Part shown: piece by piece, positions 1 to 64,000 of the stretch | Layout: each line of letters begins with the position of its first letter | How positions within the stretch are numbered: position 1 is the first letter of the stretch | Virus record (IMG/VR): IMGVR_UViG_3300027833_000035 | Span: 1-64,000 of that record | Length of the DNA stretch: 64,000 nucleotides | DNA from: a virus | Strand: one strand, 5' to 3' | Notes under the pieces: generated by a model | Database searches by the model: none | Seen by the model: the letters and a program-made list of their open reading frames with translations, nothing else | Told to the model about the DNA's origin: nothing | Position numbers and translations under genes: made by a program

Positions 1-144
1 GGCTTGGAGTATCCTGAGATGGAAGACTTAGATGGTTGGCATGTGAATATCCGTTTAATAGGTGATGAAGTTAGAGAAGCTGTAGAAGCACTAAATGTAA
101 CACACGGCGTTACCCCAAGTACACCACATAGAATTTGGTTATAA
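1..144 (+). CDS. 3' end of a phage hypothetical protein (partial)
   Basis: Open frame 1 from window edge: ...DGWHVNIR...PSTPHRIWL*, TAA at 142-144. Confidence 0.6.
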   Translation, partial: GLEYPEMEDLDGWHVNIRLIGDEVREAVEALNVTHGVTPSTPHRIWL

Positions 145-162
145 CCAAATATGTAAAACTAG

Positions 163-197
163 TTGACATTTAGTTAATTCTATGATAGTATAGAATC
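163..197 (+). promoter_or_regulatory. sigma70-type early promoter P1
   Basis: TTGACA 163-168, 17 nt spacer, TGn-TAGTAT 186-191, GAATC 193-197. Confidence 0.7.
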
Positions 198-219
198 AAA
201 TCAACTTGAGGTTTATATT

Positions 220-888
220 ATGTTTAAACATGTAGAGCACGATGTAGTGCTCCCAAAACTAACACGAAAAACTACCGAAGCAGGTAGAAGATATTTTACA
301 CCAGATGGAGCAGCATATCCATCAATAACTACTGTGCTTGGAATATTAAGTAAGCAAGGTATTATTGACTGGCGTAAACGTGTCGGTGAGGCAGAGGCGA
401 ATAGAATTTCTACTCAGGCTGCCACACGAGGGACTGCGGTCCATAAACTAGCAGAAGATTATATCGACAATGTTGAAGGATGGTCCAAAGGCGCTATGCC
501 TGCAAACATTGCTTCGTTTAACGATCTTAAAACAATTTTGGACAAACGTTTAGATAATGTTTGGTTCCAAGAAGAATTTCTATATAGTGATCGCCTTAAG
601 TGTGCGGGACAAGTAGATTGCATTGCAGAGTTTGACGGTCAACTGTCCATCGTTGATTTTAAAACATCTCGCAAACCAAAAAAGGAAGAATGGATTACGA
701 GTTATTTTATCCAAGCATCTTTCTATGCCGCAGCGTTTTATGAACGAACCGGCATACCAATTAAACAAGGCGTGATTCTGATTACCGTGGATGGTTCAGA
801 GCCTCAAGTTTTTAAAGTAAACACGTATGATTATTTAGAACACTTCTTAAAGGTACGTAAAGAATATAAAAAGCAAAAAGGAATATAA
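220..888 (+). CDS. PD-(D/E)XK exonuclease (Cas4/lambda-exo-like, T4-like phage type)
   Basis: YPSITTVL, RGTAVH, AGQVDC, IVDFKTS and Q-x3-Y motifs; GAGG RBS. Confidence 0.85.
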   Translation: MFKHVEHDVVLPKLTRKTTEAGRRYFTPDGAAYPSITTVLGILSKQGIIDWRKRVGEAEANRISTQAATRGTAVHKLAEDYIDNVEGWSKGAMPANIASFNDLKTILDKRLDNVWFQEEFLYSDRLKCAGQVDCIAEFDGQLSIVDFKTSRKPKKEEWITSYFIQASFYAAAFYERTGIPIKQGVILITVDGSEPQVFKVNTYDYLEHFLKVRKEYKKQKGI

Positions 889-889
889 T

Positions 890-1120
890 ATGATTGATAG
901 AAATAAAATGATAGAGGCAATGCGTTCACACGCTCAAGGCCACATTGATAAACATAAAATGAATGTTGAAGTATATCTTGCAAACCCTGCAGGTATTGGC
1001 GAACATCCTGACGTGTTTGAAGCAATGGAAGGTGAGATCCTTGAAATGGCAAAATACCACGATGTATTAGATATGATTTCAATTCACTTTAAAGAACCAC
1101 AGGAGCCACGCGTAGTTTAA
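890..1120 (+). CDS. conserved phage hypothetical protein
   Basis: 76-aa ORF, NPAGIGEHPD motif familiar from marine T4-like phages; AAGGA RBS. Confidence 0.75.
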   Translation: MIDRNKMIEAMRSHAQGHIDKHKMNVEVYLANPAGIGEHPDVFEAMEGEILEMAKYHDVLDMISIHFKEPQEPRVV

Positions 1121-1123
1121 CTA

Positions 1124-1157
1124 TTGACATTTACTACAAAGTGTGATATATTGATTC
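1124..1157 (+). promoter_or_regulatory. sigma70-type early promoter P2
   Basis: TTGACA 1124-1129, 17 nt, TGn-TATATT 1147-1152, GATTC 1153-1157. Confidence 0.75.
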
Positions 1158-1177
1158 TAAATTAAAGGAGAATCATT

Positions 1178-1345
1178 ATGGTTGAAGTAGCACACGATAT
1201 ACAAGTTATTGAAAACGCGTTAATAGCATTTAACGAAGGGGCAGCTGATGAAAAATTTGCTGCCCTTTGGAGTTTGGAAAAACTCTTAATAGAGAAAAAG
1301 GATGCTCTATTAGAATTTGAAACACTTGAAGCTTGTTGGAAATAA
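1178..1345 (+). CDS. small hypothetical protein, 55 aa (not in ORF track)
   Basis: AAGGAG RBS, ATG 1178, MVEVAHDIQVIENALIAFNEG...LEACWK*, directly after P2. Confidence 0.75.
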   Translation: MVEVAHDIQVIENALIAFNEGAADEKFAALWSLEKLLIEKKDALLEFETLEACWK

Positions 1346-1404
1346 TTTGAAATTAAATCAAATTAGCTATTGACATTTGATGTCGAATCGGTTATATTAG
1401 AATC
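1343..1404 (+). promoter_or_regulatory. sigma70-type early promoter P3 with upstream inverted repeat
   Basis: TAATTTGA-N7-TCAAATTA 1343-1365; TTGACA 1370-1375, 17 nt, TATATT 1393-1398, GAATC 1400-1404. Confidence 0.75.
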
Positions 1405-1425
1405 AACAAATAAGGAAACTATATT

Positions 1426-1767
1426 ATGACAAACTTTGACAAAACAAAATTCAGCTACCACGGTGGATACTTAACATACCAAGGTGACTATGAAGGTCGA
1501 CCAGTATGGGAAGCAGAGCCGCGTATCCATCCTTCAAACGTTGGTAAAGGTAAAGACCTTTTTATCGCTCGGTTCAAACATAAAGGACCAATTACAAAAG
1601 CTAAGTTTCTTAAAGAACTTATTGCTAATCACACAGTTGAAGATTACGCAAACGCTTACTTGTTTGGTATGACTCCTCATGCAATCCTTGCTAACAAAAA
1701 TCCTGAATGGCATGACAAACTAATGGGTGAGTCAATTTCTAAAATGAAAAAACTAATGGGAAGGTGA
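1426..1767 (+). CDS. hypothetical protein
   Basis: 113-aa ORF with AAGGA RBS after P3. Confidence 0.75.
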   Translation: MTNFDKTKFSYHGGYLTYQGDYEGRPVWEAEPRIHPSNVGKGKDLFIARFKHKGPITKAKFLKELIANHTVEDYANAYLFGMTPHAILANKNPEWHDKLMGESISKMKKLMGR

Positions 1768-1768
1768 T

Positions 1769-2353
1769 ATGAATATATTTGTATTATCAGAAGAGCCGCG
1801 TGAAGCGGCTCAGATGATGTGTGACAAACATTGCTCAAAAATGATCGTTGAAGCAGGTCAAATGCTATCAACCGCACATCGTATGCTTGACGGTTATATG
1901 GAAAAACGCTTATCCAAATCAGGTAAACGTATGGTAAAATACTATGTCCATAACAGTGGTAATATGGAAGAAATTTTATACAAAGCTGTTCATCATGCTC
2001 ACCCTTGCACAGTATGGACGATGGCATCCAAAGCTAATTACATATGGCATTACGAACATCTTCTAGGCTTATCAGATGAATTTCAGTTACGATATAAGAA
2101 GAGCCATATGACTATAAATAAGCTAAAGGATATTCTTTCCACGCCACCTACAAACATTCCTGATATAGGTCTCACTGAGTTTCCTCAGGCTATGAACCAC
2201 TATCCAGAATGTAAAGTTGAAGGCAATCCGGTACAAGCATATCGTAATTATTACCATGCAGCCAAGAAATTTGCTGTATGGCAAAAAGGTAGAGTAAAAC
2301 CATATTGGTGGGAAGGGTTTAAAGGGTATCCACTTGAAGTACATAATCATTGA
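1769..2353 (+). CDS. pyrimidine dimer DNA glycosylase/endonuclease V-like protein
   Basis: MNIFVL...AAQMMCDKHCSKMIVEAGQMLST, HPCTVW, PQAM, V-x-AYRNYY motifs. Confidence 0.7.
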   Translation: MNIFVLSEEPREAAQMMCDKHCSKMIVEAGQMLSTAHRMLDGYMEKRLSKSGKRMVKYYVHNSGNMEEILYKAVHHAHPCTVWTMASKANYIWHYEHLLGLSDEFQLRYKKSHMTINKLKDILSTPPTNIPDIGLTEFPQAMNHYPECKVEGNPVQAYRNYYHAAKKFAVWQKGRVKPYWWEGFKGYPLEVHNH

Positions 2354-2657
2354 TCCAAACGAAGGCGTATTTTTAGGAACTCGTGAACATATGAAACACG
2401 AGGGAATTGGTATGCTTTTCTCTGCTCATAACTTTTTAGAATTAACTCAGGCGGTTTCGTGGAAGAAACGTAAAGATGCCTTTGAGTACATGCACAAATA
2501 TATTAGACCACATTTAAAACATTCTTTTGTGGCTGAAATTGAATCTTATTCTGATACAGATTATGTTTCAATATACGATATATGTAGATCCGGATACGGG
2601 GATCACGGCACGGAAATGATTGACTCATTACCAATGTCAAATAATACCGTACATTAA
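2334..2657 (+). CDS. hypothetical protein
   Basis: 107-aa ORF (TTG start) overlapping upstream gene and ending before P4. Confidence 0.6.
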   Translation: MKYIIIDPNEGVFLGTREHMKHEGIGMLFSAHNFLELTQAVSWKKRKDAFEYMHKYIRPHLKHSFVAEIESYSDTDYVSIYDICRSGYGDHGTEMIDSLPMSNNTVH

Positions 2658-2716
2658 TTTGAAATTAAATCAAATTAACTATTGACATTTCCATTAAACT
2701 ATGTTATATTAGAATC
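2654..2716 (+). promoter_or_regulatory. sigma70-type early promoter P4 with upstream inverted repeat
   Basis: TTAATTTGA-N7-TCAAATTAA 2654-2678; TTGACA 2682-2687, 17 nt, TGn-TATATT 2705-2710, GAATC 2712-2716. Confidence 0.75.
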
Positions 2717-2754
2717 AATATCAAATCAAATAAATAAACAAAGGAAATAATATT

Positions 2755-3708
2755 ATGGCACACGAATTGGAAATGGTAAACGGTCAAGCTCAAATGGCAT
2801 ACCGTGAAAGTAAAGGTCTACCTTGGCACGGTCTTGGTACACCGGTAACAGACGATATGTCACCAAAAGAAATGATGAAAGCTGCTGGTCTAGATTGGTC
2901 AGTTGAAGAAGTAGAATGTTTTGCACCATGGAAAGGTAAAAATATTGCTACAGGAACGAAAACACTTATTCGTTCAACTGATGGAAAAGTATTAACGAAT
3001 GTAGGTAAAAATTGGAACCCAGTTCAAAATGCTGACGCCTTTGACTTCTTTACTGAATTCGTATCAAATGGCGATATGCAAATGGATACCGCAGGTTCTC
3101 TTAAAGATGGACGTTTGGTATGGGCATTAGCCGATGTACAAGATGGATTTGAATTATTTGGCGGAGACGAAGTAAAAGGTTATTTACTATTCTCTAATCC
3201 ACATATGTATGGCAAATCAATCGACATTAAGTTTGTTATGGAACGTGTTGTATGTAACAATACATTAGCTGTAGCTTTGAATGAAAAAAATCAACCATCA
3301 GTACGTGTAAGTCACCGTTCAGTATTCAACCCAGATAGTGTAAAAGAAATCCTTGGTATTGGTCACAATAAAGTTGAGGAATTTAAAAATGCCGCAGAGT
3401 TTCTTGGTTCAAAACGTTACACTGATGAAAAACTTACAGAGTTCTTTGGCGTTGTATTTGGAAAATCAACAAAAGAAAAAGAAACATTAGCTCGTAATGC
3501 TAAAGAAGCAATGGCTTTAGTTGAAAACCAACCTGGATGTGAATATGCGCCTGGAACTTGGTGGAATGCTTATAATGCCGTTACATATATGACTGACCAT
3601 AATTTAGGTCGTTCAGCTGACTCTCGTATGGCGTCAGCATGGTTTGGCGGGAACGCAAAACGTAAAGTTGACGCACTAACTACTGCGTTAGATATGGCTG
3701 ATGCTTAA
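2755..3708 (+). CDS. DUF932/DUF945 phage/plasmid-like protein
   Basis: MAHE..., PWHGLG, AGLDW, PVQN, TAGSL, RVVCNNTL, GTWWNAYNAVT motifs. Confidence 0.85.
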   Translation: MAHELEMVNGQAQMAYRESKGLPWHGLGTPVTDDMSPKEMMKAAGLDWSVEEVECFAPWKGKNIATGTKTLIRSTDGKVLTNVGKNWNPVQNADAFDFFTEFVSNGDMQMDTAGSLKDGRLVWALADVQDGFELFGGDEVKGYLLFSNPHMYGKSIDIKFVMERVVCNNTLAVALNEKNQPSVRVSHRSVFNPDSVKEILGIGHNKVEEFKNAAEFLGSKRYTDEKLTEFFGVVFGKSTKEKETLARNAKEAMALVENQPGCEYAPGTWWNAYNAVTYMTDHNLGRSADSRMASAWFGGNAKRKVDALTTALDMADA

Positions 3709-3793
3709 TCTAACACAAATTATCGCATGGGGATTAGTATTTGGACTAATCCTCATTGCATTAGATCCTTTAATGATTATTCGTGGAATATAA
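3701..3793 (+). CDS. putative 30-aa single-pass membrane peptide (not in ORF track)
   Basis: MLNLTQIIAWGLVFGLILIALDPLMIIRGI*, overlaps previous stop and fills the gap to next gene. Confidence 0.5.
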   Translation: MLNLTQIIAWGLVFGLILIALDPLMIIRGI

Positions 3794-3796
3794 TAA

Positions 3797-4153
3797 ATGA
3801 ACTACACTATACTTTATATCGCCTTTCACCTTGCCGGCATTGGTGGTTACCAATTCTATGGCGAAGACTACTATTTAATCCTTAGTGTATTACCTATTGC
3901 CTATGCACTATTTCAATATTTAAAGGTAAGCATTCTAGTACTCAGTCCTGCGTGGGATGTTGAACTTTCATATGCTGACCATATTCCAACTAATTGGAAA
4001 TATTTACATAACGCAGTAATGACATTGTCAACATATTTAATTTGGTCTGCAGGTTATCAGTTTTTTGCTGGTATTATTTCTTTATATATATTCGTGGTGG
4101 TTGGGTCGTTGTTAGTTACATCAACCAATATTAATCTTGGAGACGAAGACTAA
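3797..4153 (+). CDS. membrane hypothetical protein
   Basis: 118 aa with about 4 hydrophobic segments. Confidence 0.7.
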   Translation: MNYTILYIAFHLAGIGGYQFYGEDYYLILSVLPIAYALFQYLKVSILVLSPAWDVELSYADHIPTNWKYLHNAVMTLSTYLIWSAGYQFFAGIISLYIFVVVGSLLVTSTNINLGDED

Positions 4154-4578
4154 TGAAAATATTGATTTTTGGCTTGCCGGGTTCTGGTAAAACTTGGCTT
4201 GCCGAACGATTACAAAAAAGACTGGAATGCGCTTGGTTCAATGCAGACGAAATACGTCGTATGGCAAATGACTGGGAATTTTCTGAAGCAGCTAGATACC
4301 GTCAAGCACATCGAATGGCGTCTATTGCCAACAATGAAAAGTACCACGATCGTACAGTTATATGCGATTTTGTTTGTCCGACTGAAGTTACTAGGGCAAT
4401 CTATGATGCTGACTATACGGTTTGGATGGATACTATTTCCCGAGGTAGATTTGAAGATACAAACGATATGTTTGAAACACCTGAAAAAGTAGACTACCAT
4501 GTAGAGGAATGGTTTGATAATACGGACGAAGCCTTAGCAGATGCTATTGCAAGACATATAAGGATTAATAATGTTTGA
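4153..4578 (+). CDS. adenylylsulfate kinase (CysC)-like P-loop kinase
   Basis: GLPGSGKT Walker A, NADEIR, DW-x-FS, VICDFVCP. Confidence 0.75.
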   Translation: MKILIFGLPGSGKTWLAERLQKRLECAWFNADEIRRMANDWEFSEAARYRQAHRMASIANNEKYHDRTVICDFVCPTEVTRAIYDADYTVWMDTISRGRFEDTNDMFETPEKVDYHVEEWFDNTDEALADAIARHIRINNV

Positions 4579-4978
4579 TTATAAAAAGCCAACAGTACAG
4601 ATGTTGGGAAGATGGCAGCCATGGCACGATGGACATACAGAGCTATTTAAACGAGCTCACTCTGTTACAGGTCAAGTTGTCATTATGATACGTGATGTAT
4701 TTAACTTTGACGGCGATGCTGGAGGTGGTCGTACAGCTATGCAAGACGATAACCCCTTTGGTATTATTGATGTGATTGCTAATATTGAAAAAGGATTAGC
4801 CCCACATGGTTTTTACAATGGAAACCAATATCTTATACTAGAGGTTCCTAATATCGTGGATATTAGTTATGGTCGTGGTGTTGGATATACGTTTACTGAA
4901 CATGATTTAGGCAAAGATGTACATGATATATCTGCAACTAAAATACGTAAACAAATGCGAGAAGATGGAAAACTCTAG
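4571..4978 (+). CDS. HxGH nucleotidyltransferase (cytidylyltransferase/NadM-like)
   Basis: GRWQPWHDGH, DNPF, ISATKIR motifs. Confidence 0.8.
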   Translation: MFDYKKPTVQMLGRWQPWHDGHTELFKRAHSVTGQVVIMIRDVFNFDGDAGGGRTAMQDDNPFGIIDVIANIEKGLAPHGFYNGNQYLILEVPNIVDISYGRGVGYTFTEHDLGKDVHDISATKIRKQMREDGKL

Positions 4979-5012
4979 TTGACATTTTTGATATAATGGT
5001 ATATATTGATTC
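4979..5012 (+). promoter_or_regulatory. sigma70-type early promoter P5
   Basis: TTGACA 4979-4984, 17 nt, TATATT 5002-5007, GATTC 5008-5012. Confidence 0.7.
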
Positions 5013-5032
5013 TAATAACGAAGGATTATATA

Positions 5033-6169
5033 ATGGAAATAGTTAATACAACAGAAGAACTTTATAAACGTGACTCTAAAGGAAAGATTAGATTTTATCG
5101 TGGTGAAGTTGGCCAAGAAAATGGTAAGTATTATAAACGTGCTGTGACAGGTCTAAATGATGGAAAGCTTGTAGAGTCAGGTTGGCGAGAAGTTGAACAA
5201 AAAAATATCGGTAAAGTAAACGAAACATCGTTACATGAACAAGCATTAGCTGAAATAACAGCAGATGCTAAAAAGAAATCAGATCGTGGTTATTTTAACG
5301 ATATTAATAAAGTTGATACTTACGATAAAATTAAACCGATGCTTGCTTCTAAACATGAAGATGCTAAATATGATTTTGAAAATAAAACATATTACACTCA
5401 ACCAAAACTTGATGGTATTCGTTGTATTGCAAAAGCTGATGGATTATGGACCAGAGCAGGTAAAGAGCTTATAAGTGTACCTCATATTAATAACGAATTA
5501 AAAACATTTTTTGAAAAGTATCCAGATGCTATTTTAGATGGTGAGCTATATAACCACGAATTGCGTGAAAACTTTAATAAGATTACTTCTTTAGTTCGTA
5601 AGACGAAACCAGAACCGTGGGATATTAAAGACTCTGCAAGACTGGTAGAGTATCATGTATATGATGTTATTAGCCATACTGGTGTATTTTCTGAACGTAT
5701 GGATTGGATTACTGAACAGGCTGAAGGAATTCCTAAGTTTACTAATTCAGTTATACTTGTTGAAACACAACAAATTTATAATCAAAATATGATGGACGAT
5801 ATTTATGGCGCATACCTTGAAGATGGATTTGAAGGCCAGATGATACGAATTAATGATGTGTACCAAATGAATAAACGTTCTAAATTCTTAATTAAGCGAA
5901 AAGAATTCCTTACAGATGAATACGATGTAATTAAAGTTGAAGAAGGGAAAGGCAATTGGGCTGGACATATCAAACGATTTGTTATGCAAACAGACAAAGG
6001 CCAAGAATTTGGTGCAGGGGTTCGTGGTACTCAAAAGGTATTAAAGGATTTATTTGAAAATGGACCAAACCCAGATTGGTGTACCTTGAGATATTTTTCA
6101 CCAACACCTGACGGCATTCCGCGTTTTCCAGTTGTTATTGACTGGGGCGTAGGCAAAAGAGAAGACTAA
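5033..6169 (+). CDS. ATP-dependent DNA ligase
   Basis: PMLA, QPKLDGIRC (motif I), LDGELY, YHVYD, GFEGQMIR, RFPV; start set to ATG 5033 after AAGGA. Confidence 0.9.
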   Translation: MEIVNTTEELYKRDSKGKIRFYRGEVGQENGKYYKRAVTGLNDGKLVESGWREVEQKNIGKVNETSLHEQALAEITADAKKKSDRGYFNDINKVDTYDKIKPMLASKHEDAKYDFENKTYYTQPKLDGIRCIAKADGLWTRAGKELISVPHINNELKTFFEKYPDAILDGELYNHELRENFNKITSLVRKTKPEPWDIKDSARLVEYHVYDVISHTGVFSERMDWITEQAEGIPKFTNSVILVETQQIYNQNMMDDIYGAYLEDGFEGQMIRINDVYQMNKRSKFLIKRKEFLTDEYDVIKVEEGKGNWAGHIKRFVMQTDKGQEFGAGVRGTQKVLKDLFENGPNPDWCTLRYFSPTPDGIPRFPVVIDWGVGKRED

Positions 6170-6201
6170 TGGATTTAAAATTTACAACAGCAGGAGACTA
6201 T

Positions 6202-6447
6202 ATGATGAGTGACACAGCAAGTGTAACAGCGGACGAATTACGTGCGTTTATTGAACGGGTTGAAACCTTAGAGGAAGAAAAGGCAGCCGTTTCTGACCAA
6301 ATTAAAGATGTAATGTCTGAAGCAAAAGGCCGTGGATATGAAGCAAAAATCCTACGCAAAATCGTTTCAATTCGTAAACGTAACCGTGACGATGTTGATA
6401 ATGAAAACGCTATGACTGAACTATATATGGATGCGTTAGGAATGTAA
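6202..6447 (+). CDS. gapR: GapR/DUF2312 (UPF0335) nucleoid-associated protein homologue
   Basis: VTADELRAFIERVETLEEEK...IKDVMSEAKGRGYEAKILRKIVSIRKR...LYMDALGM; AGGAG RBS before ATG 6202. Confidence 0.88.
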   Translation: MMSDTASVTADELRAFIERVETLEEEKAAVSDQIKDVMSEAKGRGYEAKILRKIVSIRKRNRDDVDNENAMTELYMDALGM

Positions 6448-7193
6448 TGCGACCACAATACGAAATTACTGTACCTTATTATCAGCAACAGGAATCAAAT
6501 GAGCCACAACTCAATTCAGCTGAAGATGGACATCGTTATGCGATGTTTGTTAAGGGTAACGACCATTTAATCGACGGACGAACTTATTGTTTCCAAGACG
6601 AAGATGGTAATTACGTCAGTACTTTCGTAAGCCAATATTCTGATATTATTGAACAAAACCTAGAACCGCGTGTGAAGGAGGGTGTACTTTCTTTACACGC
6701 AAAAGGTTATTTAACTTTTACTAGCTGCCAAGGTCATGCTGACTCAAAGCACAGATATATTGGAGTAGTGTTTAATAATAAAGAACAAAAGAAAGAATTT
6801 ATTGAATCAGTGGATAAACTTAATTGTGGTATCCATTGGTACGATAATTCAATAAACAGTGTTGAAAGACCGTGCCATGAAATACCTTGGTGGTCAGAAG
6901 GTGGTATAACGTTACACATTGTTTATGACGATCAAAAATATAACGAAGCACCACAACAAAGACGCAGACAAAAACCATATACTGATTCAGAACTCACTAA
7001 ATTTTGGAACATACAAACTAATCGTAACTATACTCATTATGAATGTATAGTGTTTTCGTTTGGTTATCCGATGGTAGAGAAAAGTATATGGCATAGAATA
7101 CATAGATGGTTATTCTATAAACAAGATAAGGTTGAAAACTCATATGAAGACTTCCTATCTAAAGCGTCATATCTCCCAGACTATCTTGCATAA
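6447..7193 (+). CDS. hypothetical protein
   Basis: 248-aa ORF coupled by TAATG; TFTSCQGH motif. Confidence 0.75.
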   Translation: MRPQYEITVPYYQQQESNEPQLNSAEDGHRYAMFVKGNDHLIDGRTYCFQDEDGNYVSTFVSQYSDIIEQNLEPRVKEGVLSLHAKGYLTFTSCQGHADSKHRYIGVVFNNKEQKKEFIESVDKLNCGIHWYDNSINSVERPCHEIPWWSEGGITLHIVYDDQKYNEAPQQRRRQKPYTDSELTKFWNIQTNRNYTHYECIVFSFGYPMVEKSIWHRIHRWLFYKQDKVENSYEDFLSKASYLPDYLA

Positions 7194-7218
7194 AAAAAGG
7201 GAAGCCCGAAAGCTTCCC
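7192..7218 (-). terminator. intrinsic terminator after major capsid gene
   Basis: Minus strand GGGAAGC-TTTCGG-GCTTCCC then TTTTTTT (UUCG-type loop). Confidence 0.85.
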
Positions 7219-7248
7219 TAGTTAGTATCGTTAACCGATATCTTATAT

Positions 7249-8556
7249 TTAGAACAAGTTGCTCACTGCTACACGTCTGTAATAAACGTTTGCATTGGCA
7301 GTAAGTGCACCGTTACCTTGAGCTGCGCCACCGGCGAATGGGTTTGATACCATGCCGTAACGAGTCTTAAAGCCGATTTTTGGTTGGAAAGAATTCTCAC
7401 CAACTGCACGAACCATTTGTAACGGCACATATGGGCAATAGAATAGACCAGCATCGAATGATGATGAACCTTTATATCCTACAACCATGTAGTTAGCGCC
7501 TGCATATGGGTCGATATACACTTTGTAACGACCGTTTAGAACACCAGCGAATGTATTGCCTGTGTCGTCAACGTTCAACGAGTTAGAGTTAAGAGCTGGA
7601 GTATAATCTAGTACACCCGCCATTTGAAGTGCTGAAGCAACATCAGATGAACAGATAACCATGTTACCTTTCCCACGTCTTGTTCCTTTAGCAATCGCGT
7701 TAGCTTCTTGCTCGATTTGGAACATAAGACCTTTGAACTTCTCTACTGACCAACGACCGTTAGCATCAACATCTAAGTCGAATGTGCCTGGTGTCGCTGT
7801 TGCAGCTGCACCAGCAACCGCATTTGTGTAGATTGTACGAACTAATTCACGGTTGATTTCCACTAGGATTTCAGACTGTAAGATGTTCGCTAGTTCTGTT
7901 TCAGCATCTAGACCGTGTACGGCTTTAAGATCCTGAGCAAGCTCTGTTGTATATTCAGCTTTCAATGCTCTTGACTTAGCAGCAACAGTAACTTTTTCGA
8001 TTGAGAAAGCCATTTCAGCGAATGCATCGCCAGTTGAACCAAGTGCTTCAGCGTCAGCTGTTGCCATGCCAGTACCAGTTGTTTCTGATCCTGCACCCAA
8101 TGCGTTAGCATGTGTACCTGCACCAGAAAAATCTGTATCAGCTTCGTTGTAGAATACTTCGTTAGCCGCAGCTTGTGTAGTATGTGTTGAACGCATTGCA
8201 AAGATCAAGCCTGTTGGGCCTGTCATTGGCTGAACGCCAGCAATATCGTATGCGATCAAGTTTGGCATTGCACGACGTACTAGTGAAATAAGTACTGGGT
8301 CGTAACCAGCTGTTGGACCGCCAGCGGCTGAAGTAGAAGCGAAACCGCCTGTGCCTACATCGTTTGCAGCTGTTTCAGAAAGTAAGCCTGTCATGTTGGC
8401 AGATAAGTCACCTGACTCCGCTAAAGCTTTTTCTGTGTTTTCAAGAATTGTCGCTGTGACAGATTTCTTGTGGTTGTCTGTAATAGCAGAAAAAGAGGAA
8501 TGCTCCAAGATTGGACCCCATTTTTCAACTAATGCTTGATAGTTTGACTGAGTCAT
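7249..8556 (-). CDS. gp23: major capsid protein (T4 gp23)
   Basis: KW-x-PILE, DPVLISLVRRAMPNLIAYDIAGVQPMTGPTGLIFAMR, FYCPYVPLQM, FQPKIGFKTRYG. Confidence 0.98.
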   Translation of the reverse strand: MTQSNYQALVEKWGPILEHSSFSAITDNHKKSVTATILENTEKALAESGDLSANMTGLLSETAANDVGTGGFASTSAAGGPTAGYDPVLISLVRRAMPNLIAYDIAGVQPMTGPTGLIFAMRSTHTTQAAANEVFYNEADTDFSGAGTHANALGAGSETTGTGMATADAEALGSTGDAFAEMAFSIEKVTVAAKSRALKAEYTTELAQDLKAVHGLDAETELANILQSEILVEINRELVRTIYTNAVAGAAATATPGTFDLDVDANGRWSVEKFKGLMFQIEQEANAIAKGTRRGKGNMVICSSDVASALQMAGVLDYTPALNSNSLNVDDTGNTFAGVLNGRYKVYIDPYAGANYMVVGYKGSSSFDAGLFYCPYVPLQMVRAVGENSFQPKIGFKTRYGMVSNPFAGGAAQGNGALTANANVYYRRVAVSNLF

Positions 8557-8590
8557 TAGATTCTATCTCCTTGTTGATTTATTCTGGATA

Positions 8591-8598
8591 TATTTATA
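8591..8598 (-). promoter_or_regulatory. T4-type late promoter TATAAATA (gp23)
   Basis: TATTTATA on + strand 35 nt upstream of gp23 start. Confidence 0.8.
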
Positions 8599-8625
8599 AA
8601 AGTTAAGTTTTTCATTGGTTGGTAA

Positions 8626-9585
8626 TTAGTTACGGTTTAAATACGCTGAAAGAGCATTAATCGTTGAGTGCTCAGAAAGTGTTTGTGTTACTTCTGTGTC
8701 CTCTGTGATAATTGCTTCTTCTTCAGATACTTCCTCAACTACTGGTTTCGCTTTTTTGAAGAACGATTCCTTTAGTGTTGCAAGGTCTGATTTGTAGCTG
8801 TCAACATTATCGAAAGCAAGCTTTTCTGATAGTACTTTAAATCTTTCTTGTTCTACAAGTGTAAGACCTTCAGTCATTTCAGCAAAAATGCCTGATGCAG
8901 TTTGAGCATCAGCAGCTTTTTTAAGCTCAACATTCTCAACAATCGCTTTATTAGCGTCTGCTTTTAATGTTTCAATTTCTTCTTCCAAGCCAGCAACAAC
9001 GTCTAGAGTTTCCTCATCAACATCAATGTTGTGCTCTTCGAATAGGCCTTTAAGACCATCCATTAACGACTCCGCCATTTCTACCTTAATACCGGCTTCA
9101 ATAGCAATTTCGTTTTCTGACATCCACTCTTCTACAACGTAGTCAAGATATGAGTCAAGATTTTCTAACATCTGTTCAACTGATTCATCAAGTGCAGTTT
9201 GCATTGATGTTTCTAAAACTTCTGTTTTCTCAACGATAACTGCATCAGCTTTTACTGTTGCCGCTTCGTTAACCGCAGCTTCGAATACCATAGTTGCTTT
9301 AGCTGTAAATTCTTCTGACAAATCCATGCCTTCGAAAATAGTCGCGATTGACTCTGCTACTTCAATTACTTCTTCTACGATTTCATCAGTTTCTACTTCT
9401 GACTCTTCCGCTTGCATTGGTGCTGGTGCAACTTTATCGGCTGTTGGATCAACCTTTTTGTTTACATCAGCTTTCTTCTTTTTATGTACGCCGCCTGCTG
9501 GTGTAGCAGGATCCATAATTTCTGCAGCAGGTACACCTGCTCCGCCAGATTTTTCGACGAACTTTTCGTCTAAGTCATTTGACAT
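8626..9585 (-). CDS. gp22: prohead core scaffold protein (T4 gp22)
   Basis: LSEEF..KA..VFEAAV, DSYLDYVVEEWM-x-EN, acidic coiled coil; between gp21 and gp23. Confidence 0.92.
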   Translation of the reverse strand: MSNDLDEKFVEKSGGAGVPAAEIMDPATPAGGVHKKKKADVNKKVDPTADKVAPAPMQAEESEVETDEIVEEVIEVAESIATIFEGMDLSEEFTAKATMVFEAAVNEAATVKADAVIVEKTEVLETSMQTALDESVEQMLENLDSYLDYVVEEWMSENEIAIEAGIKVEMAESLMDGLKGLFEEHNIDVDEETLDVVAGLEEEIETLKADANKAIVENVELKKAADAQTASGIFAEMTEGLTLVEQERFKVLSEKLAFDNVDSYKSDLATLKESFFKKAKPVVEEVSEEEAIITEDTEVTQTLSEHSTINALSAYLNRN

Positions 9586-9625
9586 ATGTTCTACTCCTTT
9601 TATTAGATACTTTTTATCTAAGTAT

Positions 9626-9633
9626 TATTTATA
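9626..9633 (-). promoter_or_regulatory. T4-type late promoter (gp22)
   Basis: TATTTATA on + strand. Confidence 0.75.
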
Positions 9634-9639
9634 ATAATA

Positions 9640-10338
9640 TTATTTTTCAGCTTTTCTAAGTGAGTTCACAAAACGCTCGAATAATTCAGACGCGGTGCCT
9701 TCATCAATTTTAGTGACAACTCGTCTGATTTGCTTTTCTACTACTTGTTGTATTTCTTCAATAACCTGTTCAATAGGTTCCTGAGCAATCCAGTTACCTG
9801 AGGCTATATCGTAATAGTATTCAGCATTCTCCATAATACCATTTACAAAACATTGTGGTCCGGATGGGTCAGTTACGATGTCGACTGTGGCTAAGTGAAA
9901 GTCATTTTGTACTTCCATAATTCCTTGCGCCGTTGCTTTAACTGAACCTAATCCGCGGGTAGATACACCGATCTTAACACCCTCGTCCATAAATGTTTTG
10001 ACTATCTCACCCATTGGTGTACCAAGAATTTTGGCTTTACCAGTAAAGTTTGATCCCTCTCGTTTCATCTCTGTAATAAGATGAGACACACGATCGCCAT
10101 TAATTGTAGGTCCGTCTGGGTGACCTAATTCTCCTAGCGCTCGCTTTGTTTCTACAAAATCAGAATTATATCTGATCATTTCTTTTTCTAAAATCTGCGA
10201 CGGATAAATTCTTCCGTTGCGGTTTTTAATATCACCTTGCATAAAGATACCTTCGATGAAATGAGTTTTCTTACCCGTTTCTTCGTTCATTTCTACAGCA
10301 ACGTTACATTCTTCTACAACTTCTGTTATTAATCTCAT
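9640..10338 (-). CDS. gp21: prohead protease (T4 gp21)
   Basis: IEGIFMQGDIKNRNGRIY, ALGELGHP, GVSTRGLGS, DIVTDPS. Confidence 0.96.
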   Translation of the reverse strand: MRLITEVVEECNVAVEMNEETGKKTHFIEGIFMQGDIKNRNGRIYPSQILEKEMIRYNSDFVETKRALGELGHPDGPTINGDRVSHLITEMKREGSNFTGKAKILGTPMGEIVKTFMDEGVKIGVSTRGLGSVKATAQGIMEVQNDFHLATVDIVTDPSGPQCFVNGIMENAEYYYDIASGNWIAQEPIEQVIEEIQQVVEKQIRRVVTKIDEGTASELFERFVNSLRKAEK

Positions 10339-10361
10339 ATCCTAGATCCTTTAGTTTTTTT

Positions 10362-10369
10362 TATTTATA
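10362..10369 (-). promoter_or_regulatory. T4-type late promoter (gp21)
   Basis: TATTTATA on + strand. Confidence 0.7.
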
Positions 10370-11246
10370 ACGCTTCACGGGCAAATCCAACGATTTCTTT
10401 AAACCCTGCTTCGTCTTTCATCATTACCTTTTCCATATCTCTACGGTTTTTAGCATTAAGGTTTTTATAAAAGTCGTTTAAAAGTTTAGCATCTTGTTTG
10501 GACACCTTTGCATTTTTACCATTCTTTAATTTCAAGTTACCCACTCTAATAGCTTCGTCTAATGTTCCAATAAAGCTTTCATTAGTTTTAATAACATCTT
10601 GGCCGCGATCGTCAGTTTTATTAGATCTAAGCTTTTTCATAACTGTACGTGTTTTACCATCTGGTCCTGTTTGAGTAACCATATGTTTCATCGCAGAGGA
10701 AGTCGTTTCAACTACGTCAACTTCCTCATTTGACTTTTTTCGCGTACGCATAATTGCGAAGTCGTGTCCGTCAATTTTCCCGTTTTTGTTATGGTCAAGT
10801 TTTTTCTGTTTACCTGATAAAGCTTCATTCCATTTAGCGAATGCTAAATCTGAAACCTTTTCGGAAACTTCTTCTTTTTTATCCCAAGGAGCTTTAGCTA
10901 GAGTAACTTTTTTCTTGCCTTCTTTTGATGCAGCAGTAGCTTTATCAAGTGCAGCCTGTGTAGCCATCTCTTTTGATTCGTTTGCTCTAAATTGGCTGAA
11001 CTTACGACCTTTACGTAATACCGGCTCTTGATCTGGTTTATCACCATAAGCTTGATCGTAATTAGCATCGTCTTCTTGGTCAGCAGGACGTGCAGCTTTT
11101 GTCTTTCCAATATCACCACTGAATTGACTATCAGGTGCTACAGGATGTTGCCCAGGTTTTTGGTTGTGTTGATCTTTGAAAGCTTTTTCTTCCGAAGATT
11201 TCGGTTGAGCAACTTCGCTAAGGATATTCTTAAAACTTTTCATCAC
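10365..11246 (-). CDS. prohead core / internal head protein (gp67/gp68 position), EF-hand-like loop
   Basis: Between gp20 and gp21; MKSFK start; highly charged; DHNKNGKIDGHDF. Confidence 0.65.
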   Translation of the reverse strand: MMKSFKNILSEVAQPKSSEEKAFKDQHNQKPGQHPVAPDSQFSGDIGKTKAARPADQEDDANYDQAYGDKPDQEPVLRKGRKFSQFRANESKEMATQAALDKATAASKEGKKKVTLAKAPWDKKEEVSEKVSDLAFAKWNEALSGKQKKLDHNKNGKIDGHDFAIMRTRKKSNEEVDVVETTSSAMKHMVTQTGPDGKTRTVMKKLRSNKTDDRGQDVIKTNESFIGTLDEAIRVGNLKLKNGKNAKVSKQDAKLLNDFYKNLNAKNRRDMEKVMMKDEAGFKEIVGFAREAL

Positions 11247-11270
11247 TTAACTCCTAATTTTGTTTGTATA

Positions 11271-11278
11271 TATTTATA
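11271..11278 (-). promoter_or_regulatory. T4-type late promoter
   Basis: TATTTATA on + strand. Confidence 0.7.
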
Positions 11279-11297
11279 TGAATTTGTTGTTCTCATT

Positions 11298-12818
11298 TTA
11301 TTCTTCTGCCTCTTCTGGAGGGTTTTCCTTGGCTTCAGCTTCAATTTGATCCTTCATGTCACCCATTTCTTCTTCTGACATGCGGAGAACATTGCGTAAT
11401 ACCCATTCTCTAGAATAGTATGTACCAACATGTTCTTCAACTTCACGTAGAGTACTGAGTCTTTCACGAGTAATTTCAGCTTCTTTAAGCTCTTGGAAAT
11501 AGTTGTCTTGTACAAAATCATAACGAATGGCGTTTTTGATTTCTTTAAATTCTTCTGGCGTTAATATACCTTTAAGCACTAATTGTTTTTCAAGTAATGA
11601 TGTAAAGATAGCTGTAAAACGCGATCTTATTCTTTTGATGAATTTACTAAATTTTAATTCATCACGAGTAATTTCTGAAACACGGCCAAACGAATACATT
11701 GTCTCTGGCTCTAAACGCGATAGCGGAACCTTTAAAGATTTGTATAGTTTACGTTGGAAGTATTGCATATTCGTATCATCTGTTAAACCACCAGCATTTC
11801 CACCTGGCATAGTGTCAACTTCTGTTGTACGCTCACCACCACGTCGTGGGAACCAAAAGTCTTCGGTCATAGTCATCATTTTACGAGCATCATTGATTTC
11901 TCCAGTAGATGAGTCATATTGTAGTTTGTTCTTATGACGAACCATCATATCTCTTATATACTGCTCAGCTTTTGATTTAGGTAAGTTGCCAACGTCAATG
12001 TAGAACACTCGTCTTTCAGGAGCTCGTGTAATAGTGTAAATAACTGTTGCATCTTCCAACATCCTTAACTGGTTGAGCGGTTTAATTGAAGGATGTAAAT
12101 AAGATAATACTAATGAATTGTTTTCATTCATTACGCCTGAAGTAATTCTAGCGATAGAGTCCTTAGCAATCTTATATCCTTGAGCAGTACCACCACTTGC
12201 TGAGCTCGATTTATTTGAGCCAAAACCTGTTTCAGAATACATATAATATTCTGCTTTTACTTTCTTAACTGGGATACCTGAATGTGGATCCTTTTCGCGT
12301 TTATCAACTTCACGGATGAGTTTTAGTTTGCGCGGATCTACATATCGTAATTCTTTAATCCCATCTGGGATATTATCCGGATCAATAATAACGTGATAGT
12401 TTAAACGACCATCAACGTAGAATTTTTGAAACGTTTCATATGCTGTTGTAGAAAAATCTAATAATGATAATATGTTATCAAACTCTTCTATAACTATTTT
12501 CTTAACTTTGTCTGGTAAATCTGTCTCGTCCAAAAGAACTTCAACAACTTTATCATCTGTATCTACACTAATCGCTTCGTTGATTACTTCGTCAACAGCT
12601 TGTGCAATTTCTGGCTGGTGTGCTAAACCTCGGTATTTTGATACCAATTCTGATTCAGTTTTAGCAGTTCCTTCCATATCCAAGAGTGTACTATAGAAGC
12701 CACCCATTGCATTACCAACGGTGATAGCTCCATCGTCATTTTGAGGCTCAACAAAAGAGGAAGGTGTAAAACCCTCCTCTTCAGCGTCTCGTTTAATATC
12801 AAAACCAAAAATCTTCAT
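11298..12818 (-). CDS. gp20: portal vertex protein (T4 gp20)
   Basis: YVDGRL, NQLRMLEDA, RAPERRVFYIDVGNLPK, EDFWFPRR, ITRDELKFSKFI. Confidence 0.97.
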   Translation of the reverse strand: MKIFGFDIKRDAEEEGFTPSSFVEPQNDDGAITVGNAMGGFYSTLLDMEGTAKTESELVSKYRGLAHQPEIAQAVDEVINEAISVDTDDKVVEVLLDETDLPDKVKKIVIEEFDNILSLLDFSTTAYETFQKFYVDGRLNYHVIIDPDNIPDGIKELRYVDPRKLKLIREVDKREKDPHSGIPVKKVKAEYYMYSETGFGSNKSSSASGGTAQGYKIAKDSIARITSGVMNENNSLVLSYLHPSIKPLNQLRMLEDATVIYTITRAPERRVFYIDVGNLPKSKAEQYIRDMMVRHKNKLQYDSSTGEINDARKMMTMTEDFWFPRRGGERTTEVDTMPGGNAGGLTDDTNMQYFQRKLYKSLKVPLSRLEPETMYSFGRVSEITRDELKFSKFIKRIRSRFTAIFTSLLEKQLVLKGILTPEEFKEIKNAIRYDFVQDNYFQELKEAEITRERLSTLREVEEHVGTYYSREWVLRNVLRMSEEEMGDMKDQIEAEAKENPPEEAEE

Positions 12819-12837
12819 TTATTCACTTTCTCATTAT

Positions 12838-13371
12838 TTAAGTAGTTGGAATGCCGGTGTTACCCTCAACACGCCATAAGTCATATTGGAATGTTACGTT
12901 GAATTCCTCAATCGTATCAGCTTGTCCCCAATCCATTTGGATACCGTCGATACCGACTGGATGCATGCCTTCAAAGATGTATGTTCTAAGAATTGAACCA
13001 TCTTTACTAAACTGGGTAATTTGCCCAGTTGATTTATAGTCTTGTGGTAATGCTCTGGTGTTTGAGTCATGCGAGTTAATCGCGTTTGACCAAGCTTCCA
13101 TTGCATTTCGTACTGCGAAATCTTCATCGTTGATTACGGTCACGGACCAATCTGCGAATGTTCTATCACCGGCATACTTGACCTGACGGCCGAAGTAAGG
13201 TACCACAAATTGCCCCACAGTGGATTCTGGGATGCCTGCTGAGCGTATCATAAACGGAGTTTTGATGTCAGCCTCTGGAGCAATTGGGTTAGTGATTTGA
13301 CATTGGAACAGGGTAGGACGTGCACCGCCACCGACGAGCTCTGATTTGAACTGGTTGATATTGAATGCCAT
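12838..13371 (-). CDS. gp19: tail tube protein (T4 gp19)
   Basis: GGARPTLF, GRQVKYAGDRTF, W-x-VTVINDEDF, IEEFNVTFQY. Confidence 0.95.
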   Translation of the reverse strand: MAFNINQFKSELVGGGARPTLFQCQITNPIAPEADIKTPFMIRSAGIPESTVGQFVVPYFGRQVKYAGDRTFADWSVTVINDEDFAVRNAMEAWSNAINSHDSNTRALPQDYKSTGQITQFSKDGSILRTYIFEGMHPVGIDGIQMDWGQADTIEEFNVTFQYDLWRVEGNTGIPTT

Positions 13372-13402
13372 TTTGTTTCTCCTATTTTCTATTCTTATTT
13401 AT

Positions 13403-15355
13403 TTAAGTTAACTGACCGACAATTTCATCAAATTCAATACCGGTTCTAGTTGCAACGAATGTTAATTCGATTACGTTAATAGAACGAGCTGGTTTAATGA
13501 AGATGCTTGCGCGGAATTTATTTTGGTCAATTACCTCAGGAGTATTAACGGTTGAGTCACTGATTACTCGGTAATCAATAATACCACGTCTTCCTTGGAT
13601 ATCACGTAAGAATGGATCTACAATGTTTCTAAACTGTGTTTGAGTGAATTCGTCATTCAATTCAAACAAGAAGCTTTGAGCTGCAGTCGCAATTGATTTT
13701 TCAACCGCAATAAACAACCTACGAACATTTAATCTATCAAACGCAGATGAAACACCTAATCCTGTTTTATCACCAAATAGTACAATACCTTGACCTACTT
13801 GTGATACAACTGGGTTGATGTCTGAGCCATACAATAAATCTCTCATTGCTTTGTTAGGGTTAAACGCTAACTTAACAACATTTTTGATTATACCTTTTCT
13901 AAAGCCAGCTGGTGATTCCCATGCTTCAACTCTAGCAGCCAAACCGGCCATATCACCGTTTAATGGTGTCCAACGATATACATCGTTATACTTATCATAG
14001 CGGTATTTGTATCCAGAGTCAATGAATGTGTATGACGAATTTTGTACCTTGTTACGATATGCAATTGCATTAGTAAGTTTTGCATTTGTTTTTAGTTCGG
14101 TAACCACTGCTTCTTTAGATGGTGAGATAAACGCAACGCAATCTTTTCTTGTGTCACAGATATTAGAAACAATGTAGTTTGCTCTTACTGCAGCATCATC
14201 ACCTTTACCTTGTAATACGAACGCAATGTCGATTTCATTAGCACTTCTTAAAGTATCATATGCTGCGCCTAATTGAGCTAAGGTAGCTGTTTCTTCAGAT
14301 AATGCAGTATTTCCATTAGGATTTCCACCTGAGAATGATTCATATTTAGCAATTGCCGTAGATGCAGTACCAATTGGAAGAGTGTTAGCGACTGATACCC
14401 AAGATGAGAAGTTTTCAATCACTGTACCATAATAATTAGCGGTACCTTGTGGTGAAACTGCACCAACTGTTGTTGAAATGTTTTCGAATTTTTCTAGTAT
14501 AAATCCTGCAGTACCAGAAATTTCTCCACCTGCGTCAATAACCGCTACGTGAATGTGGTTAGCGTCTGGCTTTTTGGAGAATGTTCCTCCATGTTGCCAT
14601 TTCTTTTTCATTGATAGTGCAGCTAAGTCTGTTTCAGCTAATGTGTATTTGTTAAAGAACTCAATGTCATATGTACGTAGAGCTAAGAATGAAGTATTTG
14701 CATCTCCTGGCGTTGCTTCAGCATTTACTTCTGTTTCTGTAAATGTCTTAATTCTCATTTCTTGGTAACCAACTGATTCATTACCAATTTCTAATACGTC
14801 GCCTGCAATTAAGTCTTGTAGGTTTTGAGTGTTAGCAGTTTCAAATTGAAGGATAGAAGAGTTAAATTCAATAACTTGATCTATTTGATTATTTGAAACT
14901 TTATTTGTTGGAATTCCTGCAACTGCAACGAATTCACTTTCAAAGCCTGTTGATGATACCCAAGCAACTTCTAATGAGTCACCAAGTCCACCTTTATATT
15001 TAGCCTTGAATGCACCGTAATAACTATCGTCTGAGACGACATCGTTATTTGCATCAAGTGTGATGTCTAGTATTGTACTGTCAGCTTCAGTTGAACCGTC
15101 GTCTGCACGAACAACATACAGTGCATTTGAGTACGATAAGTAATCTGCAGCTGTAAAAAATGTTTCGTAATTATCATCAGTAGGTGTTCCAAAACGATCT
15201 ACGAGTTGGTTTTCTGATGATAGCAATAATGGTTCGTTAGTCGGGCCCCACCTAAACACACCAGCTATAGCAGCAGGTGGATTTGAGATGGCTGGTACTG
15301 CCTGAGAAGCATCAACTTCCCGAACTATAACAGAGGGACTTACGGAAAAAGCCAT
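13403..15355 (-). CDS. gp18: tail sheath protein (T4 gp18)
   Basis: SPSVIVREVD, FRWGP, DSGYKYRYDKYND, SPAG, AFDRLNVRRLF, IKPARSIN. Confidence 0.97.
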   Translation of the reverse strand: MAFSVSPSVIVREVDASQAVPAISNPPAAIAGVFRWGPTNEPLLLSSENQLVDRFGTPTDDNYETFFTAADYLSYSNALYVVRADDGSTEADSTILDITLDANNDVVSDDSYYGAFKAKYKGGLGDSLEVAWVSSTGFESEFVAVAGIPTNKVSNNQIDQVIEFNSSILQFETANTQNLQDLIAGDVLEIGNESVGYQEMRIKTFTETEVNAEATPGDANTSFLALRTYDIEFFNKYTLAETDLAALSMKKKWQHGGTFSKKPDANHIHVAVIDAGGEISGTAGFILEKFENISTTVGAVSPQGTANYYGTVIENFSSWVSVANTLPIGTASTAIAKYESFSGGNPNGNTALSEETATLAQLGAAYDTLRSANEIDIAFVLQGKGDDAAVRANYIVSNICDTRKDCVAFISPSKEAVVTELKTNAKLTNAIAYRNKVQNSSYTFIDSGYKYRYDKYNDVYRWTPLNGDMAGLAARVEAWESPAGFRKGIIKNVVKLAFNPNKAMRDLLYGSDINPVVSQVGQGIVLFGDKTGLGVSSAFDRLNVRRLFIAVEKSIATAAQSFLFELNDEFTQTQFRNIVDPFLRDIQGRRGIIDYRVISDSTVNTPEVIDQNKFRASIFIKPARSINVIELTFVATRTGIEFDEIVGQLT

Positions 15356-15417
15356 ATTTTTCTCCTTTATGTATTGAAAACGCGTTAATCTTGTTTTTTA
15401 TATTTTCTTACTGTTGT

Positions 15418-15425
15418 TATTTATA
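15418..15425 (-). promoter_or_regulatory. T4-type late promoter (gp18)
   Basis: TATTTATA on + strand. Confidence 0.75.
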
Positions 15426-15445
15426 AAAAATGGTATTCTATATAA

Positions 15446-17035
15446 TTACAGCACTAAGCCGTCATCTTCATAATAAAAATCTTCACCTGTATCGACAAAG
15501 CCAAAAGGTAATAATTCTTCTTCAATTTGTTCTTCTGTCTTCTCTCGTAACTTAATAAGTGTATTTATGTCAGTCATATCTTTGAAATATGCCTGCTCAG
15601 TCATCCATGCAAACAAAACAAGGTTCATAACTAAATCGTCGTGGAATCCTGACTCTGCTTCGTATGAGTTTGCTTTTTTAGAAAAACGGCTAATTTCTTG
15701 TATAGTATCATAATCTTGTATAATAAGTTGGTTTTGTTCAATTAGCATTTTCAGCATGCTACATCCAACCGCCTTAACATTTTTAGTTGTTCTTATTCCA
15801 TTATCTACCTTTTTACCAAAACCGCCAGTAAGTATTTTACCAGCTCGGCCGTTGTTTGTAGTATATAATATATTTTCATAACCATAATCCATTAAGAGAA
15901 CATCAGCAACCTGTTCTCCAATATCATTGACCTCAATCAAAATCCCAGCAGTATTATATATTTGTCCTATTCTGTGACAAACTGATGCAAAATCAATTGG
16001 TCCTACCATGTTATCTCTAAACATTGCCACTTGTTTATATGGCATCTCTGTAATATCAATTACTGAAAAACATGAATAGTCTAAACCTTTACCGCGAGCA
16101 ACATCGACCGTCATGCAATATTGTCTGTCTTTAATTGGCTTTTCGTATTGCATAAAGCCATCGTGTTGTGCTATTGGTGTTGCGTGTAATAATTCTTTTA
16201 ATTTCCAACCCGCGATAAGAGTACCAGAACTACCTAGGAACTGACAACAATATTCTTGGTTGAATTTTTCTTCGTCGTGGTCTAATGCTTCGATTGTTTC
16301 CTTACGCCATTTTTCATCGCGACCCGGAACATCGTGCCACATAACTTCTTCGTATTCATAACCATTTGTACCTTCTCTTGCACCAGTACATGTTTTCCAA
16401 AAATGATTTAATCCATTTGGAGTAGAAGTCATTAAAAGTTTTGTTGACTCGCCAGACGAGATAGTAGGATAAACAGATGCGAAAAATTCGTCATATCCTT
16501 CGATGAATGCAACCTCATCAAGGTATAGAAAATTAACAGACTTACCACGAATAGCACTTGACGACGTAGTACCAGCCAAAATTTGACAACCATTCTCAAG
16601 CGCAATGTTTCCTTTGTTCCATTCTTCAACTCCTTGCTGCAGCCATTTAGGTAACGATTCAAATGCAAGTTTGACTCGAGCCATTACTTCTCGGGCAGCA
16701 TCACCCTTGTTAGCTAAGATAGCGACAGTTTTAAATTCATTAAACAAAACATAATGTAAAATAATAGCCATTGCAGTGGTTGTTTTACCAGACTGCCGAG
16801 CCGTTAAAACAGCCATACGTCTATTCTCGGTAATTTTTCGAGTAATGTTTTCTTGGTAATCATACATTTCAAATGGAACTAATCCCTTATCAACATGTAC
16901 AATTTTAATATAATTCTTGGCAAAATATATCGGATCTTGCGCACATTTCATATACTCTTTTAATAGGTCAGGAGACCATTCTATTTCTTCACCAATCTTT
17001 TTAAGATGTTGGTTTCCTAAATAACCTTCACCCAT
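15446..17035 (-). CDS. gp17: terminase large subunit (T4 gp17)
   Basis: RQSGKTT Walker A, YLDEVAF Walker B, STPNGLNHF, DVARG, HDDLVM. Confidence 0.97.
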   Translation of the reverse strand: MGEGYLGNQHLKKIGEEIEWSPDLLKEYMKCAQDPIYFAKNYIKIVHVDKGLVPFEMYDYQENITRKITENRRMAVLTARQSGKTTTAMAIILHYVLFNEFKTVAILANKGDAAREVMARVKLAFESLPKWLQQGVEEWNKGNIALENGCQILAGTTSSSAIRGKSVNFLYLDEVAFIEGYDEFFASVYPTISSGESTKLLMTSTPNGLNHFWKTCTGAREGTNGYEYEEVMWHDVPGRDEKWRKETIEALDHDEEKFNQEYCCQFLGSSGTLIAGWKLKELLHATPIAQHDGFMQYEKPIKDRQYCMTVDVARGKGLDYSCFSVIDITEMPYKQVAMFRDNMVGPIDFASVCHRIGQIYNTAGILIEVNDIGEQVADVLLMDYGYENILYTTNNGRAGKILTGGFGKKVDNGIRTTKNVKAVGCSMLKMLIEQNQLIIQDYDTIQEISRFSKKANSYEAESGFHDDLVMNLVLFAWMTEQAYFKDMTDINTLIKLREKTEEQIEEELLPFGFVDTGEDFYYEDDGLVL

Positions 17036-17483
17036 TTTCAGTATCTTTCAACATTTTTAATAAATCAGCGGTGGATACAATCAAGTTATTATTTACTGTG
17101 TTGGTTTGTGCAGCCTCTTTAGGTGCATTTATTTCTTCTTTAGCAAATTTCTTTTTAGTTGAAGCATCAGCAAAATCTTTATTTGCATCAAGTAAAGTTT
17201 TCATTAGAGTAGAAACAACCTCAAAGCTACGAGCTGATTCAGATTGTTTTGCAATCTCAAGCATTTCTCTTATTGCTTCATTTCCGATTTCAATAACACC
17301 TTCTATATTTTCACGGACCTTAGCAAGGTCCTTAATGTTTTCGTCATCTTCATCGTTAGTTACTACGGCTGGAAGTATTTCTTCAACAATCTCAACCGGC
17401 TTGGCAGCCAACTCTTCTTCTCTAATTTCTGAAAGCGGTCTCAGTCCAAGATTTTCAGCTATCTTATCATTCATATTATTCAC
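17028..17483 (-). CDS. gp16: terminase small subunit (T4 gp16)
   Basis: SARSFEVVSTLMK, NNNLIVSTADLLKML; upstream of gp17. Confidence 0.88.
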   Translation of the reverse strand: MNNMNDKIAENLGLRPLSEIREEELAAKPVEIVEEILPAVVTNDEDDENIKDLAKVRENIEGVIEIGNEAIREMLEIAKQSESARSFEVVSTLMKTLLDANKDFADASTKKKFAKEEINAPKEAAQTNTVNNNLIVSTADLLKMLKDTENG

Positions 17484-19587
17484 TCACTATAGTTTTAATA
17501 ATACCCCAGTTGTCATCAAACTCAATGTCTTGGTATGGAATTGATCCAAAGTCTGGAGACGATATAGTTATTGCAGGCGGATTTCTATATCCTAAACCTG
17601 CGTCGGTTATTGTTATTGATTGAATATCCCCGTTATTACCAACATTTGCTATGGCAGTTGCCTGAGTCGACGTTGGTGCGGAGATGTTGATTGCAGGAGC
17701 GTTCGCGTAAAACTTACCTGCATTATTTATTGTAATTGAGTCTATGACTCCATTTACTAACGTTGGCGTTAATGAAGCAGCAAATGTTGACGGAATATCG
17801 TCAGGTGGATCAATCGTAACAGTTGGTGCTGTGGTATACCCAGATCCACCAGAAGTAACATCAATAGAAATAACTTCGCCATCGGTCACGGTAATTGCAG
17901 CTACTGGAAGATCCTTATCAAAGTTCTTAGTAAATAAATCACCAGTTCTTGCAGTCGTTGGGATCGTATATGGATCGCCACTAGAAGCCGTAGGCATATC
18001 ACCGGTTGTTTCCCAAGTTACGTTATCTAAATATCCAAGGAAGCTTCTGTTAGCTCCATCAAATACTGATTCATTACCTTGAGCATCACCAGCTCGATAT
18101 GTATGTCCTGGGAATGCAACGTTGCCTGCTCCACGTGTTTCTTGCGTACCATATAAACCATTAACGTTAATACGAATAAGATTTGTGTAATGCTCTACCT
18201 CTACGTGGTTCCATTGGTTGAGGACCAAATCAGTATCAGAAGTAACAACAGGAGAACCACCATATTGGAACCTAACGTTACCTGTATCAGCGGTAAAGAA
18301 TATTTTTGTAAATGGCGCAAAGAGTACTGACATTGGATTATTACCACCCGGAAATGATGTTGGGTAAATCCAAAACGATACTTTGTATCCAGTATTAGAA
18401 TTGAAATACGCAGAGAATGAATGTAAAGTCGTAACATCATTTTCACTACTATGAGCTAATGCATCATCACCAAACTTAAACTCTGCAGCCACGTTTGGAG
18501 GTGGAGCTATTGAAAACGTTGGATTATTATAGAAATTCCCTGGGTTTGATATAGATACGTTAGCAACAGAGCCGCTGTTTAATGTGGCAGTCCCCGTAGC
18601 AGTTGTTACAGGGCTGTCTGGAAGCCCTGCAGTGACCGTTGGTAAATTACTGAAGTATCCTCCACCATCATTGATTGTTATATCAGATACTGCCCCGTTT
18701 GTTATCGTAGATGTTATGTCTGCGTTCGCTACGTCAGGTGCGCCAATAGTAACAACCGTATTTGCATTATAGTTTTCACCATCATTAGTTAACGTGATAC
18801 TCCCTACAGTTCCTGTCGTCAAGGCTGATACTGCGGTTGCTGTTACGCCGACTTCAGTTATTGGAGTATTTGCAGATGATAAACCGGGCTGAATATCAAT
18901 ACCTTCTATGAATGGAGAATTAGTATCGGTACCATTAAACATATCAACATCAATAAACTTAATAATTTGTTTCTTTTTCTCTGGTCCAAAATAATAACCT
19001 TTAAGCGTAAAGGTAAGGGTATGTAAAACCATTTGTCTTTCATCAAACGCACCTTCATAAAGATCCTCGATTGTTACGCTGTTTAAAATAACAGGTATAT
19101 CAATAGGATCTAAATCTGGTATCATCTTGGCGCCAACGGTCCAATCTGGTGTAAAGAATGGTATAATTTGTTCTAATATTTTAGTAGCATCTTCTGAATA
19201 CTTTGTCATAATGTATAGAGAAAAATCTAAATTATATGGAACAGGATTATATACGTAAGGTCGAGCATCATCTGTTTCTGATTTACCGCGTTTAATCATT
19301 TTACCTGTTGTTGCTAATTTTCTCTGAGGATCATACATAATGTTTTGTATTTCAAAAGACATTCTTGGTAACGTCATAGCAGGTCTACGACTATTAATCA
19401 AATCAGGATCTGCAGCTACTCTTGCTAATATTTTTTGATATGGCGCATAGGCTAATGGTACAATCATTTCCTTTTTAAGTACACCAGCATTATCTTGTCT
19501 TTGGATCTTTAACTGATTAAACAGTGTTCCAAATAACGCTACGTATTTTCTCGTAGTTGAATTATAAAAATAATTTGCGATTGCCAT
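17476..19587 (-). CDS. gp15: tail terminator/sheath stabiliser (T4 gp15) with large internal insertion
   Basis: YFY..TRKYVALFGTLFN, VPLAYAP, TLPRMSFE, PVPYNLDF, QIIPFFTP, terminal DDNWG; about 430 extra aa. Confidence 0.88.
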   Translation of the reverse strand: MAIANYFYNSTTRKYVALFGTLFNQLKIQRQDNAGVLKKEMIVPLAYAPYQKILARVAADPDLINSRRPAMTLPRMSFEIQNIMYDPQRKLATTGKMIKRGKSETDDARPYVYNPVPYNLDFSLYIMTKYSEDATKILEQIIPFFTPDWTVGAKMIPDLDPIDIPVILNSVTIEDLYEGAFDERQMVLHTLTFTLKGYYFGPEKKKQIIKFIDVDMFNGTDTNSPFIEGIDIQPGLSSANTPITEVGVTATAVSALTTGTVGSITLTNDGENYNANTVVTIGAPDVANADITSTITNGAVSDITINDGGGYFSNLPTVTAGLPDSPVTTATGTATLNSGSVANVSISNPGNFYNNPTFSIAPPPNVAAEFKFGDDALAHSSENDVTTLHSFSAYFNSNTGYKVSFWIYPTSFPGGNNPMSVLFAPFTKIFFTADTGNVRFQYGGSPVVTSDTDLVLNQWNHVEVEHYTNLIRINVNGLYGTQETRGAGNVAFPGHTYRAGDAQGNESVFDGANRSFLGYLDNVTWETTGDMPTASSGDPYTIPTTARTGDLFTKNFDKDLPVAAITVTDGEVISIDVTSGGSGYTTAPTVTIDPPDDIPSTFAASLTPTLVNGVIDSITINNAGKFYANAPAINISAPTSTQATAIANVGNNGDIQSITITDAGLGYRNPPAITISSPDFGSIPYQDIEFDDNWGIIKTIVSE

Positions 19588-19591
19588 ATTG

Positions 19592-20269
19592 TTAATCCTG
19601 TATAGAAATGTTTTCGCTGAATGGGTCCATTTCAGAGAAGTCTAATATATCATCTGCTTGTTCCTCAAAATCAAGGTTATTAGCAAGTGGGTCAACACCT
19701 TGTAATGATGTAAGAGATGTAACCGTGTTTGCTGATGTATCAATGTCTGCAAAATAATTATCAATTTCATAATAACCAGTATCAAACGTTTCACCAGAGT
19801 ATTCAGCCAATTCGCATCTCATATCATATACTTGTAATGCACCTGTTTGGTAGAACACACTTTCATGTTCAACGTGTTGGATCTTATACATTTTTTGATT
19901 GAGTGGCATCCAAATCATTTCGCCTTCAAGCGGACGTAATCTCGTATCTTGTTCACGTGTAACGTATTGTTCAAAGGTACGTATAGCAACTGTAAATGTA
20001 ATTGAGTCACGAATTTGTAAACCAAACTTAGATAAGAAGTCGCCTTCGCCTTCAAATCCGTCAACGTTCTTAATGTATACTTCAAAATCATAATACTTAT
20101 CAAACGTTGGTAAGTCGTCTTCATTTAAAATTTTATCAATGTTTTCATGTAATCTTGTAATGAATTTAACATCTATACCATAAATCTTAATTGACTCAAT
20201 AACTAAATCGTCAATTAAATTTTGTTCGTATACATTGTCGTGGTTTCTAAAATATGCGTTCGTTGCCAT
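19592..20269 (-). CDS. gp14: neck protein (T4 gp14)
   Basis: EQNLIDDLVIESIKIYG, GFEGEGDFLSKFGL, RPLEGEMI, ILDFSEMDPF. Confidence 0.95.
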   Translation of the reverse strand: MATNAYFRNHDNVYEQNLIDDLVIESIKIYGIDVKFITRLHENIDKILNEDDLPTFDKYYDFEVYIKNVDGFEGEGDFLSKFGLQIRDSITFTVAIRTFEQYVTREQDTRLRPLEGEMIWMPLNQKMYKIQHVEHESVFYQTGALQVYDMRCELAEYSGETFDTGYYEIDNYFADIDTSANTVTSLTSLQGVDPLANNLDFEEQADDILDFSEMDPFSENISIQD

Positions 20270-20272
20270 AAC

Positions 20273-21016
20273 TTATCCAATAAAATTGTAGGTAAGAGGT
20301 TGAAGTGATCGTATTGCGTCTTCTTCTATTCTTTCTCTGTCAGCTCTTGCCTCTGATAATATTTGCTCTCCGTTAAACTGTACTCCACCAACCAAAGTCA
20401 TCTGATTAAATTTAGTAAGGTTCATACCCCATTGTTCTCTGACTAAAACTGCTGCGTAATTCTGCAGCCATCTGTCTGTCCATAATTCAGCATATGCATC
20501 TTCGTCTAAAATGTCGTATGCTTCAATAATAATATAGTTTCCAACGACCCACTGTTTAGTGTCAGTGTCGATGTGTAATTTGTTTACATACTTATTATAA
20601 CGTATCATTGGTTTACCAACAAGTAATTCTTGCATAAACTCAATATGTTGCATTGTCATGTAATAAGTCTGCATAGAATAACTGGTCATATCTTGTATGT
20701 TATTTAAAACGAATTGATAATTAACATTAAACATACCAGTACCTGTAGAAATATTAGTATCAAAACCAAATATTTTTGAAATACCTAGCAGACCTTTTGG
20801 CAGAGGAACGTATCCGTTATCTTTATCGGCTTGAGTAATTTCATGCTTAAGATAAACTAATTGACTACCATTATAATGATAATCTCTCCAAAAAGAAATA
20901 GCTTCATCTACACGATCGTCAACTTGTTCATCAGCGACGTTAATCTGAATTACCGGCGCACCGATCTTTCTTAAAATAAAATCTTTAAAATCTTCTCTGG
21001 AATGAGGCAGTGCCAT
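20273..21016 (-). CDS. gp13: neck protein (T4 gp13)
   Basis: LRKIGAPVIQINV, WLQNYA, QWGMNLTKF, GGVQFNG. Confidence 0.95.
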   Translation of the reverse strand: MALPHSREDFKDFILRKIGAPVIQINVADEQVDDRVDEAISFWRDYHYNGSQLVYLKHEITQADKDNGYVPLPKGLLGISKIFGFDTNISTGTGMFNVNYQFVLNNIQDMTSYSMQTYYMTMQHIEFMQELLVGKPMIRYNKYVNKLHIDTDTKQWVVGNYIIIEAYDILDEDAYAELWTDRWLQNYAAVLVREQWGMNLTKFNQMTLVGGVQFNGEQILSEARADRERIEEDAIRSLQPLTYNFIG

Positions 21017-21019
21017 ATC

Positions 21020-21352
21020 TTATCCTAACTCTTCTCTAATGATTATTTTGATATATCCTGAGTTAGGAAACGTTTCAATTTGACCATTAGTATATGTTAC
21101 TTGAAATTCAGCATTATGAATTCCTGTGTTTGATGTATCGCCTGTCTGCCAAGGATAAGATACAATACCCTTCGTAGCATTAATAATGGATGCAGTACCC
21201 AAATTAACTAAGCTTGAGCCTTCTTCTGTCGACATATTAAACTTAATTTGCGAGGCAAGTATCAATGATTTTGCTCGGCCAGTTGAGTCTGTTAAGACGG
21301 CTTCAATAGACGGGGCAGTGTCGTTTTGCTTTATGTAAAAATTTGCCGCCAT
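21020..21352 (-). CDS. virion protein, BppU-N-like domain
   Basis: FYIKQNDT-x-P, G-x-VSYPWQTGDT, AEFQVTY..G..ETFPN. Confidence 0.6.
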   Translation of the reverse strand: MAANFYIKQNDTAPSIEAVLTDSTGRAKSLILASQIKFNMSTEEGSSLVNLGTASIINATKGIVSYPWQTGDTSNTGIHNAEFQVTYTNGQIETFPNSGYIKIIIREELG

Positions 21353-21392
21353 GTGTTTATCTCCAAGGTTTACTTTTATTTATTAAAATAAA

Positions 21393-21983
21393 TTAGTTTC
21401 TTACTTCAGCATAAGTTAAACCAATATTTTTTAGTTTTATATCGTTCGGTTCTGATGCTCTACGTATGAGAACATTATTTTCTTTAGTATTTGCTAGTTC
21501 TATTGAATTAAAACCAGATCGTGCTCTGTTTGAAAGCGTATAATTAATTACTTTTGAATTAAGTGCAAACCCAAAAGCTCCTGTAGTTTGACCCAACGAG
21601 AACTGAGCCATGGTACCAGATATTGTAATCGGAAATGTTATATCCGCAGTACCAGCAATTATTGAAAAACCACTCGAGGACGAGGTAAAGTTGATTTCAT
21701 TATTACCAGAATATAAGTAACTCTGAATACCAAACTCAATTCGAGCAGGCTCTGTTAATGTAAAGTCAATGTTACCGCTAAATTCGCCATATACCGTCGG
21801 CGTTACAATACCAGCCTGAACATCAAATGTTAGTGTTTGATCTAATTCAGCAAGTACTGGTACAAAAACATCAGAACTAAATATATAGTCAAATGTACTA
21901 GAAGCCCCTCCAGCAATAGTTGAATAACCACCGCCAAAGAAGCCGAAATCTAATGTTGATGTAAATACGCCATTTGCGGACAT
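21393..21983 (-). CDS. putative virion protein
   Basis: 196-aa Ser/Thr/Gly/Phe-rich ORF in late block. Confidence 0.6.
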   Translation of the reverse strand: MSANGVFTSTLDFGFFGGGYSTIAGGASSTFDYIFSSDVFVPVLAELDQTLTFDVQAGIVTPTVYGEFSGNIDFTLTEPARIEFGIQSYLYSGNNEINFTSSSSGFSIIAGTADITFPITISGTMAQFSLGQTTGAFGFALNSKVINYTLSNRARSGFNSIELANTKENNVLIRRASEPNDIKLKNIGLTYAEVRN

Positions 21984-21994
21984 TTATTTAGTCC

Positions 21995-22402
21995 TTATGC
22001 GCCACCGGCTGTAATTGAAAATGTTGTTATAGTAATCTGCTGACCAATAGCAATGTTAGTGTTATCTAACTGCATATCGCCACCAGCGCCTGATGCTGAT
22101 ATTGTACCTTGCATATGGCATACTGTTCCATCACTTTGGTGAATTCTAAAATAACCCGCTGTACCTGATGCATCAGCAGATAAGTCTTGCCAATTACCAG
22201 ATAACTGAATTACACCACCTGATGGTACTGCTAACCATTCGGTAGGCAATATCATAGTTGCAACAATGTTACCAGTGTTTGCTGATGAACATTCTGTTGG
22301 TGACGCACCTGTTGCGATAGTTAAAATGGGGTTTGCACCGACTGTTGTCTCTAATGACTGAAGTGTACCATTACGAGCTCCCGGCGATAACTGAAAAGCC
22401 AT
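21995..22402 (-). CDS. putative virion protein
   Basis: ADASGTAGYFRI...GDMQLDNTNIA motif; AGGAG RBS; late promoter upstream. Confidence 0.7.
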   Translation of the reverse strand: MAFQLSPGARNGTLQSLETTVGANPILTIATGASPTECSSANTGNIVATMILPTEWLAVPSGGVIQLSGNWQDLSADASGTAGYFRIHQSDGTVCHMQGTISASGAGGDMQLDNTNIAIGQQITITTFSITAGGA

Positions 22403-22435
22403 CTTTTTCTCCTTTGTTTCAATATTATTTTTATA

Positions 22436-22443
22436 TATTTATA
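22436..22443 (-). promoter_or_regulatory. T4-type late promoter for neck/head operon
   Basis: TATTTATA on + strand. Confidence 0.75.
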
Positions 22444-22452
22444 AAAAAAGAG

Positions 22453-22480
22453 TTGACATATAATTCCAGTGTGATATAAT
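22453..22480 (+). promoter_or_regulatory. consensus sigma70 promoter facing antisense into 22508-23281
   Basis: TTGACA 22453-22458, 16 nt, TGn-TATAAT 22475-22480. Confidence 0.55.
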
Positions 22481-22507
22481 AGATTTATCTACTAAAAAAC
22501 AATAATA

Positions 22508-23281
22508 TTATCTTCTTTCAATATCTTCTTCTGATAAGGTATTTCCCATCCATACTTCAATTACTTTGACTGGACAGTCTCCAACATTCGTTGCATGGTG
22601 CCAACATTTGACTGGAATATCAATACTGTCACCAGTCTTATATACTTTAGATGTAGAGTAACCATTGTTAAACTGTAAATCCATTTTTAATTCACCATCA
22701 ACGATATGCCAGTGTTCAGAACGAACGAAATGTCGTTGGTCCGATAAAGATTTACCAACATCAACTGATAACTCTTTTACTTTCCAATGACCGTTTTGAT
22801 CCAATTCTCTGTATTTACCCCATAGTCTTTGTGTTGTTGGCTTATCCCATTCCTTTAAGATCCATGAAGAACTATTCTTTTTATCATTACCGCCTACACC
22901 AAACGCGAATGATATGTTACATTCATCACGTAATTCTTTAGCAAACTCAACCTCTGGTGTTGTTCCCTTTTTACGATCGCCACCATTAGCAAATAGAATT
23001 TCTGCGCCTCTAGGAGCTTGTTTTGCTACATATCGAATAGCATCACAGGCCGTATCATCTGAGTCATCAAAAGTAAATACGTGACCTACACAACCAATCT
23101 CTTTAATAATTGCCATACGTTCTTCAACAGACATAAATGGTTTACCCTTTTTACGAGTTAACCATTCATCACTATTAACGCCAACAAATAGAATTGAACC
23201 CATTTCCTTAGCCGCTTTAAAATATTCAATATGTCCGGAATGAATTGGATCAAATCCCCCGGTTACTAATACTGGTTTCAT
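22508..23281 (-). CDS. bifunctional cytidylyltransferase-like (RfaE/TagD type) + cupin (mannose-6-phosphate isomerase type II C-terminal-like)
   Basis: TGGFDPIHSGH, GVNSDEWL..KKG, FANGGDR, KKNSSSWIL; then R-x-WG, SLSDQRHFVRSEHW, EEDIER; start set at MKPVL. Confidence 0.85.
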   Translation of the reverse strand: MKPVLVTGGFDPIHSGHIEYFKAAKEMGSILFVGVNSDEWLTRKKGKPFMSVEERMAIIKEIGCVGHVFTFDDSDDTACDAIRYVAKQAPRGAEILFANGGDRKKGTTPEVEFAKELRDECNISFAFGVGGNDKKNSSSWILKEWDKPTTQRLWGKYRELDQNGHWKVKELSVDVGKSLSDQRHFVRSEHWHIVDGELKMDLQFNNGYSTSKVYKTGDSIDIPVKCWHHATNVGDCPVKVIEVWMGNTLSEEDIERR

Positions 23282-24510
23282 CTTCTCTCCTTCATCATAT
23301 AATCCCAAGCAAAGTTGGTCTCTTTATTACTGCGCATGTCTGGTCTAACAAATCCAGGATGTACCCACCAATCTTCATACGCGTTAGTTTCATCAATAGC
23401 AATATTTGGTACTAATAATATATATCCAATTTCTTGCAGTATTTTTCTAGTTTTATCTTTTAAGTCTGATCCCCACCAACACTCGTTATGTTGGATTTGA
23501 ATTACCGAAAACTCATATTCATTAAACGGTATATTTTCTAATGCTACTAAAGAAGCGTTATCTGAGTTGATACGTAAAAAATCTATTTGATTTTCTATAC
23601 AGTTTTGTTTAAATAAATCTTTAAAACTAACTTGACCTGCGTCAGCGAGTACTGCGGTTGTATTACGTTTCCTACTAAAGATGGCACACATCCTTTCAGA
23701 AATATCAACCGATAAACCTTTCCAACCAAAGTCTTTCTCTAATAGATATGTATTATTAAATAGTGTTGGGTGACCTGATCCTATTTCAACAAAGGTGCCA
23801 TTTCTTTTACCATTTAAAGTAGATAAAACAAACATATCTTGGAGATGGCGAGAATAATTCTTTGTTACTTTATCTAAACCATCAAACTTATATCTGTATT
23901 TGTTTTCTTCAGCTTCAGTATATGGCAGTGTACTAGGATACCCTACTTGACTAATCCACCAATCAACGCTTTCACGCATTTCTTTATTCATATCTAATTT
24001 GCGTTTATGTTTTAAATTAAAGAACAGATTTTTAGAGTCATCGCGTCCATCTGATTTCCATTTAGATATAGCATAACAATAATCTAAACCAACGCGCCCT
24101 GGATAGTTTAATTCAGAATTTGGTTCAACGTCTTCACAATCTAAACCCATCTTGGCGTACATCGCTGAGTCTCTAAAATTACTTTGGTCTATTGAATATT
24201 TAGCTGCCCAATAATAAGCCTCTTGTCTTGTAGGTAAAACCGATATGGCAGCTTTGATTAAACCGTTAACCGTTTGATTTCTGGCTTCTGATCTGGCAAA
24301 TAACGCTGAACCTAGGACCATACATTTATATTGAAGTTCTTTTTCTTCATATGTTTCGCCTTCAGAAAAATCAGCAGCACGTAAATACCAGCCAAATGCT
24401 GCAGCGCCTTGTTTTAATTTATCATATTCTTTTGCCAACTCAAACATTTTAAAAGGATTATCGTAATCCATTATAACATCATGTAGTACTTGTTTATTTT
24501 TAAATATCAT
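23278..24510 (-). CDS. TPR-like + FkbM-family methyltransferase
   Basis: N-terminal helical repeats (ELAKEY, RQEAYY); QDMFVL, GTFVEIGS, NNTYLLEK..GWKGL, EDWWV. Confidence 0.7.
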   Translation of the reverse strand: MIFKNKQVLHDVIMDYDNPFKMFELAKEYDKLKQGAAAFGWYLRAADFSEGETYEEKELQYKCMVLGSALFARSEARNQTVNGLIKAAISVLPTRQEAYYWAAKYSIDQSNFRDSAMYAKMGLDCEDVEPNSELNYPGRVGLDYCYAISKWKSDGRDDSKNLFFNLKHKRKLDMNKEMRESVDWWISQVGYPSTLPYTEAEENKYRYKFDGLDKVTKNYSRHLQDMFVLSTLNGKRNGTFVEIGSGHPTLFNNTYLLEKDFGWKGLSVDISERMCAIFSRKRNTTAVLADAGQVSFKDLFKQNCIENQIDFLRINSDNASLVALENIPFNEYEFSVIQIQHNECWWGSDLKDKTRKILQEIGYILLVPNIAIDETNAYEDWWVHPGFVRPDMRSNKETNFAWDYMMKERR

Positions 24511-25550
24511 ATTTCACCTAATTGTAAAAAGTTAGCGAATACTGTTTTAGGCAGTTTTAATACATAAGAAGCATTATCCTGCCATCCAAAGGATATTAGA
24601 ATATCATCGCCTACCATCGTAACACCAGTAACAAATTCAATATTATAATCCTGACCTTTTACGTGGTCGTAATACGTTCCCATAAAATGGAATTCTCTAG
24701 ACTTGTGAACAATATTCCAATCATTATCCCATATGATTACGCGATGAGCGTAATTGCCGTCTTTTCTACCAAAAGAATCTCTTAATAAATTTGTTTCGTG
24801 GATAAAGGCCATACGCTGTTTATCATTAATACGAATGACTTGTGATCCACCTCTAAAGTCTTTGTTAGCTTCTATGTATTTTTCTTTGTCGTATATTGCA
24901 TCTTCAGTTGTACCTGTTTCAATATCGTATTTAACCACCTGTGTTGGATTAGTCCATTTAATAAAGTGGTATGGCATATCAAGTACAGGCATCCAATTCT
25001 TTTCGCAATATGATTTATCGCCATTTGGAGAAGGAATAGGATTACGAGAAACCTCTGTCCATTCACCATCAATAAATTCAATCTCTGCCATTTCCATACG
25101 TCCACGGCCTTTATCATCATAGCAATCTCTGCGTACACCGCAAAGAAACATCCTGTCTTCCCAACTAAATAGTCGGCAATCTTCGAGGCCAATAAAGTTC
25201 CATGTTGGTTTACCAGTATCTAAAGCCATATTAACACGCTGCGCGTTAACCATATTTAAATTACTATCAAGTTCACACATAACGTTATGGGTTGTAAGTG
25301 TTACATCATTTTCTGGATGTATGTATACTAAAGGACCCCACTGATGAGGAAACTTTTTACCTTCACTATGATACAGATAATAGTTAACGTGTCTTACGTT
25401 AATAAAGAGTTTATCTTTGTGTTGAAAAATTGAGGGGTTCATAATCCCAGTTTCATTACCCAACACCTCAGTTGGAATGATAATAGGATGGATTGAACCA
25501 CCTCGTTTTAAAGCATATGTGGCTAAACCACCCATGTGCAAATCGTGCAT
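24507..25550 (-). CDS. beta-propeller glycoside hydrolase/phosphorylase-like protein
   Basis: NPSI, GLEDCRLF, EKNWMP, RGGSQ, IEFVTG, ISFGWQD motifs. Confidence 0.6.
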   Translation of the reverse strand: MHDLHMGGLATYALKRGGSIHPIIIPTEVLGNETGIMNPSIFQHKDKLFINVRHVNYYLYHSEGKKFPHQWGPLVYIHPENDVTLTTHNVMCELDSNLNMVNAQRVNMALDTGKPTWNFIGLEDCRLFSWEDRMFLCGVRRDCYDDKGRGRMEMAEIEFIDGEWTEVSRNPIPSPNGDKSYCEKNWMPVLDMPYHFIKWTNPTQVVKYDIETGTTEDAIYDKEKYIEANKDFRGGSQVIRINDKQRMAFIHETNLLRDSFGRKDGNYAHRVIIWDNDWNIVHKSREFHFMGTYYDHVKGQDYNIEFVTGVTMVGDDILISFGWQDNASYVLKLPKTVFANFLQLGEI

Positions 25551-25579
25551 AATAACTCCATAATATAAAGTTTAATAAA

Positions 25580-25915
25580 TTACCAGTTAGGGGTAATCAT
25601 AGTCATTGTATTTTGTTCAACCTTTGAGTCTAGAATAGTATTTATAGTGACAACCTTATCGGCGCCTAATGCTTCTTCTACCCACTCGATAACGTTGGCT
25701 TTGGTAACATCGTCTAATGCAATGTAATCTGCAGCCGATGTAGTTGTTAAGTCAAGCTTCGTAGTCGAAACATAGCTTGCCTTTTTGTTTGCCTCGTTGG
25801 TTGCAATCTTTTTCCATTTAACAGAAATGATAGCATCTGATAAAACTTCGCCTGCACCATTAGTTTGGTCTAATGTACCAAGCTTTAGTATTTCCCAAGT
25901 GTAAGTCATGCTCAT
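25580..25915 (-). CDS. small conserved phage protein (tail-fibre-associated type)
   Basis: MTYTWEI...V-x-W...YIALDDVT..NVIEWV...PNW; paralogue of 25920-26309. Confidence 0.7.
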   Translation of the reverse strand: MSMTYTWEILKLGTLDQTNGAGEVLSDAIISVKWKKIATNEANKKASYVSTTKLDLTTTSAADYIALDDVTKANVIEWVEEALGADKVVTINTILDSKVEQNTMTMITPNW

Positions 25916-25919
25916 ACTC

Positions 25920-26309
25920 TTATTCTACTGGTGCTTCAGGTTCTACACCCCAAGGCAATTCAGGACCAGAAATTTCTGTACTAATCGCAGCATCAATTAC
26001 TTTTTGAATTTCTCCGTCAATATGCTCTTTATATTGTTGGTCAGCGTTAATTACTGCAGCAATCCATGCTGTTACGTGTGCTTCTTCTAATTCTTCAAAG
26101 GCTGTGAAAGAACCAGCTGGTACATTAGCAGCTGAGAAAGGTGTAGCGCCAGAGAAAGTACCAACTTGCCCTGCTTCATTTGTACCTTGAATTTCCCAGT
26201 AAGTTTGAACTACTGCATTTGTTAAAGTTTCGCCTGCCGCGTTTACCTGATCTTGTACCTTCAGGTTACGGACAGTATAAGTATATGTAAATGACATTAT
26301 TGTCTCCAT
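25920..26309 (-). CDS. small conserved phage protein (tail-fibre-associated type)
   Basis: FTYTYTV...VVQTYW...FTAFEELEEAHVTAWI...LPW. Confidence 0.7.
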   Translation of the reverse strand: METIMSFTYTYTVRNLKVQDQVNAAGETLTNAVVQTYWEIQGTNEAGQVGTFSGATPFSAANVPAGSFTAFEELEEAHVTAWIAAVINADQQYKEHIDGEIQKVIDAAISTEISGPELPWGVEPEAPVE

Positions 26310-26356
26310 TTATTATTAGTGTTTGATTAATCTTACACTTGTTTAAAATCTATTTC

Positions 26357-26364
26357 TATTTATA
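26357..26364 (-). promoter_or_regulatory. T4-type late promoter
   Basis: TATTTATA on + strand. Confidence 0.7.
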
Positions 26365-26365
26365 A

Positions 26366-26929
26366 TTAACCACCACGGTACAGATATAAATCAACTGGTA
26401 CACATATTCTAAGACTAGAATAGTAGGGGTTAACATGGTGATATGTAAAGCTTGGGAATATCATATAATCCCCAGTTCTTGGTGTTATTGCTTTTTTATC
26501 AAATACATTATTCCACCAATCATCATAACCGCGATTAGCGTTTGTTCTTGGATCTGAGAAAACAATATCACCGCCAGAGTTTTGGTCCTCGGCTAATATA
26601 TAAAACACACCAGACAAATGAGCGCCCGAGTGATTATGTATAGTCATGTTATAATCTTTACCATGACCAGTAATCCACGCTTTCATTTCATGCGCTTTAT
26701 AATCTTGGATATGTTTTCCGATACTTGCATAGAGATAGCGGTCAAAAGAGCTATACACCATGTCTTTAAATTTATTCATTTCAGGTGAATTATCTTTGAA
26801 TATATTTCCACCGTTTACTTCACCTTCCATGTTATTTAAATCATAGTTAGCAAAGATGTATTCTATCAATCCATCAGTATCAAATTTACCTGAGCCAATC
26901 TTTGTTGGCCACATTTCATTAAATTCCAT
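26366..26929 (-). CDS. 2OG-Fe(II) oxygenase (TIGR02466-like)
   Basis: HNHSGAHLSGVFY, GDIVFSDPR, IFPSFTYHHV, RI. Confidence 0.85.
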   Translation of the reverse strand: MEFNEMWPTKIGSGKFDTDGLIEYIFANYDLNNMEGEVNGGNIFKDNSPEMNKFKDMVYSSFDRYLYASIGKHIQDYKAHEMKAWITGHGKDYNMTIHNHSGAHLSGVFYILAEDQNSGGDIVFSDPRTNANRGYDDWWNNVFDKKAITPRTGDYMIFPSFTYHHVNPYYSSLRICVPVDLYLYRGG

Positions 26930-26954
26930 AGCACCTCTCCATAATATATAAATC

Positions 26955-27008
26955 TATTTATAACATATAAATGGTTGACAAATTTACTTCTATATGTTAT
27001 TATAAATA
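26955..27008. promoter_or_regulatory. divergent promoter region: late promoter (-); sigma70 plus late promoter (+)
   Basis: TATTTATA 26955-26962 (minus late); TTGACA 26975-26980, 17 nt, TGn-TATTAT 26998-27003; TATAAATA 27001-27008. Confidence 0.7.
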
Positions 27009-27034
27009 TATTAGTATATTATGATTGGAACACA

Positions 27035-27499
27035 ATGCTGTTTGAAAACTTTGAAAACTTCCTATTAACAGAAGAATGTTTTAATAACCACGACGTATCG
27101 CATATAGATAACGACGGCAACCAGCATTACCTAGAACATTCAGAATATATTTCTTACCTCGGTCAGGTTACAATTTTACTAGCTAACAGAGCTACTATTA
27201 AAGTTGAACAAGCCGAGAAACTATTTGACTATAACGATAGGACAATACATTTATTTTATAATGATGTAGACGGTCCATCGTTTAAAGAACATACAGATCC
27301 TGTCGATGTTTTAATAGAATGTTTGGATGGTATAAAGGTTTTGGAAGTAGAAGGTGCTACAGTTATTCTGCAGCCAAACCAAAGCGTTTTTATACCTGCA
27401 GGAACAAAGCATAGAGCACTTAATAACAAAAAGGCATTAATGATTTCACATGGCATTCGCGACACCGAAACACTTACTCGTATACGTAAAAACGACTGA
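27035..27499 (+). CDS. minimal JmjC/cupin-4-like oxygenase
   Basis: SFKEHTDPVDV (HxD), G-x-K, FIPAGTKHRA; start moved to ATG 27035. Confidence 0.7.
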   Translation: MLFENFENFLLTEECFNNHDVSHIDNDGNQHYLEHSEYISYLGQVTILLANRATIKVEQAEKLFDYNDRTIHLFYNDVDGPSFKEHTDPVDVLIECLDGIKVLEVEGATVILQPNQSVFIPAGTKHRALNNKKALMISHGIRDTETLTRIRKND

Positions 27500-28478
27500 A
27501 ACCTGCAATCTAAATTGCGCACACTGCTTTACGTCTGGTATCAATGGTAGAAAAATCTACTTTGATGCTGAGAAGACTGCTAACTGGTGCAATGAATTAT
27601 GCGATGGTAATAACGAAATACATTTTGAATACCACGGTGGCGAACCTATATTAGCTCCTATGGCAGACTTGATGAAGTTCTATAATATTACTAAAGAACA
27701 TTGGGGTGACCGATGTACGCATGGTATTACAACTAACTTAGTTTATAAACTTACTGACGAAAGACTTGAGTTTTTAAAAATGTTAGACGGTGGTTCTGTT
27801 GGTACATCTTGGGATCCAAACATTCGTTTCTCTAATGAAAAGCAACGTAAACTATGGGAAGATAACGTCAAACGTTTGGTTGACGAAGGCTGCTTTGTTA
27901 AATGCTTTATATCAGTTTCAAAAGATGTGGTTAAAATGGATCCCATTGAAATTGCTGATTATATGCATTCGCTTGGTGTCGGCGCTATTAATTATGAACG
28001 ATTAACACATGACGGTAATGCAACAATCAACACTGATATTTTTCCACACAACTCTGAGCTTGATGCTTTTTGGATGGATATGCATGAAAAGACTGCTGAC
28101 CATCCCGTTTATAATAGTTTCCTTAACACTGTATACGATAAGTTTAGTAAAGGTCAATTCTTTAATGGTACTTTCTGCAGAGACTGCGAGCAAAAGTTAC
28201 ATACCATCAACGCTGATGGAACTGTAGCCGGCTGCCCTAACACTGCGCCAACACAATGGTATGGTACGATTGATACTCCTGCAAAAGAGGTGCGCCAATC
28301 ACCAAAACGTATGGAAGTTATATCATGTGAAATGCATGAAAGAGATCCACGCTGTTATGATTGCCCTGTGTTTATATATTGCCATTCTGATTGTCATCAA
28401 CTTCAATGGATGGGAGACGTCTGTCCAGCTCCTAAAACATTAATGATGAAACTTGCGAAGGATAAAGGATGGATTTAA
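27450..28478 (+). CDS. radical SAM/SPASM protein (rSAM1)
   Basis: CNLNCAHC, HGGEP; CRDC...GC...CYDCPVFIYCHSDC...C. Confidence 0.93.
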   Translation: MAFATPKHLLVYVKTTETCNLNCAHCFTSGINGRKIYFDAEKTANWCNELCDGNNEIHFEYHGGEPILAPMADLMKFYNITKEHWGDRCTHGITTNLVYKLTDERLEFLKMLDGGSVGTSWDPNIRFSNEKQRKLWEDNVKRLVDEGCFVKCFISVSKDVVKMDPIEIADYMHSLGVGAINYERLTHDGNATINTDIFPHNSELDAFWMDMHEKTADHPVYNSFLNTVYDKFSKGQFFNGTFCRDCEQKLHTINADGTVAGCPNTAPTQWYGTIDTPAKEVRQSPKRMEVISCEMHERDPRCYDCPVFIYCHSDCHQLQWMGDVCPAPKTLMMKLAKDKGWI

Positions 28479-29509
28479 TTATTAAGCCAACCGAGGCCTG
28501 TAACTTTAAATGTACCTTTTGTTCATCAACTGATATTGATGCTGACAAAGCTGGCTTACTTGATTTAGAATATGTTTATAAATTTCTAAAACGTTATCCT
28601 GACACCAATACTATTATTGTAAATGGTGGTGATCCATTAATGGTTGATCCAAAATGGTATTGGGATTTGATTGCTCACCTTGACGAACATGATTACCCTG
28701 CATCAATTAGTTTTACATCAAACCTCTGGCCATTCCTTATTAGACCAGAGAAATGGTTACCTTTATTTCAACACGAAAGATTTGGATGTACTACCTCATT
28801 TCAATATGGTGGTGGAAGATTAAAGGGTGATTACTCTGAGTTTACTGAAAAGGATTTTTGGCGAGTATCAGATGCTATGTTAAAACATACTGGCTCTCGA
28901 CCAGATTTTATTTCTGTAATCGTTGATGAAAACTTTGATGATGCTATTAAAAATGTAGAATTAGCGAAAGAGATGGGAGTCGAGTGCAAACTTAATTATG
29001 CAATGGCTTCTGGTGTTCAAGGCTCTACATTTAGGCTAAGTAAGATATATGAAACCTATATAAAGATATATGATATGGGTTTAGCTGAATACGAATATAA
29101 TACTAAACAAATGATGATAAGGTTAAATAAAAATAGTTGGACTACTTGTCCACAGAATAGACAATGCGATAGTGGTATACGCGCATTTAACCCAGGTGGT
29201 GATTACTATTCATGTGGTTCGTTTGCTGACGATTATGATTACCCTATTGATTTTGAGGAAGAAATGAATGGTGAAATGCAGACACCATTGCAGAATGATC
29301 CAAATATACAGACAATGAAATCAGCTTGCTATACTTGTCCGATGTTTGATATATGTAATGGTTGTAAAAAGACTGTGCGTGATATGAAACGCGAAGGTCA
29401 AGCTGAGGATCATTGTTATCATATGAAAAAACTAGCACCAAGAATACTTGAAATAAACGGCATGGACCCAGGATTGGCAACACCTTATGTTAATGAATCT
29501 ATCAATTAA
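28469..29509 (+). CDS. radical SAM/SPASM protein (rSAM2)
   Basis: KPTEACNFKCTFC, NGGDP; CPQNRQC...YSC...CYTCPMFDICNGC...C. Confidence 0.93.
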   Translation: MDLIIKPTEACNFKCTFCSSTDIDADKAGLLDLEYVYKFLKRYPDTNTIIVNGGDPLMVDPKWYWDLIAHLDEHDYPASISFTSNLWPFLIRPEKWLPLFQHERFGCTTSFQYGGGRLKGDYSEFTEKDFWRVSDAMLKHTGSRPDFISVIVDENFDDAIKNVELAKEMGVECKLNYAMASGVQGSTFRLSKIYETYIKIYDMGLAEYEYNTKQMMIRLNKNSWTTCPQNRQCDSGIRAFNPGGDYYSCGSFADDYDYPIDFEEEMNGEMQTPLQNDPNIQTMKSACYTCPMFDICNGCKKTVRDMKREGQAEDHCYHMKKLAPRILEINGMDPGLATPYVNESIN

Positions 29510-30401
29510 TCCAACATACTATTGTAACTTCGCTTGCGATTTCTGTTACTTAACAACAGAGCAGCTAAACGATAGACATAAAATTACTCCTTTATGGTTA
29601 GAGAATAGCCTACAACAAATTACTGACGAGGTTGGTCATGTTGATTTATATGGTGGAGAAATTGGTTTACTATCACCGGAGTATTATTATTCATTAAAGA
29701 AAGTAATACGTAATCATTACAAAGGCCCAATTAATATTAATACTAACTTGTCGGCATTCCCTGACTTTTTTAGAGATGAGGATGTAACGTTATCAGTATC
29801 ATATGATTTCCATGCCAGAGAAAAAGAGCAGCATGTTTTAAATAATATGATGAATGCCAACAAGGATTTATCTGTATTGATATTAGCCTCGCCAAAAGTG
29901 TTAGAGATGGATGTAGAGTTTATGATTTTTACACTTAATATGATTTCTAATGTTAAATCAGTTGAGATTAAACCATATTCAGTTAATCAGGCAAACCAAC
30001 ATAATGTAACTCATAAAGACTTTGAGGATTTCGTTATTAGGTTTGATGAAGCAAACACTGTAAAGAATTTTAATTTTCAAAACATTGATAACATATACGA
30101 TAGCATAGAAGGCAAGTATGACGCATTTAGTAATGACCATGTTTATATAACACCGCGTGGGAAATTTGGCGTCTTGGAATTCGATAAATACGACAGAGAG
30201 TACTTTAAAGAATACGACACTTACCATGAATATCAAACATGGGCACGTGAAGAACCTGAAAACAATTTGAGCGATATATGTAACGTATGTTCTTATTATG
30301 GGAAATGCTTAACAGAACATTATCGGTATGTACACGACTTAACCAATAGTTGTAATGGATATAAAGGGTTATTAGAATATTATGAAAGAATGGAAAGCTA
30401 G
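29487..30401 (+). CDS. radical SAM protein (rSAM3)
   Basis: NPTYYCNFACDFCY, YGGEI; CNVCSYYGKC...C. Confidence 0.9.
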   Translation: MLMNLSINPTYYCNFACDFCYLTTEQLNDRHKITPLWLENSLQQITDEVGHVDLYGGEIGLLSPEYYYSLKKVIRNHYKGPININTNLSAFPDFFRDEDVTLSVSYDFHAREKEQHVLNNMMNANKDLSVLILASPKVLEMDVEFMIFTLNMISNVKSVEIKPYSVNQANQHNVTHKDFEDFVIRFDEANTVKNFNFQNIDNIYDSIEGKYDAFSNDHVYITPRGKFGVLEFDKYDREYFKEYDTYHEYQTWAREEPENNLSDICNVCSYYGKCLTEHYRYVHDLTNSCNGYKGLLEYYERMES

Positions 30402-30780
30402 ACAAAGCGCGTATCATTTAACAGCATCTTTATTTAAAGACGATTTAACTGATGTAGAAATTAATTGGCAGCCAGATAATATCGTTGAGGATGCACTAAC
30501 GCATTTCAGACAATATGTTGACGAATGGGTCTACCCTGCAAAATCGTATGTAGTTGCTATATGTTATGCCCATTGGTTAAATAGAGATTTTAAAGAACCA
30601 TTCTTTGATGCTCTTAATGACGAAGCCTTATTGTTTAATAATGATCCACACTTTGTTCCATATTGGGCAGACAAAGAAACATATGACGATATACTATTTA
30701 AATTAGACTTTAACGAAAAACTTGGTATGGTACCTGACATATACGAATATTATAAAGAGGAAATGTTATTTGGACTTTGA
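30382..30780 (+). CDS. hypothetical protein in radical SAM operon
   Basis: 132-aa acidic/aromatic ORF overlapping both neighbours. Confidence 0.75.
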   Translation: MKEWKARQSAYHLTASLFKDDLTDVEINWQPDNIVEDALTHFRQYVDEWVYPAKSYVVAICYAHWLNRDFKEPFFDALNDEALLFNNDPHFVPYWADKETYDDILFKLDFNEKLGMVPDIYEYYKEEMLFGL

Positions 30781-31846
30781 AATAACAAAAACACTATTAG
30801 AATCTAAACGTCCGGATATAGCCGAGATTGAGTTGACTTTATTTGAAAACTGTCATCTTAATTGTTCGTTCTGTCATCACGATAAAAAATCTACCGTAGG
30901 TTTGAGTAGGGAAGAGATATTCTCTAAATTGGATTTAGTTGAACAACATGTCATTAAGATGAAAGGCAGAGTTGATATAATCCAAATCAATATGGTTGGC
31001 GGTGAGTTATTCCAAGATAGAATATCAGAATGGGCTTACCCTGTTTACTTTGATTTCCTTGTAGCAATCAAAAAGGTATTTGACGAACATAAGCAAAAGA
31101 TTAAAGTTGTGTGGGTAACATCGTTTCAATTTAGCAAACGTGAAAGAGTACAGAAACTACTCGACGACCTAAACGCTGAAGCAATCCCTTCATATATTAT
31201 ATGTTCATATGACTTTGACGGGCGACCAACAAAAGGTCCATACGCTAAAAATATAGAATACTTTGCTGACTATATCGTATCAATTAATATGGTTGCTACT
31301 ACTTTGTCAATCAAAAAGTTTATGGCAGACGATGATGAGTATTTCCATTACTTATATGAAAAGTTTGACGAATTCTATTTTGATGATTATATTCCAGATC
31401 GTGGATATGATTATATGATACCATCAGATAGTGAGTACCTCGAGTTTTTAAAATTCGTATACCATAACTATCCAGACATTAATCCTATTAAGGATCTCAT
31501 ATATAACGAGAGTAATCACATGCATTGCTTGGCTCTTAATAAGGTTACGATATTCCCAGATAACTCTACATCAAATTGCCGCTGGGATAGATACGATCAA
31601 CGAGATTTTAATACAGAATACAAACCTAAAGATAACGCCGGAATGATGCAAGCATATATGGATGAAAACGGTTGTCTATCTTGTCAGTGGTATAATAAGT
31701 GTGGATTTAGATGCTATACCCAATGGGATTGGAAAAACAGAGAACGCGATTTACCTGACTGCATAATGAGAATGTGGTTTAATTATATGGACAAAACAGG
31801 TCAAAATTTGATAACAGGATTTAATTATGATAAAGAAAAAACTTAA
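30770..31846 (+). CDS. radical SAM/SPASM-like protein (rSAM4)
   Basis: CHLNCSFC, VGGEL; CLSCQWYNKCGFRC...C; start uncertain (TTG 30770 after GAGG, or 30722). Confidence 0.9.
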   Translation: MDFEITKTLLESKRPDIAEIELTLFENCHLNCSFCHHDKKSTVGLSREEIFSKLDLVEQHVIKMKGRVDIIQINMVGGELFQDRISEWAYPVYFDFLVAIKKVFDEHKQKIKVVWVTSFQFSKRERVQKLLDDLNAEAIPSYIICSYDFDGRPTKGPYAKNIEYFADYIVSINMVATTLSIKKFMADDDEYFHYLYEKFDEFYFDDYIPDRGYDYMIPSDSEYLEFLKFVYHNYPDINPIKDLIYNESNHMHCLALNKVTIFPDNSTSNCRWDRYDQRDFNTEYKPKDNAGMMQAYMDENGCLSCQWYNKCGFRCYTQWDWKNRERDLPDCIMRMWFNYMDKTGQNLITGFNYDKEKT

Positions 31847-32546
31847 ACTTGATTTTTATACATCACACAAAACGCTTATAGAATTACAACCAATTCAATC
31901 TAGAACTAAACCACCATCATGGTGGAAGTCTATTAAGAATTCGTATAGCCAATTTAGGTCTAGGGCTGGTACTAAAGTTCCAACTCCAACGGTTAAAACT
32001 TGTCCTGGGATTGTTGATTATATTCGCAAACCTATTGTTCTTAAACTATGGTCGGATGGTATTTTTAAAGTAAAACCAAACGGTGATGTTGAATGTATTG
32101 AACCCTTACAAGGATCTGGCATACTTGATGGATCTCAACATGAACGTAGACAATTTGGTGATACATTATATCCAAACTGTACTGTATTTAAACTACATGG
32201 TCCATGGTCAGTTAAATCAAGTGAACGTAAAGAGTTTATGATTACTGAATGTCATTACACTGAAGATTTGCGTAAGCATGGTATTTTAATCTCACCTGGG
32301 ATTACAAACTTTTATGACCAACATACTTTAAACTGTTTTTTAGTATTTCCAATTAAAGACGAAGAATATACTGTAACGCTTAAATATGGTACACCTATTA
32401 TGTCAATATATCCAATGCACGAAATGGAACTTGATATTAAAATGCATGAGGTAGCTACACGTCAGGAATGGCAAGAAATACAAAACGTATTCCCATCAAC
32501 CTTTATCGGTCGTTATCACTCCCGGAAACACACACGCGGTAAGTGA
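31827..32546 (+). CDS. conserved phage hypothetical protein
   Basis: PSWWK...TVKTCPGIVDY...LWSD...FKL..PW...GTPI motifs. Confidence 0.7.
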   Translation: MIKKKLKLDFYTSHKTLIELQPIQSRTKPPSWWKSIKNSYSQFRSRAGTKVPTPTVKTCPGIVDYIRKPIVLKLWSDGIFKVKPNGDVECIEPLQGSGILDGSQHERRQFGDTLYPNCTVFKLHGPWSVKSSERKEFMITECHYTEDLRKHGILISPGITNFYDQHTLNCFLVFPIKDEEYTVTLKYGTPIMSIYPMHEMELDIKMHEVATRQEWQEIQNVFPSTFIGRYHSRKHTRGK

Positions 32547-33524
32547 ATGGTGTTCCATATAACTTAGTACACCTTTATCAATACATGTCATTAAATTTTT
32601 ACAATTGGCACAGTTATCAGATTTACTTGAATAAGCCAACTGTGACATGAACTTATTGTCTTTTACCTGAGTCCACGACTCAATATCATTTTCATCCTTG
32701 ACTACAAAATTATCTGTACCAATTAAAGCTATATCATATACGAATGGTGTCCAAAAGAAACGTTCGTTACAATAAGTATAATTTAATTCTAAAGAACCAC
32801 CTTGCGCTTGGTCAATAAATGTTTTAGGCATAAGATCGTCAGCAAAGTCATAGTTCTTCCATTTTTCAATAAGATGTTTTTGAACTTTAGATTTTGGCGC
32901 TCGGAAAAACGATGGATTTAAAGTAAGAATAGAATCAAACTGTTCTTCAACGAGTTTTGACATTTCGAGTACCTTATGGTTCTCAACATCATCATTACCC
33001 ATATTATATACCATATAATAATTTAAATCATCTGTCAACCCGTTTAATATATCTAATTTATATTTAAGTACATTCCAATTAACAGGTGGCTGCAACGCTA
33101 TATTACAATCATACATAAATCCATCAGCTTTTGGAATACTATTTAATAACTCAATAACATTATAATCAATCTTTTCCAATGTTGTAACGAATTGAATAGT
33201 AGTTACTTTACTTAAACACTCTCGGAATGTTTCATCTTTTAATAACTCTGTAATATTATTATTACCAAATAAATCAGTTGGACCAATATTAATGGTTGAC
33301 ACGCGGTACCCATTGGTATTAAATAAATCAATGGCATTATTTAATCTATCAAACGATCCCATATTTGAACCGAGTTTATTAACAAAACAACCTTTGCATT
33401 TAAACTCGCAGCCAGATAATACCTCACAATTAAACTGTACTTTGATTTCATGTCCTTCATTAAAGGATAAATCAAAATCCTTATCGGCTTGAGCAGCACG
33501 TTTATTATTAGTAACTATTCCCAT
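32496..33524 (-). CDS. divergent radical SAM protein (rSAM9, GPTD type)
   Basis: EVLSGCEFKCKGCFV, IGPTDLF; CANCKNLMTC...C; start set at MGIVT after GAGG. Confidence 0.8.
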   Translation of the reverse strand: MGIVTNNKRAAQADKDFDLSFNEGHEIKVQFNCEVLSGCEFKCKGCFVNKLGSNMGSFDRLNNAIDLFNTNGYRVSTINIGPTDLFGNNNITELLKDETFRECLSKVTTIQFVTTLEKIDYNVIELLNSIPKADGFMYDCNIALQPPVNWNVLKYKLDILNGLTDDLNYYMVYNMGNDDVENHKVLEMSKLVEEQFDSILTLNPSFFRAPKSKVQKHLIEKWKNYDFADDLMPKTFIDQAQGGSLELNYTYCNERFFWTPFVYDIALIGTDNFVVKDENDIESWTQVKDNKFMSQLAYSSKSDNCANCKNLMTCIDKGVLSYMEHHSLTACVFPGVITTDKG

Positions 33525-34662
33525 GGTAAACCTCATCATCATATAAACCAATTACATCTTTATTTAAAATACATTCTTTTCTTCCATCAAATACGGTATC
33601 CATAATCATTGGAACCATTCTATTCACGCATATATTTAAATACTTACAATCGCCGCATTCTTTGCTTCCACTATTTTCAATCTGTTTAACAACGATTTCG
33701 TCTTTCTTTTTTAGAATATAATCAGTTATATCCGCGTCAGGCAGCATCAACCAACCATTATCAACTTTAAAATCATCTGTATGGATCTGAGCATTCTCAT
33801 ATATGAATGGAGACAAATACATATCACCGTGGTATATACTGACTACCGAATAATGAAATGCTTTATGTGATACATCACCTTGTAAGAAATGGAATTTGTT
33901 TTTAAACTTATGTGGATCTGCAGCCAACCGAGTTAGCATATCGTTCCATTCAAATAGTTTATTTCCATGTTTTGCACTATGATTAAAAGAACGTACTACT
34001 GATGGCAATACTTCAATAACAGTTTCATACCTACTCCTAACAAACTCAATGGCAGGGAATAGTATATCCTCTACACCTTGTACGATATTAGTAGCCATAC
34101 TTATTTCAAAGTTTAAAGAACTATTCTTAAACGTTTCAACTCTTTCGTCGAGTGCATCTAAGTATACTTGATCGTTCATTAATCTATTTAAATCCAAAGC
34201 GATTTGTACATCCCATGCTTCAACGACCTTACCCAGCGGTGAGTTTTCAATAGATTTTATCTTACCCTCAATATCCTTTTCAGATAATGATCCAAGTATA
34301 GAACAGTTATGTTGGATATTTCTATTATCCTCAGGCATCATTAATATAGCATCAGCAAGCCTTTGATTATTAATAATCTCTTCTAAATTTTGAGCACCAT
34401 AAAAGTCAGTAGGTCCGATTACAATATCGTCCAATACAACATCAGTTCTATCTTTTAATTCATACGCCAAGGAATGAAACGTTGCGATTGAGTTTGGGTT
34501 CCAATTACCTTTACGTTTAACAAAACAACCCGGACACATATATGAACAGCCTTCAAGTATTTCAAGGTTGACTTGTATTTTATATTCTTTCATATTGTCG
34601 ATTGAAGTAAATTCCTCACCACGTCCACCGTCTACAATATTTTTCCAATCATTATTTAACAT
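33508..34662 (-). CDS. divergent radical SAM protein (rSAM8, GPTD type)
   Basis: EILEGCSYMCPGCFV, IGPTDFY; CGDCKYLNIC...C. Confidence 0.8.
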   Translation of the reverse strand: MLNNDWKNIVDGGRGEEFTSIDNMKEYKIQVNLEILEGCSYMCPGCFVKRKGNWNPNSIATFHSLAYELKDRTDVVLDDIVIGPTDFYGAQNLEEIINNQRLADAILMMPEDNRNIQHNCSILGSLSEKDIEGKIKSIENSPLGKVVEAWDVQIALDLNRLMNDQVYLDALDERVETFKNSSLNFEISMATNIVQGVEDILFPAIEFVRSRYETVIEVLPSVVRSFNHSAKHGNKLFEWNDMLTRLAADPHKFKNKFHFLQGDVSHKAFHYSVVSIYHGDMYLSPFIYENAQIHTDDFKVDNGWLMLPDADITDYILKKKDEIVVKQIENSGSKECGDCKYLNICVNRMVPMIMDTVFDGRKECILNKDVIGLYDDEVYHGNSY

Positions 34663-35809
34663 ATGATATATCCTTTAAACGTTTTAGTTCTGGGTCGTCG
34701 TCATCAGTAACCAAAAACTTTTTACGATAACCATTCTTATCGTTTTCAACTGAATAGCCATCCCATTCATACATTGTTTGAGCAGGACCATTATAGTTGT
34801 TTATATTATTTAGCATATTCTCTTTAGGAGCAATGCAGCGATCTACTCCGAGGTAATCCCTTAACATTATTATTTTTCTATTATAACAACTAAAGAACAA
34901 CGGACAATCCTCACACTCAGTTCCTTTTGCTCTTTCAATTTGATGTTCAACCATTGGAACAACGTCATTAAAAGATTTTACTTTAAACATATCATCGTAT
35001 ATAGCCATGTTCTCATACATGAATGGACTTAAATACCATTCACCACGTTTATAGTTTAACACAGTGTAATTAATACCTGCATGAGAATGGTCTACCATAA
35101 TATTGTTTAGCTTTGACTCTTGGTGCCATGTGCTAAAGTATTCATTAAACTCATCGAGTGTCTTTAAGATTATGTTTGCTTTATGAGAACGAGATACTGA
35201 CGGAATAAAATCCAATATAGTATCAAAACGTTTTACTGCTTGATCGTGTAATGCTTCATAATCTAATCCATAATCTTTAATATTAACAACAAACGTATAA
35301 GTAACCTCATGCATAATATGTTTATCTATATAAGCTAACATATCTGATATATGTTTCGTGTATTCATCAGTAAAGAATTTATGTGGATTTGTAGCGATAC
35401 CAATTTCTATTTCAGTATCGAGGTTAATGTTATCCATAAGAAAATTACAGAACTTTTTAATATCACCATCAATAAGAGTTGACACAAAAGCTAGGATAGG
35501 AGAGTTTTCATTAATAATATCTACGAGTTCTGGCATTACTTCATAGAAATTTTCTGATGCCAAAAAGTCTGTTGGACCGATTAATATTTCATCAACAAGT
35601 ATTCCTTGGTCAGTAATCGAACGTATAAACTCTTTTGCCATAAATATTTGGCTTTTATCGCTAGCGTTCCCCCGTCTATGTACAAAGCACCCAGGGCACT
35701 TGTGGTGACAACCGTCTAGTATATCCATTTGAATTTTGACGGCACTGACGGGCTTAGTTTGGGTCTCTGTGGTCATCTCATAATAGAGATTATTTTTAAT
35801 CAGAGGCAT
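34652..35809 (-). CDS. divergent radical SAM protein (rSAM7, GPTD type)
   Basis: DILDGCHHKCPGCFV, IGPTDFL; CEDCPLFFSC...C. Confidence 0.8.
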   Translation of the reverse strand: MPLIKNNLYYEMTTETQTKPVSAVKIQMDILDGCHHKCPGCFVHRRGNASDKSQIFMAKEFIRSITDQGILVDEILIGPTDFLASENFYEVMPELVDIINENSPILAFVSTLIDGDIKKFCNFLMDNINLDTEIEIGIATNPHKFFTDEYTKHISDMLAYIDKHIMHEVTYTFVVNIKDYGLDYEALHDQAVKRFDTILDFIPSVSRSHKANIILKTLDEFNEYFSTWHQESKLNNIMVDHSHAGINYTVLNYKRGEWYLSPFMYENMAIYDDMFKVKSFNDVVPMVEHQIERAKGTECEDCPLFFSCYNRKIIMLRDYLGVDRCIAPKENMLNNINNYNGPAQTMYEWDGYSVENDKNGYRKKFLVTDDDDPELKRLKDISYVK

Positions 35810-36818
35810 ACATATATTCCTTCAATGCGACGCAGTTATCTAATCCTCGCGACTCCATATATAAATGTATATTACGTTCAGCACAGCTCATCATATATTT
35901 GCAGCCATTACAATCATCAACCTGTTGAGCATATTCAATATTATCATATAAAGTATTTGCATCCATCGTTGTTTCAAAATTTGGAGTTCTTTGAATAATA
36001 ACATCATATAAGAATGGATTTAAATATAGTTTATTATTATAAAAGCTATAGTTTTGGCAGCCATATCCATTAAACTTTGCATCAAAGAATGTATAAAGAT
36101 TAAGCCATTTTTTATCAATGTTTTGCTCAACCATTTCGCGTCTAAAGTTTGCTAGGTGCTGTTCCACCTTACCGCGTGCATTCCTATCTGTTAGAAACGA
36201 CGGCGTAATTATAACTGGTGCATTATAATCATCAAATATTCGTTGACATAAATCATTATAGCCGATACGTTTAAATACATCTTTATGGTAATTAACTCTA
36301 AATTGAACTGAACCTAATTCAAACATTTTGAGTTTACGGTTCCAATCGTCTAGTTCTCCATCAAGGTACTTATCTATATCTAAAACGATTTTAAAATCAA
36401 TATCAGGTACTCTGTGAATGCCTTCGTATAAACTCCAAATCTTATCGAGCTTATCCTTTATTTCAGCATATGGTTGAAGTAACGTTGATGTAAATCCAAC
36501 TGCCGATATTTCATAAAGCTTTTTCATATATGGATGGTTCATAATCTCGTAGAAGTTCTCTGCGTCAAAAATGTCAGTAGGACCAACCGTTATTTCGTCA
36601 GGATAATAAGAACCATTAATTAAAAGATTATAAAGCGTTTCTAAATTATCAGCCTTAGTAAGGTTCTTACGTGGAATAAAACAACCTGGGCACGACTGAG
36701 CGCAGCCATGTAATATGTCTAAGTTTATTTCAGTACGTAAAAAGTCTGTATTAATAGGGCTTTTATTTTCATCATACGTATAGTAACCTGCGTATGTTTT
36801 ATTCAGTTTCACTGTCAT
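35796..36818 (-). CDS. divergent radical SAM protein (rSAM6, GPTD type)
   Basis: DILHGCAQSCPGCFI, VGPTDIF; CNGCKYMMSC...C; start set at MTVKL. Confidence 0.8.
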   Translation of the reverse strand: MTVKLNKTYAGYYTYDENKSPINTDFLRTEINLDILHGCAQSCPGCFIPRKNLTKADNLETLYNLLINGSYYPDEITVGPTDIFDAENFYEIMNHPYMKKLYEISAVGFTSTLLQPYAEIKDKLDKIWSLYEGIHRVPDIDFKIVLDIDKYLDGELDDWNRKLKMFELGSVQFRVNYHKDVFKRIGYNDLCQRIFDDYNAPVIITPSFLTDRNARGKVEQHLANFRREMVEQNIDKKWLNLYTFFDAKFNGYGCQNYSFYNNKLYLNPFLYDVIIQRTPNFETTMDANTLYDNIEYAQQVDDCNGCKYMMSCAERNIHLYMESRGLDNCVALKEYMYASD

Positions 36819-37635
36819 TAGTATTGGCCTCGGCTTCCGATTGAATATCAGCTTTAATGTCAGCCTCGATTTCCTCTTCAGTTTTTGGTTTTGGAATATC
36901 AACACTAATAATAAATCCAGGAGGCATCATTGATAAAATGTTATTTGTAATATTAGCTTGTGTCAATACATAAAACAAATCTTTACCAAAGTATGCTGGC
37001 TTATCGTTATACATTTGTTTATTATATTGCATTTTAAATCCAAGCATAGAACAAACTAATAGGAAACCATCCCAACCGTCAGTAAGGAGACGCGCAACGT
37101 TTGGACCACACACTGTTGGTTTATCAACTACTGTAATTTGGTCAACTGCGTCTTTTACTTCAATTTCAATTGCTTTGTTTTCATCTGATAAATTTTCGTG
37201 GAATTTACAGATTACGAATGGAATAAGTTCAGCCATGTTATTACAAACTTCATCAATCAAATCAATATGTTTATCAACAAAATCGTGTAACTGATCTTTA
37301 CTAAATATGTCAAGTAATTGCTGTTCTAAACCATTAAACTCATATCTATATCTAGCTTTAATAGCCATCACAACAAACCGTGATAGGAAAGGGCTATCAA
37401 TAATAAAGTCTGATTTAATATATTCCAACAACAAGTCTTCATCGACTTGAGCAAAAGTTGTTTTAAAGTTAGTGTTTGCTAAATAAATTAGAATATGTTT
37501 AGCTGACAGCTTTTCTTTAGATGCCAAATAATCTACCCATAAAACAAAATCTTCATCTTCTTCTTTTACCTTATAGATCTCAACTAAATTCTGAGGTGCT
37601 AATGGTAAAGTATATATATTTTTTTCTTCACTCAT
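36799..37635 (-). CDS. hypothetical protein in radical SAM operon
   Basis: 278-aa acidic ORF with no recognised motif. Confidence 0.75.
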   Translation of the reverse strand: MSEEKNIYTLPLAPQNLVEIYKVKEEDEDFVLWVDYLASKEKLSAKHILIYLANTNFKTTFAQVDEDLLLEYIKSDFIIDSPFLSRFVVMAIKARYRYEFNGLEQQLLDIFSKDQLHDFVDKHIDLIDEVCNNMAELIPFVICKFHENLSDENKAIEIEVKDAVDQITVVDKPTVCGPNVARLLTDGWDGFLLVCSMLGFKMQYNKQMYNDKPAYFGKDLFYVLTQANITNNILSMMPPGFIISVDIPKPKTEEEIEADIKADIQSEAEANTNDSETE

Positions 37636-37650
37636 AATAAAATCACTTTC

Positions 37651-38754
37651 TTATATCAATGGGTATTTATGAATTAAATATGGTATTCTGTTTTGGCGTT
37701 TTGAAAAGAACTGAACATCTGTATTGATTAACGCTAAGTCTTCTCTAATATTATCTGTGTTAAAGTTTCTTTCTAAAACCTTTTTAACGATAGGGAACAC
37801 ATTATTGATTTCAGTATATAGATCCATGTATTCCCAACCATCCGCTGTAGTATCAGCTTTGTTTTGGTGAACCGCAATAAAATCAGCATCGTCTTTAACT
37901 TTATTCCATAACTCTTCTAATAAGTAAAACGCAAGTGTGTAGTTAGATTTATTAGCAGCATTTACATATACATCTTTAAAGAATTGTTTTTTGTCTGTAG
38001 CCCAATCATTCGCGTCAGTTGCATTGGCATTCATATAATCAATGACTGACATAATGTATGCTGAATAGTGACGACGTGAAGTAAAGTGTTCCATAACATC
38101 TCTTGCCATAACTGGTGAATGGATAGTAAACTTCTCAACGATTAATTCTGAAATCGGTGTACATGGATAAAAATCATTTAAGAAGAACAATAAGTCATAA
38201 CTAAAGTTTTTACCATTTTGATATGTAATTACCCAAGGTGTTTCGCCTTCAGCATTTAATAAAGTATTCGTGTGGTTTCTAACATCGTTATAAACTGTTG
38301 AGTCACTCATTAATGATAATACTAAATCTTGGTTAATCACTGCTTCCATATAATGGGCAGTCATAGAATTAATTGTTGTTGCATCGGCATCAGGGTAGAA
38401 ACCAGAGGCTGTTAATAATCCAGCGGTATATTTAGCAAATACTTTAATCATATCCTCTTCGTCTGTAAACATAAGGATACGTTTATCACTGTTTTGAATA
38501 TAGTCAGCATTAGCAACGTCTTCCCATTGCTCAAAATCCAATAGTGAAGCAGCATTAGAACGTGCGTTATTTGCCAACAATTCGTATTCAGCAGGCTGAA
38601 GGAATGCATCTTCAATATCAGGATGAACGATTGTAATTCTTCTTGGCTCAGCAGTATGATAAAAAGAATTTAATTCACCAATTACTGTTTCAACGTTTTG
38701 CGTATTTGTAATATACTTTTTATTATTTAAGTAATATAAACTCTGTCCAATCAT
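37651..38754 (-). CDS. hypothetical protein in radical SAM operon
   Basis: 367-aa ORF; start set at MIGQ after AGGAG. Confidence 0.75.
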   Translation of the reverse strand: MIGQSLYYLNNKKYITNTQNVETVIGELNSFYHTAEPRRITIVHPDIEDAFLQPAEYELLANNARSNAASLLDFEQWEDVANADYIQNSDKRILMFTDEEDMIKVFAKYTAGLLTASGFYPDADATTINSMTAHYMEAVINQDLVLSLMSDSTVYNDVRNHTNTLLNAEGETPWVITYQNGKNFSYDLLFFLNDFYPCTPISELIVEKFTIHSPVMARDVMEHFTSRRHYSAYIMSVIDYMNANATDANDWATDKKQFFKDVYVNAANKSNYTLAFYLLEELWNKVKDDADFIAVHQNKADTTADGWEYMDLYTEINNVFPIVKKVLERNFNTDNIREDLALINTDVQFFSKRQNRIPYLIHKYPLI

Positions 38755-39926
38755 AATTTTGCTCCTAATTTTTCTATTGCGTCGTCGTTCCAAGTGAAAT
38801 CGTATGGATTATATTCAGCAAGAACATCTTTGTTCAATACACAGCCATTAACATTTAATGATTCTTGGGCTTCAAAGATCAGTCTACTTGCGCAGGCAAC
38901 TGCGAATTTACAGTCAGCACAGTCTTTTACTTTACTCGACTTATTTATACCTTTTGTTACTAATTCATTTTTACGATCTAATATTTCTTCGAATGTTAAA
39001 CCAGTAACATCTAAATTTTTATTACCTAAGAAAAACGCTTGTTCATGTAGCATTACATTTAGGTGTGTGGTTGGACCATTTTCTCCTGGAACAATTGTAA
39101 GTCCAACAAAGTTAATTGAGTTACAATAAAGATTAGCCATTGACATAACAGTTTCTTGTGCGTTATCTTTATCAATAACTCTACCAAGGAAATCGTTCCA
39201 TCCAAACAAATTCTTTCTTTGAACCAATTGTGAGTTTGCCCTAGAAAAAGCAGGGTTCATTTCTACGATTGTTTCATATTCATTTACAGATTTTTGGATA
39301 ATCTTATTGTATGTTTCTTTATCAATCTTTTTGCCAACAACGTTAGAAGCCTGAAGTGTCCACGACCAATCCATTTGTTTTGGCGTATTGTTTTTAAAGA
39401 ACTCTACCTTTTCCATAACGTTATCAAAGTATTCATCATCATTTAACATCTGCTCTACTCTGCCGATTGGCATAATAAATTCGATAATCATTTCGCGGCG
39501 ATACTTATCTTCATCGTCAAGTACAGCAAAGATTTCTTTTACTTTATCCATAGTTGCTAAATCAAATTTAGCAGGTGCCGCGATACGAGCTCCGGTATGT
39601 TCTCTCATAATCTCTTGGACTACTGAGTTATTTAATACTGACTCTGTATTCTTGGCAGTGAAAAAGTCTGTTGGTCCAATAACGAATTCTCTTAGGTTAA
39701 GGCCAGTTCTTTTTACACCATCGGCAAGTTCTTTTGCTCTATCAATAATTTGTTGGTTCATAGCAGGGTCAATGTTTTTATCAACGAAACAACCTAGGCA
39801 GCCGTGATTACATCCAGCCAAAACTTCCATTTGAATTAAAACATCAAACTTAGTAGCATCCGAAGGTGTTAGACTTTCTGGTCCTGAGTACCTCATTTGC
39901 TTACAATATGATTTTTGCATTGACAT
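38751..39926 (-). CDS. divergent radical SAM protein (rSAM5, GPTD type)
   Basis: EVLAGCNHGCLGCFV, IGPTDFF; CADCKFAVAC...C; start set at MSMQK, 1 nt after precursor stop. Confidence 0.8.
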   Translation of the reverse strand: MSMQKSYCKQMRYSGPESLTPSDATKFDVLIQMEVLAGCNHGCLGCFVDKNIDPAMNQQIIDRAKELADGVKRTGLNLREFVIGPTDFFTAKNTESVLNNSVVQEIMREHTGARIAAPAKFDLATMDKVKEIFAVLDDEDKYRREMIIEFIMPIGRVEQMLNDDEYFDNVMEKVEFFKNNTPKQMDWSWTLQASNVVGKKIDKETYNKIIQKSVNEYETIVEMNPAFSRANSQLVQRKNLFGWNDFLGRVIDKDNAQETVMSMANLYCNSINFVGLTIVPGENGPTTHLNVMLHEQAFFLGNKNLDVTGLTFEEILDRKNELVTKGINKSSKVKDCADCKFAVACASRLIFEAQESLNVNGCVLNKDVLAEYNPYDFTWNDDAIEKLGAKL

Positions 39927-39927
39927 G

Positions 39928-40308
39928 TTATCTTCTTCCTCTCGAACTGTGACAACTACTATGGCAGCTGGCATGACAGTAATAAGCATTGATTGTTCGG
40001 TTACTCATTCTGCCTTCTATTAAGTCGACTGTTCTTCTAGTTAAATCTTCTAATGTATCAACAATATCTTGTGCGTAAATTATCTGACCTGAATTAATGC
40101 CACCATCTACATAGTTATTATATACATAATAGTTTGCATTCACAAATTCAAATCTATGATAATGCCATTGGCCTGTGGTATAACTTGTAACACCTGTACC
40201 ATTAACATATGCGTTAACATAAATTCCAACATTTCTATCAAACGTTCTTAATTGTTGTCCACCATACGTCATTACATACGAATTAACGTCACCTCTATCC
40301 ATAGTCAT
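39928..40308 (-). CDS. CHSS-repeat protein B, putative radical SAM substrate
   Basis: 126 aa ending NAYYCHASCHSSCHSSRGRR; paralogue of 40308-40688. Confidence 0.8.
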   Translation of the reverse strand: MTMDRGDVNSYVMTYGGQQLRTFDRNVGIYVNAYVNGTGVTSYTTGQWHYHRFEFVNANYYVYNNYVDGGINSGQIIYAQDIVDTLEDLTRRTVDLIEGRMSNRTINAYYCHASCHSSCHSSRGRR

Positions 40309-40688
40309 TAGCGGCGACCTCGCGAGCTATGACACGATGAGTGACAACTTGAATGGCAGTAATATGCGTTAATAGTTCTATTTGATAATCTTCCTTCAAC
40401 CAAATCAACAGTCCTCCGTACGACGTTACGAATTGAATCAATAACATTACCTGAACGAATAATTCCGCCGGTGTATATACCACTAGACATATACCCATTA
40501 TAATAAGAATATGAAGCGTTTACAAACTCGAACCGTGTATAATGCCATTGGCCTGTGGTATAACTGTATCGTCCACCGTTTGCATATACATAAGCATTAA
40601 TATAAAACCCAACGGTCTTATCAAAGGTTCGTAATTGTCGACCACATTGAGTCTGTAAACTACTATTTAACTGTGCATAACTTGGCAT
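40308..40688 (-). CDS. CHSS-repeat protein A, putative radical SAM substrate
   Basis: 126 aa ending NAYYCHSSCHSSCHSSRGRR; starts 1 nt after tail fibre stop. Confidence 0.8.
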   Translation of the reverse strand: MPSYAQLNSSLQTQCGRQLRTFDKTVGFYINAYVYANGGRYSYTTGQWHYTRFEFVNASYSYYNGYMSSGIYTGGIIRSGNVIDSIRNVVRRTVDLVEGRLSNRTINAYYCHSSCHSSCHSSRGRR

Positions 40689-40689
40689 A

Positions 40690-43600
40690 CTATACTTTAA
40701 CCTCTACTTCACCATTTTCACTATCACTTATCGCGATACCAATTATTTCATAGCTATTTATACCCGGAGTACCATAGTCAACTCCCTTAGCTTTACCATC
40801 ACCAGCAGGGATTACCCATTGGCCTTTCTTAACATCTTCACTTACTAAACATGGGATCCGACCTTTAAGAGCAATGAACGGATTCATTAATGCTTTTGTA
40901 GAAGTAGATCCAGGCTCAATTCCCATGTCGTTCATTTGAACAGCAGGGTTTGTTGATATGACACCAGCAAGAGGCATGCCCGGTTCCCATTTAGTAACTT
41001 CTGAGTCACCTTCAATGTTAATACCCATAACAGTAGCATTTTCATATACAGCATCTGCAGAATATCTCTCTGCAAGGTCAGCCCATCTTGCTGACGTAGC
41101 TGTACCAACATATAAACCACCATTATCAATATACGATCTATCAGAACCATTTTGTCTAAACTGACAAATACGGTTTGAGTTACCACCAGAAGTAATATAG
41201 AAACGGTTTGAGTGGTATTCAATTTTACCAACATCGTTTCCTGGGTTACCTGTCCAAGATTCGTTACCAGATTCTTCAAATCTAATACATGGTGAATAAC
41301 CATCTTGGTGTCGTGTTCTTAACTGCCATTGACCCGCAGCATTCAAATCGCCTGACCATGTTCTGTCACCATACATCCAACGACACATTGTACCGTTATA
41401 TGTTGCTCTAAGTTGTAGAGACATAGACGAAGAGTTATTGTTACCAGTGATAGCATAATACTGACCTTGGTAAGAATAAGCGTGTACACCGGTTTGCTGG
41501 TTGTAAATACCCTCACGTTGACCGTCGTTACGGAACCAATTACGAGCATATATTTCATTGGCACGAACATAATCATTGAAGTTAGAACCTGATGATGGAT
41601 TACAATAATAACCAGTATTATCTCTGTCGTAGAAGATTGGCGCACGGAATGAGGATGATGCATAAGAGTTGCCATCACACATTGCTTGGAAGTACCAACC
41701 TGAAATACTATCAGTAGCATTACCGTGCATCCCAACATAGAAACCTGTTGACCCTGTAGTGTTATTATTATTTGAGTCAAGGTTAAAGAATATGTCGTGG
41801 TATGAGTTAAATCGTAAATCGTCTGATACACCTCCACCACTGTCTCTGGAAGATATAGAGTGATAAGTACTGTCGTTACCATAGAATGTAATAAAGTCAC
41901 CACGATCTCTTGCGTTTAACTGATCCCATTCAATCGTACTCATTTGCGAAGTAGATGCTGGGTTTGTATAACGATTTGTATCGTTTGAGTCGTAGAAGAT
42001 TGGAGCTCTTAATGAACTACCAGCTTGTAATGAGTTATTTACATAAACGTCGTTAGCACCAAGTGGATCAGAACCGTTATTGATTGACATGACCTGAGTA
42101 TTCATTGTATAGTCATCGTAGAAACGCATACCATTATAACTAGCATTTGCACCCATCTTAATACCAGTGTGGAAAGCAATTCTTAGATCCGGGTATGGGT
42201 AAGTCCAACCACCACCTTCACGATAGATAGCGTAAGCAGTTGATTCATTACTTCCAAAGTACAAACCAAATTGGTCATTTTGTGAAACATCATCTTTGTG
42301 TACAAATCTATTTGCTCTAATGTCGCCAGCAAAATTGTTATCACCGGCTGGATTTAAAAAGTATGCAGAGTTGTTACGATCGTAATAAGTATTGGCATAT
42401 ATATCACCATATACTTCAGTTGTACCACTTCGAGTTCTTAGTGCCCAGCTACCAGATTGATTAAGGAAACCAATATCATTTGAGTTGTTTGCATATACAT
42501 AGCCTCGAATAGTACTTCCATTATCATCTCTAAATCGTATACCATTAGCAGAGCCACCGCCTGCAACGTTCCAATAGTCATCGTTGTCTGAATAGAAATG
42601 CTGACCTGTTGCAGTGTTATATAAACCACGACCATTTGTATCGTTACGGAACCAACCATCGTTATAAACTTCTGAACGAATATCAAGTGTATGCATTACT
42701 GATGTTGAAGCAAAGTCACCGTAATAACCTGTACTGTCACGGTCATAATATCGTCCAGAGTAAGTTCCACCTGTTACGAATATGTTACCATCACCACGAA
42801 CAAGAAGATTTGTTGTACCTGATAAGCCGCCATCTCTAAACGCAATGTCTTCACCGCCTGATGTAGCAATAATTAAGTGAGCATCATTAGTATCAGTAGC
42901 TTGGATATAACCACGAACATTGCCAGCATTTGTAATAAACTGAGCTTCACCACCGTCAGCAAACTGAATAACATCTACTTTTGATGTACTTGATGGATCG
43001 ACGTAGAAAGATGTATCGTCTGAGTCAACTAATCTACTTGCATAGAAGTATGAACTTGTACCGCCGCCTGGGTTTGCGTTATAGATAGCAATATCAGAAT
43101 AAGAAGAATAGGCTGTACCTGAGTTCCATGACTGTTGCCATAGACGCATACCACGACCAGACTTTTTAAACATCAATAAGTTATCTGAACCGCCAGAAGA
43201 GTCTGTGTAAGATCTTAAGTGTAAGTAATCGGCATATGGTGCAGTGTTATTATTGTTCCAAGATGTGAAACCAAACGTTAATCGACCTGCAGTATCTTCG
43301 TTAGGTTCAATAATACGGTTATCTTTGCGTAATAATGATCCTGCATAACCATTAACATTACCTTGGATTACGTTATCAACTTGTAATGTTAATAGTCTCG
43401 AAGTACCATTACCGTCAATTTTGTATGCAGTATTGTCACTGTCATACCAAATTGGTGAACGTAACTGATTAACACCTAGGAAGAAACCATCTTTAGTAGA
43501 CGCTTGTTCTTCACCATTATAATAAAGTTCAACATCGCCATTTTGACGGAAGATTTGTGCCCATTCGTCGTTAGTATCATTAAAGATACCAGCAACGCCA

Positions 43601-46600
43601 GCTCCACTTGACATGAATACCCAGTCATCGTTAATAGCATAACCTGCATAACCACCTTTATTACCAGTTACACTGATTGAGCCATATGTACCAGTAGTTG
43701 CATCTAATTGATATGTTGCTCCACCAAACTGAACAGCGTTTGCACGAAGAATATTTGTAAGAGATGTTGAGGCTGGATCTAAGTAATAAGCGTTATCGTC
43801 TGAGTCATAGAACCTGCTTGCATAAGAACCGTTAAGCGCTGTATGCGTACCCGATACAACAACATTACGAGACATTGCCCAGTCACCGTTAGCATCAGTC
43901 CAGTTACTATCTGTAACAAATCTTAGTCTGTCTGGGTTAGTACCCTCTGCCATTCTAAGCATTTGAGTTCCACCAGCAACCAACTGCATATCGTCAGCAC
44001 CAATAAATCTGATATATGTATCAGTATCGCCATTATGTCTAATATATTCGTTAGCACGTATTTCGTTAAATACAGATGTTGAAGCCGGATCAGCATAGTA
44101 AGCTGAGTTGTTAGAGTCATAGAACCGTTGAGCATATGAATAACGTCCAGCCCAAACATCACCGTCAGACTCGACACGTAAACGATATACACCATTACCA
44201 GCACCAGTTGTGAATTGTAAATTACCGCCTACGTTAGTTGCGAAGTCATTTGGTGACTCATAAATTTGCCATAGGTTTCCGCCGTTCCATGCTAGACCTT
44301 CAGATGGTCCTGGATCGTTGAATGTTAATTTGTTTACGTTATTAATATTACCGTTTGTCCAATCCCAGTTACCTCCGACTTTAGATGGACCTTTTGGTTC
44401 AATGTAATAGTTAGTGTCGTTAAGGTCTCTAAACCTACCAGCATCAATAATATTTGCTGAGATGTTATCTGCAGAAATATCACCAGTAACAGTAAGATCG
44501 TTACCGATTGTGGCATCGTTAACAATAGTTAATCCTGCAGCTTTTAAGCTTGATTGAGCATCAGTTCTTTTTAGAATTGGTGGACCAAACTCACGTGTTG
44601 CACCATTTGGAGCATAATTCATTAATGAGATTAATCTAACAAAACGAACGCCTTCACCATCTGAACCATTATATGGTGTGTGAGTTGTTGGTACAACGTG
44701 TTCACCTGAATATTGAGTCCAGCCTGTGGCGGTATGATTGATAGCAGATGCCGCAAAGTATGAAATACCATCATTAGTAGCAATTGGATTTTTGTTTTTA
44801 TCGTATCGTCTAACACCTAAGTAGAATAAACCGCCAGTACCACTAATGCGTCGAACAGCTTGTTCTGCGTAAATTGTTTCGCCAGGTTCTACAGGAATAA
44901 AATCAGAGTCAAAGCTTCTATAACCATTTGATCTTAATGCGTAACTTGATGCGAATGGACCGTCACCGTTTAAAACATATTCACCGGTACTAGTTGTTGC
45001 ATTATTTTCAACACCCTGCATTGGTTGAATAACACGTTTATCCCAGTAGTCTGAAGCATCAAACATTTTGAGATCAGCAAGGCCGGCGCCATATGATTTA
45101 AGTAATCCAAGGTTCTCATTACCACCGTTAAGAGCAAGAGATCCAAATATACCAGCGCCATAAGCTTGTATATCACCATTTTCTGAGAACCAAAAACGTT
45201 CACCAATATTATTAAACGAAATACCCATCGCAGAACGAGAGTTTCTTGTTTTATGGAATATAGATGGGAAGTTAGCATCAGCAGCTGTATTTTGTAAAAC
45301 AATTAAACGTTGTTGAGTAGACTTAACCTCTAATGGATAAGTTGTATTATTAAAGATTGCGCTATCACCAGCTTTAACTGATTTAAGTCTGGATTGACCA
45401 GCAAGATCGGCATAGAATGCAGAGTTATCTAAATCATAGAATATTGGAGAACGCATACTGTTTGGAGCAGAACCATAACCATTTTCAGCACCAATTTGAT
45501 GAATGTTATTAGAATATAATCTTGTGAAGTTATTTCTGTTAGCAACCAATGACCATTCGTTATCTGTTTCGTTATACAGACCCATCTCTGTAGCACCACT
45601 GGATATAAAGCCCCAGTCATTACTAATCATATAACCTGCATAGCCATCTCTTTCGCCTTCAACCATGATAGTCCCTTTAGGACCTGATGGTGAGTCGATA
45701 GTTAGGGAACTGCCGTCCATTTGGATTTGATTTGTTCGAACAACATTTAAAATAGATGTTGAAGCAGGATCTAAATAATAAGCATTATTGCCTGAGTCAT
45801 AATAACGTGGAGCATAAACATCAAGGTTAAAATCAGCAGAGTTATCATCAATGTTTAATCTCTCTGTATTATTGATAAACAATTTATAAATGCCAGCTGC
45901 AGAGAAACCAAAGTATGTATCTGCATCACCGTTATGTCTAATGTAATCGTCAATGTCAATTCTATTCATTACTGATGTACCAGCAAAGTCACCATAGTAT
46001 GCGTTATTATTATAATCGTAATAAGTAGGGAAGTATGCCATGTCATTGGCATCAGCAGCTGATATGCCGCCATTGAAATTCACTCTCTTATTGAATAAGA
46101 ATAAAGCTCTATCAGTATCAAATTGTGCTGAACCAGCAACCTTAGATCCAATATCTAAATAACCAGTTGGTGTTGTGAACCTATGAGCATTACTTGTATT
46201 TGGTTCAAACTTAAAAGTTCCACCAGCATCAGAGAATATTGGGGATCGCATATCTGTAGCAGCTTCTGCATATGTTGTATATACATCAAGCTGCGCGGTT
46301 CCGCCGGCAGTAAATATAATTTGGTCAGCGCCAAATCCAATTTTAGTATTAGTATCACCGTCGTGTATAATTTCACCGACGAGACTTATGTTATTCATTC
46401 GCGATGTACTAGCAAAGTCACCGTAATATAAAACATCATTTGCATCTAGGTACTGAGCGAATGAAGCATTACCTGTTGACGTAAGTGTTTTATTATTTCT
46501 AACTCTAAGATTGTTGGCATCGTTCATGTAGAAACCGCCGCCTTGACCAAAGCCAAGTTCATCCATTCTTAGGAATGTAGCAGTTCCATTACCAACAACA

Positions 46601-49068
46601 TATGCATCATCAGTACCATTAAGTTGTAATGATCCATCTATGTGAAGTTTACTATCTGTTTTTGTACCACTATTTAATAACGGAGTATTATCGTGTTGAG
46701 TATATGCAACTGAGTCATTACCAATTGTAATATCCCCAGTACTTAACATTGCTAATCTTGTTGATGCACCACTATCGTAGAAGTAAACTCCTTGGTCTGC
46801 ATCAGATACAAAGTACGCATTCTTTGAACTATCACCTCTAATAGAGAACGCCGCTGCGCCATCTGCTAAGAATTCTGACCAATATCCATTTTTACCTGAG
46901 AATGGATTACCACCCATATCAATTCTGTTAAGTGATAATAGTGATAGTCCACCAGTATTACCAGCAATTGAAATTGTAGGGTTAGTAGTCGCACCTAATC
47001 CAGCATATGGCGCGATCATAATTCCGCCAGTACCTGAGTTATTATCTACAAGGTTAAAGTCTGTACCTGCGCCAACATTAATACGTCCACCAACTCTAAG
47101 CGAGTCAGCAGCACCAGTTTGACCAAGATCCAAGAAGTTTGTTGTTCCTGATGTATCATAATATACTGGTGCTTTCATATTGTCAACGGCTGTTACGCCA
47201 GTATCTCTTACGAATAATCTATCACTACCACCAGTTCTAACTTTAAACTCGTTTGCGGAAGAGAATGTAATTAATGTATCAGCATCACCTTGGTGAATAA
47301 TGTCACCTTGTAAACTGATGTTGTTCATTACTGATGTACCAGCAAAGTCGCCGTAATATGAGTTATTATCAGAGTCAACAAACTGTGGTGCAAGAACATT
47401 ATATGTAAATGTCGCGTTTGTAGCATTAAGAGTTAATCGTGCAACCCCATTTGTTGTAAATGTCTGTACATCTGTACCAAAAGAAATTTTATTATTAGTA
47501 TCACCATTATGGAATAAGTCGTCATTAATACCAAGGCTATTAAATACTGATGAACCAGCTGGATCGGCATAAAAGTTATTATCGCTTGAGTCAAGGAACC
47601 TTGGTGCGATTAAATCAACTGATGATGTAACTGCTGTATCAGTGATTGATAATCTAACTGAGCCACCCGTTGCTAAATCAATTTGATTAGTACCAAATGA
47701 TAACTTAGTATCGGTATCACCGTTATGGAAAAGATCGCTATCAATTCCAATTGTATTCATTACTGATGTACCAGCAAAGTCACCAAGATACGCATTATTG
47801 CCACTATCTAAATAACGAGGAGCTTTTACATCAACTAACGCTTCAACTGCAGTGTTATTAATTAATAGCCTTTGCCCTGCACCAGTATATACTTCGAATT
47901 GATTAGCAGCTGGGAAATTAATATACGTATCAGCATCGCCATCGTGTGATATAGTTCCAACAAGTTCAATATTATTTAACCTTGATGTATCGGACGGCCA
48001 AGACAAATATGTATTATCATCAGAGTCTAAAAATTTATCAGCAATAAGATTACGGCCAACAGTCCAATCACCATTTAAATCTGAATATGTTTGATAAGCA
48101 AAGACTCCATCAAGGAAACCAATTTTACCGTTATCAGAAGAAAGAACTCTATTGTTACCCGCACCGCGCATAGTAAGTAGGGCCGAACCAGTTCCGTTAC
48201 CGATAGCAACCGTTCCTTCAAACTCTAAATTACCCGTAGCAATGTCATTAACATCTGAGCGAATAAACTGTGAAGCTTCTAATCCGTCAACGGTATCAGC
48301 ATCAAAGTTATTACCAGAACCTTCGTCGTCTGTTGTAATAATACGACCAATGTCTGTACCATTTGATATTAGTTTAAACCAATCGTCTGTCTCGTCCCAT
48401 TGTAAAGATGATGTTGCTAAACCTCCACGAAGAACTTCCCAACCAGCGTTTTCTGTTGGTGTACCAGTAGTAAAGTTTGAATTGAGTGTAATAATATTAT
48501 CAGCAATTAAAACCGTTTCTGATTGAACCTCGACGCGTGTACCTTGTACTGTAAGGTTACCAGTGATAATATAATCACCGTCCATCGTATCATTTTGATC
48601 CGACCTTACAAAACTTCCACTATCAATTCCATCAAGTAAATCGGCATCTAAACCAGATCCTGTGCCGTCGTTTCCAGCGTACCAAATATCTTCGCCATTA
48701 ACTGTTGGAGCACGTTTAAAATCAATACCAGTTGACGTAAATGCTAAATCAATAGAACCACTATATGTAACAGCAATTCCATCAGTACCATTATTAAATG
48801 TAATACCGTTATTGCCATTGTCTATTGAATAATCATTTGGTGTTGGATTTGAAACATTTAAACTGTTTGCGTTACCAATAAAGCTGGTAATTACTGAACC
48901 ATTGCCGCCATCGTTTGTTATTGTAACTGGTATACCTGAAGAATTACTAAAATCAGCTGTTCCTGATACTTGTAATTTATTTGTGCCGTCGTCGGATGTT
49001 GTGCCGATTAGAACGTTATTCTCAGATTGAAGTCCGTTCTTTACTATGAATTTCTTATCATTTGCCAT
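40690..49068 (-). CDS. giant repetitive tail fibre with C-terminal intramolecular chaperone/autocleavage-like domain
   Basis: DKKFIVKNGL start, LDADLLDG, about 19 (F/Y)YDSxN..YYxDxAxTS repeats, C-terminal ATSARWADLAERY...GVISTNPA...IALKGRIP. Confidence 0.85.
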   Translation of the reverse strand: MANDKKFIVKNGLQSENNVLIGTTSDDGTNKLQVSGTADFSNSSGIPVTITNDGGNGSVITSFIGNANSLNVSNPTPNDYSIDNGNNGITFNNGTDGIAVTYSGSIDLAFTSTGIDFKRAPTVNGEDIWYAGNDGTGSGLDADLLDGIDSGSFVRSDQNDTMDGDYIITGNLTVQGTRVEVQSETVLIADNIITLNSNFTTGTPTENAGWEVLRGGLATSSLQWDETDDWFKLISNGTDIGRIITTDDEGSGNNFDADTVDGLEASQFIRSDVNDIATGNLEFEGTVAIGNGTGSALLTMRGAGNNRVLSSDNGKIGFLDGVFAYQTYSDLNGDWTVGRNLIADKFLDSDDNTYLSWPSDTSRLNNIELVGTISHDGDADTYINFPAANQFEVYTGAGQRLLINNTAVEALVDVKAPRYLDSGNNAYLGDFAGTSVMNTIGIDSDLFHNGDTDTKLSFGTNQIDLATGGSVRLSITDTAVTSSVDLIAPRFLDSSDNNFYADPAGSSVFNSLGINDDLFHNGDTNNKISFGTDVQTFTTNGVARLTLNATNATFTYNVLAPQFVDSDNNSYYGDFAGTSVMNNISLQGDIIHQGDADTLITFSSANEFKVRTGGSDRLFVRDTGVTAVDNMKAPVYYDTSGTTNFLDLGQTGAADSLRVGGRINVGAGTDFNLVDNNSGTGGIMIAPYAGLGATTNPTISIAGNTGGLSLLSLNRIDMGGNPFSGKNGYWSEFLADGAAAFSIRGDSSKNAYFVSDADQGVYFYDSGASTRLAMLSTGDITIGNDSVAYTQHDNTPLLNSGTKTDSKLHIDGSLQLNGTDDAYVVGNGTATFLRMDELGFGQGGGFYMNDANNLRVRNNKTLTSTGNASFAQYLDANDVLYYGDFASTSRMNNISLVGEIIHDGDTNTKIGFGADQIIFTAGGTAQLDVYTTYAEAATDMRSPIFSDAGGTFKFEPNTSNAHRFTTPTGYLDIGSKVAGSAQFDTDRALFLFNKRVNFNGGISAADANDMAYFPTYYDYNNNAYYGDFAGTSVMNRIDIDDYIRHNGDADTYFGFSAAGIYKLFINNTERLNIDDNSADFNLDVYAPRYYDSGNNAYYLDPASTSILNVVRTNQIQMDGSSLTIDSPSGPKGTIMVEGERDGYAGYMISNDWGFISSGATEMGLYNETDNEWSLVANRNNFTRLYSNNIHQIGAENGYGSAPNSMRSPIFYDLDNSAFYADLAGQSRLKSVKAGDSAIFNNTTYPLEVKSTQQRLIVLQNTAADANFPSIFHKTRNSRSAMGISFNNIGERFWFSENGDIQAYGAGIFGSLALNGGNENLGLLKSYGAGLADLKMFDASDYWDKRVIQPMQGVENNATTSTGEYVLNGDGPFASSYALRSNGYRSFDSDFIPVEPGETIYAEQAVRRISGTGGLFYLGVRRYDKNKNPIATNDGISYFAASAINHTATGWTQYSGEHVVPTTHTPYNGSDGEGVRFVRLISLMNYAPNGATREFGPPILKRTDAQSSLKAAGLTIVNDATIGNDLTVTGDISADNISANIIDAGRFRDLNDTNYYIEPKGPSKVGGNWDWTNGNINNVNKLTFNDPGPSEGLAWNGGNLWQIYESPNDFATNVGGNLQFTTGAGNGVYRLRVESDGDVWAGRYSYAQRFYDSNNSAYYADPASTSVFNEIRANEYIRHNGDTDTYIRFIGADDMQLVAGGTQMLRMAEGTNPDRLRFVTDSNWTDANGDWAMSRNVVVSGTHTALNGSYASRFYDSDDNAYYLDPASTSLTNILRANAVQFGGATYQLDATTGTYGSISVTGNKGGYAGYAINDDWVFMSSGAGVAGIFNDTNDEWAQIFRQNGDVELYYNGEEQASTKDGFFLGVNQLRSPIWYDSDNTAYKIDGNGTSRLLTLQVDNVIQGNVNGYAGSLLRKDNRIIEPNEDTAGRLTFGFTSWNNNNTAPYADYLHLRSYTDSSGGSDNLLMFKKSGRGMRLWQQSWNSGTAYSSYSDIAIYNANPGGGTSSYFYASRLVDSDDTSFYVDPSSTSKVDVIQFADGGEAQFITNAGNVRGYIQATDTNDAHLIIATSGGEDIAFRDGGLSGTTNLLVRGDGNIFVTGGTYSGRYYDRDSTGYYGDFASTSVMHTLDIRSEVYNDGWFRNDTNGRGLYNTATGQHFYSDNDDYWNVAGGGSANGIRFRDDNGSTIRGYVYANNSNDIGFLNQSGSWALRTRSGTTEVYGDIYANTYYDRNNSAYFLNPAGDNNFAGDIRANRFVHKDDVSQNDQFGLYFGSNESTAYAIYREGGGWTYPYPDLRIAFHTGIKMGANASYNGMRFYDDYTMNTQVMSINNGSDPLGANDVYVNNSLQAGSSLRAPIFYDSNDTNRYTNPASTSQMSTIEWDQLNARDRGDFITFYGNDSTYHSISSRDSGGGVSDDLRFNSYHDIFFNLDSNNNNTTGSTGFYVGMHGNATDSISGWYFQAMCDGNSYASSSFRAPIFYDRDNTGYYCNPSSGSNFNDYVRANEIYARNWFRNDGQREGIYNQQTGVHAYSYQGQYYAITGNNNSSSMSLQLRATYNGTMCRWMYGDRTWSGDLNAAGQWQLRTRHQDGYSPCIRFEESGNESWTGNPGNDVGKIEYHSNRFYITSGGNSNRICQFRQNGSDRSYIDNGGLYVGTATSARWADLAERYSADAVYENATVMGINIEGDSEVTKWEPGMPLAGVISTNPAVQMNDMGIEPGSTSTKALMNPFIALKGRIPCLVSEDVKKGQWVIPAGDGKAKGVDYGTPGINSYEIIGIAISDSENGEVEVKV

Positions 49069-49106
49069 TCGGTTCACTCTCCCCAGTTAGGCTTTATTCT
49101 TAAATC

Positions 49107-49114
49107 TATTTATA
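49107..49114 (-). promoter_or_regulatory. T4-type late promoter for tail fibre/precursor/rSAM operon
   Basis: TATTTATA on + strand, in context AATCTATTTATAA shared with 26951 and 55506. Confidence 0.75.
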
Positions 49115-49118
49115 ACGA

Positions 49119-51224
49119 TTATTTAATCAGTGTGCCAGCAATTTTATATACGTGTGATGATGCAGAACTTGATGTTACGTTTAACTTAACAACTGGTCCG
49201 TCAATTTCAACTTCAAACGTCGCTAACTCTGTATTCGTAAATACCACACCATATTCAGTAGCAATCGCGGTTGAACCGTCATGTGTAACCAACAATTTAG
49301 TTATTTGACGATCAGATCCTTCGGTTACTGTGACTGTATATTCTGCACCAGTAAAACTACTATGTGGGAATGCGTGTACATTAGTAGAGCTTGTAGACGT
49401 CGTTGTAGTCGTAGCTGATATAAACGTAGAATAATTTAAACTTAAATTACCCTCAACCGTTAAGTTACCTGTAATTGTATCACCAGTAACATTAACAAAT
49501 CTGTTATCAGCTTCGGTTTCAGTATAATATCGACTATCTAACTGACCACCATCTAATTCTGTTTCAGTATAATATCTGCTATCTAATTGGCCGTTATCTA
49601 ATTCAGTCTCTGTGTAATAAAGGCTATTAAGTTGACCGCCGTCTAGCTCAGCCTCTGTATAATAAAGGCTATTAAGTTGACCTGCATCTAATTCTGTTTC
49701 AGTATAATAACGACTATCAAGTTCACCAGCATCTAACTCTGATTCAGTGTAGTATCTGTTATCGAGTTGACCTGCGTCTAATTCTGTTTCAGTGTAATAA
49801 AAATCATCAAAGTGTGTAGTTGCTGTACCCGTAACGTGACCATATGTATCAAACGTTAAACCGGTAATTGCTCTGCCTGTAGCCAAAGAAATATCAACAA
49901 CTGAAGATGTATCATCGTGGTTTATTGTAATTGTTGTTGGAGTAGAATCATTTAAGTTAAAACTACCAGAACCATCTAACCCAGTTCCACCTTGAACTGT
50001 AACTGAAGCATTACCAATTTGATTTGCCGCGGTATTTGCTGCTTGAGATAAAATATCTGATGCATGTAAACCATCCAATAAGTCAGCATCAAGTGAAGAA
50101 CCCGTACCATCATTTGAAGTATCAAAGAAACCAAGTGTTCTAATATCGGCAGCATCCTGATCCGCGGTAGCACCGGCCTCGATTAAATCAAGCTTTGCAC
50201 CATCAACAGAAAGATCCCTGCCATCAACAGTTCCAGCGGTCGTAATATCACCTGTCGTAATATCAGTAAATGTATTTAATAAAGTATTATAATCTGTTGT
50301 ACTTGTGCTAAGAACTAACGTGTTGTTTGCTGAATACCATTGAAAATCAGAAACACCTGACACAGCAGCTTCACCTGCTACGGTTAATCGTCCATCCTCA
50401 TCAACAGTAAATGTTGGGATTGCGGTAGATGAACCATACGATCCTGCAGTTACACCAGTATTTGCAAGCTCAGTTGTTACTGTCATTACGCCAGTATTTG
50501 AACTTGCTGTACCTGTAACTTTACCAGTTAATGTAAGATCCAATCCATCTTCTAATAAATCTAACTTTGCACCATCAGTAGCAATATCTCGTCCATCTAC
50601 CAAACCTGTTACTGTAATATTTCCAATAACACCAAGGCCTGTAAATGTATTAATAAGAGTATCATAATAATTCCCATCAGCAGTACCAATGGTAAAAGTA
50701 TTATTTGCGATAGTCCATGTGGTGTTTGCTACACCTGCAACTGAAACCGTACTAGCAGTCGTAATTCGTCCATCTTCATCAACCGAGAAAACGGGAACAA
50801 GAGAAGCCGAACCATATGACCCTGCGGTTACGCCAGTGTTTGCCAACTCTGTTGTGAGCGTCATAACACCAGTATTTGAGAATGCGTTACCTGTTACTTT
50901 ACCATTTAATGTTAGGTCTAAAGTTGCAGGTGGTACATTCGTAAAATTATTATAATCTAAATAGTATGCACCTGACTCACCATCAAAAAGGTCAGCATCA
51001 AGGCCTGAACCTGCGCCGTCAACTGTTTTGATAAGGGTGAGAATTGCATTGGCATCTAAGTCTGCCGATACATCAATAATTGATTCGGTGTTTGCAACGG
51101 CGTCGTATTTTTTAAAATATAGTTTACCATCAGCTGTGTTGATAGCGATTTCGCCAAGTTCCAACTGTGCAATTGTAGGTACGCGTCCCGCAACCGAACT
51201 GCGTCGTAATTTTATTGTTGACAT
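49119..51224 (-). CDS. tail fibre-like virion protein
   Basis: IKLRRSSVAGRVP...GEIAINTADGKLYFK N-terminus, LDADLLDG, VTAGSYGS, DGRDI..DGAKLD fibre motifs. Confidence 0.8.
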   Translation of the reverse strand: MSTIKLRRSSVAGRVPTIAQLELGEIAINTADGKLYFKKYDAVANTESIIDVSADLDANAILTLIKTVDGAGSGLDADLFDGESGAYYLDYNNFTNVPPATLDLTLNGKVTGNAFSNTGVMTLTTELANTGVTAGSYGSASLVPVFSVDEDGRITTASTVSVAGVANTTWTIANNTFTIGTADGNYYDTLINTFTGLGVIGNITVTGLVDGRDIATDGAKLDLLEDGLDLTLTGKVTGTASSNTGVMTVTTELANTGVTAGSYGSSTAIPTFTVDEDGRLTVAGEAAVSGVSDFQWYSANNTLVLSTSTTDYNTLLNTFTDITTGDITTAGTVDGRDLSVDGAKLDLIEAGATADQDAADIRTLGFFDTSNDGTGSSLDADLLDGLHASDILSQAANTAANQIGNASVTVQGGTGLDGSGSFNLNDSTPTTITINHDDTSSVVDISLATGRAITGLTFDTYGHVTGTATTHFDDFYYTETELDAGQLDNRYYTESELDAGELDSRYYTETELDAGQLNSLYYTEAELDGGQLNSLYYTETELDNGQLDSRYYTETELDGGQLDSRYYTETEADNRFVNVTGDTITGNLTVEGNLSLNYSTFISATTTTTSTSSTNVHAFPHSSFTGAEYTVTVTEGSDRQITKLLVTHDGSTAIATEYGVVFTNTELATFEVEIDGPVVKLNVTSSSASSHVYKIAGTLIK
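49501..49800 (-). repeat. 45-bp tandem repeat (YYTETELDxGQLDSR, about 6.5 copies)
   Basis: Six full and one partial 15-aa units, also visible in DNA (ttcagtataata recurs). Confidence 0.9.
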
Positions 51225-51277
51225 ATGTATGTCCTTCTGTTATAATAGATATATATCTTAATAATTAATAATATAGT

Positions 51278-54200
51278 TTAAAACGTTCCACCGTCAATTT
51301 CATTAATCGCAATCGCGACATTACCCGCGGTTACTGTAGTATCAACCCCATCAGTACCTGTAAAGGTTAGATTAGTACCTAGAGATATATCAGATGTTGC
51401 ACCACTTTCATCAATAACTGTGAATGTTGGATTTTCTAATTTAGCATTAGTGATGTCACCATCTGTTATAGAAAATTCAGTACCAGTTAATGTTAACGCA
51501 CTTCCAGCAGAGTATGTACCCGCGCCAGAGAATTGATACCAAATAACATCATCAGTACCAAGAGCAAAAGTTTCAGCATCTGTTACCGTAGCAACGTAAC
51601 CAGTACTGTTATTTACAGCACCATCAGTTACGAATTGGAAAGCACCTGGAATTTCTGAGGTTTCATTAAAGTATTCGCCTCGTGTGATTACCCAGTCAGT
51701 GGATGCACCACCGATTGTAGTAAGTTCATAAGAACCATTTTCAAGTGAGTTTGTTTGATCCTTAACAAGTATTCTATCTCCAAGAGACCACGCAGCTACA
51801 CCATCAATGTCAAGTATAATATTAGCAGGAATAGTAAGAGTACCATTTCCATTATTATACGTAGCACCCAAATCGGCTGTTGTCGCCGCAAGCGCTGAAG
51901 GAATAACTCTTAATCCTTGAGCTGTACTATCAACATAACCTTTAGTTGCGGCATCTTGTATACTAACAGGGTCAACAAGGTCTTTAATTCGATTATTACT
52001 TACACTTATTTCATTTGTATCAGAATTAAGAGTTAAGTCGTGTCCAGTTGAGACGGCCGTAGAAATTGTTCTATTAGTTATTAATACTGAACCTGATTTT
52101 AAATCGCCATCAACTTCAAGTGCTTTAAATACAGAGTCTGTACCACCTGGATGTAAGAAGTAAGATGTAGCATCAGTATCAACAAATTTCTTAGCTCTTA
52201 CTTCATTGCCTACAATCCAGTTACTAGTGGATCTTTCTGCATAAGCAGAGAAGTTAAACGTATTATTAAGGAAACCAATTTTACCTTGACCGGCATAAAG
52301 CGTTGACTGAGAACCTGGACCGTCAGCCATTCCAATTTGTGAGAATGTTAAACCATAACCAACTCTTAGACCATTAAGTCTTGTTTCACCAGCAAAATCA
52401 CCATAGTAGTTATTATTATCTGAGTCAAAATATCTTGGAGCAAATACGTTACCAGAAAATGTAGCACCATTTGTTGTGGCGTATAGAGTATCTAAGAAAG
52501 AGTAATCAATTCCAATTAAAACATCAGCTGCCGCGCCTGCGCTTTGCGTGATTGTTAAACCAGAGTTTGCAGAAGCACCTATAACGTTTTCAACATAATC
52601 AGCTGTAATTGTCGCATTAATCGTCGTATCAGTTAGCCTTGTAACTTCTGCAGTACCAGATAAATCACCACCTAATGTAATGTTGAAGTTATCTGCAAAG
52701 AGGCTCATTACATCGTTAGGATCATCGTTTACTGCAAATACACCCCCACCATTTGCATTACCGTCTGTAAACATTAAGGCAATAATATCACGTGATGTTT
52801 CAGTAAAGTTTGGAATCGCGTTAGCTTGTAATTCTAATGGAATGTCTGTAGCAAAATCAATACGACCATCTTCAGTAATTCTGATACGAGGAGTAAATCC
52901 ATCAGTACCATACATTTCAGCAGAAACGCCAGTAACATCAAGTCCAATTTTTAATTCGTTGTTTGCGCTATCAATTTCCTGAAGTTCTAAACCACGACCA
53001 AGATTTAATGTTGGATTTTGTAGTAAATCAATATCTGTTAAATGTGTATTGGCACCGTCTTCAATCTGTAACTTAGATGAGAACTGTCCGCCAAGATAGT
53101 TAAGAGTAACTACATCACTAAGATTAACTGGGTCAGCAACATTAGTAATTGTATTATTTGCAGCATCAATATTTCCAGTAGGATCAAGTACTAAGTTAGC
53201 GTTTGAAACAATTTTGGTATTGACTTCTAAATTACCTGTGTTATAATTAAGTATAACTTCGTTAAGATTTTGGCCAAAGTTTAAATTACCAAGCTCATCA
53301 ATTTGCATTCTTTGAGTATTGGCAGTATAGAAATCTAAATCATTATTGTCAACGCCAGCAGCGGTTTCAGCAATGATATATGTATTTCTGTCGAGATCCA
53401 TAACTGAACCAGCAAGACCAGCCCAAGCAGTACCATCGTAACCTTCAAACCGAGCATCTTCAGTATTATAACGTAATCCACCAACGATACCAACTGGTCT
53501 TTCTGCAGTCGTACCTTTTGGCATAACCAATGCGCCATTAGTATCAATTCTAATTAACTCATCGTCTGAACCAAGTTTACCTGTAAAGATTTTATCAAAG
53601 TTATAATTTGCCGCACCAAGTGTTAAAGTGCCAGTTGCATTTGGTCTTAGAGAAGTTGATATGACAGGAACATTAACATCACCATAAAAAGTGGTAACGT
53701 TATTTGCATTCATCATAGCAACTCTAGAACCGCCAGTAAAGAATTGTAATTGATCGTCGTCAGACCCTGGACTATTCTCTGCTATAACCTTCGTGTCTTG
53801 GTCAACATCAACAGTACCACCCAGTCCTGCCCACGCAACACCATCATAACCTTCGAATTGGCTATCCTGAGTATTAAAGCGAATTTGACCAGTTGCTTCG
53901 GTTGGTCTTTCTAATGTTGTACCTTGTGGTAACCTAACTGCGGTTGTACCTGAGATTATTAAATCATCACCGATTGGATTGATTTGATCCAATGGCAGAG
54001 TTTGTGAAACACTAAATTGAGTTCCATTAAGATTTAAACCAGCGCCAGCTGTAAATGTACCTTCACCTTGGAACTGAGCCCAATCAACAGGATCAGTATT
54101 AAGATTAAAGTTAGCGGCATCAAGAACTGTAGAAACCCAACCTGTACCACCATTGATTGTACCATCGGTAACAAACTCATATGATCCTGGAAGATTTTCG

Positions 54201-55153
54201 CTTGTATTGAAATCAGCTCTTTGGAATATCCATTCAGTATTGGCAGAACCAACTTGGATTACATCATAAGAACCGTTTTGTGTTTTGTCTGTTTGGTCTT
54301 TAACAAGAAGGTTTTCACCAAGTGTCCATGTAGTAACATCATCAATATATAAAAAGTTAACTGGTGGAATAATAAGAGTATCACGTACAGTTGAGTTTCC
54401 TGTTTCAAACGTGGCACCTAAATCTTCTGTCGTCGCAGCAAGAGCTTGTGGTCTAACCACGAAACCTTGTACTAAATTATCAACATATCTTTTGTTGGTA
54501 GCATCTGTAGGAAGAATAGGATCTTCAAAAACTTTAATAGATGTTTCAACTCTATCTAATTCAAACTCGAGGTATGTTTTGTTAATTCCGTCAAATCCAT
54601 CAATAGGATCAAGTACACCAGTAATTCTATGGAAAGACATATCAATAACATTATTAGAACCTGGGTTAAATGTAATGTCACCGTTTGCAGTGTATGTTTT
54701 ATTAAATAGTTCAACACCGCCTGCTTCAAGAGTCGTAAGTCCAATTATATTATTTGAGGTCTCACCAAGAGTTAAGGCTGTTGTACCGAGTGTAATATCG
54801 TCTGTTGTAATTACATTATTAGCATAAGAAAAATTATCTTCACTAAATGAACGAGTATTGAATTGAGTAATGTGACCATATTGGTCTATATCAATATTAC
54901 CAGCAAATACTAAACCGGCGTTATTAGAACTTATTTCTGTTGATGTAGCTGCGTGTGATATGACAAGATTTGCATTTTCTACATTAAGTTCCGGCGTAAC
55001 AATAATACCTGAACCTGCATCAATCTTTGCAACGTATTGACCAACTGTATCAATACCGAGCGTAATGGAATCTGGCGTAATGAGTGGTTTTTTCTCAGCA
55101 GCAGCGACAATCCTAATCTTACCCGGGGCGCCTACTTTTACTTTAATGCTCAC
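51278..55153 (-). CDS. large tail fibre/virion structural protein
   Basis: Duplicated DA(A/T)xKxYVD...ALAATT...LVKDQT...NGSY modules; duplicated PxGTTxERP...RxNT...FEGYDG. Confidence 0.8.
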   Translation of the reverse strand: MSIKVKVGAPGKIRIVAAAEKKPLITPDSITLGIDTVGQYVAKIDAGSGIIVTPELNVENANLVISHAATSTEISSNNAGLVFAGNIDIDQYGHITQFNTRSFSEDNFSYANNVITTDDITLGTTALTLGETSNNIIGLTTLEAGGVELFNKTYTANGDITFNPGSNNVIDMSFHRITGVLDPIDGFDGINKTYLEFELDRVETSIKVFEDPILPTDATNKRYVDNLVQGFVVRPQALAATTEDLGATFETGNSTVRDTLIIPPVNFLYIDDVTTWTLGENLLVKDQTDKTQNGSYDVIQVGSANTEWIFQRADFNTSENLPGSYEFVTDGTINGGTGWVSTVLDAANFNLNTDPVDWAQFQGEGTFTAGAGLNLNGTQFSVSQTLPLDQINPIGDDLIISGTTAVRLPQGTTLERPTEATGQIRFNTQDSQFEGYDGVAWAGLGGTVDVDQDTKVIAENSPGSDDDQLQFFTGGSRVAMMNANNVTTFYGDVNVPVISTSLRPNATGTLTLGAANYNFDKIFTGKLGSDDELIRIDTNGALVMPKGTTAERPVGIVGGLRYNTEDARFEGYDGTAWAGLAGSVMDLDRNTYIIAETAAGVDNNDLDFYTANTQRMQIDELGNLNFGQNLNEVILNYNTGNLEVNTKIVSNANLVLDPTGNIDAANNTITNVADPVNLSDVVTLNYLGGQFSSKLQIEDGANTHLTDIDLLQNPTLNLGRGLELQEIDSANNELKIGLDVTGVSAEMYGTDGFTPRIRITEDGRIDFATDIPLELQANAIPNFTETSRDIIALMFTDGNANGGGVFAVNDDPNDVMSLFADNFNITLGGDLSGTAEVTRLTDTTINATITADYVENVIGASANSGLTITQSAGAAADVLIGIDYSFLDTLYATTNGATFSGNVFAPRYFDSDNNNYYGDFAGETRLNGLRVGYGLTFSQIGMADGPGSQSTLYAGQGKIGFLNNTFNFSAYAERSTSNWIVGNEVRAKKFVDTDATSYFLHPGGTDSVFKALEVDGDLKSGSVLITNRTISTAVSTGHDLTLNSDTNEISVSNNRIKDLVDPVSIQDAATKGYVDSTAQGLRVIPSALAATTADLGATYNNGNGTLTIPANIILDIDGVAAWSLGDRILVKDQTNSLENGSYELTTIGGASTDWVITRGEYFNETSEIPGAFQFVTDGAVNNSTGYVATVTDAETFALGTDDVIWYQFSGAGTYSAGSALTLTGTEFSITDGDITNAKLENPTFTVIDESGATSDISLGTNLTFTGTDGVDTTVTAGNVAIAINEIDGGTF

Positions 55154-55156
55154 TGG

Positions 55157-55483
55157 TTAAACCTCCGTGATCGTTGGAATAACTATCGCTAGTCCTTCAA
55201 CAATTTTAGACATCTCACCACTGGATTTTCTCATTAAAACATCATATTCATATTTCCCTGGCCTTAGATTAGCAGTAACATCCGCCTCTAAAACGAGTGT
55301 AATGTCGTTTTCGTTTTTCTCTACAACAAATTCTGCTGCGCGCTTTGATGAATACATTTTTCTTAAGTCTGCGAAAAAACTAAATGTGCTTATCACCAAA
55401 TCATCATCGTCTCCGTCGAACATTTCCAACGTGATACGAAAATCAGTACCTTGATCTATATAGATATTTGCTTTGGATCCCAT
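55157..55483 (-). CDS. small conserved virion protein
   Basis: ANIYIDQGTDF...RKMYSS...T..L.PGKYEYDV...IVEG. Confidence 0.75.
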   Translation of the reverse strand: MGSKANIYIDQGTDFRITLEMFDGDDDDLVISTFSFFADLRKMYSSKRAAEFVVEKNENDITLVLEADVTANLRPGKYEYDVLMRKSSGEMSKIVEGLAIVIPTITEV

Positions 55484-55509
55484 CTTCTCATCTCTTTATT
55501 AATTTAATC

Positions 55510-55517
55510 TATTTATA
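55510..55517 (-). promoter_or_regulatory. T4-type late promoter
   Basis: TATTTATA on + strand. Confidence 0.75.
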
Positions 55518-55549
55518 AAAAATAAGGGGATACAATTGCTTGACCCCCT
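55516..55549 (-). terminator. possible terminator after collagen fibre gene
   Basis: Minus strand AGGGGGTCAA-GCAA-TTGTATCCCCT then T-rich tract; imperfect stem. Confidence 0.45.
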
Positions 55550-55576
55550 CACTTATCATGGTTGAGATATGCAAAA

Positions 55577-58500
55577 TTATTGACCTTTAATTTCGTCAAC
55601 CTCATCTTTTAAATCTTTAATAGCTTCAACTAAAAGTCCAATTAACGAGGCGTATGCAACTGATTTAATCTTATCTTCAGTTTTATCTTCAATTACAACC
55701 TCAGGAATAATTCTTTCAACTTCCTGAGCAATTAGACCAATTTTTCTAGTATCAGGATTTGTTTTCTTATTAAAATATACACCACGTAATTCTGTAACTT
55801 TTGAAAGCGCGTTATCAACAGTAATAACATTTTCTTTAAGTCTTTCATCAGAGTTAGTAGTAATATCACCGGTTGCAGTAAATTCACCAGTTGTTGTATC
55901 AAAAGTAAATACCGCAGTACCGCCAGCTCTTTCTTCAATTCTAATTGATGTCGCTGTGGTCGTATCAGCATCCATTAAGAATGCGCCAGTACCTGTTTCA
56001 AATCCAAGTTTCATTGCATTACCAGTACCGAAGCCCATATAGACGTCGTCAGGTAAATTCATATCAGATGTAATACCAGTAAGGTTGCCAGCGGTTAATG
56101 TACCACCAACAGTCATGTTGCCATTAACATCCATGTTTTCTAAACTAAGTTCATCATCACCAGATGTATAGAAGAAGTTTTGCTCACCACCTGGGTTAGG
56201 ACCTAGTGTAGCCATCAATGGTCGTTGGTCTGCACCAGCTTCAAAGAATGGAATGAATAATGCAGTATCTTGTAATGGAGATGTGTGGATGTTTTGTAAG
56301 TTACCAACACCACCTTCGTTACCTGGGCCCTGTACACCTTGTAAACCTTGGAAACCGTAATCCCCTTGGATACCAGTAGTACCTTGTGAACCTTGAACAC
56401 CTGCACCGATGGCACCTTGAAAACCTAAATTACCTTGTATACCTTGAGTACCTTGTGAACCCTGCGCACCAAATCCTATCGCGCCTTGTACACCTTGCCA
56501 ACCGTTAAAGCCTTGAGCACCTTGGAAACCTTGAGTACCAGCTCCACCAACTGAGCCTGCTTCACCTTGAACACCTTGTTGTCCTTGGAAACCTTCATAA
56601 CCTTGAATACCACCTTCGCCTGACTCACCAGAAATACCCTGTGGACCTGATGGACCGTTATTACCTTGGAGACCAGTATCACCGATACCAGCCGCACCTT
56701 GGAAGCCCTGTACACCTTGTTGACCCGAACCATTTGGTCCTTGGAAACCTAATCCACCTTGGAAGCCTTGGAAACCATTACCACCTTGGGCACCTTGATT
56801 ACCTTCACCAGCTGTACCTTGGTTACCACCAAATCCTTGGAAACCCTCAGATCCTTGGAAGCCTTGCATACCCTGTACGCCTTGAGTACCAAATCCAATT
56901 GGACCAGTACCACCTTGGATACCTTGAGCAGCTTGAGGACCTTGTGTACCTTGGAAACCATCGTTACCTTGGAAACCGGCAGCGCCTGGGGCTCCAACAC
57001 CTTGAGTACCTTGGAAACCCTGCATACCTTGGAAGCCATCGCCACCTTGTAGTCCAAAGTCACCTTGTACACCTTGTGGACCTTCGCCACCAACTTCACC
57101 TTCGTCACCTTGTTCTCCGTCAGTACCTTGTGGACCGGTTGCTCCTTGGAAACCAGTAGCACCTTGAGCACCAATACCGTCTAAGCCTTGCAGGCCTTGT
57201 AAACCTTGTGTACCTTGAGCACCAACCGTACCAATTCCACCGTCTAAACCTTGAATACCAGTATCACCTTGGATACCAGTAGTACCTTGTAAACCAGTAG
57301 CACCGAGGTCACCAGTTCTTGCAAAGGTAATTACGACATCTTCTGCATCAGCAAAGGTTGTGACTGAACCGTTTACATATGAACAAATTATATTAAAATA
57401 ACCTGCAACTTCCTGAACACTAGTAATAGTGAATACCGCGAAATTCTCTGGCGAACCATTTTGAGATATTTTAAAGTGACCTTTGATAGGGCTTGTTGAA
57501 TCATCAATAGTTCTAAGGAACGGTTGAATGTCCGTAAAATTATCATCTCTATCATCCATATACAGGTTACCGGCAGAGCTGAACGAAGCATTATTAAACT
57601 TAAGTGTACCAACCCCTGGATCCGATGTAGCAGTATTTGTGCTAAACGTATAATCAAAAGTAACCCCACCGAACGAACCAGTTTGACCTTGAACACCTGA
57701 TCCACCTTGTAGACCATCAGTTCCTTGAGTACCTTGTGGACCAAGCAGCCCTGGGAAACCTTGAACACCTTGGAAGCCAAGATCGCCTTGGAAACCGTCA
57801 GTACCTTGAATTGATTGTGGTCCTTGCGTACCTTGATTACCTAGTAATCCTTGAATACCCTGTACTCCTTGGACACCTTGAACTCCTTGAGTACCTTGAG
57901 GACCAAGATCAGAAGTAACAATAACTCCACCCATTGCAGCGTGGATAGTACATTGATAATAAAGAGATGCAGGAGCATCAAACGGTACTCGGAATACAAT
58001 TAAACCAGTCGCTGATGCGTTACCTGTTACACCAGTATTATAAGCAGCTCCACCTTGAGCAACTCTAATTTCAAACGGGTGACCTGCAGCGCTTACATCA
58101 AAGATATAAGTAAATCCACGGATAAGGTGAATTGTTGGATCAGCAACACCATCAATTAGGTAATCACTTGTTCCATTGTTTGTTACGATAAACGTACGAG
58201 CGCCTTCTTGTCCTTGTAGACCTTGAGCACCTTGGATACCAGTAGTACCTTGAATTGATTGTGGTCCTTGAGTACCTTGCAGACCTTGTAAGCCTTGAGT
58301 ACCCTGTAAACCTTGAACGCCTTGTACACCTTGAGTACCAGCTTCGCCGCGTGGTACAAAGTTAATTAATGTCTTAGCAGGGTGTAATGTATCAATAACA
58401 TCTGTTTGCCATGAATTATTTGGTAATCCATATGAGCCAACATAAGTAACGTCGAACCAACCAAATGTTTTTCCTACGCCATCCCATGTAAAGTTTGTAA

Positions 58501-60277
58501 ATTCATATACAACTTGGTGGTGACCAGACGGACCATTACCATCGTCGAATGATTCAACAACGATTAAGCCTTTTGAACCTGAACCTTGTGGTATTGTTTG
58601 TAACCAATCAAATACTTCATCAACGTCGTTAGTATAATTATTTAAAGGAATATCATCAAGTGTTAAAACAGTAGCCAATGTAACATCAGCGTTGTTTATT
58701 TTCCATTTGCTAGTTCCTGGGAATGTTGAAGCAGTTGAGTTATTAAGGAAATCCCACTCATAAGTTAAACCACCGTAATGGCCAACCGCACCCTGCACTC
58801 CTTGAGTACCTTGGTCGCCTTGTGTACCTTGATAACCCTGTAGACCTTCGCCGCCTTGTAAACCTTGAATACCTTGAACAGACTGAGTACCTTGAATACC
58901 CTGTACACCAACTCCGCCTTGTAGACCCTGTAAGCCTTGAATACCTTGAACAGATTGTGTACCCTGTATGCCTTGTAAACCTTGTGTTCCTTGGCTGCCT
59001 TGAATACCTTTTTGTCCTTGGATACCTTGAAAACCTTCAGTACCTTGAATTGATTGCGGACCTTGTACACCTTGGCTACCTAGTACGCCTTGAATACCTT
59101 GTGTTCCTTGAAGTCCTTGTAATCCTTGAGTACCTTGAATACCTTGATCGCCAGCTAAGCTAAACGCTACGAGAGTAGGAAGCATAGTTGTAGTGCCTAC
59201 AGTCGGAGTATCAAGTTGAACAAAGTCACCTTTAACACCATCACCAGAAAGATAAGTAACATCTAATTCCCAATAACCCGTTCTATCTGTTGCGCCTGTA
59301 ATTTGGAATATTACATAGTCGCTAGGGGTATTACGAAGAGTTACTTTCATAATTCCTTTATTATTAGTAGATACAGCCGCGATTGCAGTAAATAAACCTT
59401 CTAAGTTTACACCGTAGAAAGCTTCATCGTCAATCCATATTTTTGTAACTGCGCTGAAATTATCTGTAGGTAAAGCTGCACCATTAAATATCATATCGCC
59501 TGTGCCCGGATCGGCTTCTACGATAGGATCTGTAAGTCTGTATTCTACTACATGGCCAGCATCATCACCGCTAAAGCCTTGGAAACCTAAGTCACCTTGG
59601 ATACCAGTAGTACCTTGAATTGATTGTGGTCCTTGCGTACCTTGATTACCTAATAACCCTTGGACGCCTTGTGTACCTTGAGTACCCTGCGTGCCTTGTG
59701 GACCTTGGACGCCTTGGTTACCTTGAATACCCTGCATACCTTGAATACCGGTATCACCTTGTACACCCTGAGTACCTTGGTAACCGCGGAAACCACGTGA
59801 ACCTTGGATACCTTCATCACCGATTGTACCTTGAGTTCCCTGTAAACCTTGGTTACCATCAAAACCTTGTACACCACGGAATGAACCAACGTTAACCCAT
59901 ACCGCACCGTCATAAACCCATAACTCATCATCGGCGTTATCAATAACACCTTGACCAACTACGGCTGAAGGGAATGCTGTATTAAGAGTAGCTTGTTGAT
60001 CGCCACCTGTGTCAACATCAGTGACAGAACCAATAACGTTAAACCCTGGGCCGTATGTACCTTGAGTACCCTGCGCGCCCTCATCACCTTGAAGTCCTGT
60101 TGTACCTTGAATTCCTGCACCAACTGCGTTCCATGCTGTACCATTAGAAACATAAATTAACCCGTCGGAACCATAAGCAATGGCACCTTTGTACGGGGCT
60201 GGATCTAATTGAATAGGGACTGCTTGAGGCGTACCCTTTCCAATTATTCGTGAACCGCTAATTGATTTGAAAGCCAT
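55577..60277 (-). CDS. collagen-like (Gly-X-Gln) tail fibre with C-terminal peptidase S74 chaperone
   Basis: Long QGxQGx tracts separated by globular domains; SDERLKEN...LRGVYF...IGLIAQEVE...VAYASLIGLLVEAIKDL. Confidence 0.88.
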   Translation of the reverse strand: MAFKSISGSRIIGKGTPQAVPIQLDPAPYKGAIAYGSDGLIYVSNGTAWNAVGAGIQGTTGLQGDEGAQGTQGTYGPGFNVIGSVTDVDTGGDQQATLNTAFPSAVVGQGVIDNADDELWVYDGAVWVNVGSFRGVQGFDGNQGLQGTQGTIGDEGIQGSRGFRGYQGTQGVQGDTGIQGMQGIQGNQGVQGPQGTQGTQGTQGVQGLLGNQGTQGPQSIQGTTGIQGDLGFQGFSGDDAGHVVEYRLTDPIVEADPGTGDMIFNGAALPTDNFSAVTKIWIDDEAFYGVNLEGLFTAIAAVSTNNKGIMKVTLRNTPSDYVIFQITGATDRTGYWELDVTYLSGDGVKGDFVQLDTPTVGTTTMLPTLVAFSLAGDQGIQGTQGLQGLQGTQGIQGVLGSQGVQGPQSIQGTEGFQGIQGQKGIQGSQGTQGLQGIQGTQSVQGIQGLQGLQGGVGVQGIQGTQSVQGIQGLQGGEGLQGYQGTQGDQGTQGVQGAVGHYGGLTYEWDFLNNSTASTFPGTSKWKINNADVTLATVLTLDDIPLNNYTNDVDEVFDWLQTIPQGSGSKGLIVVESFDDGNGPSGHHQVVYEFTNFTWDGVGKTFGWFDVTYVGSYGLPNNSWQTDVIDTLHPAKTLINFVPRGEAGTQGVQGVQGLQGTQGLQGLQGTQGPQSIQGTTGIQGAQGLQGQEGARTFIVTNNGTSDYLIDGVADPTIHLIRGFTYIFDVSAAGHPFEIRVAQGGAAYNTGVTGNASATGLIVFRVPFDAPASLYYQCTIHAAMGGVIVTSDLGPQGTQGVQGVQGVQGIQGLLGNQGTQGPQSIQGTDGFQGDLGFQGVQGFPGLLGPQGTQGTDGLQGGSGVQGQTGSFGGVTFDYTFSTNTATSDPGVGTLKFNNASFSSAGNLYMDDRDDNFTDIQPFLRTIDDSTSPIKGHFKISQNGSPENFAVFTITSVQEVAGYFNIICSYVNGSVTTFADAEDVVITFARTGDLGATGLQGTTGIQGDTGIQGLDGGIGTVGAQGTQGLQGLQGLDGIGAQGATGFQGATGPQGTDGEQGDEGEVGGEGPQGVQGDFGLQGGDGFQGMQGFQGTQGVGAPGAAGFQGNDGFQGTQGPQAAQGIQGGTGPIGFGTQGVQGMQGFQGSEGFQGFGGNQGTAGEGNQGAQGGNGFQGFQGGLGFQGPNGSGQQGVQGFQGAAGIGDTGLQGNNGPSGPQGISGESGEGGIQGYEGFQGQQGVQGEAGSVGGAGTQGFQGAQGFNGWQGVQGAIGFGAQGSQGTQGIQGNLGFQGAIGAGVQGSQGTTGIQGDYGFQGLQGVQGPGNEGGVGNLQNIHTSPLQDTALFIPFFEAGADQRPLMATLGPNPGGEQNFFYTSGDDELSLENMDVNGNMTVGGTLTAGNLTGITSDMNLPDDVYMGFGTGNAMKLGFETGTGAFLMDADTTTATSIRIEERAGGTAVFTFDTTTGEFTATGDITTNSDERLKENVITVDNALSKVTELRGVYFNKKTNPDTRKIGLIAQEVERIIPEVVIEDKTEDKIKSVAYASLIGLLVEAIKDLKDEVDEIKGQ

Positions 60278-60699
60278 TATACATCATCCTCCTCGGATTG
60301 ACCAAGTGTGAAGGATAACGTAGCGTGTACTGCTAAGTTTGTATCGCATTTTAGTTCTAATAAATCACCTGACTTAAAGAACTGGCCATTAAGTGGTAAT
60401 GGAATAGTATCATATCCCGGGATTTGCAAATTCCTAATTAAATAAAATTCTGCGTTAACATCTTCTCTATGTACCCTTACATCAGCGTTAACTGTGTTTG
60501 CTGTAATGTTACATAAAATGAGTGGTGAAATAACTTCGCCGACGCCCGGTTCTACTGTTGTTGAACCACCGAAGACTAGCTCCGGTACTTCATAGTTTGG
60601 TACCTCAATCATTGTCTGCCAGTTGGTTGTCAATGTAAAGGATTTGGCGACCGGCTTCGCGTCGGGTGCCTGTGTTGTTGCTATTGTGTAAATTGTCAT
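60277..60699 (-). CDS. putative virion protein
   Basis: 140-aa ORF coupled by TAATG on both sides. Confidence 0.7.
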   Translation of the reverse strand: MTIYTIATTQAPDAKPVAKSFTLTTNWQTMIEVPNYEVPELVFGGSTTVEPGVGEVISPLILCNITANTVNADVRVHREDVNAEFYLIRNLQIPGYDTIPLPLNGQFFKSGDLLELKCDTNLAVHATLSFTLGQSEEDDV

Positions 60700-63600
60700 T
60701 ATAGAGCTGCCCTACTGTTCGATGCACGTCTTGCAAGTTTTCTAACTGATGAAGTGAATGGTCGACCTTCAATTCGACCTGTTCTACCGTTAATCTTTAG
60801 ACCTCTTGCGAAGTACTGGTTATTTAATTCGTCTGATCCTGACCATCTAATTCTACCACCACCTTCTGATAATACAGAGGCATTAGCACCAATTGCCGCG
60901 CCAACGTTTCTGAAGTTCAGAGGTAAGGCGTTTCTGTTAACACCTGCCGAAGCACCGTTAAACTGGTGAGCAATGGACTCAACGAGCGATCCGAAGACTA
61001 AGAAGTCTGGTCGAATAACACTTTCTGTAATAAGATTGTCTATCAATTCAGTTACCATTGTTGAGTGATCCACATCAGGAGCGATATTGTTATTTATATA
61101 AGTTTTCATACGTGACCAAGCACCTGTGAATGAGTCAAGTAAATCAGTATTGTTAGCACCGACGTTGTTCCAAACTGCTGCGCCGTCATATACGTAAATG
61201 TTACCTGTGTAACGATTTGCATTTGGATCTGTTGAAACAATACGAGTATCCCATTTCTTAGAAGTCGCGTTAAGCGCCGCTAATGCAGGTACGTTATTAA
61301 CTGTACCTTTAAATCGTAATCTTCTCCAATCAACATATGATTCTGGTGGATTGAATACTGGGAATACGTGTTGTGCGTCAATATTAAACAATGCGCCAAC
61401 GAAGGATCGTGATGCTTTATCGGAACCAACAGTTCCAACAACCGGATCAATAACTCTACCTTTGAAATCGTTCATAAGAACTTTAATGAGGTTACCACCG
61501 TCACGATATGTTTTCGGTAAGTCAATAAACTTATATTCAGAAGTAATAAATCGTTGTACTTCTCTTTGTAATTTGTTTCTGTTATTGTTAAGGATATCCT
61601 TAGCAAAGTTGAATGTTTTATCAGTTTCCCATTCGAAGTTAGGCTCTTCTTTTGGTCCAAGTGATTTTGGTGTGTTATAGAACATTACGTTATGTAATAT
61701 GTCACCAAGTCTTATTGCTTGAGCCTCTTGAGTAGTTGTACCTAATTCAGAACGTATAGCTTGATTTGGTAACTTACCAATAACAACTTGGCTTACAATT
61801 TTACCAAGTTGACGATATGCTTTTGCTGTTGCGACTCTTGTATCCTCAGGAATACGTAATTCGTTATTCCAATAATAGAAGTCTGCGTTCCAATGAGTAG
61901 CTAAGTTACCACCATAGTTAAGATCCCAAGACATCGCATCAATAATATACCCTGCGTCTCTGCGACACTTAGCTTTAGAGTAATCAATAATTGTAAATGT
62001 ATCTTTAAGGAATTTAGTAACATCATCTGCAAGTTCGTCAAGGTTATCATCAATAATTTTTGAAGCTTCGATTTTACCAGCATCAACCCAGCTTGTGTTA
62101 GGTTCAATAATATCTGGTAGACCGTCAATGTTATCTCTTCTGATTGCGTCTTCAACGATACGAACTAGATCAGCAACCTCTTCACCTTCAACTGATGTTG
62201 CGGCAGTGATTGATGTATCTTGTGTTGTCCAAGTTCTAACTGCTTTCTTCAATCCGCCTTCAATTGCACTTACGAATGTATGAGCACCTGAGTATGTAGC
62301 CGCTGCGCCAACCCACATTGTAATTACGTTACCTTCAACGTAAAGGACTGGACAAGGAACATCGTAATATGGATGATGTGCCTCAGGTACCGCGTGGTCA
62401 GTTGGACCTGCGCCAGTATCACATGAGAATGTAAAGCTTTCAGGTTCAAACGATACATAATCACCAATTTCTAAACCGTGATCAGCATCAATAGTTGCAG
62501 TAAAGTAACCTGTGTCAGCATCATATGTTGCATCAGTTGAAGTAAATCCTCTCTGATATGCAGTCTCATTTTGAACTACTGATTTAACAACGCCGGCCAT
62601 CTCTGTAAAGAAGTGAGCAGTCTGTTGTCTTTGGTCAGCTGGTAATATTGAATGAGCGCCTTCGAAGTATAGACCTGCAGTCATTATCATCGCGTAGTTA
62701 GTTGTATAGTTAACATCGTGTGATATAGCATCAATCATTACACCAACATCTCTACGACATTTCTCTTTTGAGTATGATATGCCATTATATTCATTAGCAA
62801 TATGGATCTGTAAATCCTTAGCCATTTGAATTGAGTTATCATCAACTGCGCCTTTAGCAACCATTAAATCATCTTGTACCCAAGTAATATCTGGATCAAT
62901 CCTTGATGGAATATTTGCTGGGCTATTATCATCTGCGACTTTTGCCAACATCGTTGCTAATGATTTTGCTTCATCTGCAATTGTACGTCTAGCAGCTCTA
63001 AATTTCATCTCTTGTCTAACAGTGTTACCAGTGATATGAGTGATTGAATTTAATGTTGAACTTACGAATGTATGAGCACCGCCACCTTTACCGTATGGAA
63101 CCTTACCAACATTCATAGTGATTGTTGTACCAGTCCTAGACAGAATTTTCATTGGTGCGTTATAATATGGATCACCTGATTGTGGGCTTGGGTGTAATGC
63201 AATATCACCATCCATAGAACATGTAAAGTTAATACTCTCTGGTGCAATCATTACATAATCGCCAACTTTAAGATTGTGGTTCGCCATAGTTGCAGTGAAT
63301 ACGCCTGTATCAGGATCGTATGTTGCAGTCGATGGTGTAAACTTACGACCTTCTTTACGTGGTACCATTTCGTTACGAGTTACCCAACGAACTACTTTAC
63401 CAAGATATTCAAACGCTTCTCTAGTTGATTGACGTTGGTCAATTGGTAGAATATTTACCGCATTTTTGAAGTAAAGTTCAGCAGTACCATGCATTGCAGA
63501 GTTACCACCATATTGAATATCGTGTGAAATTGCATCAACAATATAACCTGTATCTCTTCTGCATCGTGCTTCATCGTACTCAAGGTAATCAAAGTTATCT

Positions 63601-64000
63601 CTTAGGTATTGAGTAATCGTACCTTGTAGATTATCTTTACGTCCTGCAATCAATGTAGCTTCTGGATCGTATAAGTAGTTTTCAGCGCCAACAGTATTTG
63701 TAGCAATTTCAGAAACATCAGGCATATTGATTAATGAGTCGTCAGCAATTAAGTCTCCAACTATTTTCCATAGTGATGTGATATGCTGCGCGATTGGAAC
63801 AGTAACTACGCCGAATGAGGTATTTTGAGTAACGGTATTACCAGCTGATCGACCTACTGTTTGTTTCAGAACAATTTGACTTGCTACGGCACTTAAGTGG
63901 GTATATAATGCAGCGGTTGGTGCCCTTTGAGCTGAACTCAATGTGGACAGACCATTCTCAAAATATAGTTTAGCGACATCAAGCATTGCAGTATTTGACT
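60699..64000 (-). CDS. large virion structural protein (5' truncated by window)
   Basis: Frame open to window edge; repeated CRRDxGxxxDAxSxD..YGGN and ATYD..TG...HxLxxGD modules typical of marine T4-like virion proteins. Confidence 0.8.
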   Translation of the reverse strand, partial: SNTAMLDVAKLYFENGLSTLSSAQRAPTAALYTHLSAVASQIVLKQTVGRSAGNTVTQNTSFGVVTVPIAQHITSLWKIVGDLIADDSLINMPDVSEIATNTVGAENYLYDPEATLIAGRKDNLQGTITQYLRDNFDYLEYDEARCRRDTGYIVDAISHDIQYGGNSAMHGTAELYFKNAVNILPIDQRQSTREAFEYLGKVVRWVTRNEMVPRKEGRKFTPSTATYDPDTGVFTATMANHNLKVGDYVMIAPESINFTCSMDGDIALHPSPQSGDPYYNAPMKILSRTGTTITMNVGKVPYGKGGGAHTFVSSTLNSITHITGNTVRQEMKFRAARRTIADEAKSLATMLAKVADDNSPANIPSRIDPDITWVQDDLMVAKGAVDDNSIQMAKDLQIHIANEYNGISYSKEKCRRDVGVMIDAISHDVNYTTNYAMIMTAGLYFEGAHSILPADQRQQTAHFFTEMAGVVKSVVQNETAYQRGFTSTDATYDADTGYFTATIDADHGLEIGDYVSFEPESFTFSCDTGAGPTDHAVPEAHHPYYDVPCPVLYVEGNVITMWVGAAATYSGAHTFVSAIEGGLKKAVRTWTTQDTSITAATSVEGEEVADLVRIVEDAIRRDNIDGLPDIIEPNTSWVDAGKIEASKIIDDNLDELADDVTKFLKDTFTIIDYSKAKCRRDAGYIIDAMSWDLNYGGNLATHWNADFYYWNNELRIPEDTRVATAKAYRQLGKIVSQVVIGKLPNQAIRSELGTTTQEAQAIRLGDILHNVMFYNTPKSLGPKEEPNFEWETDKTFNFAKDILNNNRNKLQREVQRFITSEYKFIDLPKTYRDGGNLIKVLMNDFKGRVIDPVVGTVGSDKASRSFVGALFNIDAQHVFPVFNPPESYVDWRRLRFKGTVNNVPALAALNATSKKWDTRIVSTDPNANRYTGNIYVYDGAAVWNNVGANNTDLLDSFTGAWSRMKTYINNNIAPDVDHSTMVTELIDNLITESVIRPDFLVFGSLVESIAHQFNGASAGVNRNALPLNFRNVGAAIGANASVLSEGGGRIRWSGSDELNNQYFARGLKINGRTGRIEGRPFTSSVRKLARRASNSRAAL

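What the first reader, a model, noticed from the sequence alone, without database searches (positions are those of the whole stretch)
26366..40688. Phage-encoded RiPP-like system: nine radical SAM proteins, two oxygenases and two CHSS-repeat substrates fused to the tail fibre operon
Seen: a 14-kb block with 9 ORFs carrying CxxxCxxC plus C-terminal Cys clusters (4 on +, 5 on -), a 2OG-Fe(II) oxygenase, a JmjC-like cupin, 4 unknown ORFs, and two tandem 126-aa proteins ending in a Cys/His/Ser repeat. The minus operon follows the giant tail fibre gene with 1-nt gaps, under a T4 late promoter. Established: rSAM/SPASM enzymes next to short Cys- or His-Xaa-Ser-rich proteins are RiPP maturases (ranthipeptide/sactipeptide thioethers, triceptide cyclophanes, Hxs systems). 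Inference: the phage uses a multi-enzyme radical pathway to crosslink or decorate tail-associated proteins, or to make a modified peptide late in infection. I know of no characterised system with this architecture.
Basis: partly seen in the sequence, partly recalled or inferred. Interest (0 to 1): 0.95.

Follow-up and report, generated by a model that had tools for sequence, protein, structure and literature searches.

The report
Radical-SAM kit maturing Cys-His-tailed phage proteins
Behind its giant tail-fibre gene this marine T4-like phage carries nine radical-SAM enzymes, two iron oxygenases and helper proteins built around two small proteins that end in an invariant (Cys-His-x-Ser)x3-RGRR tail, an undescribed kit that also occurs in jumbo phages and predatory bacteria and most likely modifies that tail chemically.

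Summary
Observation confirmed: 26366-40688 holds 9 CxxxCxxC ORFs (4 on +, 5 on -), a 2OG oxygenase, a cupin, 4 ORFs without family, and two 126-aa paralogs ending CHSSCHSSCHSSRGRR directly behind a 2795-aa fibre gene. The window is a fragment of an uncultured T4-superfamily marine myovirus. The tail CHxSCHxSCHx[SA]R[GS]RR-COOH is invariant on unrelated N-domains and always travels with the same enzymes: 47 of 47 viral loci, 23 of 23 bacterial-genome loci and 4 of 4 cultured jumbo phages examined (RSL2, DT01, Atu_ph07, Phosso). Starting from one enzyme (rP2), no informative locus lacks the tail. The core is tail protein + a new helical partner (u278) + four SPASM-type rSAMs + u132 + cupin/2OG; this lineage added a second substrate and five derived rSAMs. 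The kit also sits in chromosomes of Bdellovibrionota. Best reading (0.55): multi-step radical maturation of the tail of a late, probably fibre- or virion-associated protein. The chemistry and function are not shown. The closest known system is the bacterial HXS defence (HxsA/B/C/D), but membership was tested and not met. I found only passing mentions in print. The scan has found this system before on other DNA, with like conclusions.

The parts
26366..26929 (-). 2OG-Fe(II) oxygenase (TIGR02466-like), divergent from the plus operon
   Evidence: Pfam 2OG-FeII_Oxy_5 E 2.7e-13. TIGR02466 39.8 bits, below the 62.5 cut-off. phrog_81 E 1.1e-25. TATAAATA at 26955-26962 (-) lies upstream.
26975..27499 (+). 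Cupin (longest ORF; the probable ATG start is 27035)
   Evidence: Pfam Cupin_2 E 8.6e-8; JmjC hits are below cut-off. phrog_8014. Orthologues stand in front of rP1 in type C loci, RSL2, DT01, Atu_ph07 and Phosso. TATAAATA at 27001-27008 (+).
27450..28478 (+). rP1, radical SAM/SPASM enzyme; in type C loci the gene directly before the tail protein
   Evidence: NCBIfam DarE E 1.9e-14, anSME 2.2e-8, SPASM domain 25.7 bits vs 27, all far below equivalog cut-offs. Family alignment: invariant C19/C23/C26, GGEP and C-terminal Cys. Profile vs PDB: ChlB 5e-9, anSME 7e-8 over the full length, CteB 1.4e-7.
28469..29509 (+). rP2, radical SAM/SPASM enzyme, the best conserved member (51-78% identity across phages and Bdellovibrionota)
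   Evidence: Pfam Radical_SAM 39.7 bits, above cut-off. DynA E 1.9e-12, anSME 1.9e-10. Alignment A5. 344 relatives in viral contigs.
29487..30401 (+). rP3, radical SAM enzyme with one C-terminal CxxCx5C...C cluster
   Evidence: CxxxCxxC and C-terminal Cys seen. Radical_SAM 25.7 bits, below cut-off. Orthologues in all architectures.
30382..30780 (+). u132, core protein of unknown function
   Evidence: No Pfam or NCBIfam family. phrog_20737, unknown function, E 3.3e-33. HMM hits in 40 loci including RSL2, DT01 and Bdellovibrionota.
30722..31846 (+). rP4, radical SAM enzyme with a SPASM-like C-terminal Cys cluster
   Evidence: CxxxCxxC and 7 C-terminal Cys. phrog_1802 E 8e-21. Orthologues in all architectures.
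31827..32546 (+). u239, unknown, found only in window-like (type A) loci
   Evidence: No Pfam or NCBIfam family. phrog_7084, unknown function. HMM hits in 15 loci.
32496..33551 (-). rM5, derived radical SAM paralogue
   Evidence: CxxxCxGCF, IGPTD, C-terminal CxxCx5C...C. 25% identical to rM3. Family profile aligns with the rP1 profile over 288 columns, E 2.6e-4, probability 42%.
33508..34662 (-). rM4, derived radical SAM paralogue
   Evidence: As for rM5; 32% identical to rM3.
34652..35809 (-). rM3, derived radical SAM paralogue
   Evidence: Radical_SAM 17.1 bits, below cut-off. phrog_31457, unknown function. tblastn hits at 20-23% identity in RSL2-like phages and DT01.
35796..36905 (-). rM2, derived radical SAM paralogue (probable start 36818)
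   Evidence: Orthologues of 340 aa in L009 start at the MxVKLNK position.
36799..37635 (-). u278, universal partner protein of the tail protein, mostly helical, no known fold
   Evidence: Iterated HMM finds it in 61 loci of every architecture. 679 cluster representatives at E<=1e-3. AF2 pLDDT 89.7, pTM 0.81. Foldseek PDB best E 0.2. VIA best Z 5.0.
37651..38793 (-). u380, unknown, only in type A/B loci (probable start 38754)
   Evidence: No family. HMM hits in 37 loci. The Atlas holds it from residue 14 on and gives no usable hit.
38751..39989 (-). rM1, derived radical SAM paralogue next to the substrates (probable start 39926, 1 nt after the chB stop)
   Evidence: The L011 orthologue starts right after chB.
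39928..40308 (-). chB, 126-aa tail-bearing protein; tail codons 39931-39978
   Evidence: Ends CHSSCHSSCHSSRGRR. Family alignment A1.
40308..40688 (-). chA, 126-aa tail-bearing protein; tail codons 40311-40358
   Evidence: 170 relatives. The tail is invariant in 30 of 30 aligned. AF2 model pLDDT 78 with the tail below 55. No fold match. TATAAATA at 40755-40762 (-), 67 nt upstream.
40690..49077 (-). Giant (2795 aa) putative tail fibre; its last ~140 aa recur in the gene upstream of the kit in other phages
   Evidence: phrog_18345 tail fiber E 1.8e-12; phrog_22593 at residues 2656-2763. No Pfam family. C-terminal domain shared by 47 ORFs, including Atu_ph07 and Phosso. TATAAATA at 49107-49114 (-).

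Best explanation
The block is a lineage-expanded copy of a conserved radical-SAM protein-maturation cassette. Its substrate is a C-terminal module of one helix plus the 16-residue tail (Cys-His-x-Ser)x3-Arg-Gly-Arg-Arg-COOH, here present on two paralogous 126-aa proteins.

Inferred mechanism: late in infection the tail proteins are made together with the fibre. The universal partner u278 and the SPASM-type enzymes rP1-rP4 engage the disordered tail. In this lineage five derived one-auxiliary-cluster paralogues (rM1-5) and u380 act as well. 5'-deoxyadenosyl radicals abstract hydrogens and install covalent changes at the invariant Cys, His and Ser. The likeliest changes are thioether or carbon-carbon cross-links of the ranthipeptide, sactipeptide or three-residue-cyclophane kind. 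The cupin and 2OG oxygenase(s) would add oxidative tailoring. The product stays attached to its variable N-domain as a compact, basic, cross-linked cap on a protein that works with the fibre or virion.

Shown: the gene content, the invariance of the tail, its two-way co-occurrence with the enzymes, and the enzymes' kinship to peptide and protein maturases. Inferred: that the tail is the substrate, the chemistry, the late timing, and the virion or fibre destination.
For: 1. Tail invariance on unrelated bodies. C, H, S and RGRR are invariant in 30 of 30 aligned relatives, in 59 distinct proteins of viral loci and in 84 distinct proteins overall. These sets were picked by the motif, so this shows constancy around it, not frequency. 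The type A and type C families align only over the last 54 columns (hhalign probability 99%).
2. Tail to enzymes. 47 of 47 viral loci have at least one CxxxCxxC ORF and 38 of 47 have four or more; the other 9 are cut by contig ends. 23 of 23 genome loci have rP/rM homologues. Background is 0 of 22 ORFs in the window outside the block and 1 of 52 in Bdellovibrionota flanks, that one being rP3 of the cluster.
3. Enzymes to tail. Of 80 rP2-anchored viral loci, 18 have the tail gene in the locus and 11 more have it elsewhere on the record, with 0 hits for the reversed-pattern control. In the remaining 51 the contig ends before the expected position. 4 of 4 cultured phage groups examined have it right after rP1.
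4. Enzyme type. rP1 and rP2 match DarE, DynA, anSME, PapB and cyclophane maturases best. The rP1 profile matches ChlB, anSME (full length) and CteB. The rM profile aligns end to end with rP1.
5. The tail is predicted disordered in the AF2 model (pLDDT 67, 53, 47 over the last blocks), as a core peptide would be.
6. Invariant Ser in an H-x-S register. In the bacterial HXS system an rSAM-dependent +8 Da change maps to SHRSS, and the S, H and S mutants lose function (PMC13128918, section 9).
7. Fibre link and timing. There is a 1-nt gap to the fibre gene. The fibre C-terminal ~140 aa is conserved upstream of the kit in 47 ORFs. TATAAATA stands before the fibre, chA, cupin and 2OG genes. No terminator-like site lies at gene ends in the minus operon.
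Against: No modification has been observed anywhere.

Seven of the nine rSAMs miss the Pfam cut-off, and all nine are far below every NCBIfam equivalog cut-off. The rM family has no significant PDB sequence match (best E 0.1) and lacks the GGE motif, so its activity is unproven.

Nine enzymes for 2 x 16 residues is more than any known RiPP needs. This may mean other substrates, such as the fibre itself.

No recognisable RiPP recognition element, protease or exporter was found. u278 has no conserved Cys, His or Asp.

The fibre link is absent in RSL2-like phages, DT01 and Bdellovibrionota, so a fibre-specific role cannot be general.

TATAAATA is not enriched in the window as a whole (16 vs 9.96 expected).

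The viral loci are mostly one marine lineage, so the counts are not independent events. Only the best 80 of 344 rP2 relatives were examined.
Confidence: 0.55

Rival explanations
1. The tail is a precursor core that is cut off after modification and released as a small modified peptide or a peptide-derived cofactor, in the manner of PQQ or mycofactocin (recalled comparison). The N-domain would serve only as a large leader.
For: The core sits at the very C-terminus and is predicted disordered. Many tailoring enzymes are present: 4-9 rSAMs, a cupin and 2OG oxygenases, plus a B12-binding rSAM in Bdellovibrionota loci. The sequence is identical in very different organisms, as expected for a product with a fixed chemical role.
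Against: No protease or transporter family was found among the core genes. The N-domains are folded (AF2 pLDDT 75-90 over residues 1-100), 110-290 aa long, and diversify like structural or recognition proteins. The genes sit in structural-gene clusters behind fibre genes.
Confidence: 0.13
2. The tail is not modified at all. Its three Cys and three His bind metal or an iron-sulfur cluster, for example as an assembly nucleus of a trimeric fibre accessory or as an electron or cluster donor. The rSAM enzymes act on another substrate such as the fibre protein.
For: The composition is Cys/His-rich with period 4. There are more enzymes than the tail seems to need. The conserved fibre C-terminal domain offers an alternative target. 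His-based metal sites in phage fibre tips are known (recalled, not from a call).
Against: Ser, a poor metal ligand, is as invariant as Cys and His, and the RGRR end is invariant too. The kit keeps the tail protein where no fibre domain is near: Bdellovibrionota, RSL2 and DT01. In type C loci the tail gene sits between rP1 and u278, the usual place of a substrate.
Confidence: 0.15
3. The matured protein is a phage-borne analogue of the bacterial HXS effector. It would be a basic, HxS-repeat protein that binds DNA at the envelope, used for superinfection exclusion or in the phage's own genome delivery.
For: Shared logic with HXS: HxS repeats, basic residues and rSAM maturation. HxsA binds DNA and blocks entry (PMC13128918, sections 9-10). 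The kit occurs in agents that breach Gram-negative envelopes, namely phages and Bdellovibrionota.
Against: No signal-peptide-like segment: 1 of 84 tail proteins has a 15-aa hydropathy window above 2.0, and that one has a doubtful start. No peptidoglycan-binding or other Pfam domain. No membership in the HxsA, B, C or D families. Only three repeats, each preceded by Cys.
Confidence: 0.1

Closest known systems
Bacterial HXS antiphage system (HxsA effector; rSAM enzymes HxsB and HxsC; HxsD). Li et al., Nat Commun 2026, PMC13128918 (read: abstract, sections 9 and 10)
   Same: A protein, not a short peptide, carries His-x-Ser repeats rich in basic residues and is matured by several co-encoded radical SAM enzymes plus a small partner. 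The invariant Ser-His-x-Ser register matters.
   Different: The enzymes are not HxsB or HxsC (33.8 vs 370 bits and 23.3 vs 267.9 bits). There is no HxsA or HxsD match. The repeats number three, each headed by Cys, and stand at the extreme C-terminus followed by RGRR. There is no signal peptide or peptidoglycan-binding domain. The kit has 4-9 rSAMs plus oxygenases and is encoded by phages and predators, not by defending hosts.
rSAM/SPASM peptide and protein maturases: anSME, CteB/PapB (sacti- and ranthipeptides), DarE/DynA, ChlB
   Same: rP1 and rP2 have CxxxCxxC, GGE and a 7-8-Cys SPASM region, and align with these enzymes over their full length. The substrate candidate is Cys-rich, C-terminal and disordered.
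   Different: Scores are far below every equivalog cut-off. There is no N-terminal recognition domain. The substrate is a folded 126-306-aa protein. Five to nine enzymes act in one locus. The rM branch has lost GGE and half of the SPASM region.
Triceptides (three-residue cyclophanes made by 3-CyFE rSAM enzymes on aromatic-x-x motifs, including His-containing ones): recalled from memory; NCBIfam names seen
   Same: H-x-S is an aromatic-x-x triplet repeated in tandem, as in Fxs, Hxs and Grr precursors. rP1 gives weak hits to the AmcB, YhhB and FxsB models.
   Different: The hits are 20-28 bits against cut-offs of 370-445. Each triplet is preceded by an invariant Cys, which triceptides do not need. 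No cyclophane has been shown.
Accessory proteins encoded after long-tail-fibre genes in T-even phages (gp38-type adhesins or chaperones): recalled, a positional analogy only
   Same: Small proteins are encoded directly behind the distal fibre gene. They have a variable body and a conserved part that could dock to a conserved fibre end.
   Different: There is no sequence or fold similarity. gp38-type proteins have no rSAM partners.

Membership tests
Radical SAM superfamily (PF04055) | CxxxCxxC cluster motif near the N-terminus | tested here: met
   Present in 9 of 9 ORFs. Invariant in the rP1 family (C19/C23/C26) and in the rM family (C34/C38/C41).
Radical SAM superfamily (PF04055) | Score above the Pfam gathering cut-off (29.5 bits) | tested here: inconclusive
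   Only rP2 passes (39.7). rP1 scores 22.2, rP3 25.7, rP4 17.3 and rM3 17.1. rM1, rM2, rM4 and rM5 have no PF04055 hit. The rM profile links to the rP1 profile at E 2.6e-4, probability 42%.
Radical SAM superfamily (PF04055) | GGE-type SAM-binding motif | tested here: inconclusive
   GGEP is invariant in rP1 and GGDP in rP2. In the rM family IGPTD stands at the aligned position.
SPASM/twitch subfamily (TIGR04085) | C-terminal domain with Cys ligands for one or two auxiliary 4Fe-4S clusters | tested here: inconclusive
   TIGR04085 scores 25.7 (rP1) and 23.1 (rP2) against a cut-off of 27. Seven invariant C-terminal Cys in rP1 and eight in rP2. rP3 and rM have only CxxCx5C...C. Cluster binding is not testable here.
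HXS system (TIGR03976-03979) | HxsB and HxsC equivalog rSAM enzymes | tested here: not met
   Best scores are HxsB 33.8 bits (cut-off 370) and HxsC 23.3 bits (cut-off 267.9).
HXS system (TIGR03976-03979) | HxsA effector family and HxsD partner | tested here: not met
   No NCBIfam hit for chA, chB, u132, u239, u278 or u380 at E<=0.1, other than unrelated weak ones. Type C tail proteins give 0 families.
HXS system (TIGR03976-03979) | Tandem His-x-Ser repeats in the matured protein | tested here: met
   Three H-x-S units are invariant.
Anaerobic sulfatase-maturating enzyme (TIGR03942) | Equivalog score and a C/S-x-P/A-x-R substrate motif (motif recalled) | tested here: not met
   33.6 bits (rP1) and 40.3 bits (rP2) against a cut-off of 349. 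The tail has no such motif.
Ranthipeptide/sactipeptide maturases (PapB NF047865; CteB) | Equivalog score; Cys-rich short precursor | tested here: not met
   PapB 28.8 bits against a cut-off of 340. The CteB PDB hit, E 1.4e-7, covers only the N-terminal 106 positions. The precursor is a 126-aa folded protein.
Triceptide 3-CyFE maturases (YhhB, FxsB, AmcB, GrrM) | Equivalog or subfamily score | tested here: not met
   27.6, 24.5 and 20.8 bits against cut-offs of 425, 445 and 370.
T4-type late transcription unit | TATAAATA shortly upstream of the first gene and no terminator inside | tested here: inconclusive
   Motifs at 49107, 40755 and 26955 (-) and at 27001 (+), but there is no overall enrichment. 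The terminator scan gives 10 against 6.4+-2.6 expected, none at gene ends. RNA-library contigs cover the block but cannot prove transcription.

The most novel reading that the evidence does not exclude
Phages of at least three unrelated lineages and predatory Bdellovibrionota share a dedicated radical-SAM pathway. It would build a new kind of cross-linked Cys/His/Ser knot with an Arg-rich end on the C-terminus of otherwise unrelated proteins. This knot would be a functional device of the invasion apparatus: a metal- or nucleic-acid-binding, protease-proof cap on fibre or virion proteins and on the predator's counterpart, used when a Gram-negative envelope is breached. That would be the first enzymatically cross-linked virion protein made by radical chemistry, and a mirror image of the host's HXS defence.
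Probability: 0.2. Interest if true: 0.92.

Novelty: new variant of a known kind. Interest (0 to 1): 0.8.

Why it matters
Radical-SAM maturation is known for small secreted peptides, cofactors, a few enzymes and, since 2026, one bacterial antiphage effector. Here the same logic appears on the attacker's side.

The kit costs the phage about 14 kb. It is conserved from marine T4-like phages to 490-kb jumbo phages and predatory bacteria. It is aimed at a 16-residue sequence that is invariant in every tail protein collected, apart from the variable x positions, A for the last Ser and S for G in cultured phages.

If the tail is modified, this would define a new post-translational chemistry, two new protein families (u278, u132) and a derived rSAM branch without the GGE motif. 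It might also define a new principle of virion or fibre construction.

Several carriers are cultured, so the question is directly testable by mass spectrometry.

Tried and rejected
Megablast of the whole block and tblastn of chA against the 50,697 phage records gave nothing. The tail proteins of cultured phages were found only by reading ORFs next to rSAM hits.

Fold of the chA body: Foldseek PDB gave no hit at E<=0.001. The best was the 3gw6 intramolecular chaperone, E 0.12, TM 0.20. VIA wide gave a best Z of 5.4. I draw no conclusion about the fold.

Fold of u278: Foldseek best E was 0.2. VIA best was anSME 4k36, Z 5.0, with several other rSAM enzymes among the top 50 at Z 3-4.3. hhalign against the rP1 and rM profiles gave nothing (probability below 1%). 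A 'dead rSAM' reading is therefore not supported.

The profile of type C tail proteins against PDB gave 0 hits at E<=1. The rM profile against PDB gave nothing below E 0.1. The Atlas look-up of u380 gave no usable hit.

Complex prediction of rP1 with chA returned 'no answer' (score 0.00, controls not run). It counts neither for nor against binding.

The rP2 tree (30 rows including 4 rP1 outgroup rows) has an unresolved backbone. The 8 Bdellovibrionota rows fall on one side of a branch with only 69/91 support. No donor or direction of transfer can be stated.

Virion presence: earlier notes of this scan say the tail protein is in the particle of one cultured phage. The Atu_ph07 paper (PMC6102473, passages read) reports 131 virion proteins, mostly in CDS 31-76, 170-215 and 284-329, but the list is in Table S5, which is closed. 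I counted CDS from the annotated lysin (taken as gp141), which makes the tail protein CDS 170. I could not verify this count, because the next genes are annotated 'hypothetical', not baseplate. I therefore do not use it as evidence.

RNA: contigs of four RNA-Seq libraries from four studies cover 27-30 of 30 bins of 26300-46299. One 2,655-nt contig spans 38066-40720. The tool warns that DNA can be present in such libraries, so this is only a weak hint of expression.

Searches for print: searches found no paper on the tail motif or the cassette. There are only passing mentions of 'radical SAM cassettes' in pelagimyophage host-recognition clusters (PMC7029224, passages) and gene lists in jumbo-phage papers (PMC11898562 and PMC8066314, passages). 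For PMC13692751 (protein thioether cross-links by a SPASM enzyme) I saw only the listing and the start of the abstract. Subscription journals and supplements were not searchable.

Rejected readings: QueE-, NrdG- or MoaA-type cofactor or nucleotide enzymes, whose hits are 15-28 bits over the Cys motif only. Prophage or contamination as the explanation of the Bdellovibrionota loci, because two long contigs carry PilQ/PilM, LepA, MurC, KatG and a histidine kinase around the kit. The Rhodobacteraceae, Marinovum, Rickettsiales and Methanobacteriota MAG contigs, by contrast, look like binned phage DNA with fibre genes.

Full report
WHAT THE WINDOW IS. The window is the first 64 kb of a 72.9-kb IMG/VR virus record estimated 33% complete. 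It encodes T4-type major head protein, portal, sheath, sheath stabiliser and large terminase. The terminase is 56% identical to that of Sinorhizobium phage phiM12 and about 50% identical to those of marine myophages. GC content is 32-40% over most of the window. It is therefore an uncultured marine T4-superfamily myovirus. The block lies in the fibre-rich region that a pelagimyophage study calls the host recognition cluster. [quoted passage not shown]

OBSERVATION. Nine ORFs carry CxxxCxxC near the N-terminus and a C-terminal Cys cluster. The motif occurs in 9 of 12 ORFs of at least 200 aa inside the block and in 0 of 22 outside it.
- Pfam calls the minus-strand gene at 26366 a 2OG-FeII_Oxy_5 protein and the plus-strand gene at 26975 a Cupin_2 protein. 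The JmjC label rests on sub-threshold hits.
- Four ORFs have no Pfam or NCBIfam family. I call them u132, u239, u278 and u380.
- The two 126-aa proteins (chA, chB) are 62% identical and both end CHSSCHSSCHSSRGRR.
- chA starts 1 nt after the stop of a 2795-aa gene. That gene matches a PHROG tail-fibre family (E 1.8e-12) and is followed upstream by further fibre genes.

THE ENZYMES. I name the plus-strand enzymes rP1-rP4 and the minus-strand ones rM1-rM5.
- rP1 and rP2 are SPASM-type. Their best NCBIfam matches are DarE, DynA, anSME, PapB and cyclophane maturases (E 1e-14 to 1e-6), all far below equivalog cut-offs.
- The rP1 family keeps the three cluster Cys, GGEP and seven C-terminal Cys invariant. 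Its profile hits ChlB, anSME over the full length, and CteB in the PDB.
- The five rM proteins are paralogues, 25-32% identical. They carry CxxxCxGCF, IGPTD in place of GGE, and a single CxxCx5C...C[AP]PK cluster.
- The rM proteins have no significant PDB or Pfam match. Their profile nevertheless aligns end to end with the rP1 profile (288 columns, E 2.6e-4, probability 42%). I read them as a derived branch of the same stock, with activity unproven.

THE TAIL IS A CONSERVED MODULE. chA has 170 relatives in metagenomes. In 30 aligned sequences the body is 43-72% identical to chA, but C, H, S and RGRR of the last 16 residues never vary. A scan of viral contigs gave 47 loci.
- 59 distinct proteins from those loci carry the tail. 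Across all loci held there are 84 distinct tail proteins: 82 with three repeats, 2 with four, all ending RGRR.
- These sets were collected through the motif. They therefore show what surrounds it, not how often it occurs.
- The surroundings differ. Besides the 125-140-aa chA type there are 187-306-aa proteins with no similarity to it. Profile comparison aligns only the last 54 columns, that is one helix plus the tail (probability 99%).
- The AF2 model of chA is confident for the body and poor for the tail. Neither Foldseek nor VIA finds a known fold.
- No signal-peptide-like segment is present.

CO-OCCURRENCE, BOTH WAYS.
- From the tail: all 47 viral loci hold CxxxCxxC ORFs. 38 hold four or more, and the other 9 are cut short by contig ends.
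- From an enzyme: rP2 has 344 relatives in viral contigs, of which the best 80 were fetched. 18 show the tail gene within the locus. 11 more show it elsewhere on the record, with 0 hits for the reversed-pattern control (50 of the 62 remaining records were searched). In all 51 others the contig ends before the place where the architecture predicts the gene. So I found no informative counter-example, though 264 more distant relatives were not examined.
- Among cultured phages, rP2 homologues occur in 15 records. I examined four groups: Ralstonia phage RSL2, Pseudomonas phage pPa_SNUABM_DT01, Agrobacterium phage Atu_ph07 and Sinorhizobium phage Phosso. All four encode, directly after the rP1 orthologue, a 178-306-aa protein ending in the tail, with A for the last Ser in DT01 and RSRR in Atu_ph07 and Phosso.
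- The papers on these phages only list the cupin, radical SAM and 2OG genes as accessory genes (PMC11898562 and PMC8066314, passages).

ARCHITECTURES AND CORE.
- Type A (this window): fibre, chA, chB, rM1, u380, u278, rM2-5, convergent with cupin, rP1-3, u132, rP4, u239. The 2OG gene is divergent.
- Type B: one tail gene, all genes co-directional, three or four rM.
- Type C: cupin, rP1, tail protein, u278, one more unknown, rP4, rP2, rP3, u132 and extra 2OG genes, with zero to two rM. In one sub-form it runs fibre, tail protein, u278 and so on.
- An iterated HMM finds u278 in 61 loci of every type, usually next to the tail gene, and u132 in 40 loci. u380 and u239 are confined to types A and B.
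- The u278 profile finds 679 cluster representatives among 1.84 billion proteins, 196 of them at E<=1e-30. Its AF2 model is confident (pLDDT 89.7) but matches no solved fold convincingly.
- The core is therefore the tail protein, u278, rP1-4 and u132, with cupin and 2OG. The second substrate, five rM and u380 are an expansion in this lineage.

BEYOND PHAGES. A pattern scan of one genome per prokaryotic species found 23 stretches. All 23 have rP/rM homologues beside them.
- Thirteen are titled Bdellovibrionota.
- Two long contigs (299 and 382 kb) carry the kit between ordinary chromosomal genes: PilQ/PilM, LepA and MurC on one, KatG, a histidine kinase and a transglutaminase-elicitor-family protein on the other. 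There it comes with a B12-binding rSAM.
- In a sample of the phylum, 7 of 401 genomes have the tail pattern, with 0 for the control. The kit is thus sporadic there.
- Several other MAG hits look like binned phage DNA. One contig of a Dysosmobacter isolate has a many-repeat variant, and its rP2 is sister to that of phage DT01.
- The rP2 tree does not resolve who gave the kit to whom.

LINK TO THE FIBRE AND TIMING. The last ~140 residues of the giant fibre (2655-2795) recur at 32-62% identity at the end of the gene that precedes the kit in 47 ORFs. Those genes range from 258 to 3194 aa in full-length ORFs and include Atu_ph07 and Phosso. The domain does not occur in the RSL2, DT01 or Bdellovibrionota loci.
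- TATAAATA, the T4 late-promoter consensus (recalled), stands 30 nt before the fibre start and 67 nt before chA. It also stands before the 2OG and cupin genes in the divergent gap. The motif is not enriched overall.
- No terminator-like hairpin lies at a gene end in the minus operon.
- Contigs from four RNA-Seq libraries cover the block, which is only a weak hint of transcription.

INTERPRETATION. The data fit best a protein-maturation pathway whose substrate is the helix-plus-tail module (confidence 0.55 for the whole statement, about 0.7 for 'the tail is a substrate of some of these enzymes').
- The invariance of Ser alongside Cys and His, and the H-x-S register, point to covalent chemistry rather than simple metal binding.
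- The nearest characterised case is the bacterial HXS defence. There HxsB/HxsC with HxsD install a +8 Da change on SHRSS of the HxS-repeat effector HxsA, which then binds DNA in the periplasm (PMC13128918).
- The phage kit works like it in outline but is not a member. The HxsA, B, C and D models do not match. The repeats differ, there is no export signal, and the enzyme set is larger.
- The rivals remain open: a released peptide or cofactor, a plain metal-binding tail with another substrate, or an HXS-like DNA-entry function.
- The scan has met the same system on other DNA before and reached similar views. I saw those notes after my own analysis. Their claim of virion presence I could not verify.

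NOVELTY. My six literature searches found no description of the tail motif, of u278 or u132, or of the cassette as a unit. It is a new variant of a known kind, rSAM-dependent maturation of a ribosomal product. It has new partners and a new motif, and it sits in a virion-gene context.

Noticed in passing
window 25580-25915 (-) and 25920-26309 (-): Two tandem DUF7936 paralogues (E 8.7e-13 and 3.4e-9) lie just beyond the 2OG gene. With the 347-aa and 410-aa ORFs next to them they keep this position beside the kit in type C loci (L047, L052, L135-L153).
   Followed up: partly
window 55577-60277 (-): A 1566-aa fibre protein with ten collagen triple-helix stretches and a C-terminal Peptidase_S74 intramolecular chaperone domain.
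   Followed up: no
window 48664-49077 (N-end) and 40690-41112 (C-end) of the fibre gene: The giant fibre's last ~140 aa (starting near ...RWADLAERY...) form a conserved domain without a Pfam family (phrog_22593, unknown function). It recurs on fibres of 258-3194 aa in front of the cassette.
   Followed up: partly
L066 (Dysosmobacter segnis BX15 contig, 4268 bp): A variant tail protein with many CHxS-type units interrupted by short NV(P)V linkers and ending ARGRR. Its neighbouring rP2 is sister to that of Pseudomonas phage DT01 (100/99), which suggests phage or contaminant DNA in that assembly.
   Followed up: partly
L079 2153-3880 (G001 contig C4) and 516-649-aa ORFs in type C phage loci (L044, L045, L136, L153): The Bdellovibrionota cassette includes a B12-binding radical SAM protein (KedN5-like, E 1.7e-24). 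The ORFs of similar size in the phage type C loci were not tested.
   Followed up: partly
L078 9284-17173 (G001 contig C4): In one Pseudobdellovibrio MAG the cassette lies about 2 kb from a type IV pilus assembly operon (PilQ secretin ... PilM). This may be chance.
   Followed up: no
u278 model m7e4ba0b98284 (window 36799-37635): Six radical SAM enzymes (anSME, ChlB, Elp3, TokK, DesII, CteB) are among the top 50 structural neighbours, but all at Z 3.0-5.0. Profile comparison shows no relation.
   Followed up: yes
P0190, P0192, P0198, P0204, P0212 (u278 relatives of 472-604 aa): Some u278 homologues carry long acidic, low-complexity N-terminal extensions. The nearest viral contig has the length of Ralstonia phage RSF1.
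   Followed up: partly
window 8591, 9626, 10362, 11271, 15418, 22436, 26357 (all minus strand): TATAAATA lies a few tens of bases upstream of the head, portal-region, sheath and other structural gene starts. This fits T4-type late promoters across the window.
   Followed up: partly

Follow-up and report, generated by a model that had tools for sequence, protein, structure and literature searches.

A pair of small paralogous genes in a marine T4-like phage was found to encode proteins that end in one and the same 16-residue pattern, C-H-x-S-C-H-x-x-C-H-x-x-R-G-R-R-COOH, and genes for this tail lay near radical-SAM genes in all but one of the loci compared. Because the conservation of the motif, its radical-SAM linkage and the presence of a homologue in virions all held, we took radical-SAM modification of the tail to be the best reading of these genes. 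That is, with slightly better than even confidence, we regard the two products as fibre- or baseplate-associated virion proteins in which radical-SAM enzymes encoded by the phage itself cross-link or oxidise the tail. We infer the tail as the substrate, the location in the particle and the type of chemistry, the last of these from the gene neighbourhood.

Both small genes lie 3' of a giant tail-fibre gene in the window (the whole stretch of 64,000 nucleotides that was analysed), and are arranged as follows:

40690..49077, minus strand: tail-fibre-like protein of 2795 aa, directly upstream of paralogue B (phrog_18345 tail fiber, E = 1.8e-12)
40308..40688, minus strand: ORF of paralogue B, the upstream copy, 126 aa, C-terminal end CHSSCHSSCHSSRGRR
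40311..40358, minus strand: sequence of the B tail, 16 codons
39928..40308, minus strand: ORF of paralogue A, the downstream copy, 126 aa, C-terminal end CHASCHSSCHSSRGRR
39931..39978, minus strand: sequence of the A tail, 16 codons

The genes were tightly packed. B started 1 nt past the fibre stop codon, and the fibre/B, B/A and A/rsA junctions measured 1 nt, −1 nt and 1 nt, where we infer that the radical-SAM-like gene rsA starts at 39926, 1 nt past the A stop codon (the mechanical ORF extends to 39989). Base 40308 was common to the TAA stop codon of B and the ATG of A, giving TAATG. The initial annotation had described two 126-aa minus-strand ORFs with a TAATG overlap and more than half of their residues identical, and BLASTP bore this out (79/123 identical, 64%, E = 1e-44). 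The two blocks that it had singled out as conserved, SYTTGQWHYxRFEFVNA and RRTVDLxEGRxSNRTINAYYCHxSCHSSCHSSRGRR, were both found in the A/B alignment; the motif positions, 39928-39984 and 40308-40364, correspond to the final 18 codons plus the stop codon of each gene. The C-terminal end common to A and B was CH[S/A]SCHSSCHSSRGRR.

Between A and B, 20 positions differed over the last 54 nt; in the tail region, 12 codons differed synonymously and one non-synonymously (the A/S position). Because so many of these nucleotides differed, and mostly synonymously, we concluded that the likeness of the two tails was due neither to chance nor to recent gene conversion. In a tree, upstream copies clustered apart from downstream copies for most of the marine group, and the duplication appears from these sequences to be old, with the copy order retained. 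The tail genes were preceded by fibre homologues in 57 of the 88 loci.

The tail was strongly conserved, as the initial annotation had anticipated for homologues. Among the matches listed, the strict C-terminal form CH..CH..CH..RGRR was present in 116 of 120 marine relatives; of the other four, three carried N or Q in place of a single His and the fourth was a fragment. Of 36 distant representatives, 28 had the strict tail at the C-terminus, and the remaining eight were fragments, frameshifted sequences or unrelated low-complexity matches. In alignments of 24 and 89 sequences, C111, H112, S114, C115, H116, C119, H120, R123, G124, R125 and R126 were invariant, against a mean column identity of 42-43%. 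The proposal of three His-Xaa-Ser units, each preceded by Cys, held in part: each Cys, each His and the first Ser were invariant, but the second and third Ser accept N or A. Among the 133 tails of the 88 loci there were 42 variants at the amino-acid level and 92 at the nucleotide level, and the sequences suggest that the tail is under protein-level selection. The N-terminal parts of the relatives ran from ~95 to 280 residues and were mutually unalike; by alignment, the tail was the invariant part of the family and the N-terminal region its variable part.

Searches outside this family returned little. Both proteins matched phrog_35144 (E-values of 2.8e-5 and 4.7e-5) over the C-terminal ~60 positions only. 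The BLAST low-complexity filter masks the tail, and the match to the homologue in Agrobacterium phage Atu_ph07 stops at residue 280. A megablast search of 32400-41000 against the phage collection gave no match, nor did tblastn searches of B and of a 187-aa relative against the same collection. The best hit of the tail-protein profile among solved structures had an E-value of only 0.44, and the ESM Atlas returned nothing usable.

Downstream of A, the window carries a long series of candidate tailoring genes on both strands:

38751..39926, minus strand: rsA, radical-SAM-like, phrog_31457, with CNHGCLGC at residue 39 and a C-terminal CX2CX5C...C
37651..38793, minus strand: unk1, 380 aa, no known family
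36799..37635, minus strand: unk2, 278 aa, no known family or fold
35796-36905, minus strand: rsB, phrog_31457 paralogue
34652-35809, minus strand: rsC, phrog_31457 paralogue
33508-34662, minus strand: rsD, phrog_31457 paralogue
32496-33551, minus strand: rsE, phrog_31457 paralogue
31827..32546, plus strand: phrog_7084 protein, function not known, close marine group only
30722-31846, plus strand: rSAM/SPASM enzyme d, phrog_1802
30382-30780, in the plus-strand block 27450..31846: small conserved ORF
29487-30401, plus strand: rSAM/SPASM enzyme c, phrog_1802
28469-29509, plus strand: rSAM/SPASM enzyme b, phrog_1802
27450-28478, plus strand: rSAM/SPASM enzyme a, phrog_1802
26975..27499, plus strand: cupin-domain protein, in front of a
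26366..26929, minus strand: 2OG-Fe(II) oxygenase (PF13759, E = 2.7e-13)

All nine enzymes (a-d and rsA-rsE) had a CX3CX2C motif near the N-terminus, and rsB, rsC, rsD and rsE (block 32496..36905) each combined it with a C-terminal Cys cluster. The C-terminal motif read CX2CX5CX3C...C in a and CX2CX5C...C in the others. Only b passed the gathering score of Pfam Radical_SAM (39.7 vs 29.5 bits), the others falling under it, and matches to the SPASM model (E = 1.2e-5 and 7.3e-5; 25.7 and 23.1 bits) were just under the cut-off of 27. For a and b, the leading NCBIfam matches were to peptide or protein maturases (DarE 1.9e-14, DynA 1.9e-12, anSME 1.9e-10, CbpB and HxsB 1.6e-8, HxsC 2.6e-5), but all matches of the enzymes to named maturases were far under the curated cut-offs (e.g. 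53 vs 650 and 34 vs 370 bits). In d the radical-SAM motif started at residue 44, and in a, b and c already at residues 11-19. Because of this early start, a, b and c have no room for an N-terminal recognition domain, which would fit enzymes that act on proteins. Sequences of solved structures gave no match to a or b at E ≤ 0.01. With PADLOC, the enzymes gave only weak radical-SAM matches of the viperin type, and the tail proteins gave none.

The genes accompanying the enzymes differed in how widely they were kept. Protein unk1 was confined to the close marine group (47/48 loci) and two bin contigs. Protein unk2 accompanied the tail gene in every group (86 loci) and followed it directly in distant loci; its model was confident (pLDDT 91.5), and the best Foldseek hit had E = 0.29, while in VIA the best Z was 4.7, with anSMEcpe (4k36) at Z = 4.0 (135 aligned, rmsd 4.0), below noise. 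A homologous cupin held the same position in Ralstonia phage RSL2 (ORF066) and in Atu_ph07 (gp172), and homologues of the 2OG-Fe(II) oxygenase occurred in distant, cultured and Bdellovibrio-like loci.

We tabulated the neighbours of the tail gene across the 88 loci (80 IMG/VR, 8 genome contigs). Results agreed with the radical-SAM linkage that the initial annotation had predicted: a tail ORF and at least one radical-SAM homologue lay no more than 10 kb apart in 87/88 loci, and the sole exception (L090) was a spurious match. Enzymes of the phrog_1802 type were present in 78/88 loci, and in the other nine real loci the sequence stops inside the cluster; a-d appear on this distribution to be the universal enzyme set of the system. 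The edge of a radical-SAM gene was within 700 nt of the tail stop codon in 66/88 loci. The linked loci include marine phages, RSL2 (where ORF067, radical-SAM, is paired with ORF068, tail), Atu_ph07 (gp171, radical-SAM, with gp170, tail) and Bdellovibrio-like bacterial contigs. What speaks against the preferred reading is the layout in the window, where 8-13 kb separate the tail genes from the universal set, encoded on the opposite strand, and only the lineage-specific set adjoins them.

An AF2 model of B reached pLDDT 88.4, with residues 1-105 at pLDDT 81-97. In the predicted layout, an N-terminal alpha/beta domain without a recognisable fold is followed by a conserved long helix at residues 79-100 and a brief hydrophobic segment, with the 16-residue tail exposed at the end. 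Residues 113-120 were modelled as helical, at a pLDDT of only 59-71. With Foldseek, neither PDB nor BFVD yielded a hit to this model at E ≤ 0.001 (best 0.17 and 0.10), and the best wide VIA-align hit (Z = 5.4, rmsd 4.2, 82 aligned) was in the noise range. A homotrimer prediction with three copies scored 0.45 vs 0.48 for the control.

The leader-plus-core layout suggested by the initial annotation fitted these results poorly. The ~105 N-terminal residues are predicted to fold confidently and vary across the family, whereas the tail is invariant; no RRE/PqqD, peptidase or exporter was recognised in the cluster; and the Atu_ph07 homologue is a particle protein. We concluded that the tail protein is probably not a classical leader-plus-core peptide.

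Protein-level evidence came from that homologue, in keeping with the earlier expectation that such proteins are made. Purified Atu_ph07 particles yielded 8 unique peptides of gp170, a coverage of 35.16% that refers to the protein as a whole and not to the tail specifically, and gp170 was seen in gel bands 1-9, highest in band 1, the top band (PMC6102473 supplement). Its computed mass of 31.89 kDa equals the value in Table S5. The radical-SAM neighbours gp171, gp168 and gp165 had no row in the portion of Table S5 examined (PMC6102473 supplement). No reductant is listed for the loading buffer of the Atu_ph07 study; because of this, the migration of gp170 in the top band could reflect plain disulfides or an SDS-stable oligomer. 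Virion membership of the marine tail proteins is suggested by analogy with this one distant homologue.

Hints of expression were also found in the marine phages. The T4 late-promoter consensus TATAAATA occurred at 40755..40762 (minus strand), 67 nt upstream of the B ATG and inside the fibre 3' end, and a second TATAAATA lay at 49107-49114, just upstream of the fibre start. Because the total count was not above chance (16 vs a mean of 9.96 expected; 8 of 100 shuffles reached 16, not significant), the hint of a late promoter comes from placement upstream of gene starts only. Contigs from four marine metatranscriptome runs (four studies) covered A and B; one of 2,655 nt, for example, spanned 38700-40720 and differed at 75 letters. 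For A/B transcription in close relatives, these contigs are a weak hint at most, and DNA carry-over may have a part in them. The closest cultured capsid proteins were those of Sinorhizobium phiM12-type phages (67%) and Methylophilales Melnitz phages (66%).

In the reading that we prefer, A and B would be co-produced with the giant fibre gene and would enter the virus particle, probably on or near the fibre or baseplate. Before or during assembly, dedicated radical-SAM/SPASM enzymes, of which four are universal and five more belong to this marine lineage, would act on the tail, accompanied by the cupin, the 2OG-Fe(II) oxygenase and unk2. The likeliest chemistry would be hydrogen abstraction leading to intramolecular Cys thioethers, His-to-carbon cross-links or Cys oxidation, and the product may be a rigid, chemically unusual C-terminal knot that could also hold metal or anchor the protein.

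A metal-binding fibre tip had been raised early as an alternative, and we weighed it as an unmodified site in which Zn, Fe or another metal is bound by the three Cys-His dyads, perhaps of different chains, and a fibre or baseplate joint is stabilised, with the radical-SAM enzymes acting elsewhere (on a small molecule or the fibres, for instance). As Cys and His are classical metal ligands, the tail could function as it is, and His-built metal sites in T4 fibre proteins are established. Both residues are invariant while Ser of units 2 and 3 varies, the low-confidence AF2 helix at 113-120 would align Cys i and i+4 on one face and His on the next, and the tail gene stands behind the fibre gene and has a homologue in virions. 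We nevertheless consider this site rather unlikely, for it leaves unexplained the invariant RGRR end and a radical-SAM tie that holds in 87/88 loci of unrelated phages and Bdellovibrio-like bacteria, often with adjacent genes. Metal binding and modification are compatible, and a modified tail could still bind metal. A released product seems less probable again: here the N-terminal domain would be a long leader, and the modified 16-residue tail would be cleaved off as a toxin, a signal or a redox cofactor comparable to PQQ or mycofactocin. Cofactor-type precursors such as these have an invariant C-terminal core and a variable remainder, which the tail proteins resemble; there are many tailoring genes (four to nine for radical-SAM enzymes, with cupin and 2OG oxygenases besides), and residues 103-120 weakly match the CLI_3235 bacteriocin precursor model, below threshold. 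Against cleavage and release, no peptidase or exporter was recognised in the cluster of the window, the N-terminal fold has at least 105 residues (up to ~280 in relatives), gp170 was found in particles with 35% coverage, and a late structural operon behind the fibre better suits a particle protein.

Radical-SAM enzymes require a reductant and a supply of Fe-S clusters, and Cys/His ligand sets for 2Fe-2S clusters are known. On this precedent, and given the strict co-occurrence with radical-SAM enzymes that depend on such a supply, the tail might hold an Fe-S cluster (Rieske/mitoNEET-type ligation) and act as electron donor or cluster carrier for the enzymes, not as their substrate. We hold this to be very improbable, with only three Cys per chain, and with gp170 present in virions without the enzymes in the portion of the proteome table covered. 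Moreover, the N-domains are highly variable and the fibre-proximal copy is kept in order, whereas a housekeeping-like helper should vary less.

Radical-SAM maturation is known for small peptides and a few cellular proteins, and to our knowledge for no virus-particle protein. The 16-residue tail is kept near letter-for-letter in T4-like marine phages, in jumbo phages whose hosts are plant-associated bacteria, and in predatory bacteria, usually beside fibre genes; if modified, it would bring new chemistry to host recognition or particle assembly. With less than even confidence, we propose the broader view that unrelated phage lineages and Bdellovibrio-like predators use four to nine radical-SAM enzymes plus oxygenases to make a new cross-linked, possibly metal-holding tail for prey attachment or entry, which would be the first radical-SAM-modified structural protein of a virus. 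Earlier authors who described radical-SAM cassettes in host-recognition islands of marine myophages left them without explanation in the passages covered (PMC7029224), and a modified tail would account for them. The question can be tested directly in cultured phages; for Atu_ph07, a virion proteome exists. In open-access text, we found no paper describing the tail or tying phage radical-SAM genes to a structural protein; a search for the motif string gave no relevant match, the Bdellovibrio fibre paper had no occurrence of 'radical SAM', and the tail is probably undescribed in that literature.

The relatives of the window proteins, phrog_35144 (tail protein), phrog_1802 and phrog_31457 (enzymes), are all unannotated clusters without a described function, which identify relatives but explain nothing about them. 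Known systems were compared as well. T4 fibres contain His-x-His iron sites in gp37 and zinc in gp12. The tail is like them in repeating metal-ligand residues at the end of a fibre-module protein, but its CHxx units have period 4 and do not form HxH in a triple beta-helix, and they sit on a separate small protein tied to radical-SAM genes. The anSME enzymes are compact radical-SAM/SPASM proteins that act on a folded protein without a leader-recognition domain, and a and b align to TIGR03942 nearly full length (positions 7-327 and 2-338 of 363), although at 33.6 and 40.3 bits vs a cut-off of 349.45. Their target in sulfatases is Cys/Ser-x-Pro/Ala-x-Arg. The last tail unit, C-H-x-[S/A/N]-R, likewise has Arg four residues past Cys; however, its +2 position is S/T/G/A/N and not a conserved Pro/Ala, there are three tail Cys and not one, and no sulfatase domain is present.

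The radical-SAM thioether and cyclophane peptides (sactipeptides, ranthipeptides/SCIFF, triceptides, darobactin/dynobactin, CcpM with CLI_3235) also have a Cys- or aromatic-rich C-terminus beside radical-SAM/SPASM maturases, and the best HMM neighbours of a and b were DarE, DynA, CbpB, PapB and AmcB. The period-4 Cys spacing of the tail presumably resembles that of SCIFF cores. As in the radical-SAM class of RiPPs, a maturase stands beside the precursor, with rsA 1 nt past the A stop codon and the linkage general among the loci. Residues 103-120 matched the CLI_3235 bacteriocin precursor (TIGR04065) at 13.1 and 14.7 bits vs a cut-off of 26 (E = 0.08 and 0.03). No RRE/PqqD family was among the Pfam/NCBIfam matches of the cluster, and the 16 + 26 + 15 + 13 proteins scanned included no recognisable leader peptidase or exporter, although several are of no known family and could include a novel peptidase. 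In contrast to these peptides, the rest of the tail protein is a folded variable domain and not a leader, and the core is invariant and appears to remain on the virion protein.

In the antiphage system HXS, the effector HxsA has HxS repeats, is matured by the radical-SAM enzymes HxsB and HxsC, with HxsD, and carries a +8 Da change (PMC13128918). In both systems, a whole protein and not a short peptide carries repeated His-x-Ser units with many basic residues and is served by at least two dedicated radical-SAM enzymes; the phage enzymes a, b and c weakly match the HxsB/HxsC models (E = 1.6e-8, 2.6e-5 and 0.0029), far from the cut-offs (HxsB 33.8 vs 370 bits; HxsC 23.3 and 16.5 vs 267.9). The phage repeat differs in being CHxS with period 4 and an invariant Cys before each His, whereas HxsA has period 3, and in comprising three units at the extreme C-terminus followed by RGRR. 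Five tail proteins scanned against NCBIfam with E-values of up to 10 allowed gave no match to HxsA, and 15 cluster proteins gave none to HxsD. The tail genes occur in phages and predatory bacteria beside fibre genes, and the tail homologue is a particle protein, whereas HxsA is a periplasmic defence effector. The tail system is not a member of HXS, which is its closest known analogue and a precedent for it.

The virus record that contains the window is 72,895 bases long, and its source is a T4-like myophage. The window encodes a major head protein, scaffold, protease, portal, tail tube, sheath and terminase, as well as several giant fibre-like proteins. Directly behind one of these fibres lie the genes of two paralogous tail proteins, A and B, followed by a radical-SAM-like gene, rsA.

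40690–49077, minus strand: fibre-like ORF, 2795 aa
40308–40688, minus strand: B (upstream copy), 126-aa ORF beginning one base past the fibre-like ORF
39928–40308, minus strand: A (downstream copy), 126-aa ORF whose ATG shares base 40308 with the B stop
One base past the A stop, minus strand: rsA, radical-SAM-like gene

The same-strand genes 3' of A are rsA, two genes for proteins of no family (unk1 and unk2) and the rsA paralogues rsB to rsE (phrog_31457). Facing this cluster on the opposite strand are a cupin gene, four radical SAM (rSAM)/SPASM genes (a to d, phrog_1802), a small ORF and a gene for a phrog_7084 protein; a 2OG-Fe(II) oxygenase gene adjoins the cupin gene.

Other features of the window were recorded alongside. 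Next to the oxygenase and cupin genes, another two small paralogues stand in tandem, both matching DUF7936 (25580–25915 and 25920–26309, minus; E 8.7e-13 and 3.4e-9). At 55577–60277 (minus) a 1566-aa fibre contains collagen repeats (10 stretches, E 4e-75) and ends in an S74 chaperone; behind it comes an LtfC-like fibre-assembly protein (55157–55483, minus). Within the structural region, a cytidylyltransferase-like/mannose-6-phosphate isomerase (cupin) fusion protein (22508–23308, minus) is a hint that sugar-nucleotide chemistry takes place close to the fibre module. The T4 late-promoter word TATAAATA occurs on the minus strand at 8591, 9626, 10362, 11271, 15418, 22436, 26357, 26955, 40755, 49107 and 55510, a few tens of bases 5' of many structural gene starts, including those of the fibre and B; its total count in the window showed no excess over chance.

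The initial annotation had described tandem paralogues with a shared Cys-His end, and the ORFs, alignment and tail codons bore out every detail. A and B were 64% identical (79/123, E 1e-44), and both ended in CH[A/S]SCHSSCHSSRGRR. Over their last 54 nt, 20 positions were mismatched; 12 of the codon differences were synonymous and one was not. Because these ends differed mostly synonymously, it is protein-level selection, and not a recent copying event, that keeps the two tails identical. Marine RNA-library contigs aligned to 39946–39994 mismatched at every third base across the A tail codons, a pattern that, at codon level, indicates synonymous change only; these contigs are not proof that the tail genes are transcribed.

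A word-indexed search returned 159 clusters (E <= 0.01), all unnamed and nearly all marine-metagenomic. Among the 120 clusters listed, 116 ended in CH..CH..CH..RGRR, and the others were three with one His changed to N or Q and one fragment. When 1.84 billion representatives were searched exhaustively with HMMER, 36 proteins matched (E <= 0.001), of which 28 had the strict tail and eight were fragments, frameshifted forms or unrelated low-complexity proteins. Distant members ranged from 112 to 276 aa, and their N-terminal parts were scarcely alignable. Columns C111, H112, S114, C115, H116, C119, H120, R123, G124, R125 and R126 did not vary in either alignment (24 and 89 sequences). The 133 tails counted over 88 related loci comprised 42 amino-acid and 92 nucleotide variants, in which N or A could take the place of the second- and third-unit Ser. 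What stays constant in the family is three Cys-His dyads spaced four residues apart, then RGRR and the C-terminus. The AF2 model of the tail protein (89 sequences, pLDDT 88.4) contained a helix (4–19), a hairpin (23–34/43–54), a second helix (79–100) and a less confident tail helix (113–120; block means 71 and 59); fold searches with it gave no match above noise.

Tail proteins from two-copy loci (88, of which 61 distinct) were placed in a midpoint-rooted tree, where for most of the marine group the upstream and downstream copies fell on separate branches, the exception being a subgroup (L036–L045) in which both copies grouped together. Because of this split, both copies have been kept long and in order, and such retention suggests non-redundant roles.

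Loci were collected by tail motif (80 from IMG/VR and 8 genome contigs), and in 87/88 a tail ORF lay within 10 kb of at least one homologue of the window's enzymes. L090 was rejected as a spurious match lacking the RGRR end. A phrog_1802-type enzyme was present in 78/88 loci; the available sequence of the nine remaining real loci stops inside the cluster. Loci L001–L048 shared the window's layout of fibre, tail gene(s) and rs-type cluster; L049–L080 had one tail protein of 177–318 aa directly behind the homologue of enzyme a, with d, b and c further on. Iterated profile searches found unk2 alongside the tail gene in 86 loci, covering every group, and in distant loci immediately 3' of it; the cupin, small ORF and oxygenase were likewise widespread, and unk1 and the phrog_7084 protein were limited to the close marine group. 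The predicted fold of unk2 (36799–37635, minus) was confident (pLDDT 91.5), and fold searches found no recognisable relative; weak structural echoes, all under noise level, included several radical-SAM enzymes, among them anSMEcpe (Z 4.0) and ChlB (Z 3.6). The five phrog_31457 paralogues (32496–39926, minus) stand in a row and are of an unnamed radical-SAM-like family, each with CX3CX2C and a C-terminal CX2CX5C...C; the set occurred mainly in the marine group, and scattered members were present in Bdellovibrio-like loci and phage RSL2. Two contigs filed under a Rhodobacteraceae bin (L083, L084) were plainly phage contigs with the window's fibre, tail-pair and rSAM layout; their filing is probably a binning artefact and at most a host hint.

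Tail proteins of 188–215 aa with the same enzyme set also occurred on five contigs of Bdellovibrio-like metagenome-assembled genomes. One of these, of 299 kb, is cellular DNA, because prepilin peptidase and ABC-transporter genes lie within 7 kb of the cluster. Several short Peptidase_S74 (endosialidase-chaperone) proteins (269–373 aa) adjoined the tail/rSAM cluster in two such loci (L086, 4595–8337; L089, 17582–20046), one of them with a pilin-type N-terminal methylation motif. Bdellovibrio prey-adhesion proteins are trimeric fibres ending in S74 (PMC10769870); radical SAM goes unmentioned in that paper. Since S74 proteins stand beside the bacterial clusters and S74 fibres are prey adhesins, the tail/rSAM system accompanies fibre-type adhesins in phages and predators.

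A tblastn search with enzyme a found 15 phage records: Ralstonia/Burkholderia Chiangmaivirus, Agrobacterium phage Atu_ph07, Sinorhizobium phage Phosso and a Pseudomonas phage. RSL2 has cupin (ORF066), rSAM (ORF067) and ORF068 (186 aa, C-terminal CHSSCHTSCHGSRGRR) in that order; in Atu_ph07 cupin gp172 and rSAM gp171 precede gp170 (296 aa, C-terminal CHSSCHASCHNSRSRR). ORF068 had homologues in 11 records, gp170 in 3. The FLC6 paper (PMC8066314) names the cupin, Fe-S oxidoreductase, rSAM and 2OG genes and leaves them undiscussed.

In the virion proteome of Atu_ph07 (PMC6102473, Table S5), Gp170 is a hypothetical protein of 31.89 kDa, detected in particles by 8 unique peptides (35.16% coverage). 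The computed mass of translated gp170 is also 31.89 kDa, so the numbering agrees. Within the table's gp57–gp707 section, the enzymes gp171, gp168 and gp165, and gp169 and gp172, have no row. Gp170 spread over gel bands 1–9 with peak abundance in band 1, the top band, where the other proteins with that main band in the same rows are mostly 75–139 kDa; such a peak is unusual for its size. Because the loading buffer as described held no reductant (PMC6102473), the migration may come from disulfide bonds, from an SDS-stable oligomer or from a covalent link. By analogy with this one distant homologue, the tail protein itself would be a virion protein.

All nine enzymes (a–d, rsA–rsE) carried CX3CX2C and a C-terminal Cys cluster. 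The NCBIfam matches of a and b were all peptide or protein maturases (DarE, DynA, CbpB, HxsB, HxsC, anSME, PapB, AmcB), with a near-threshold SPASM domain; membership in these families was rejected, every score being far under the cut-off. Enzymes a, b and c, like anSME, have the rSAM motif right at their start, which fits enzymes that act on a protein and not on a leader peptide.

The best explanation of the tail, drawn from its gene neighbourhood, is that it serves as the substrate of the adjoining rSAM enzymes on a protein that ends in the particle. The leader-plus-core layout of a classical RiPP precursor, proposed initially, was abandoned because the part that would be the leader is variable and folds into a domain, the cluster showed no RRE, peptidase or exporter, and the homologue gp170 is a virion protein. 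Rival readings take the conserved Cys-His tail as an unmodified metal site or as a released product, or the tail protein as an Fe-S helper. For a modified tail the candidate chemistries are a thioether, a His-carbon cross-link and Cys oxidation. Membership in the bacterial HXS defence system failed on each feature tested; HXS is the nearest described analogue, an HxS-repeat protein there being matured by two rSAM enzymes and carrying a +8 Da change (PMC13128918).
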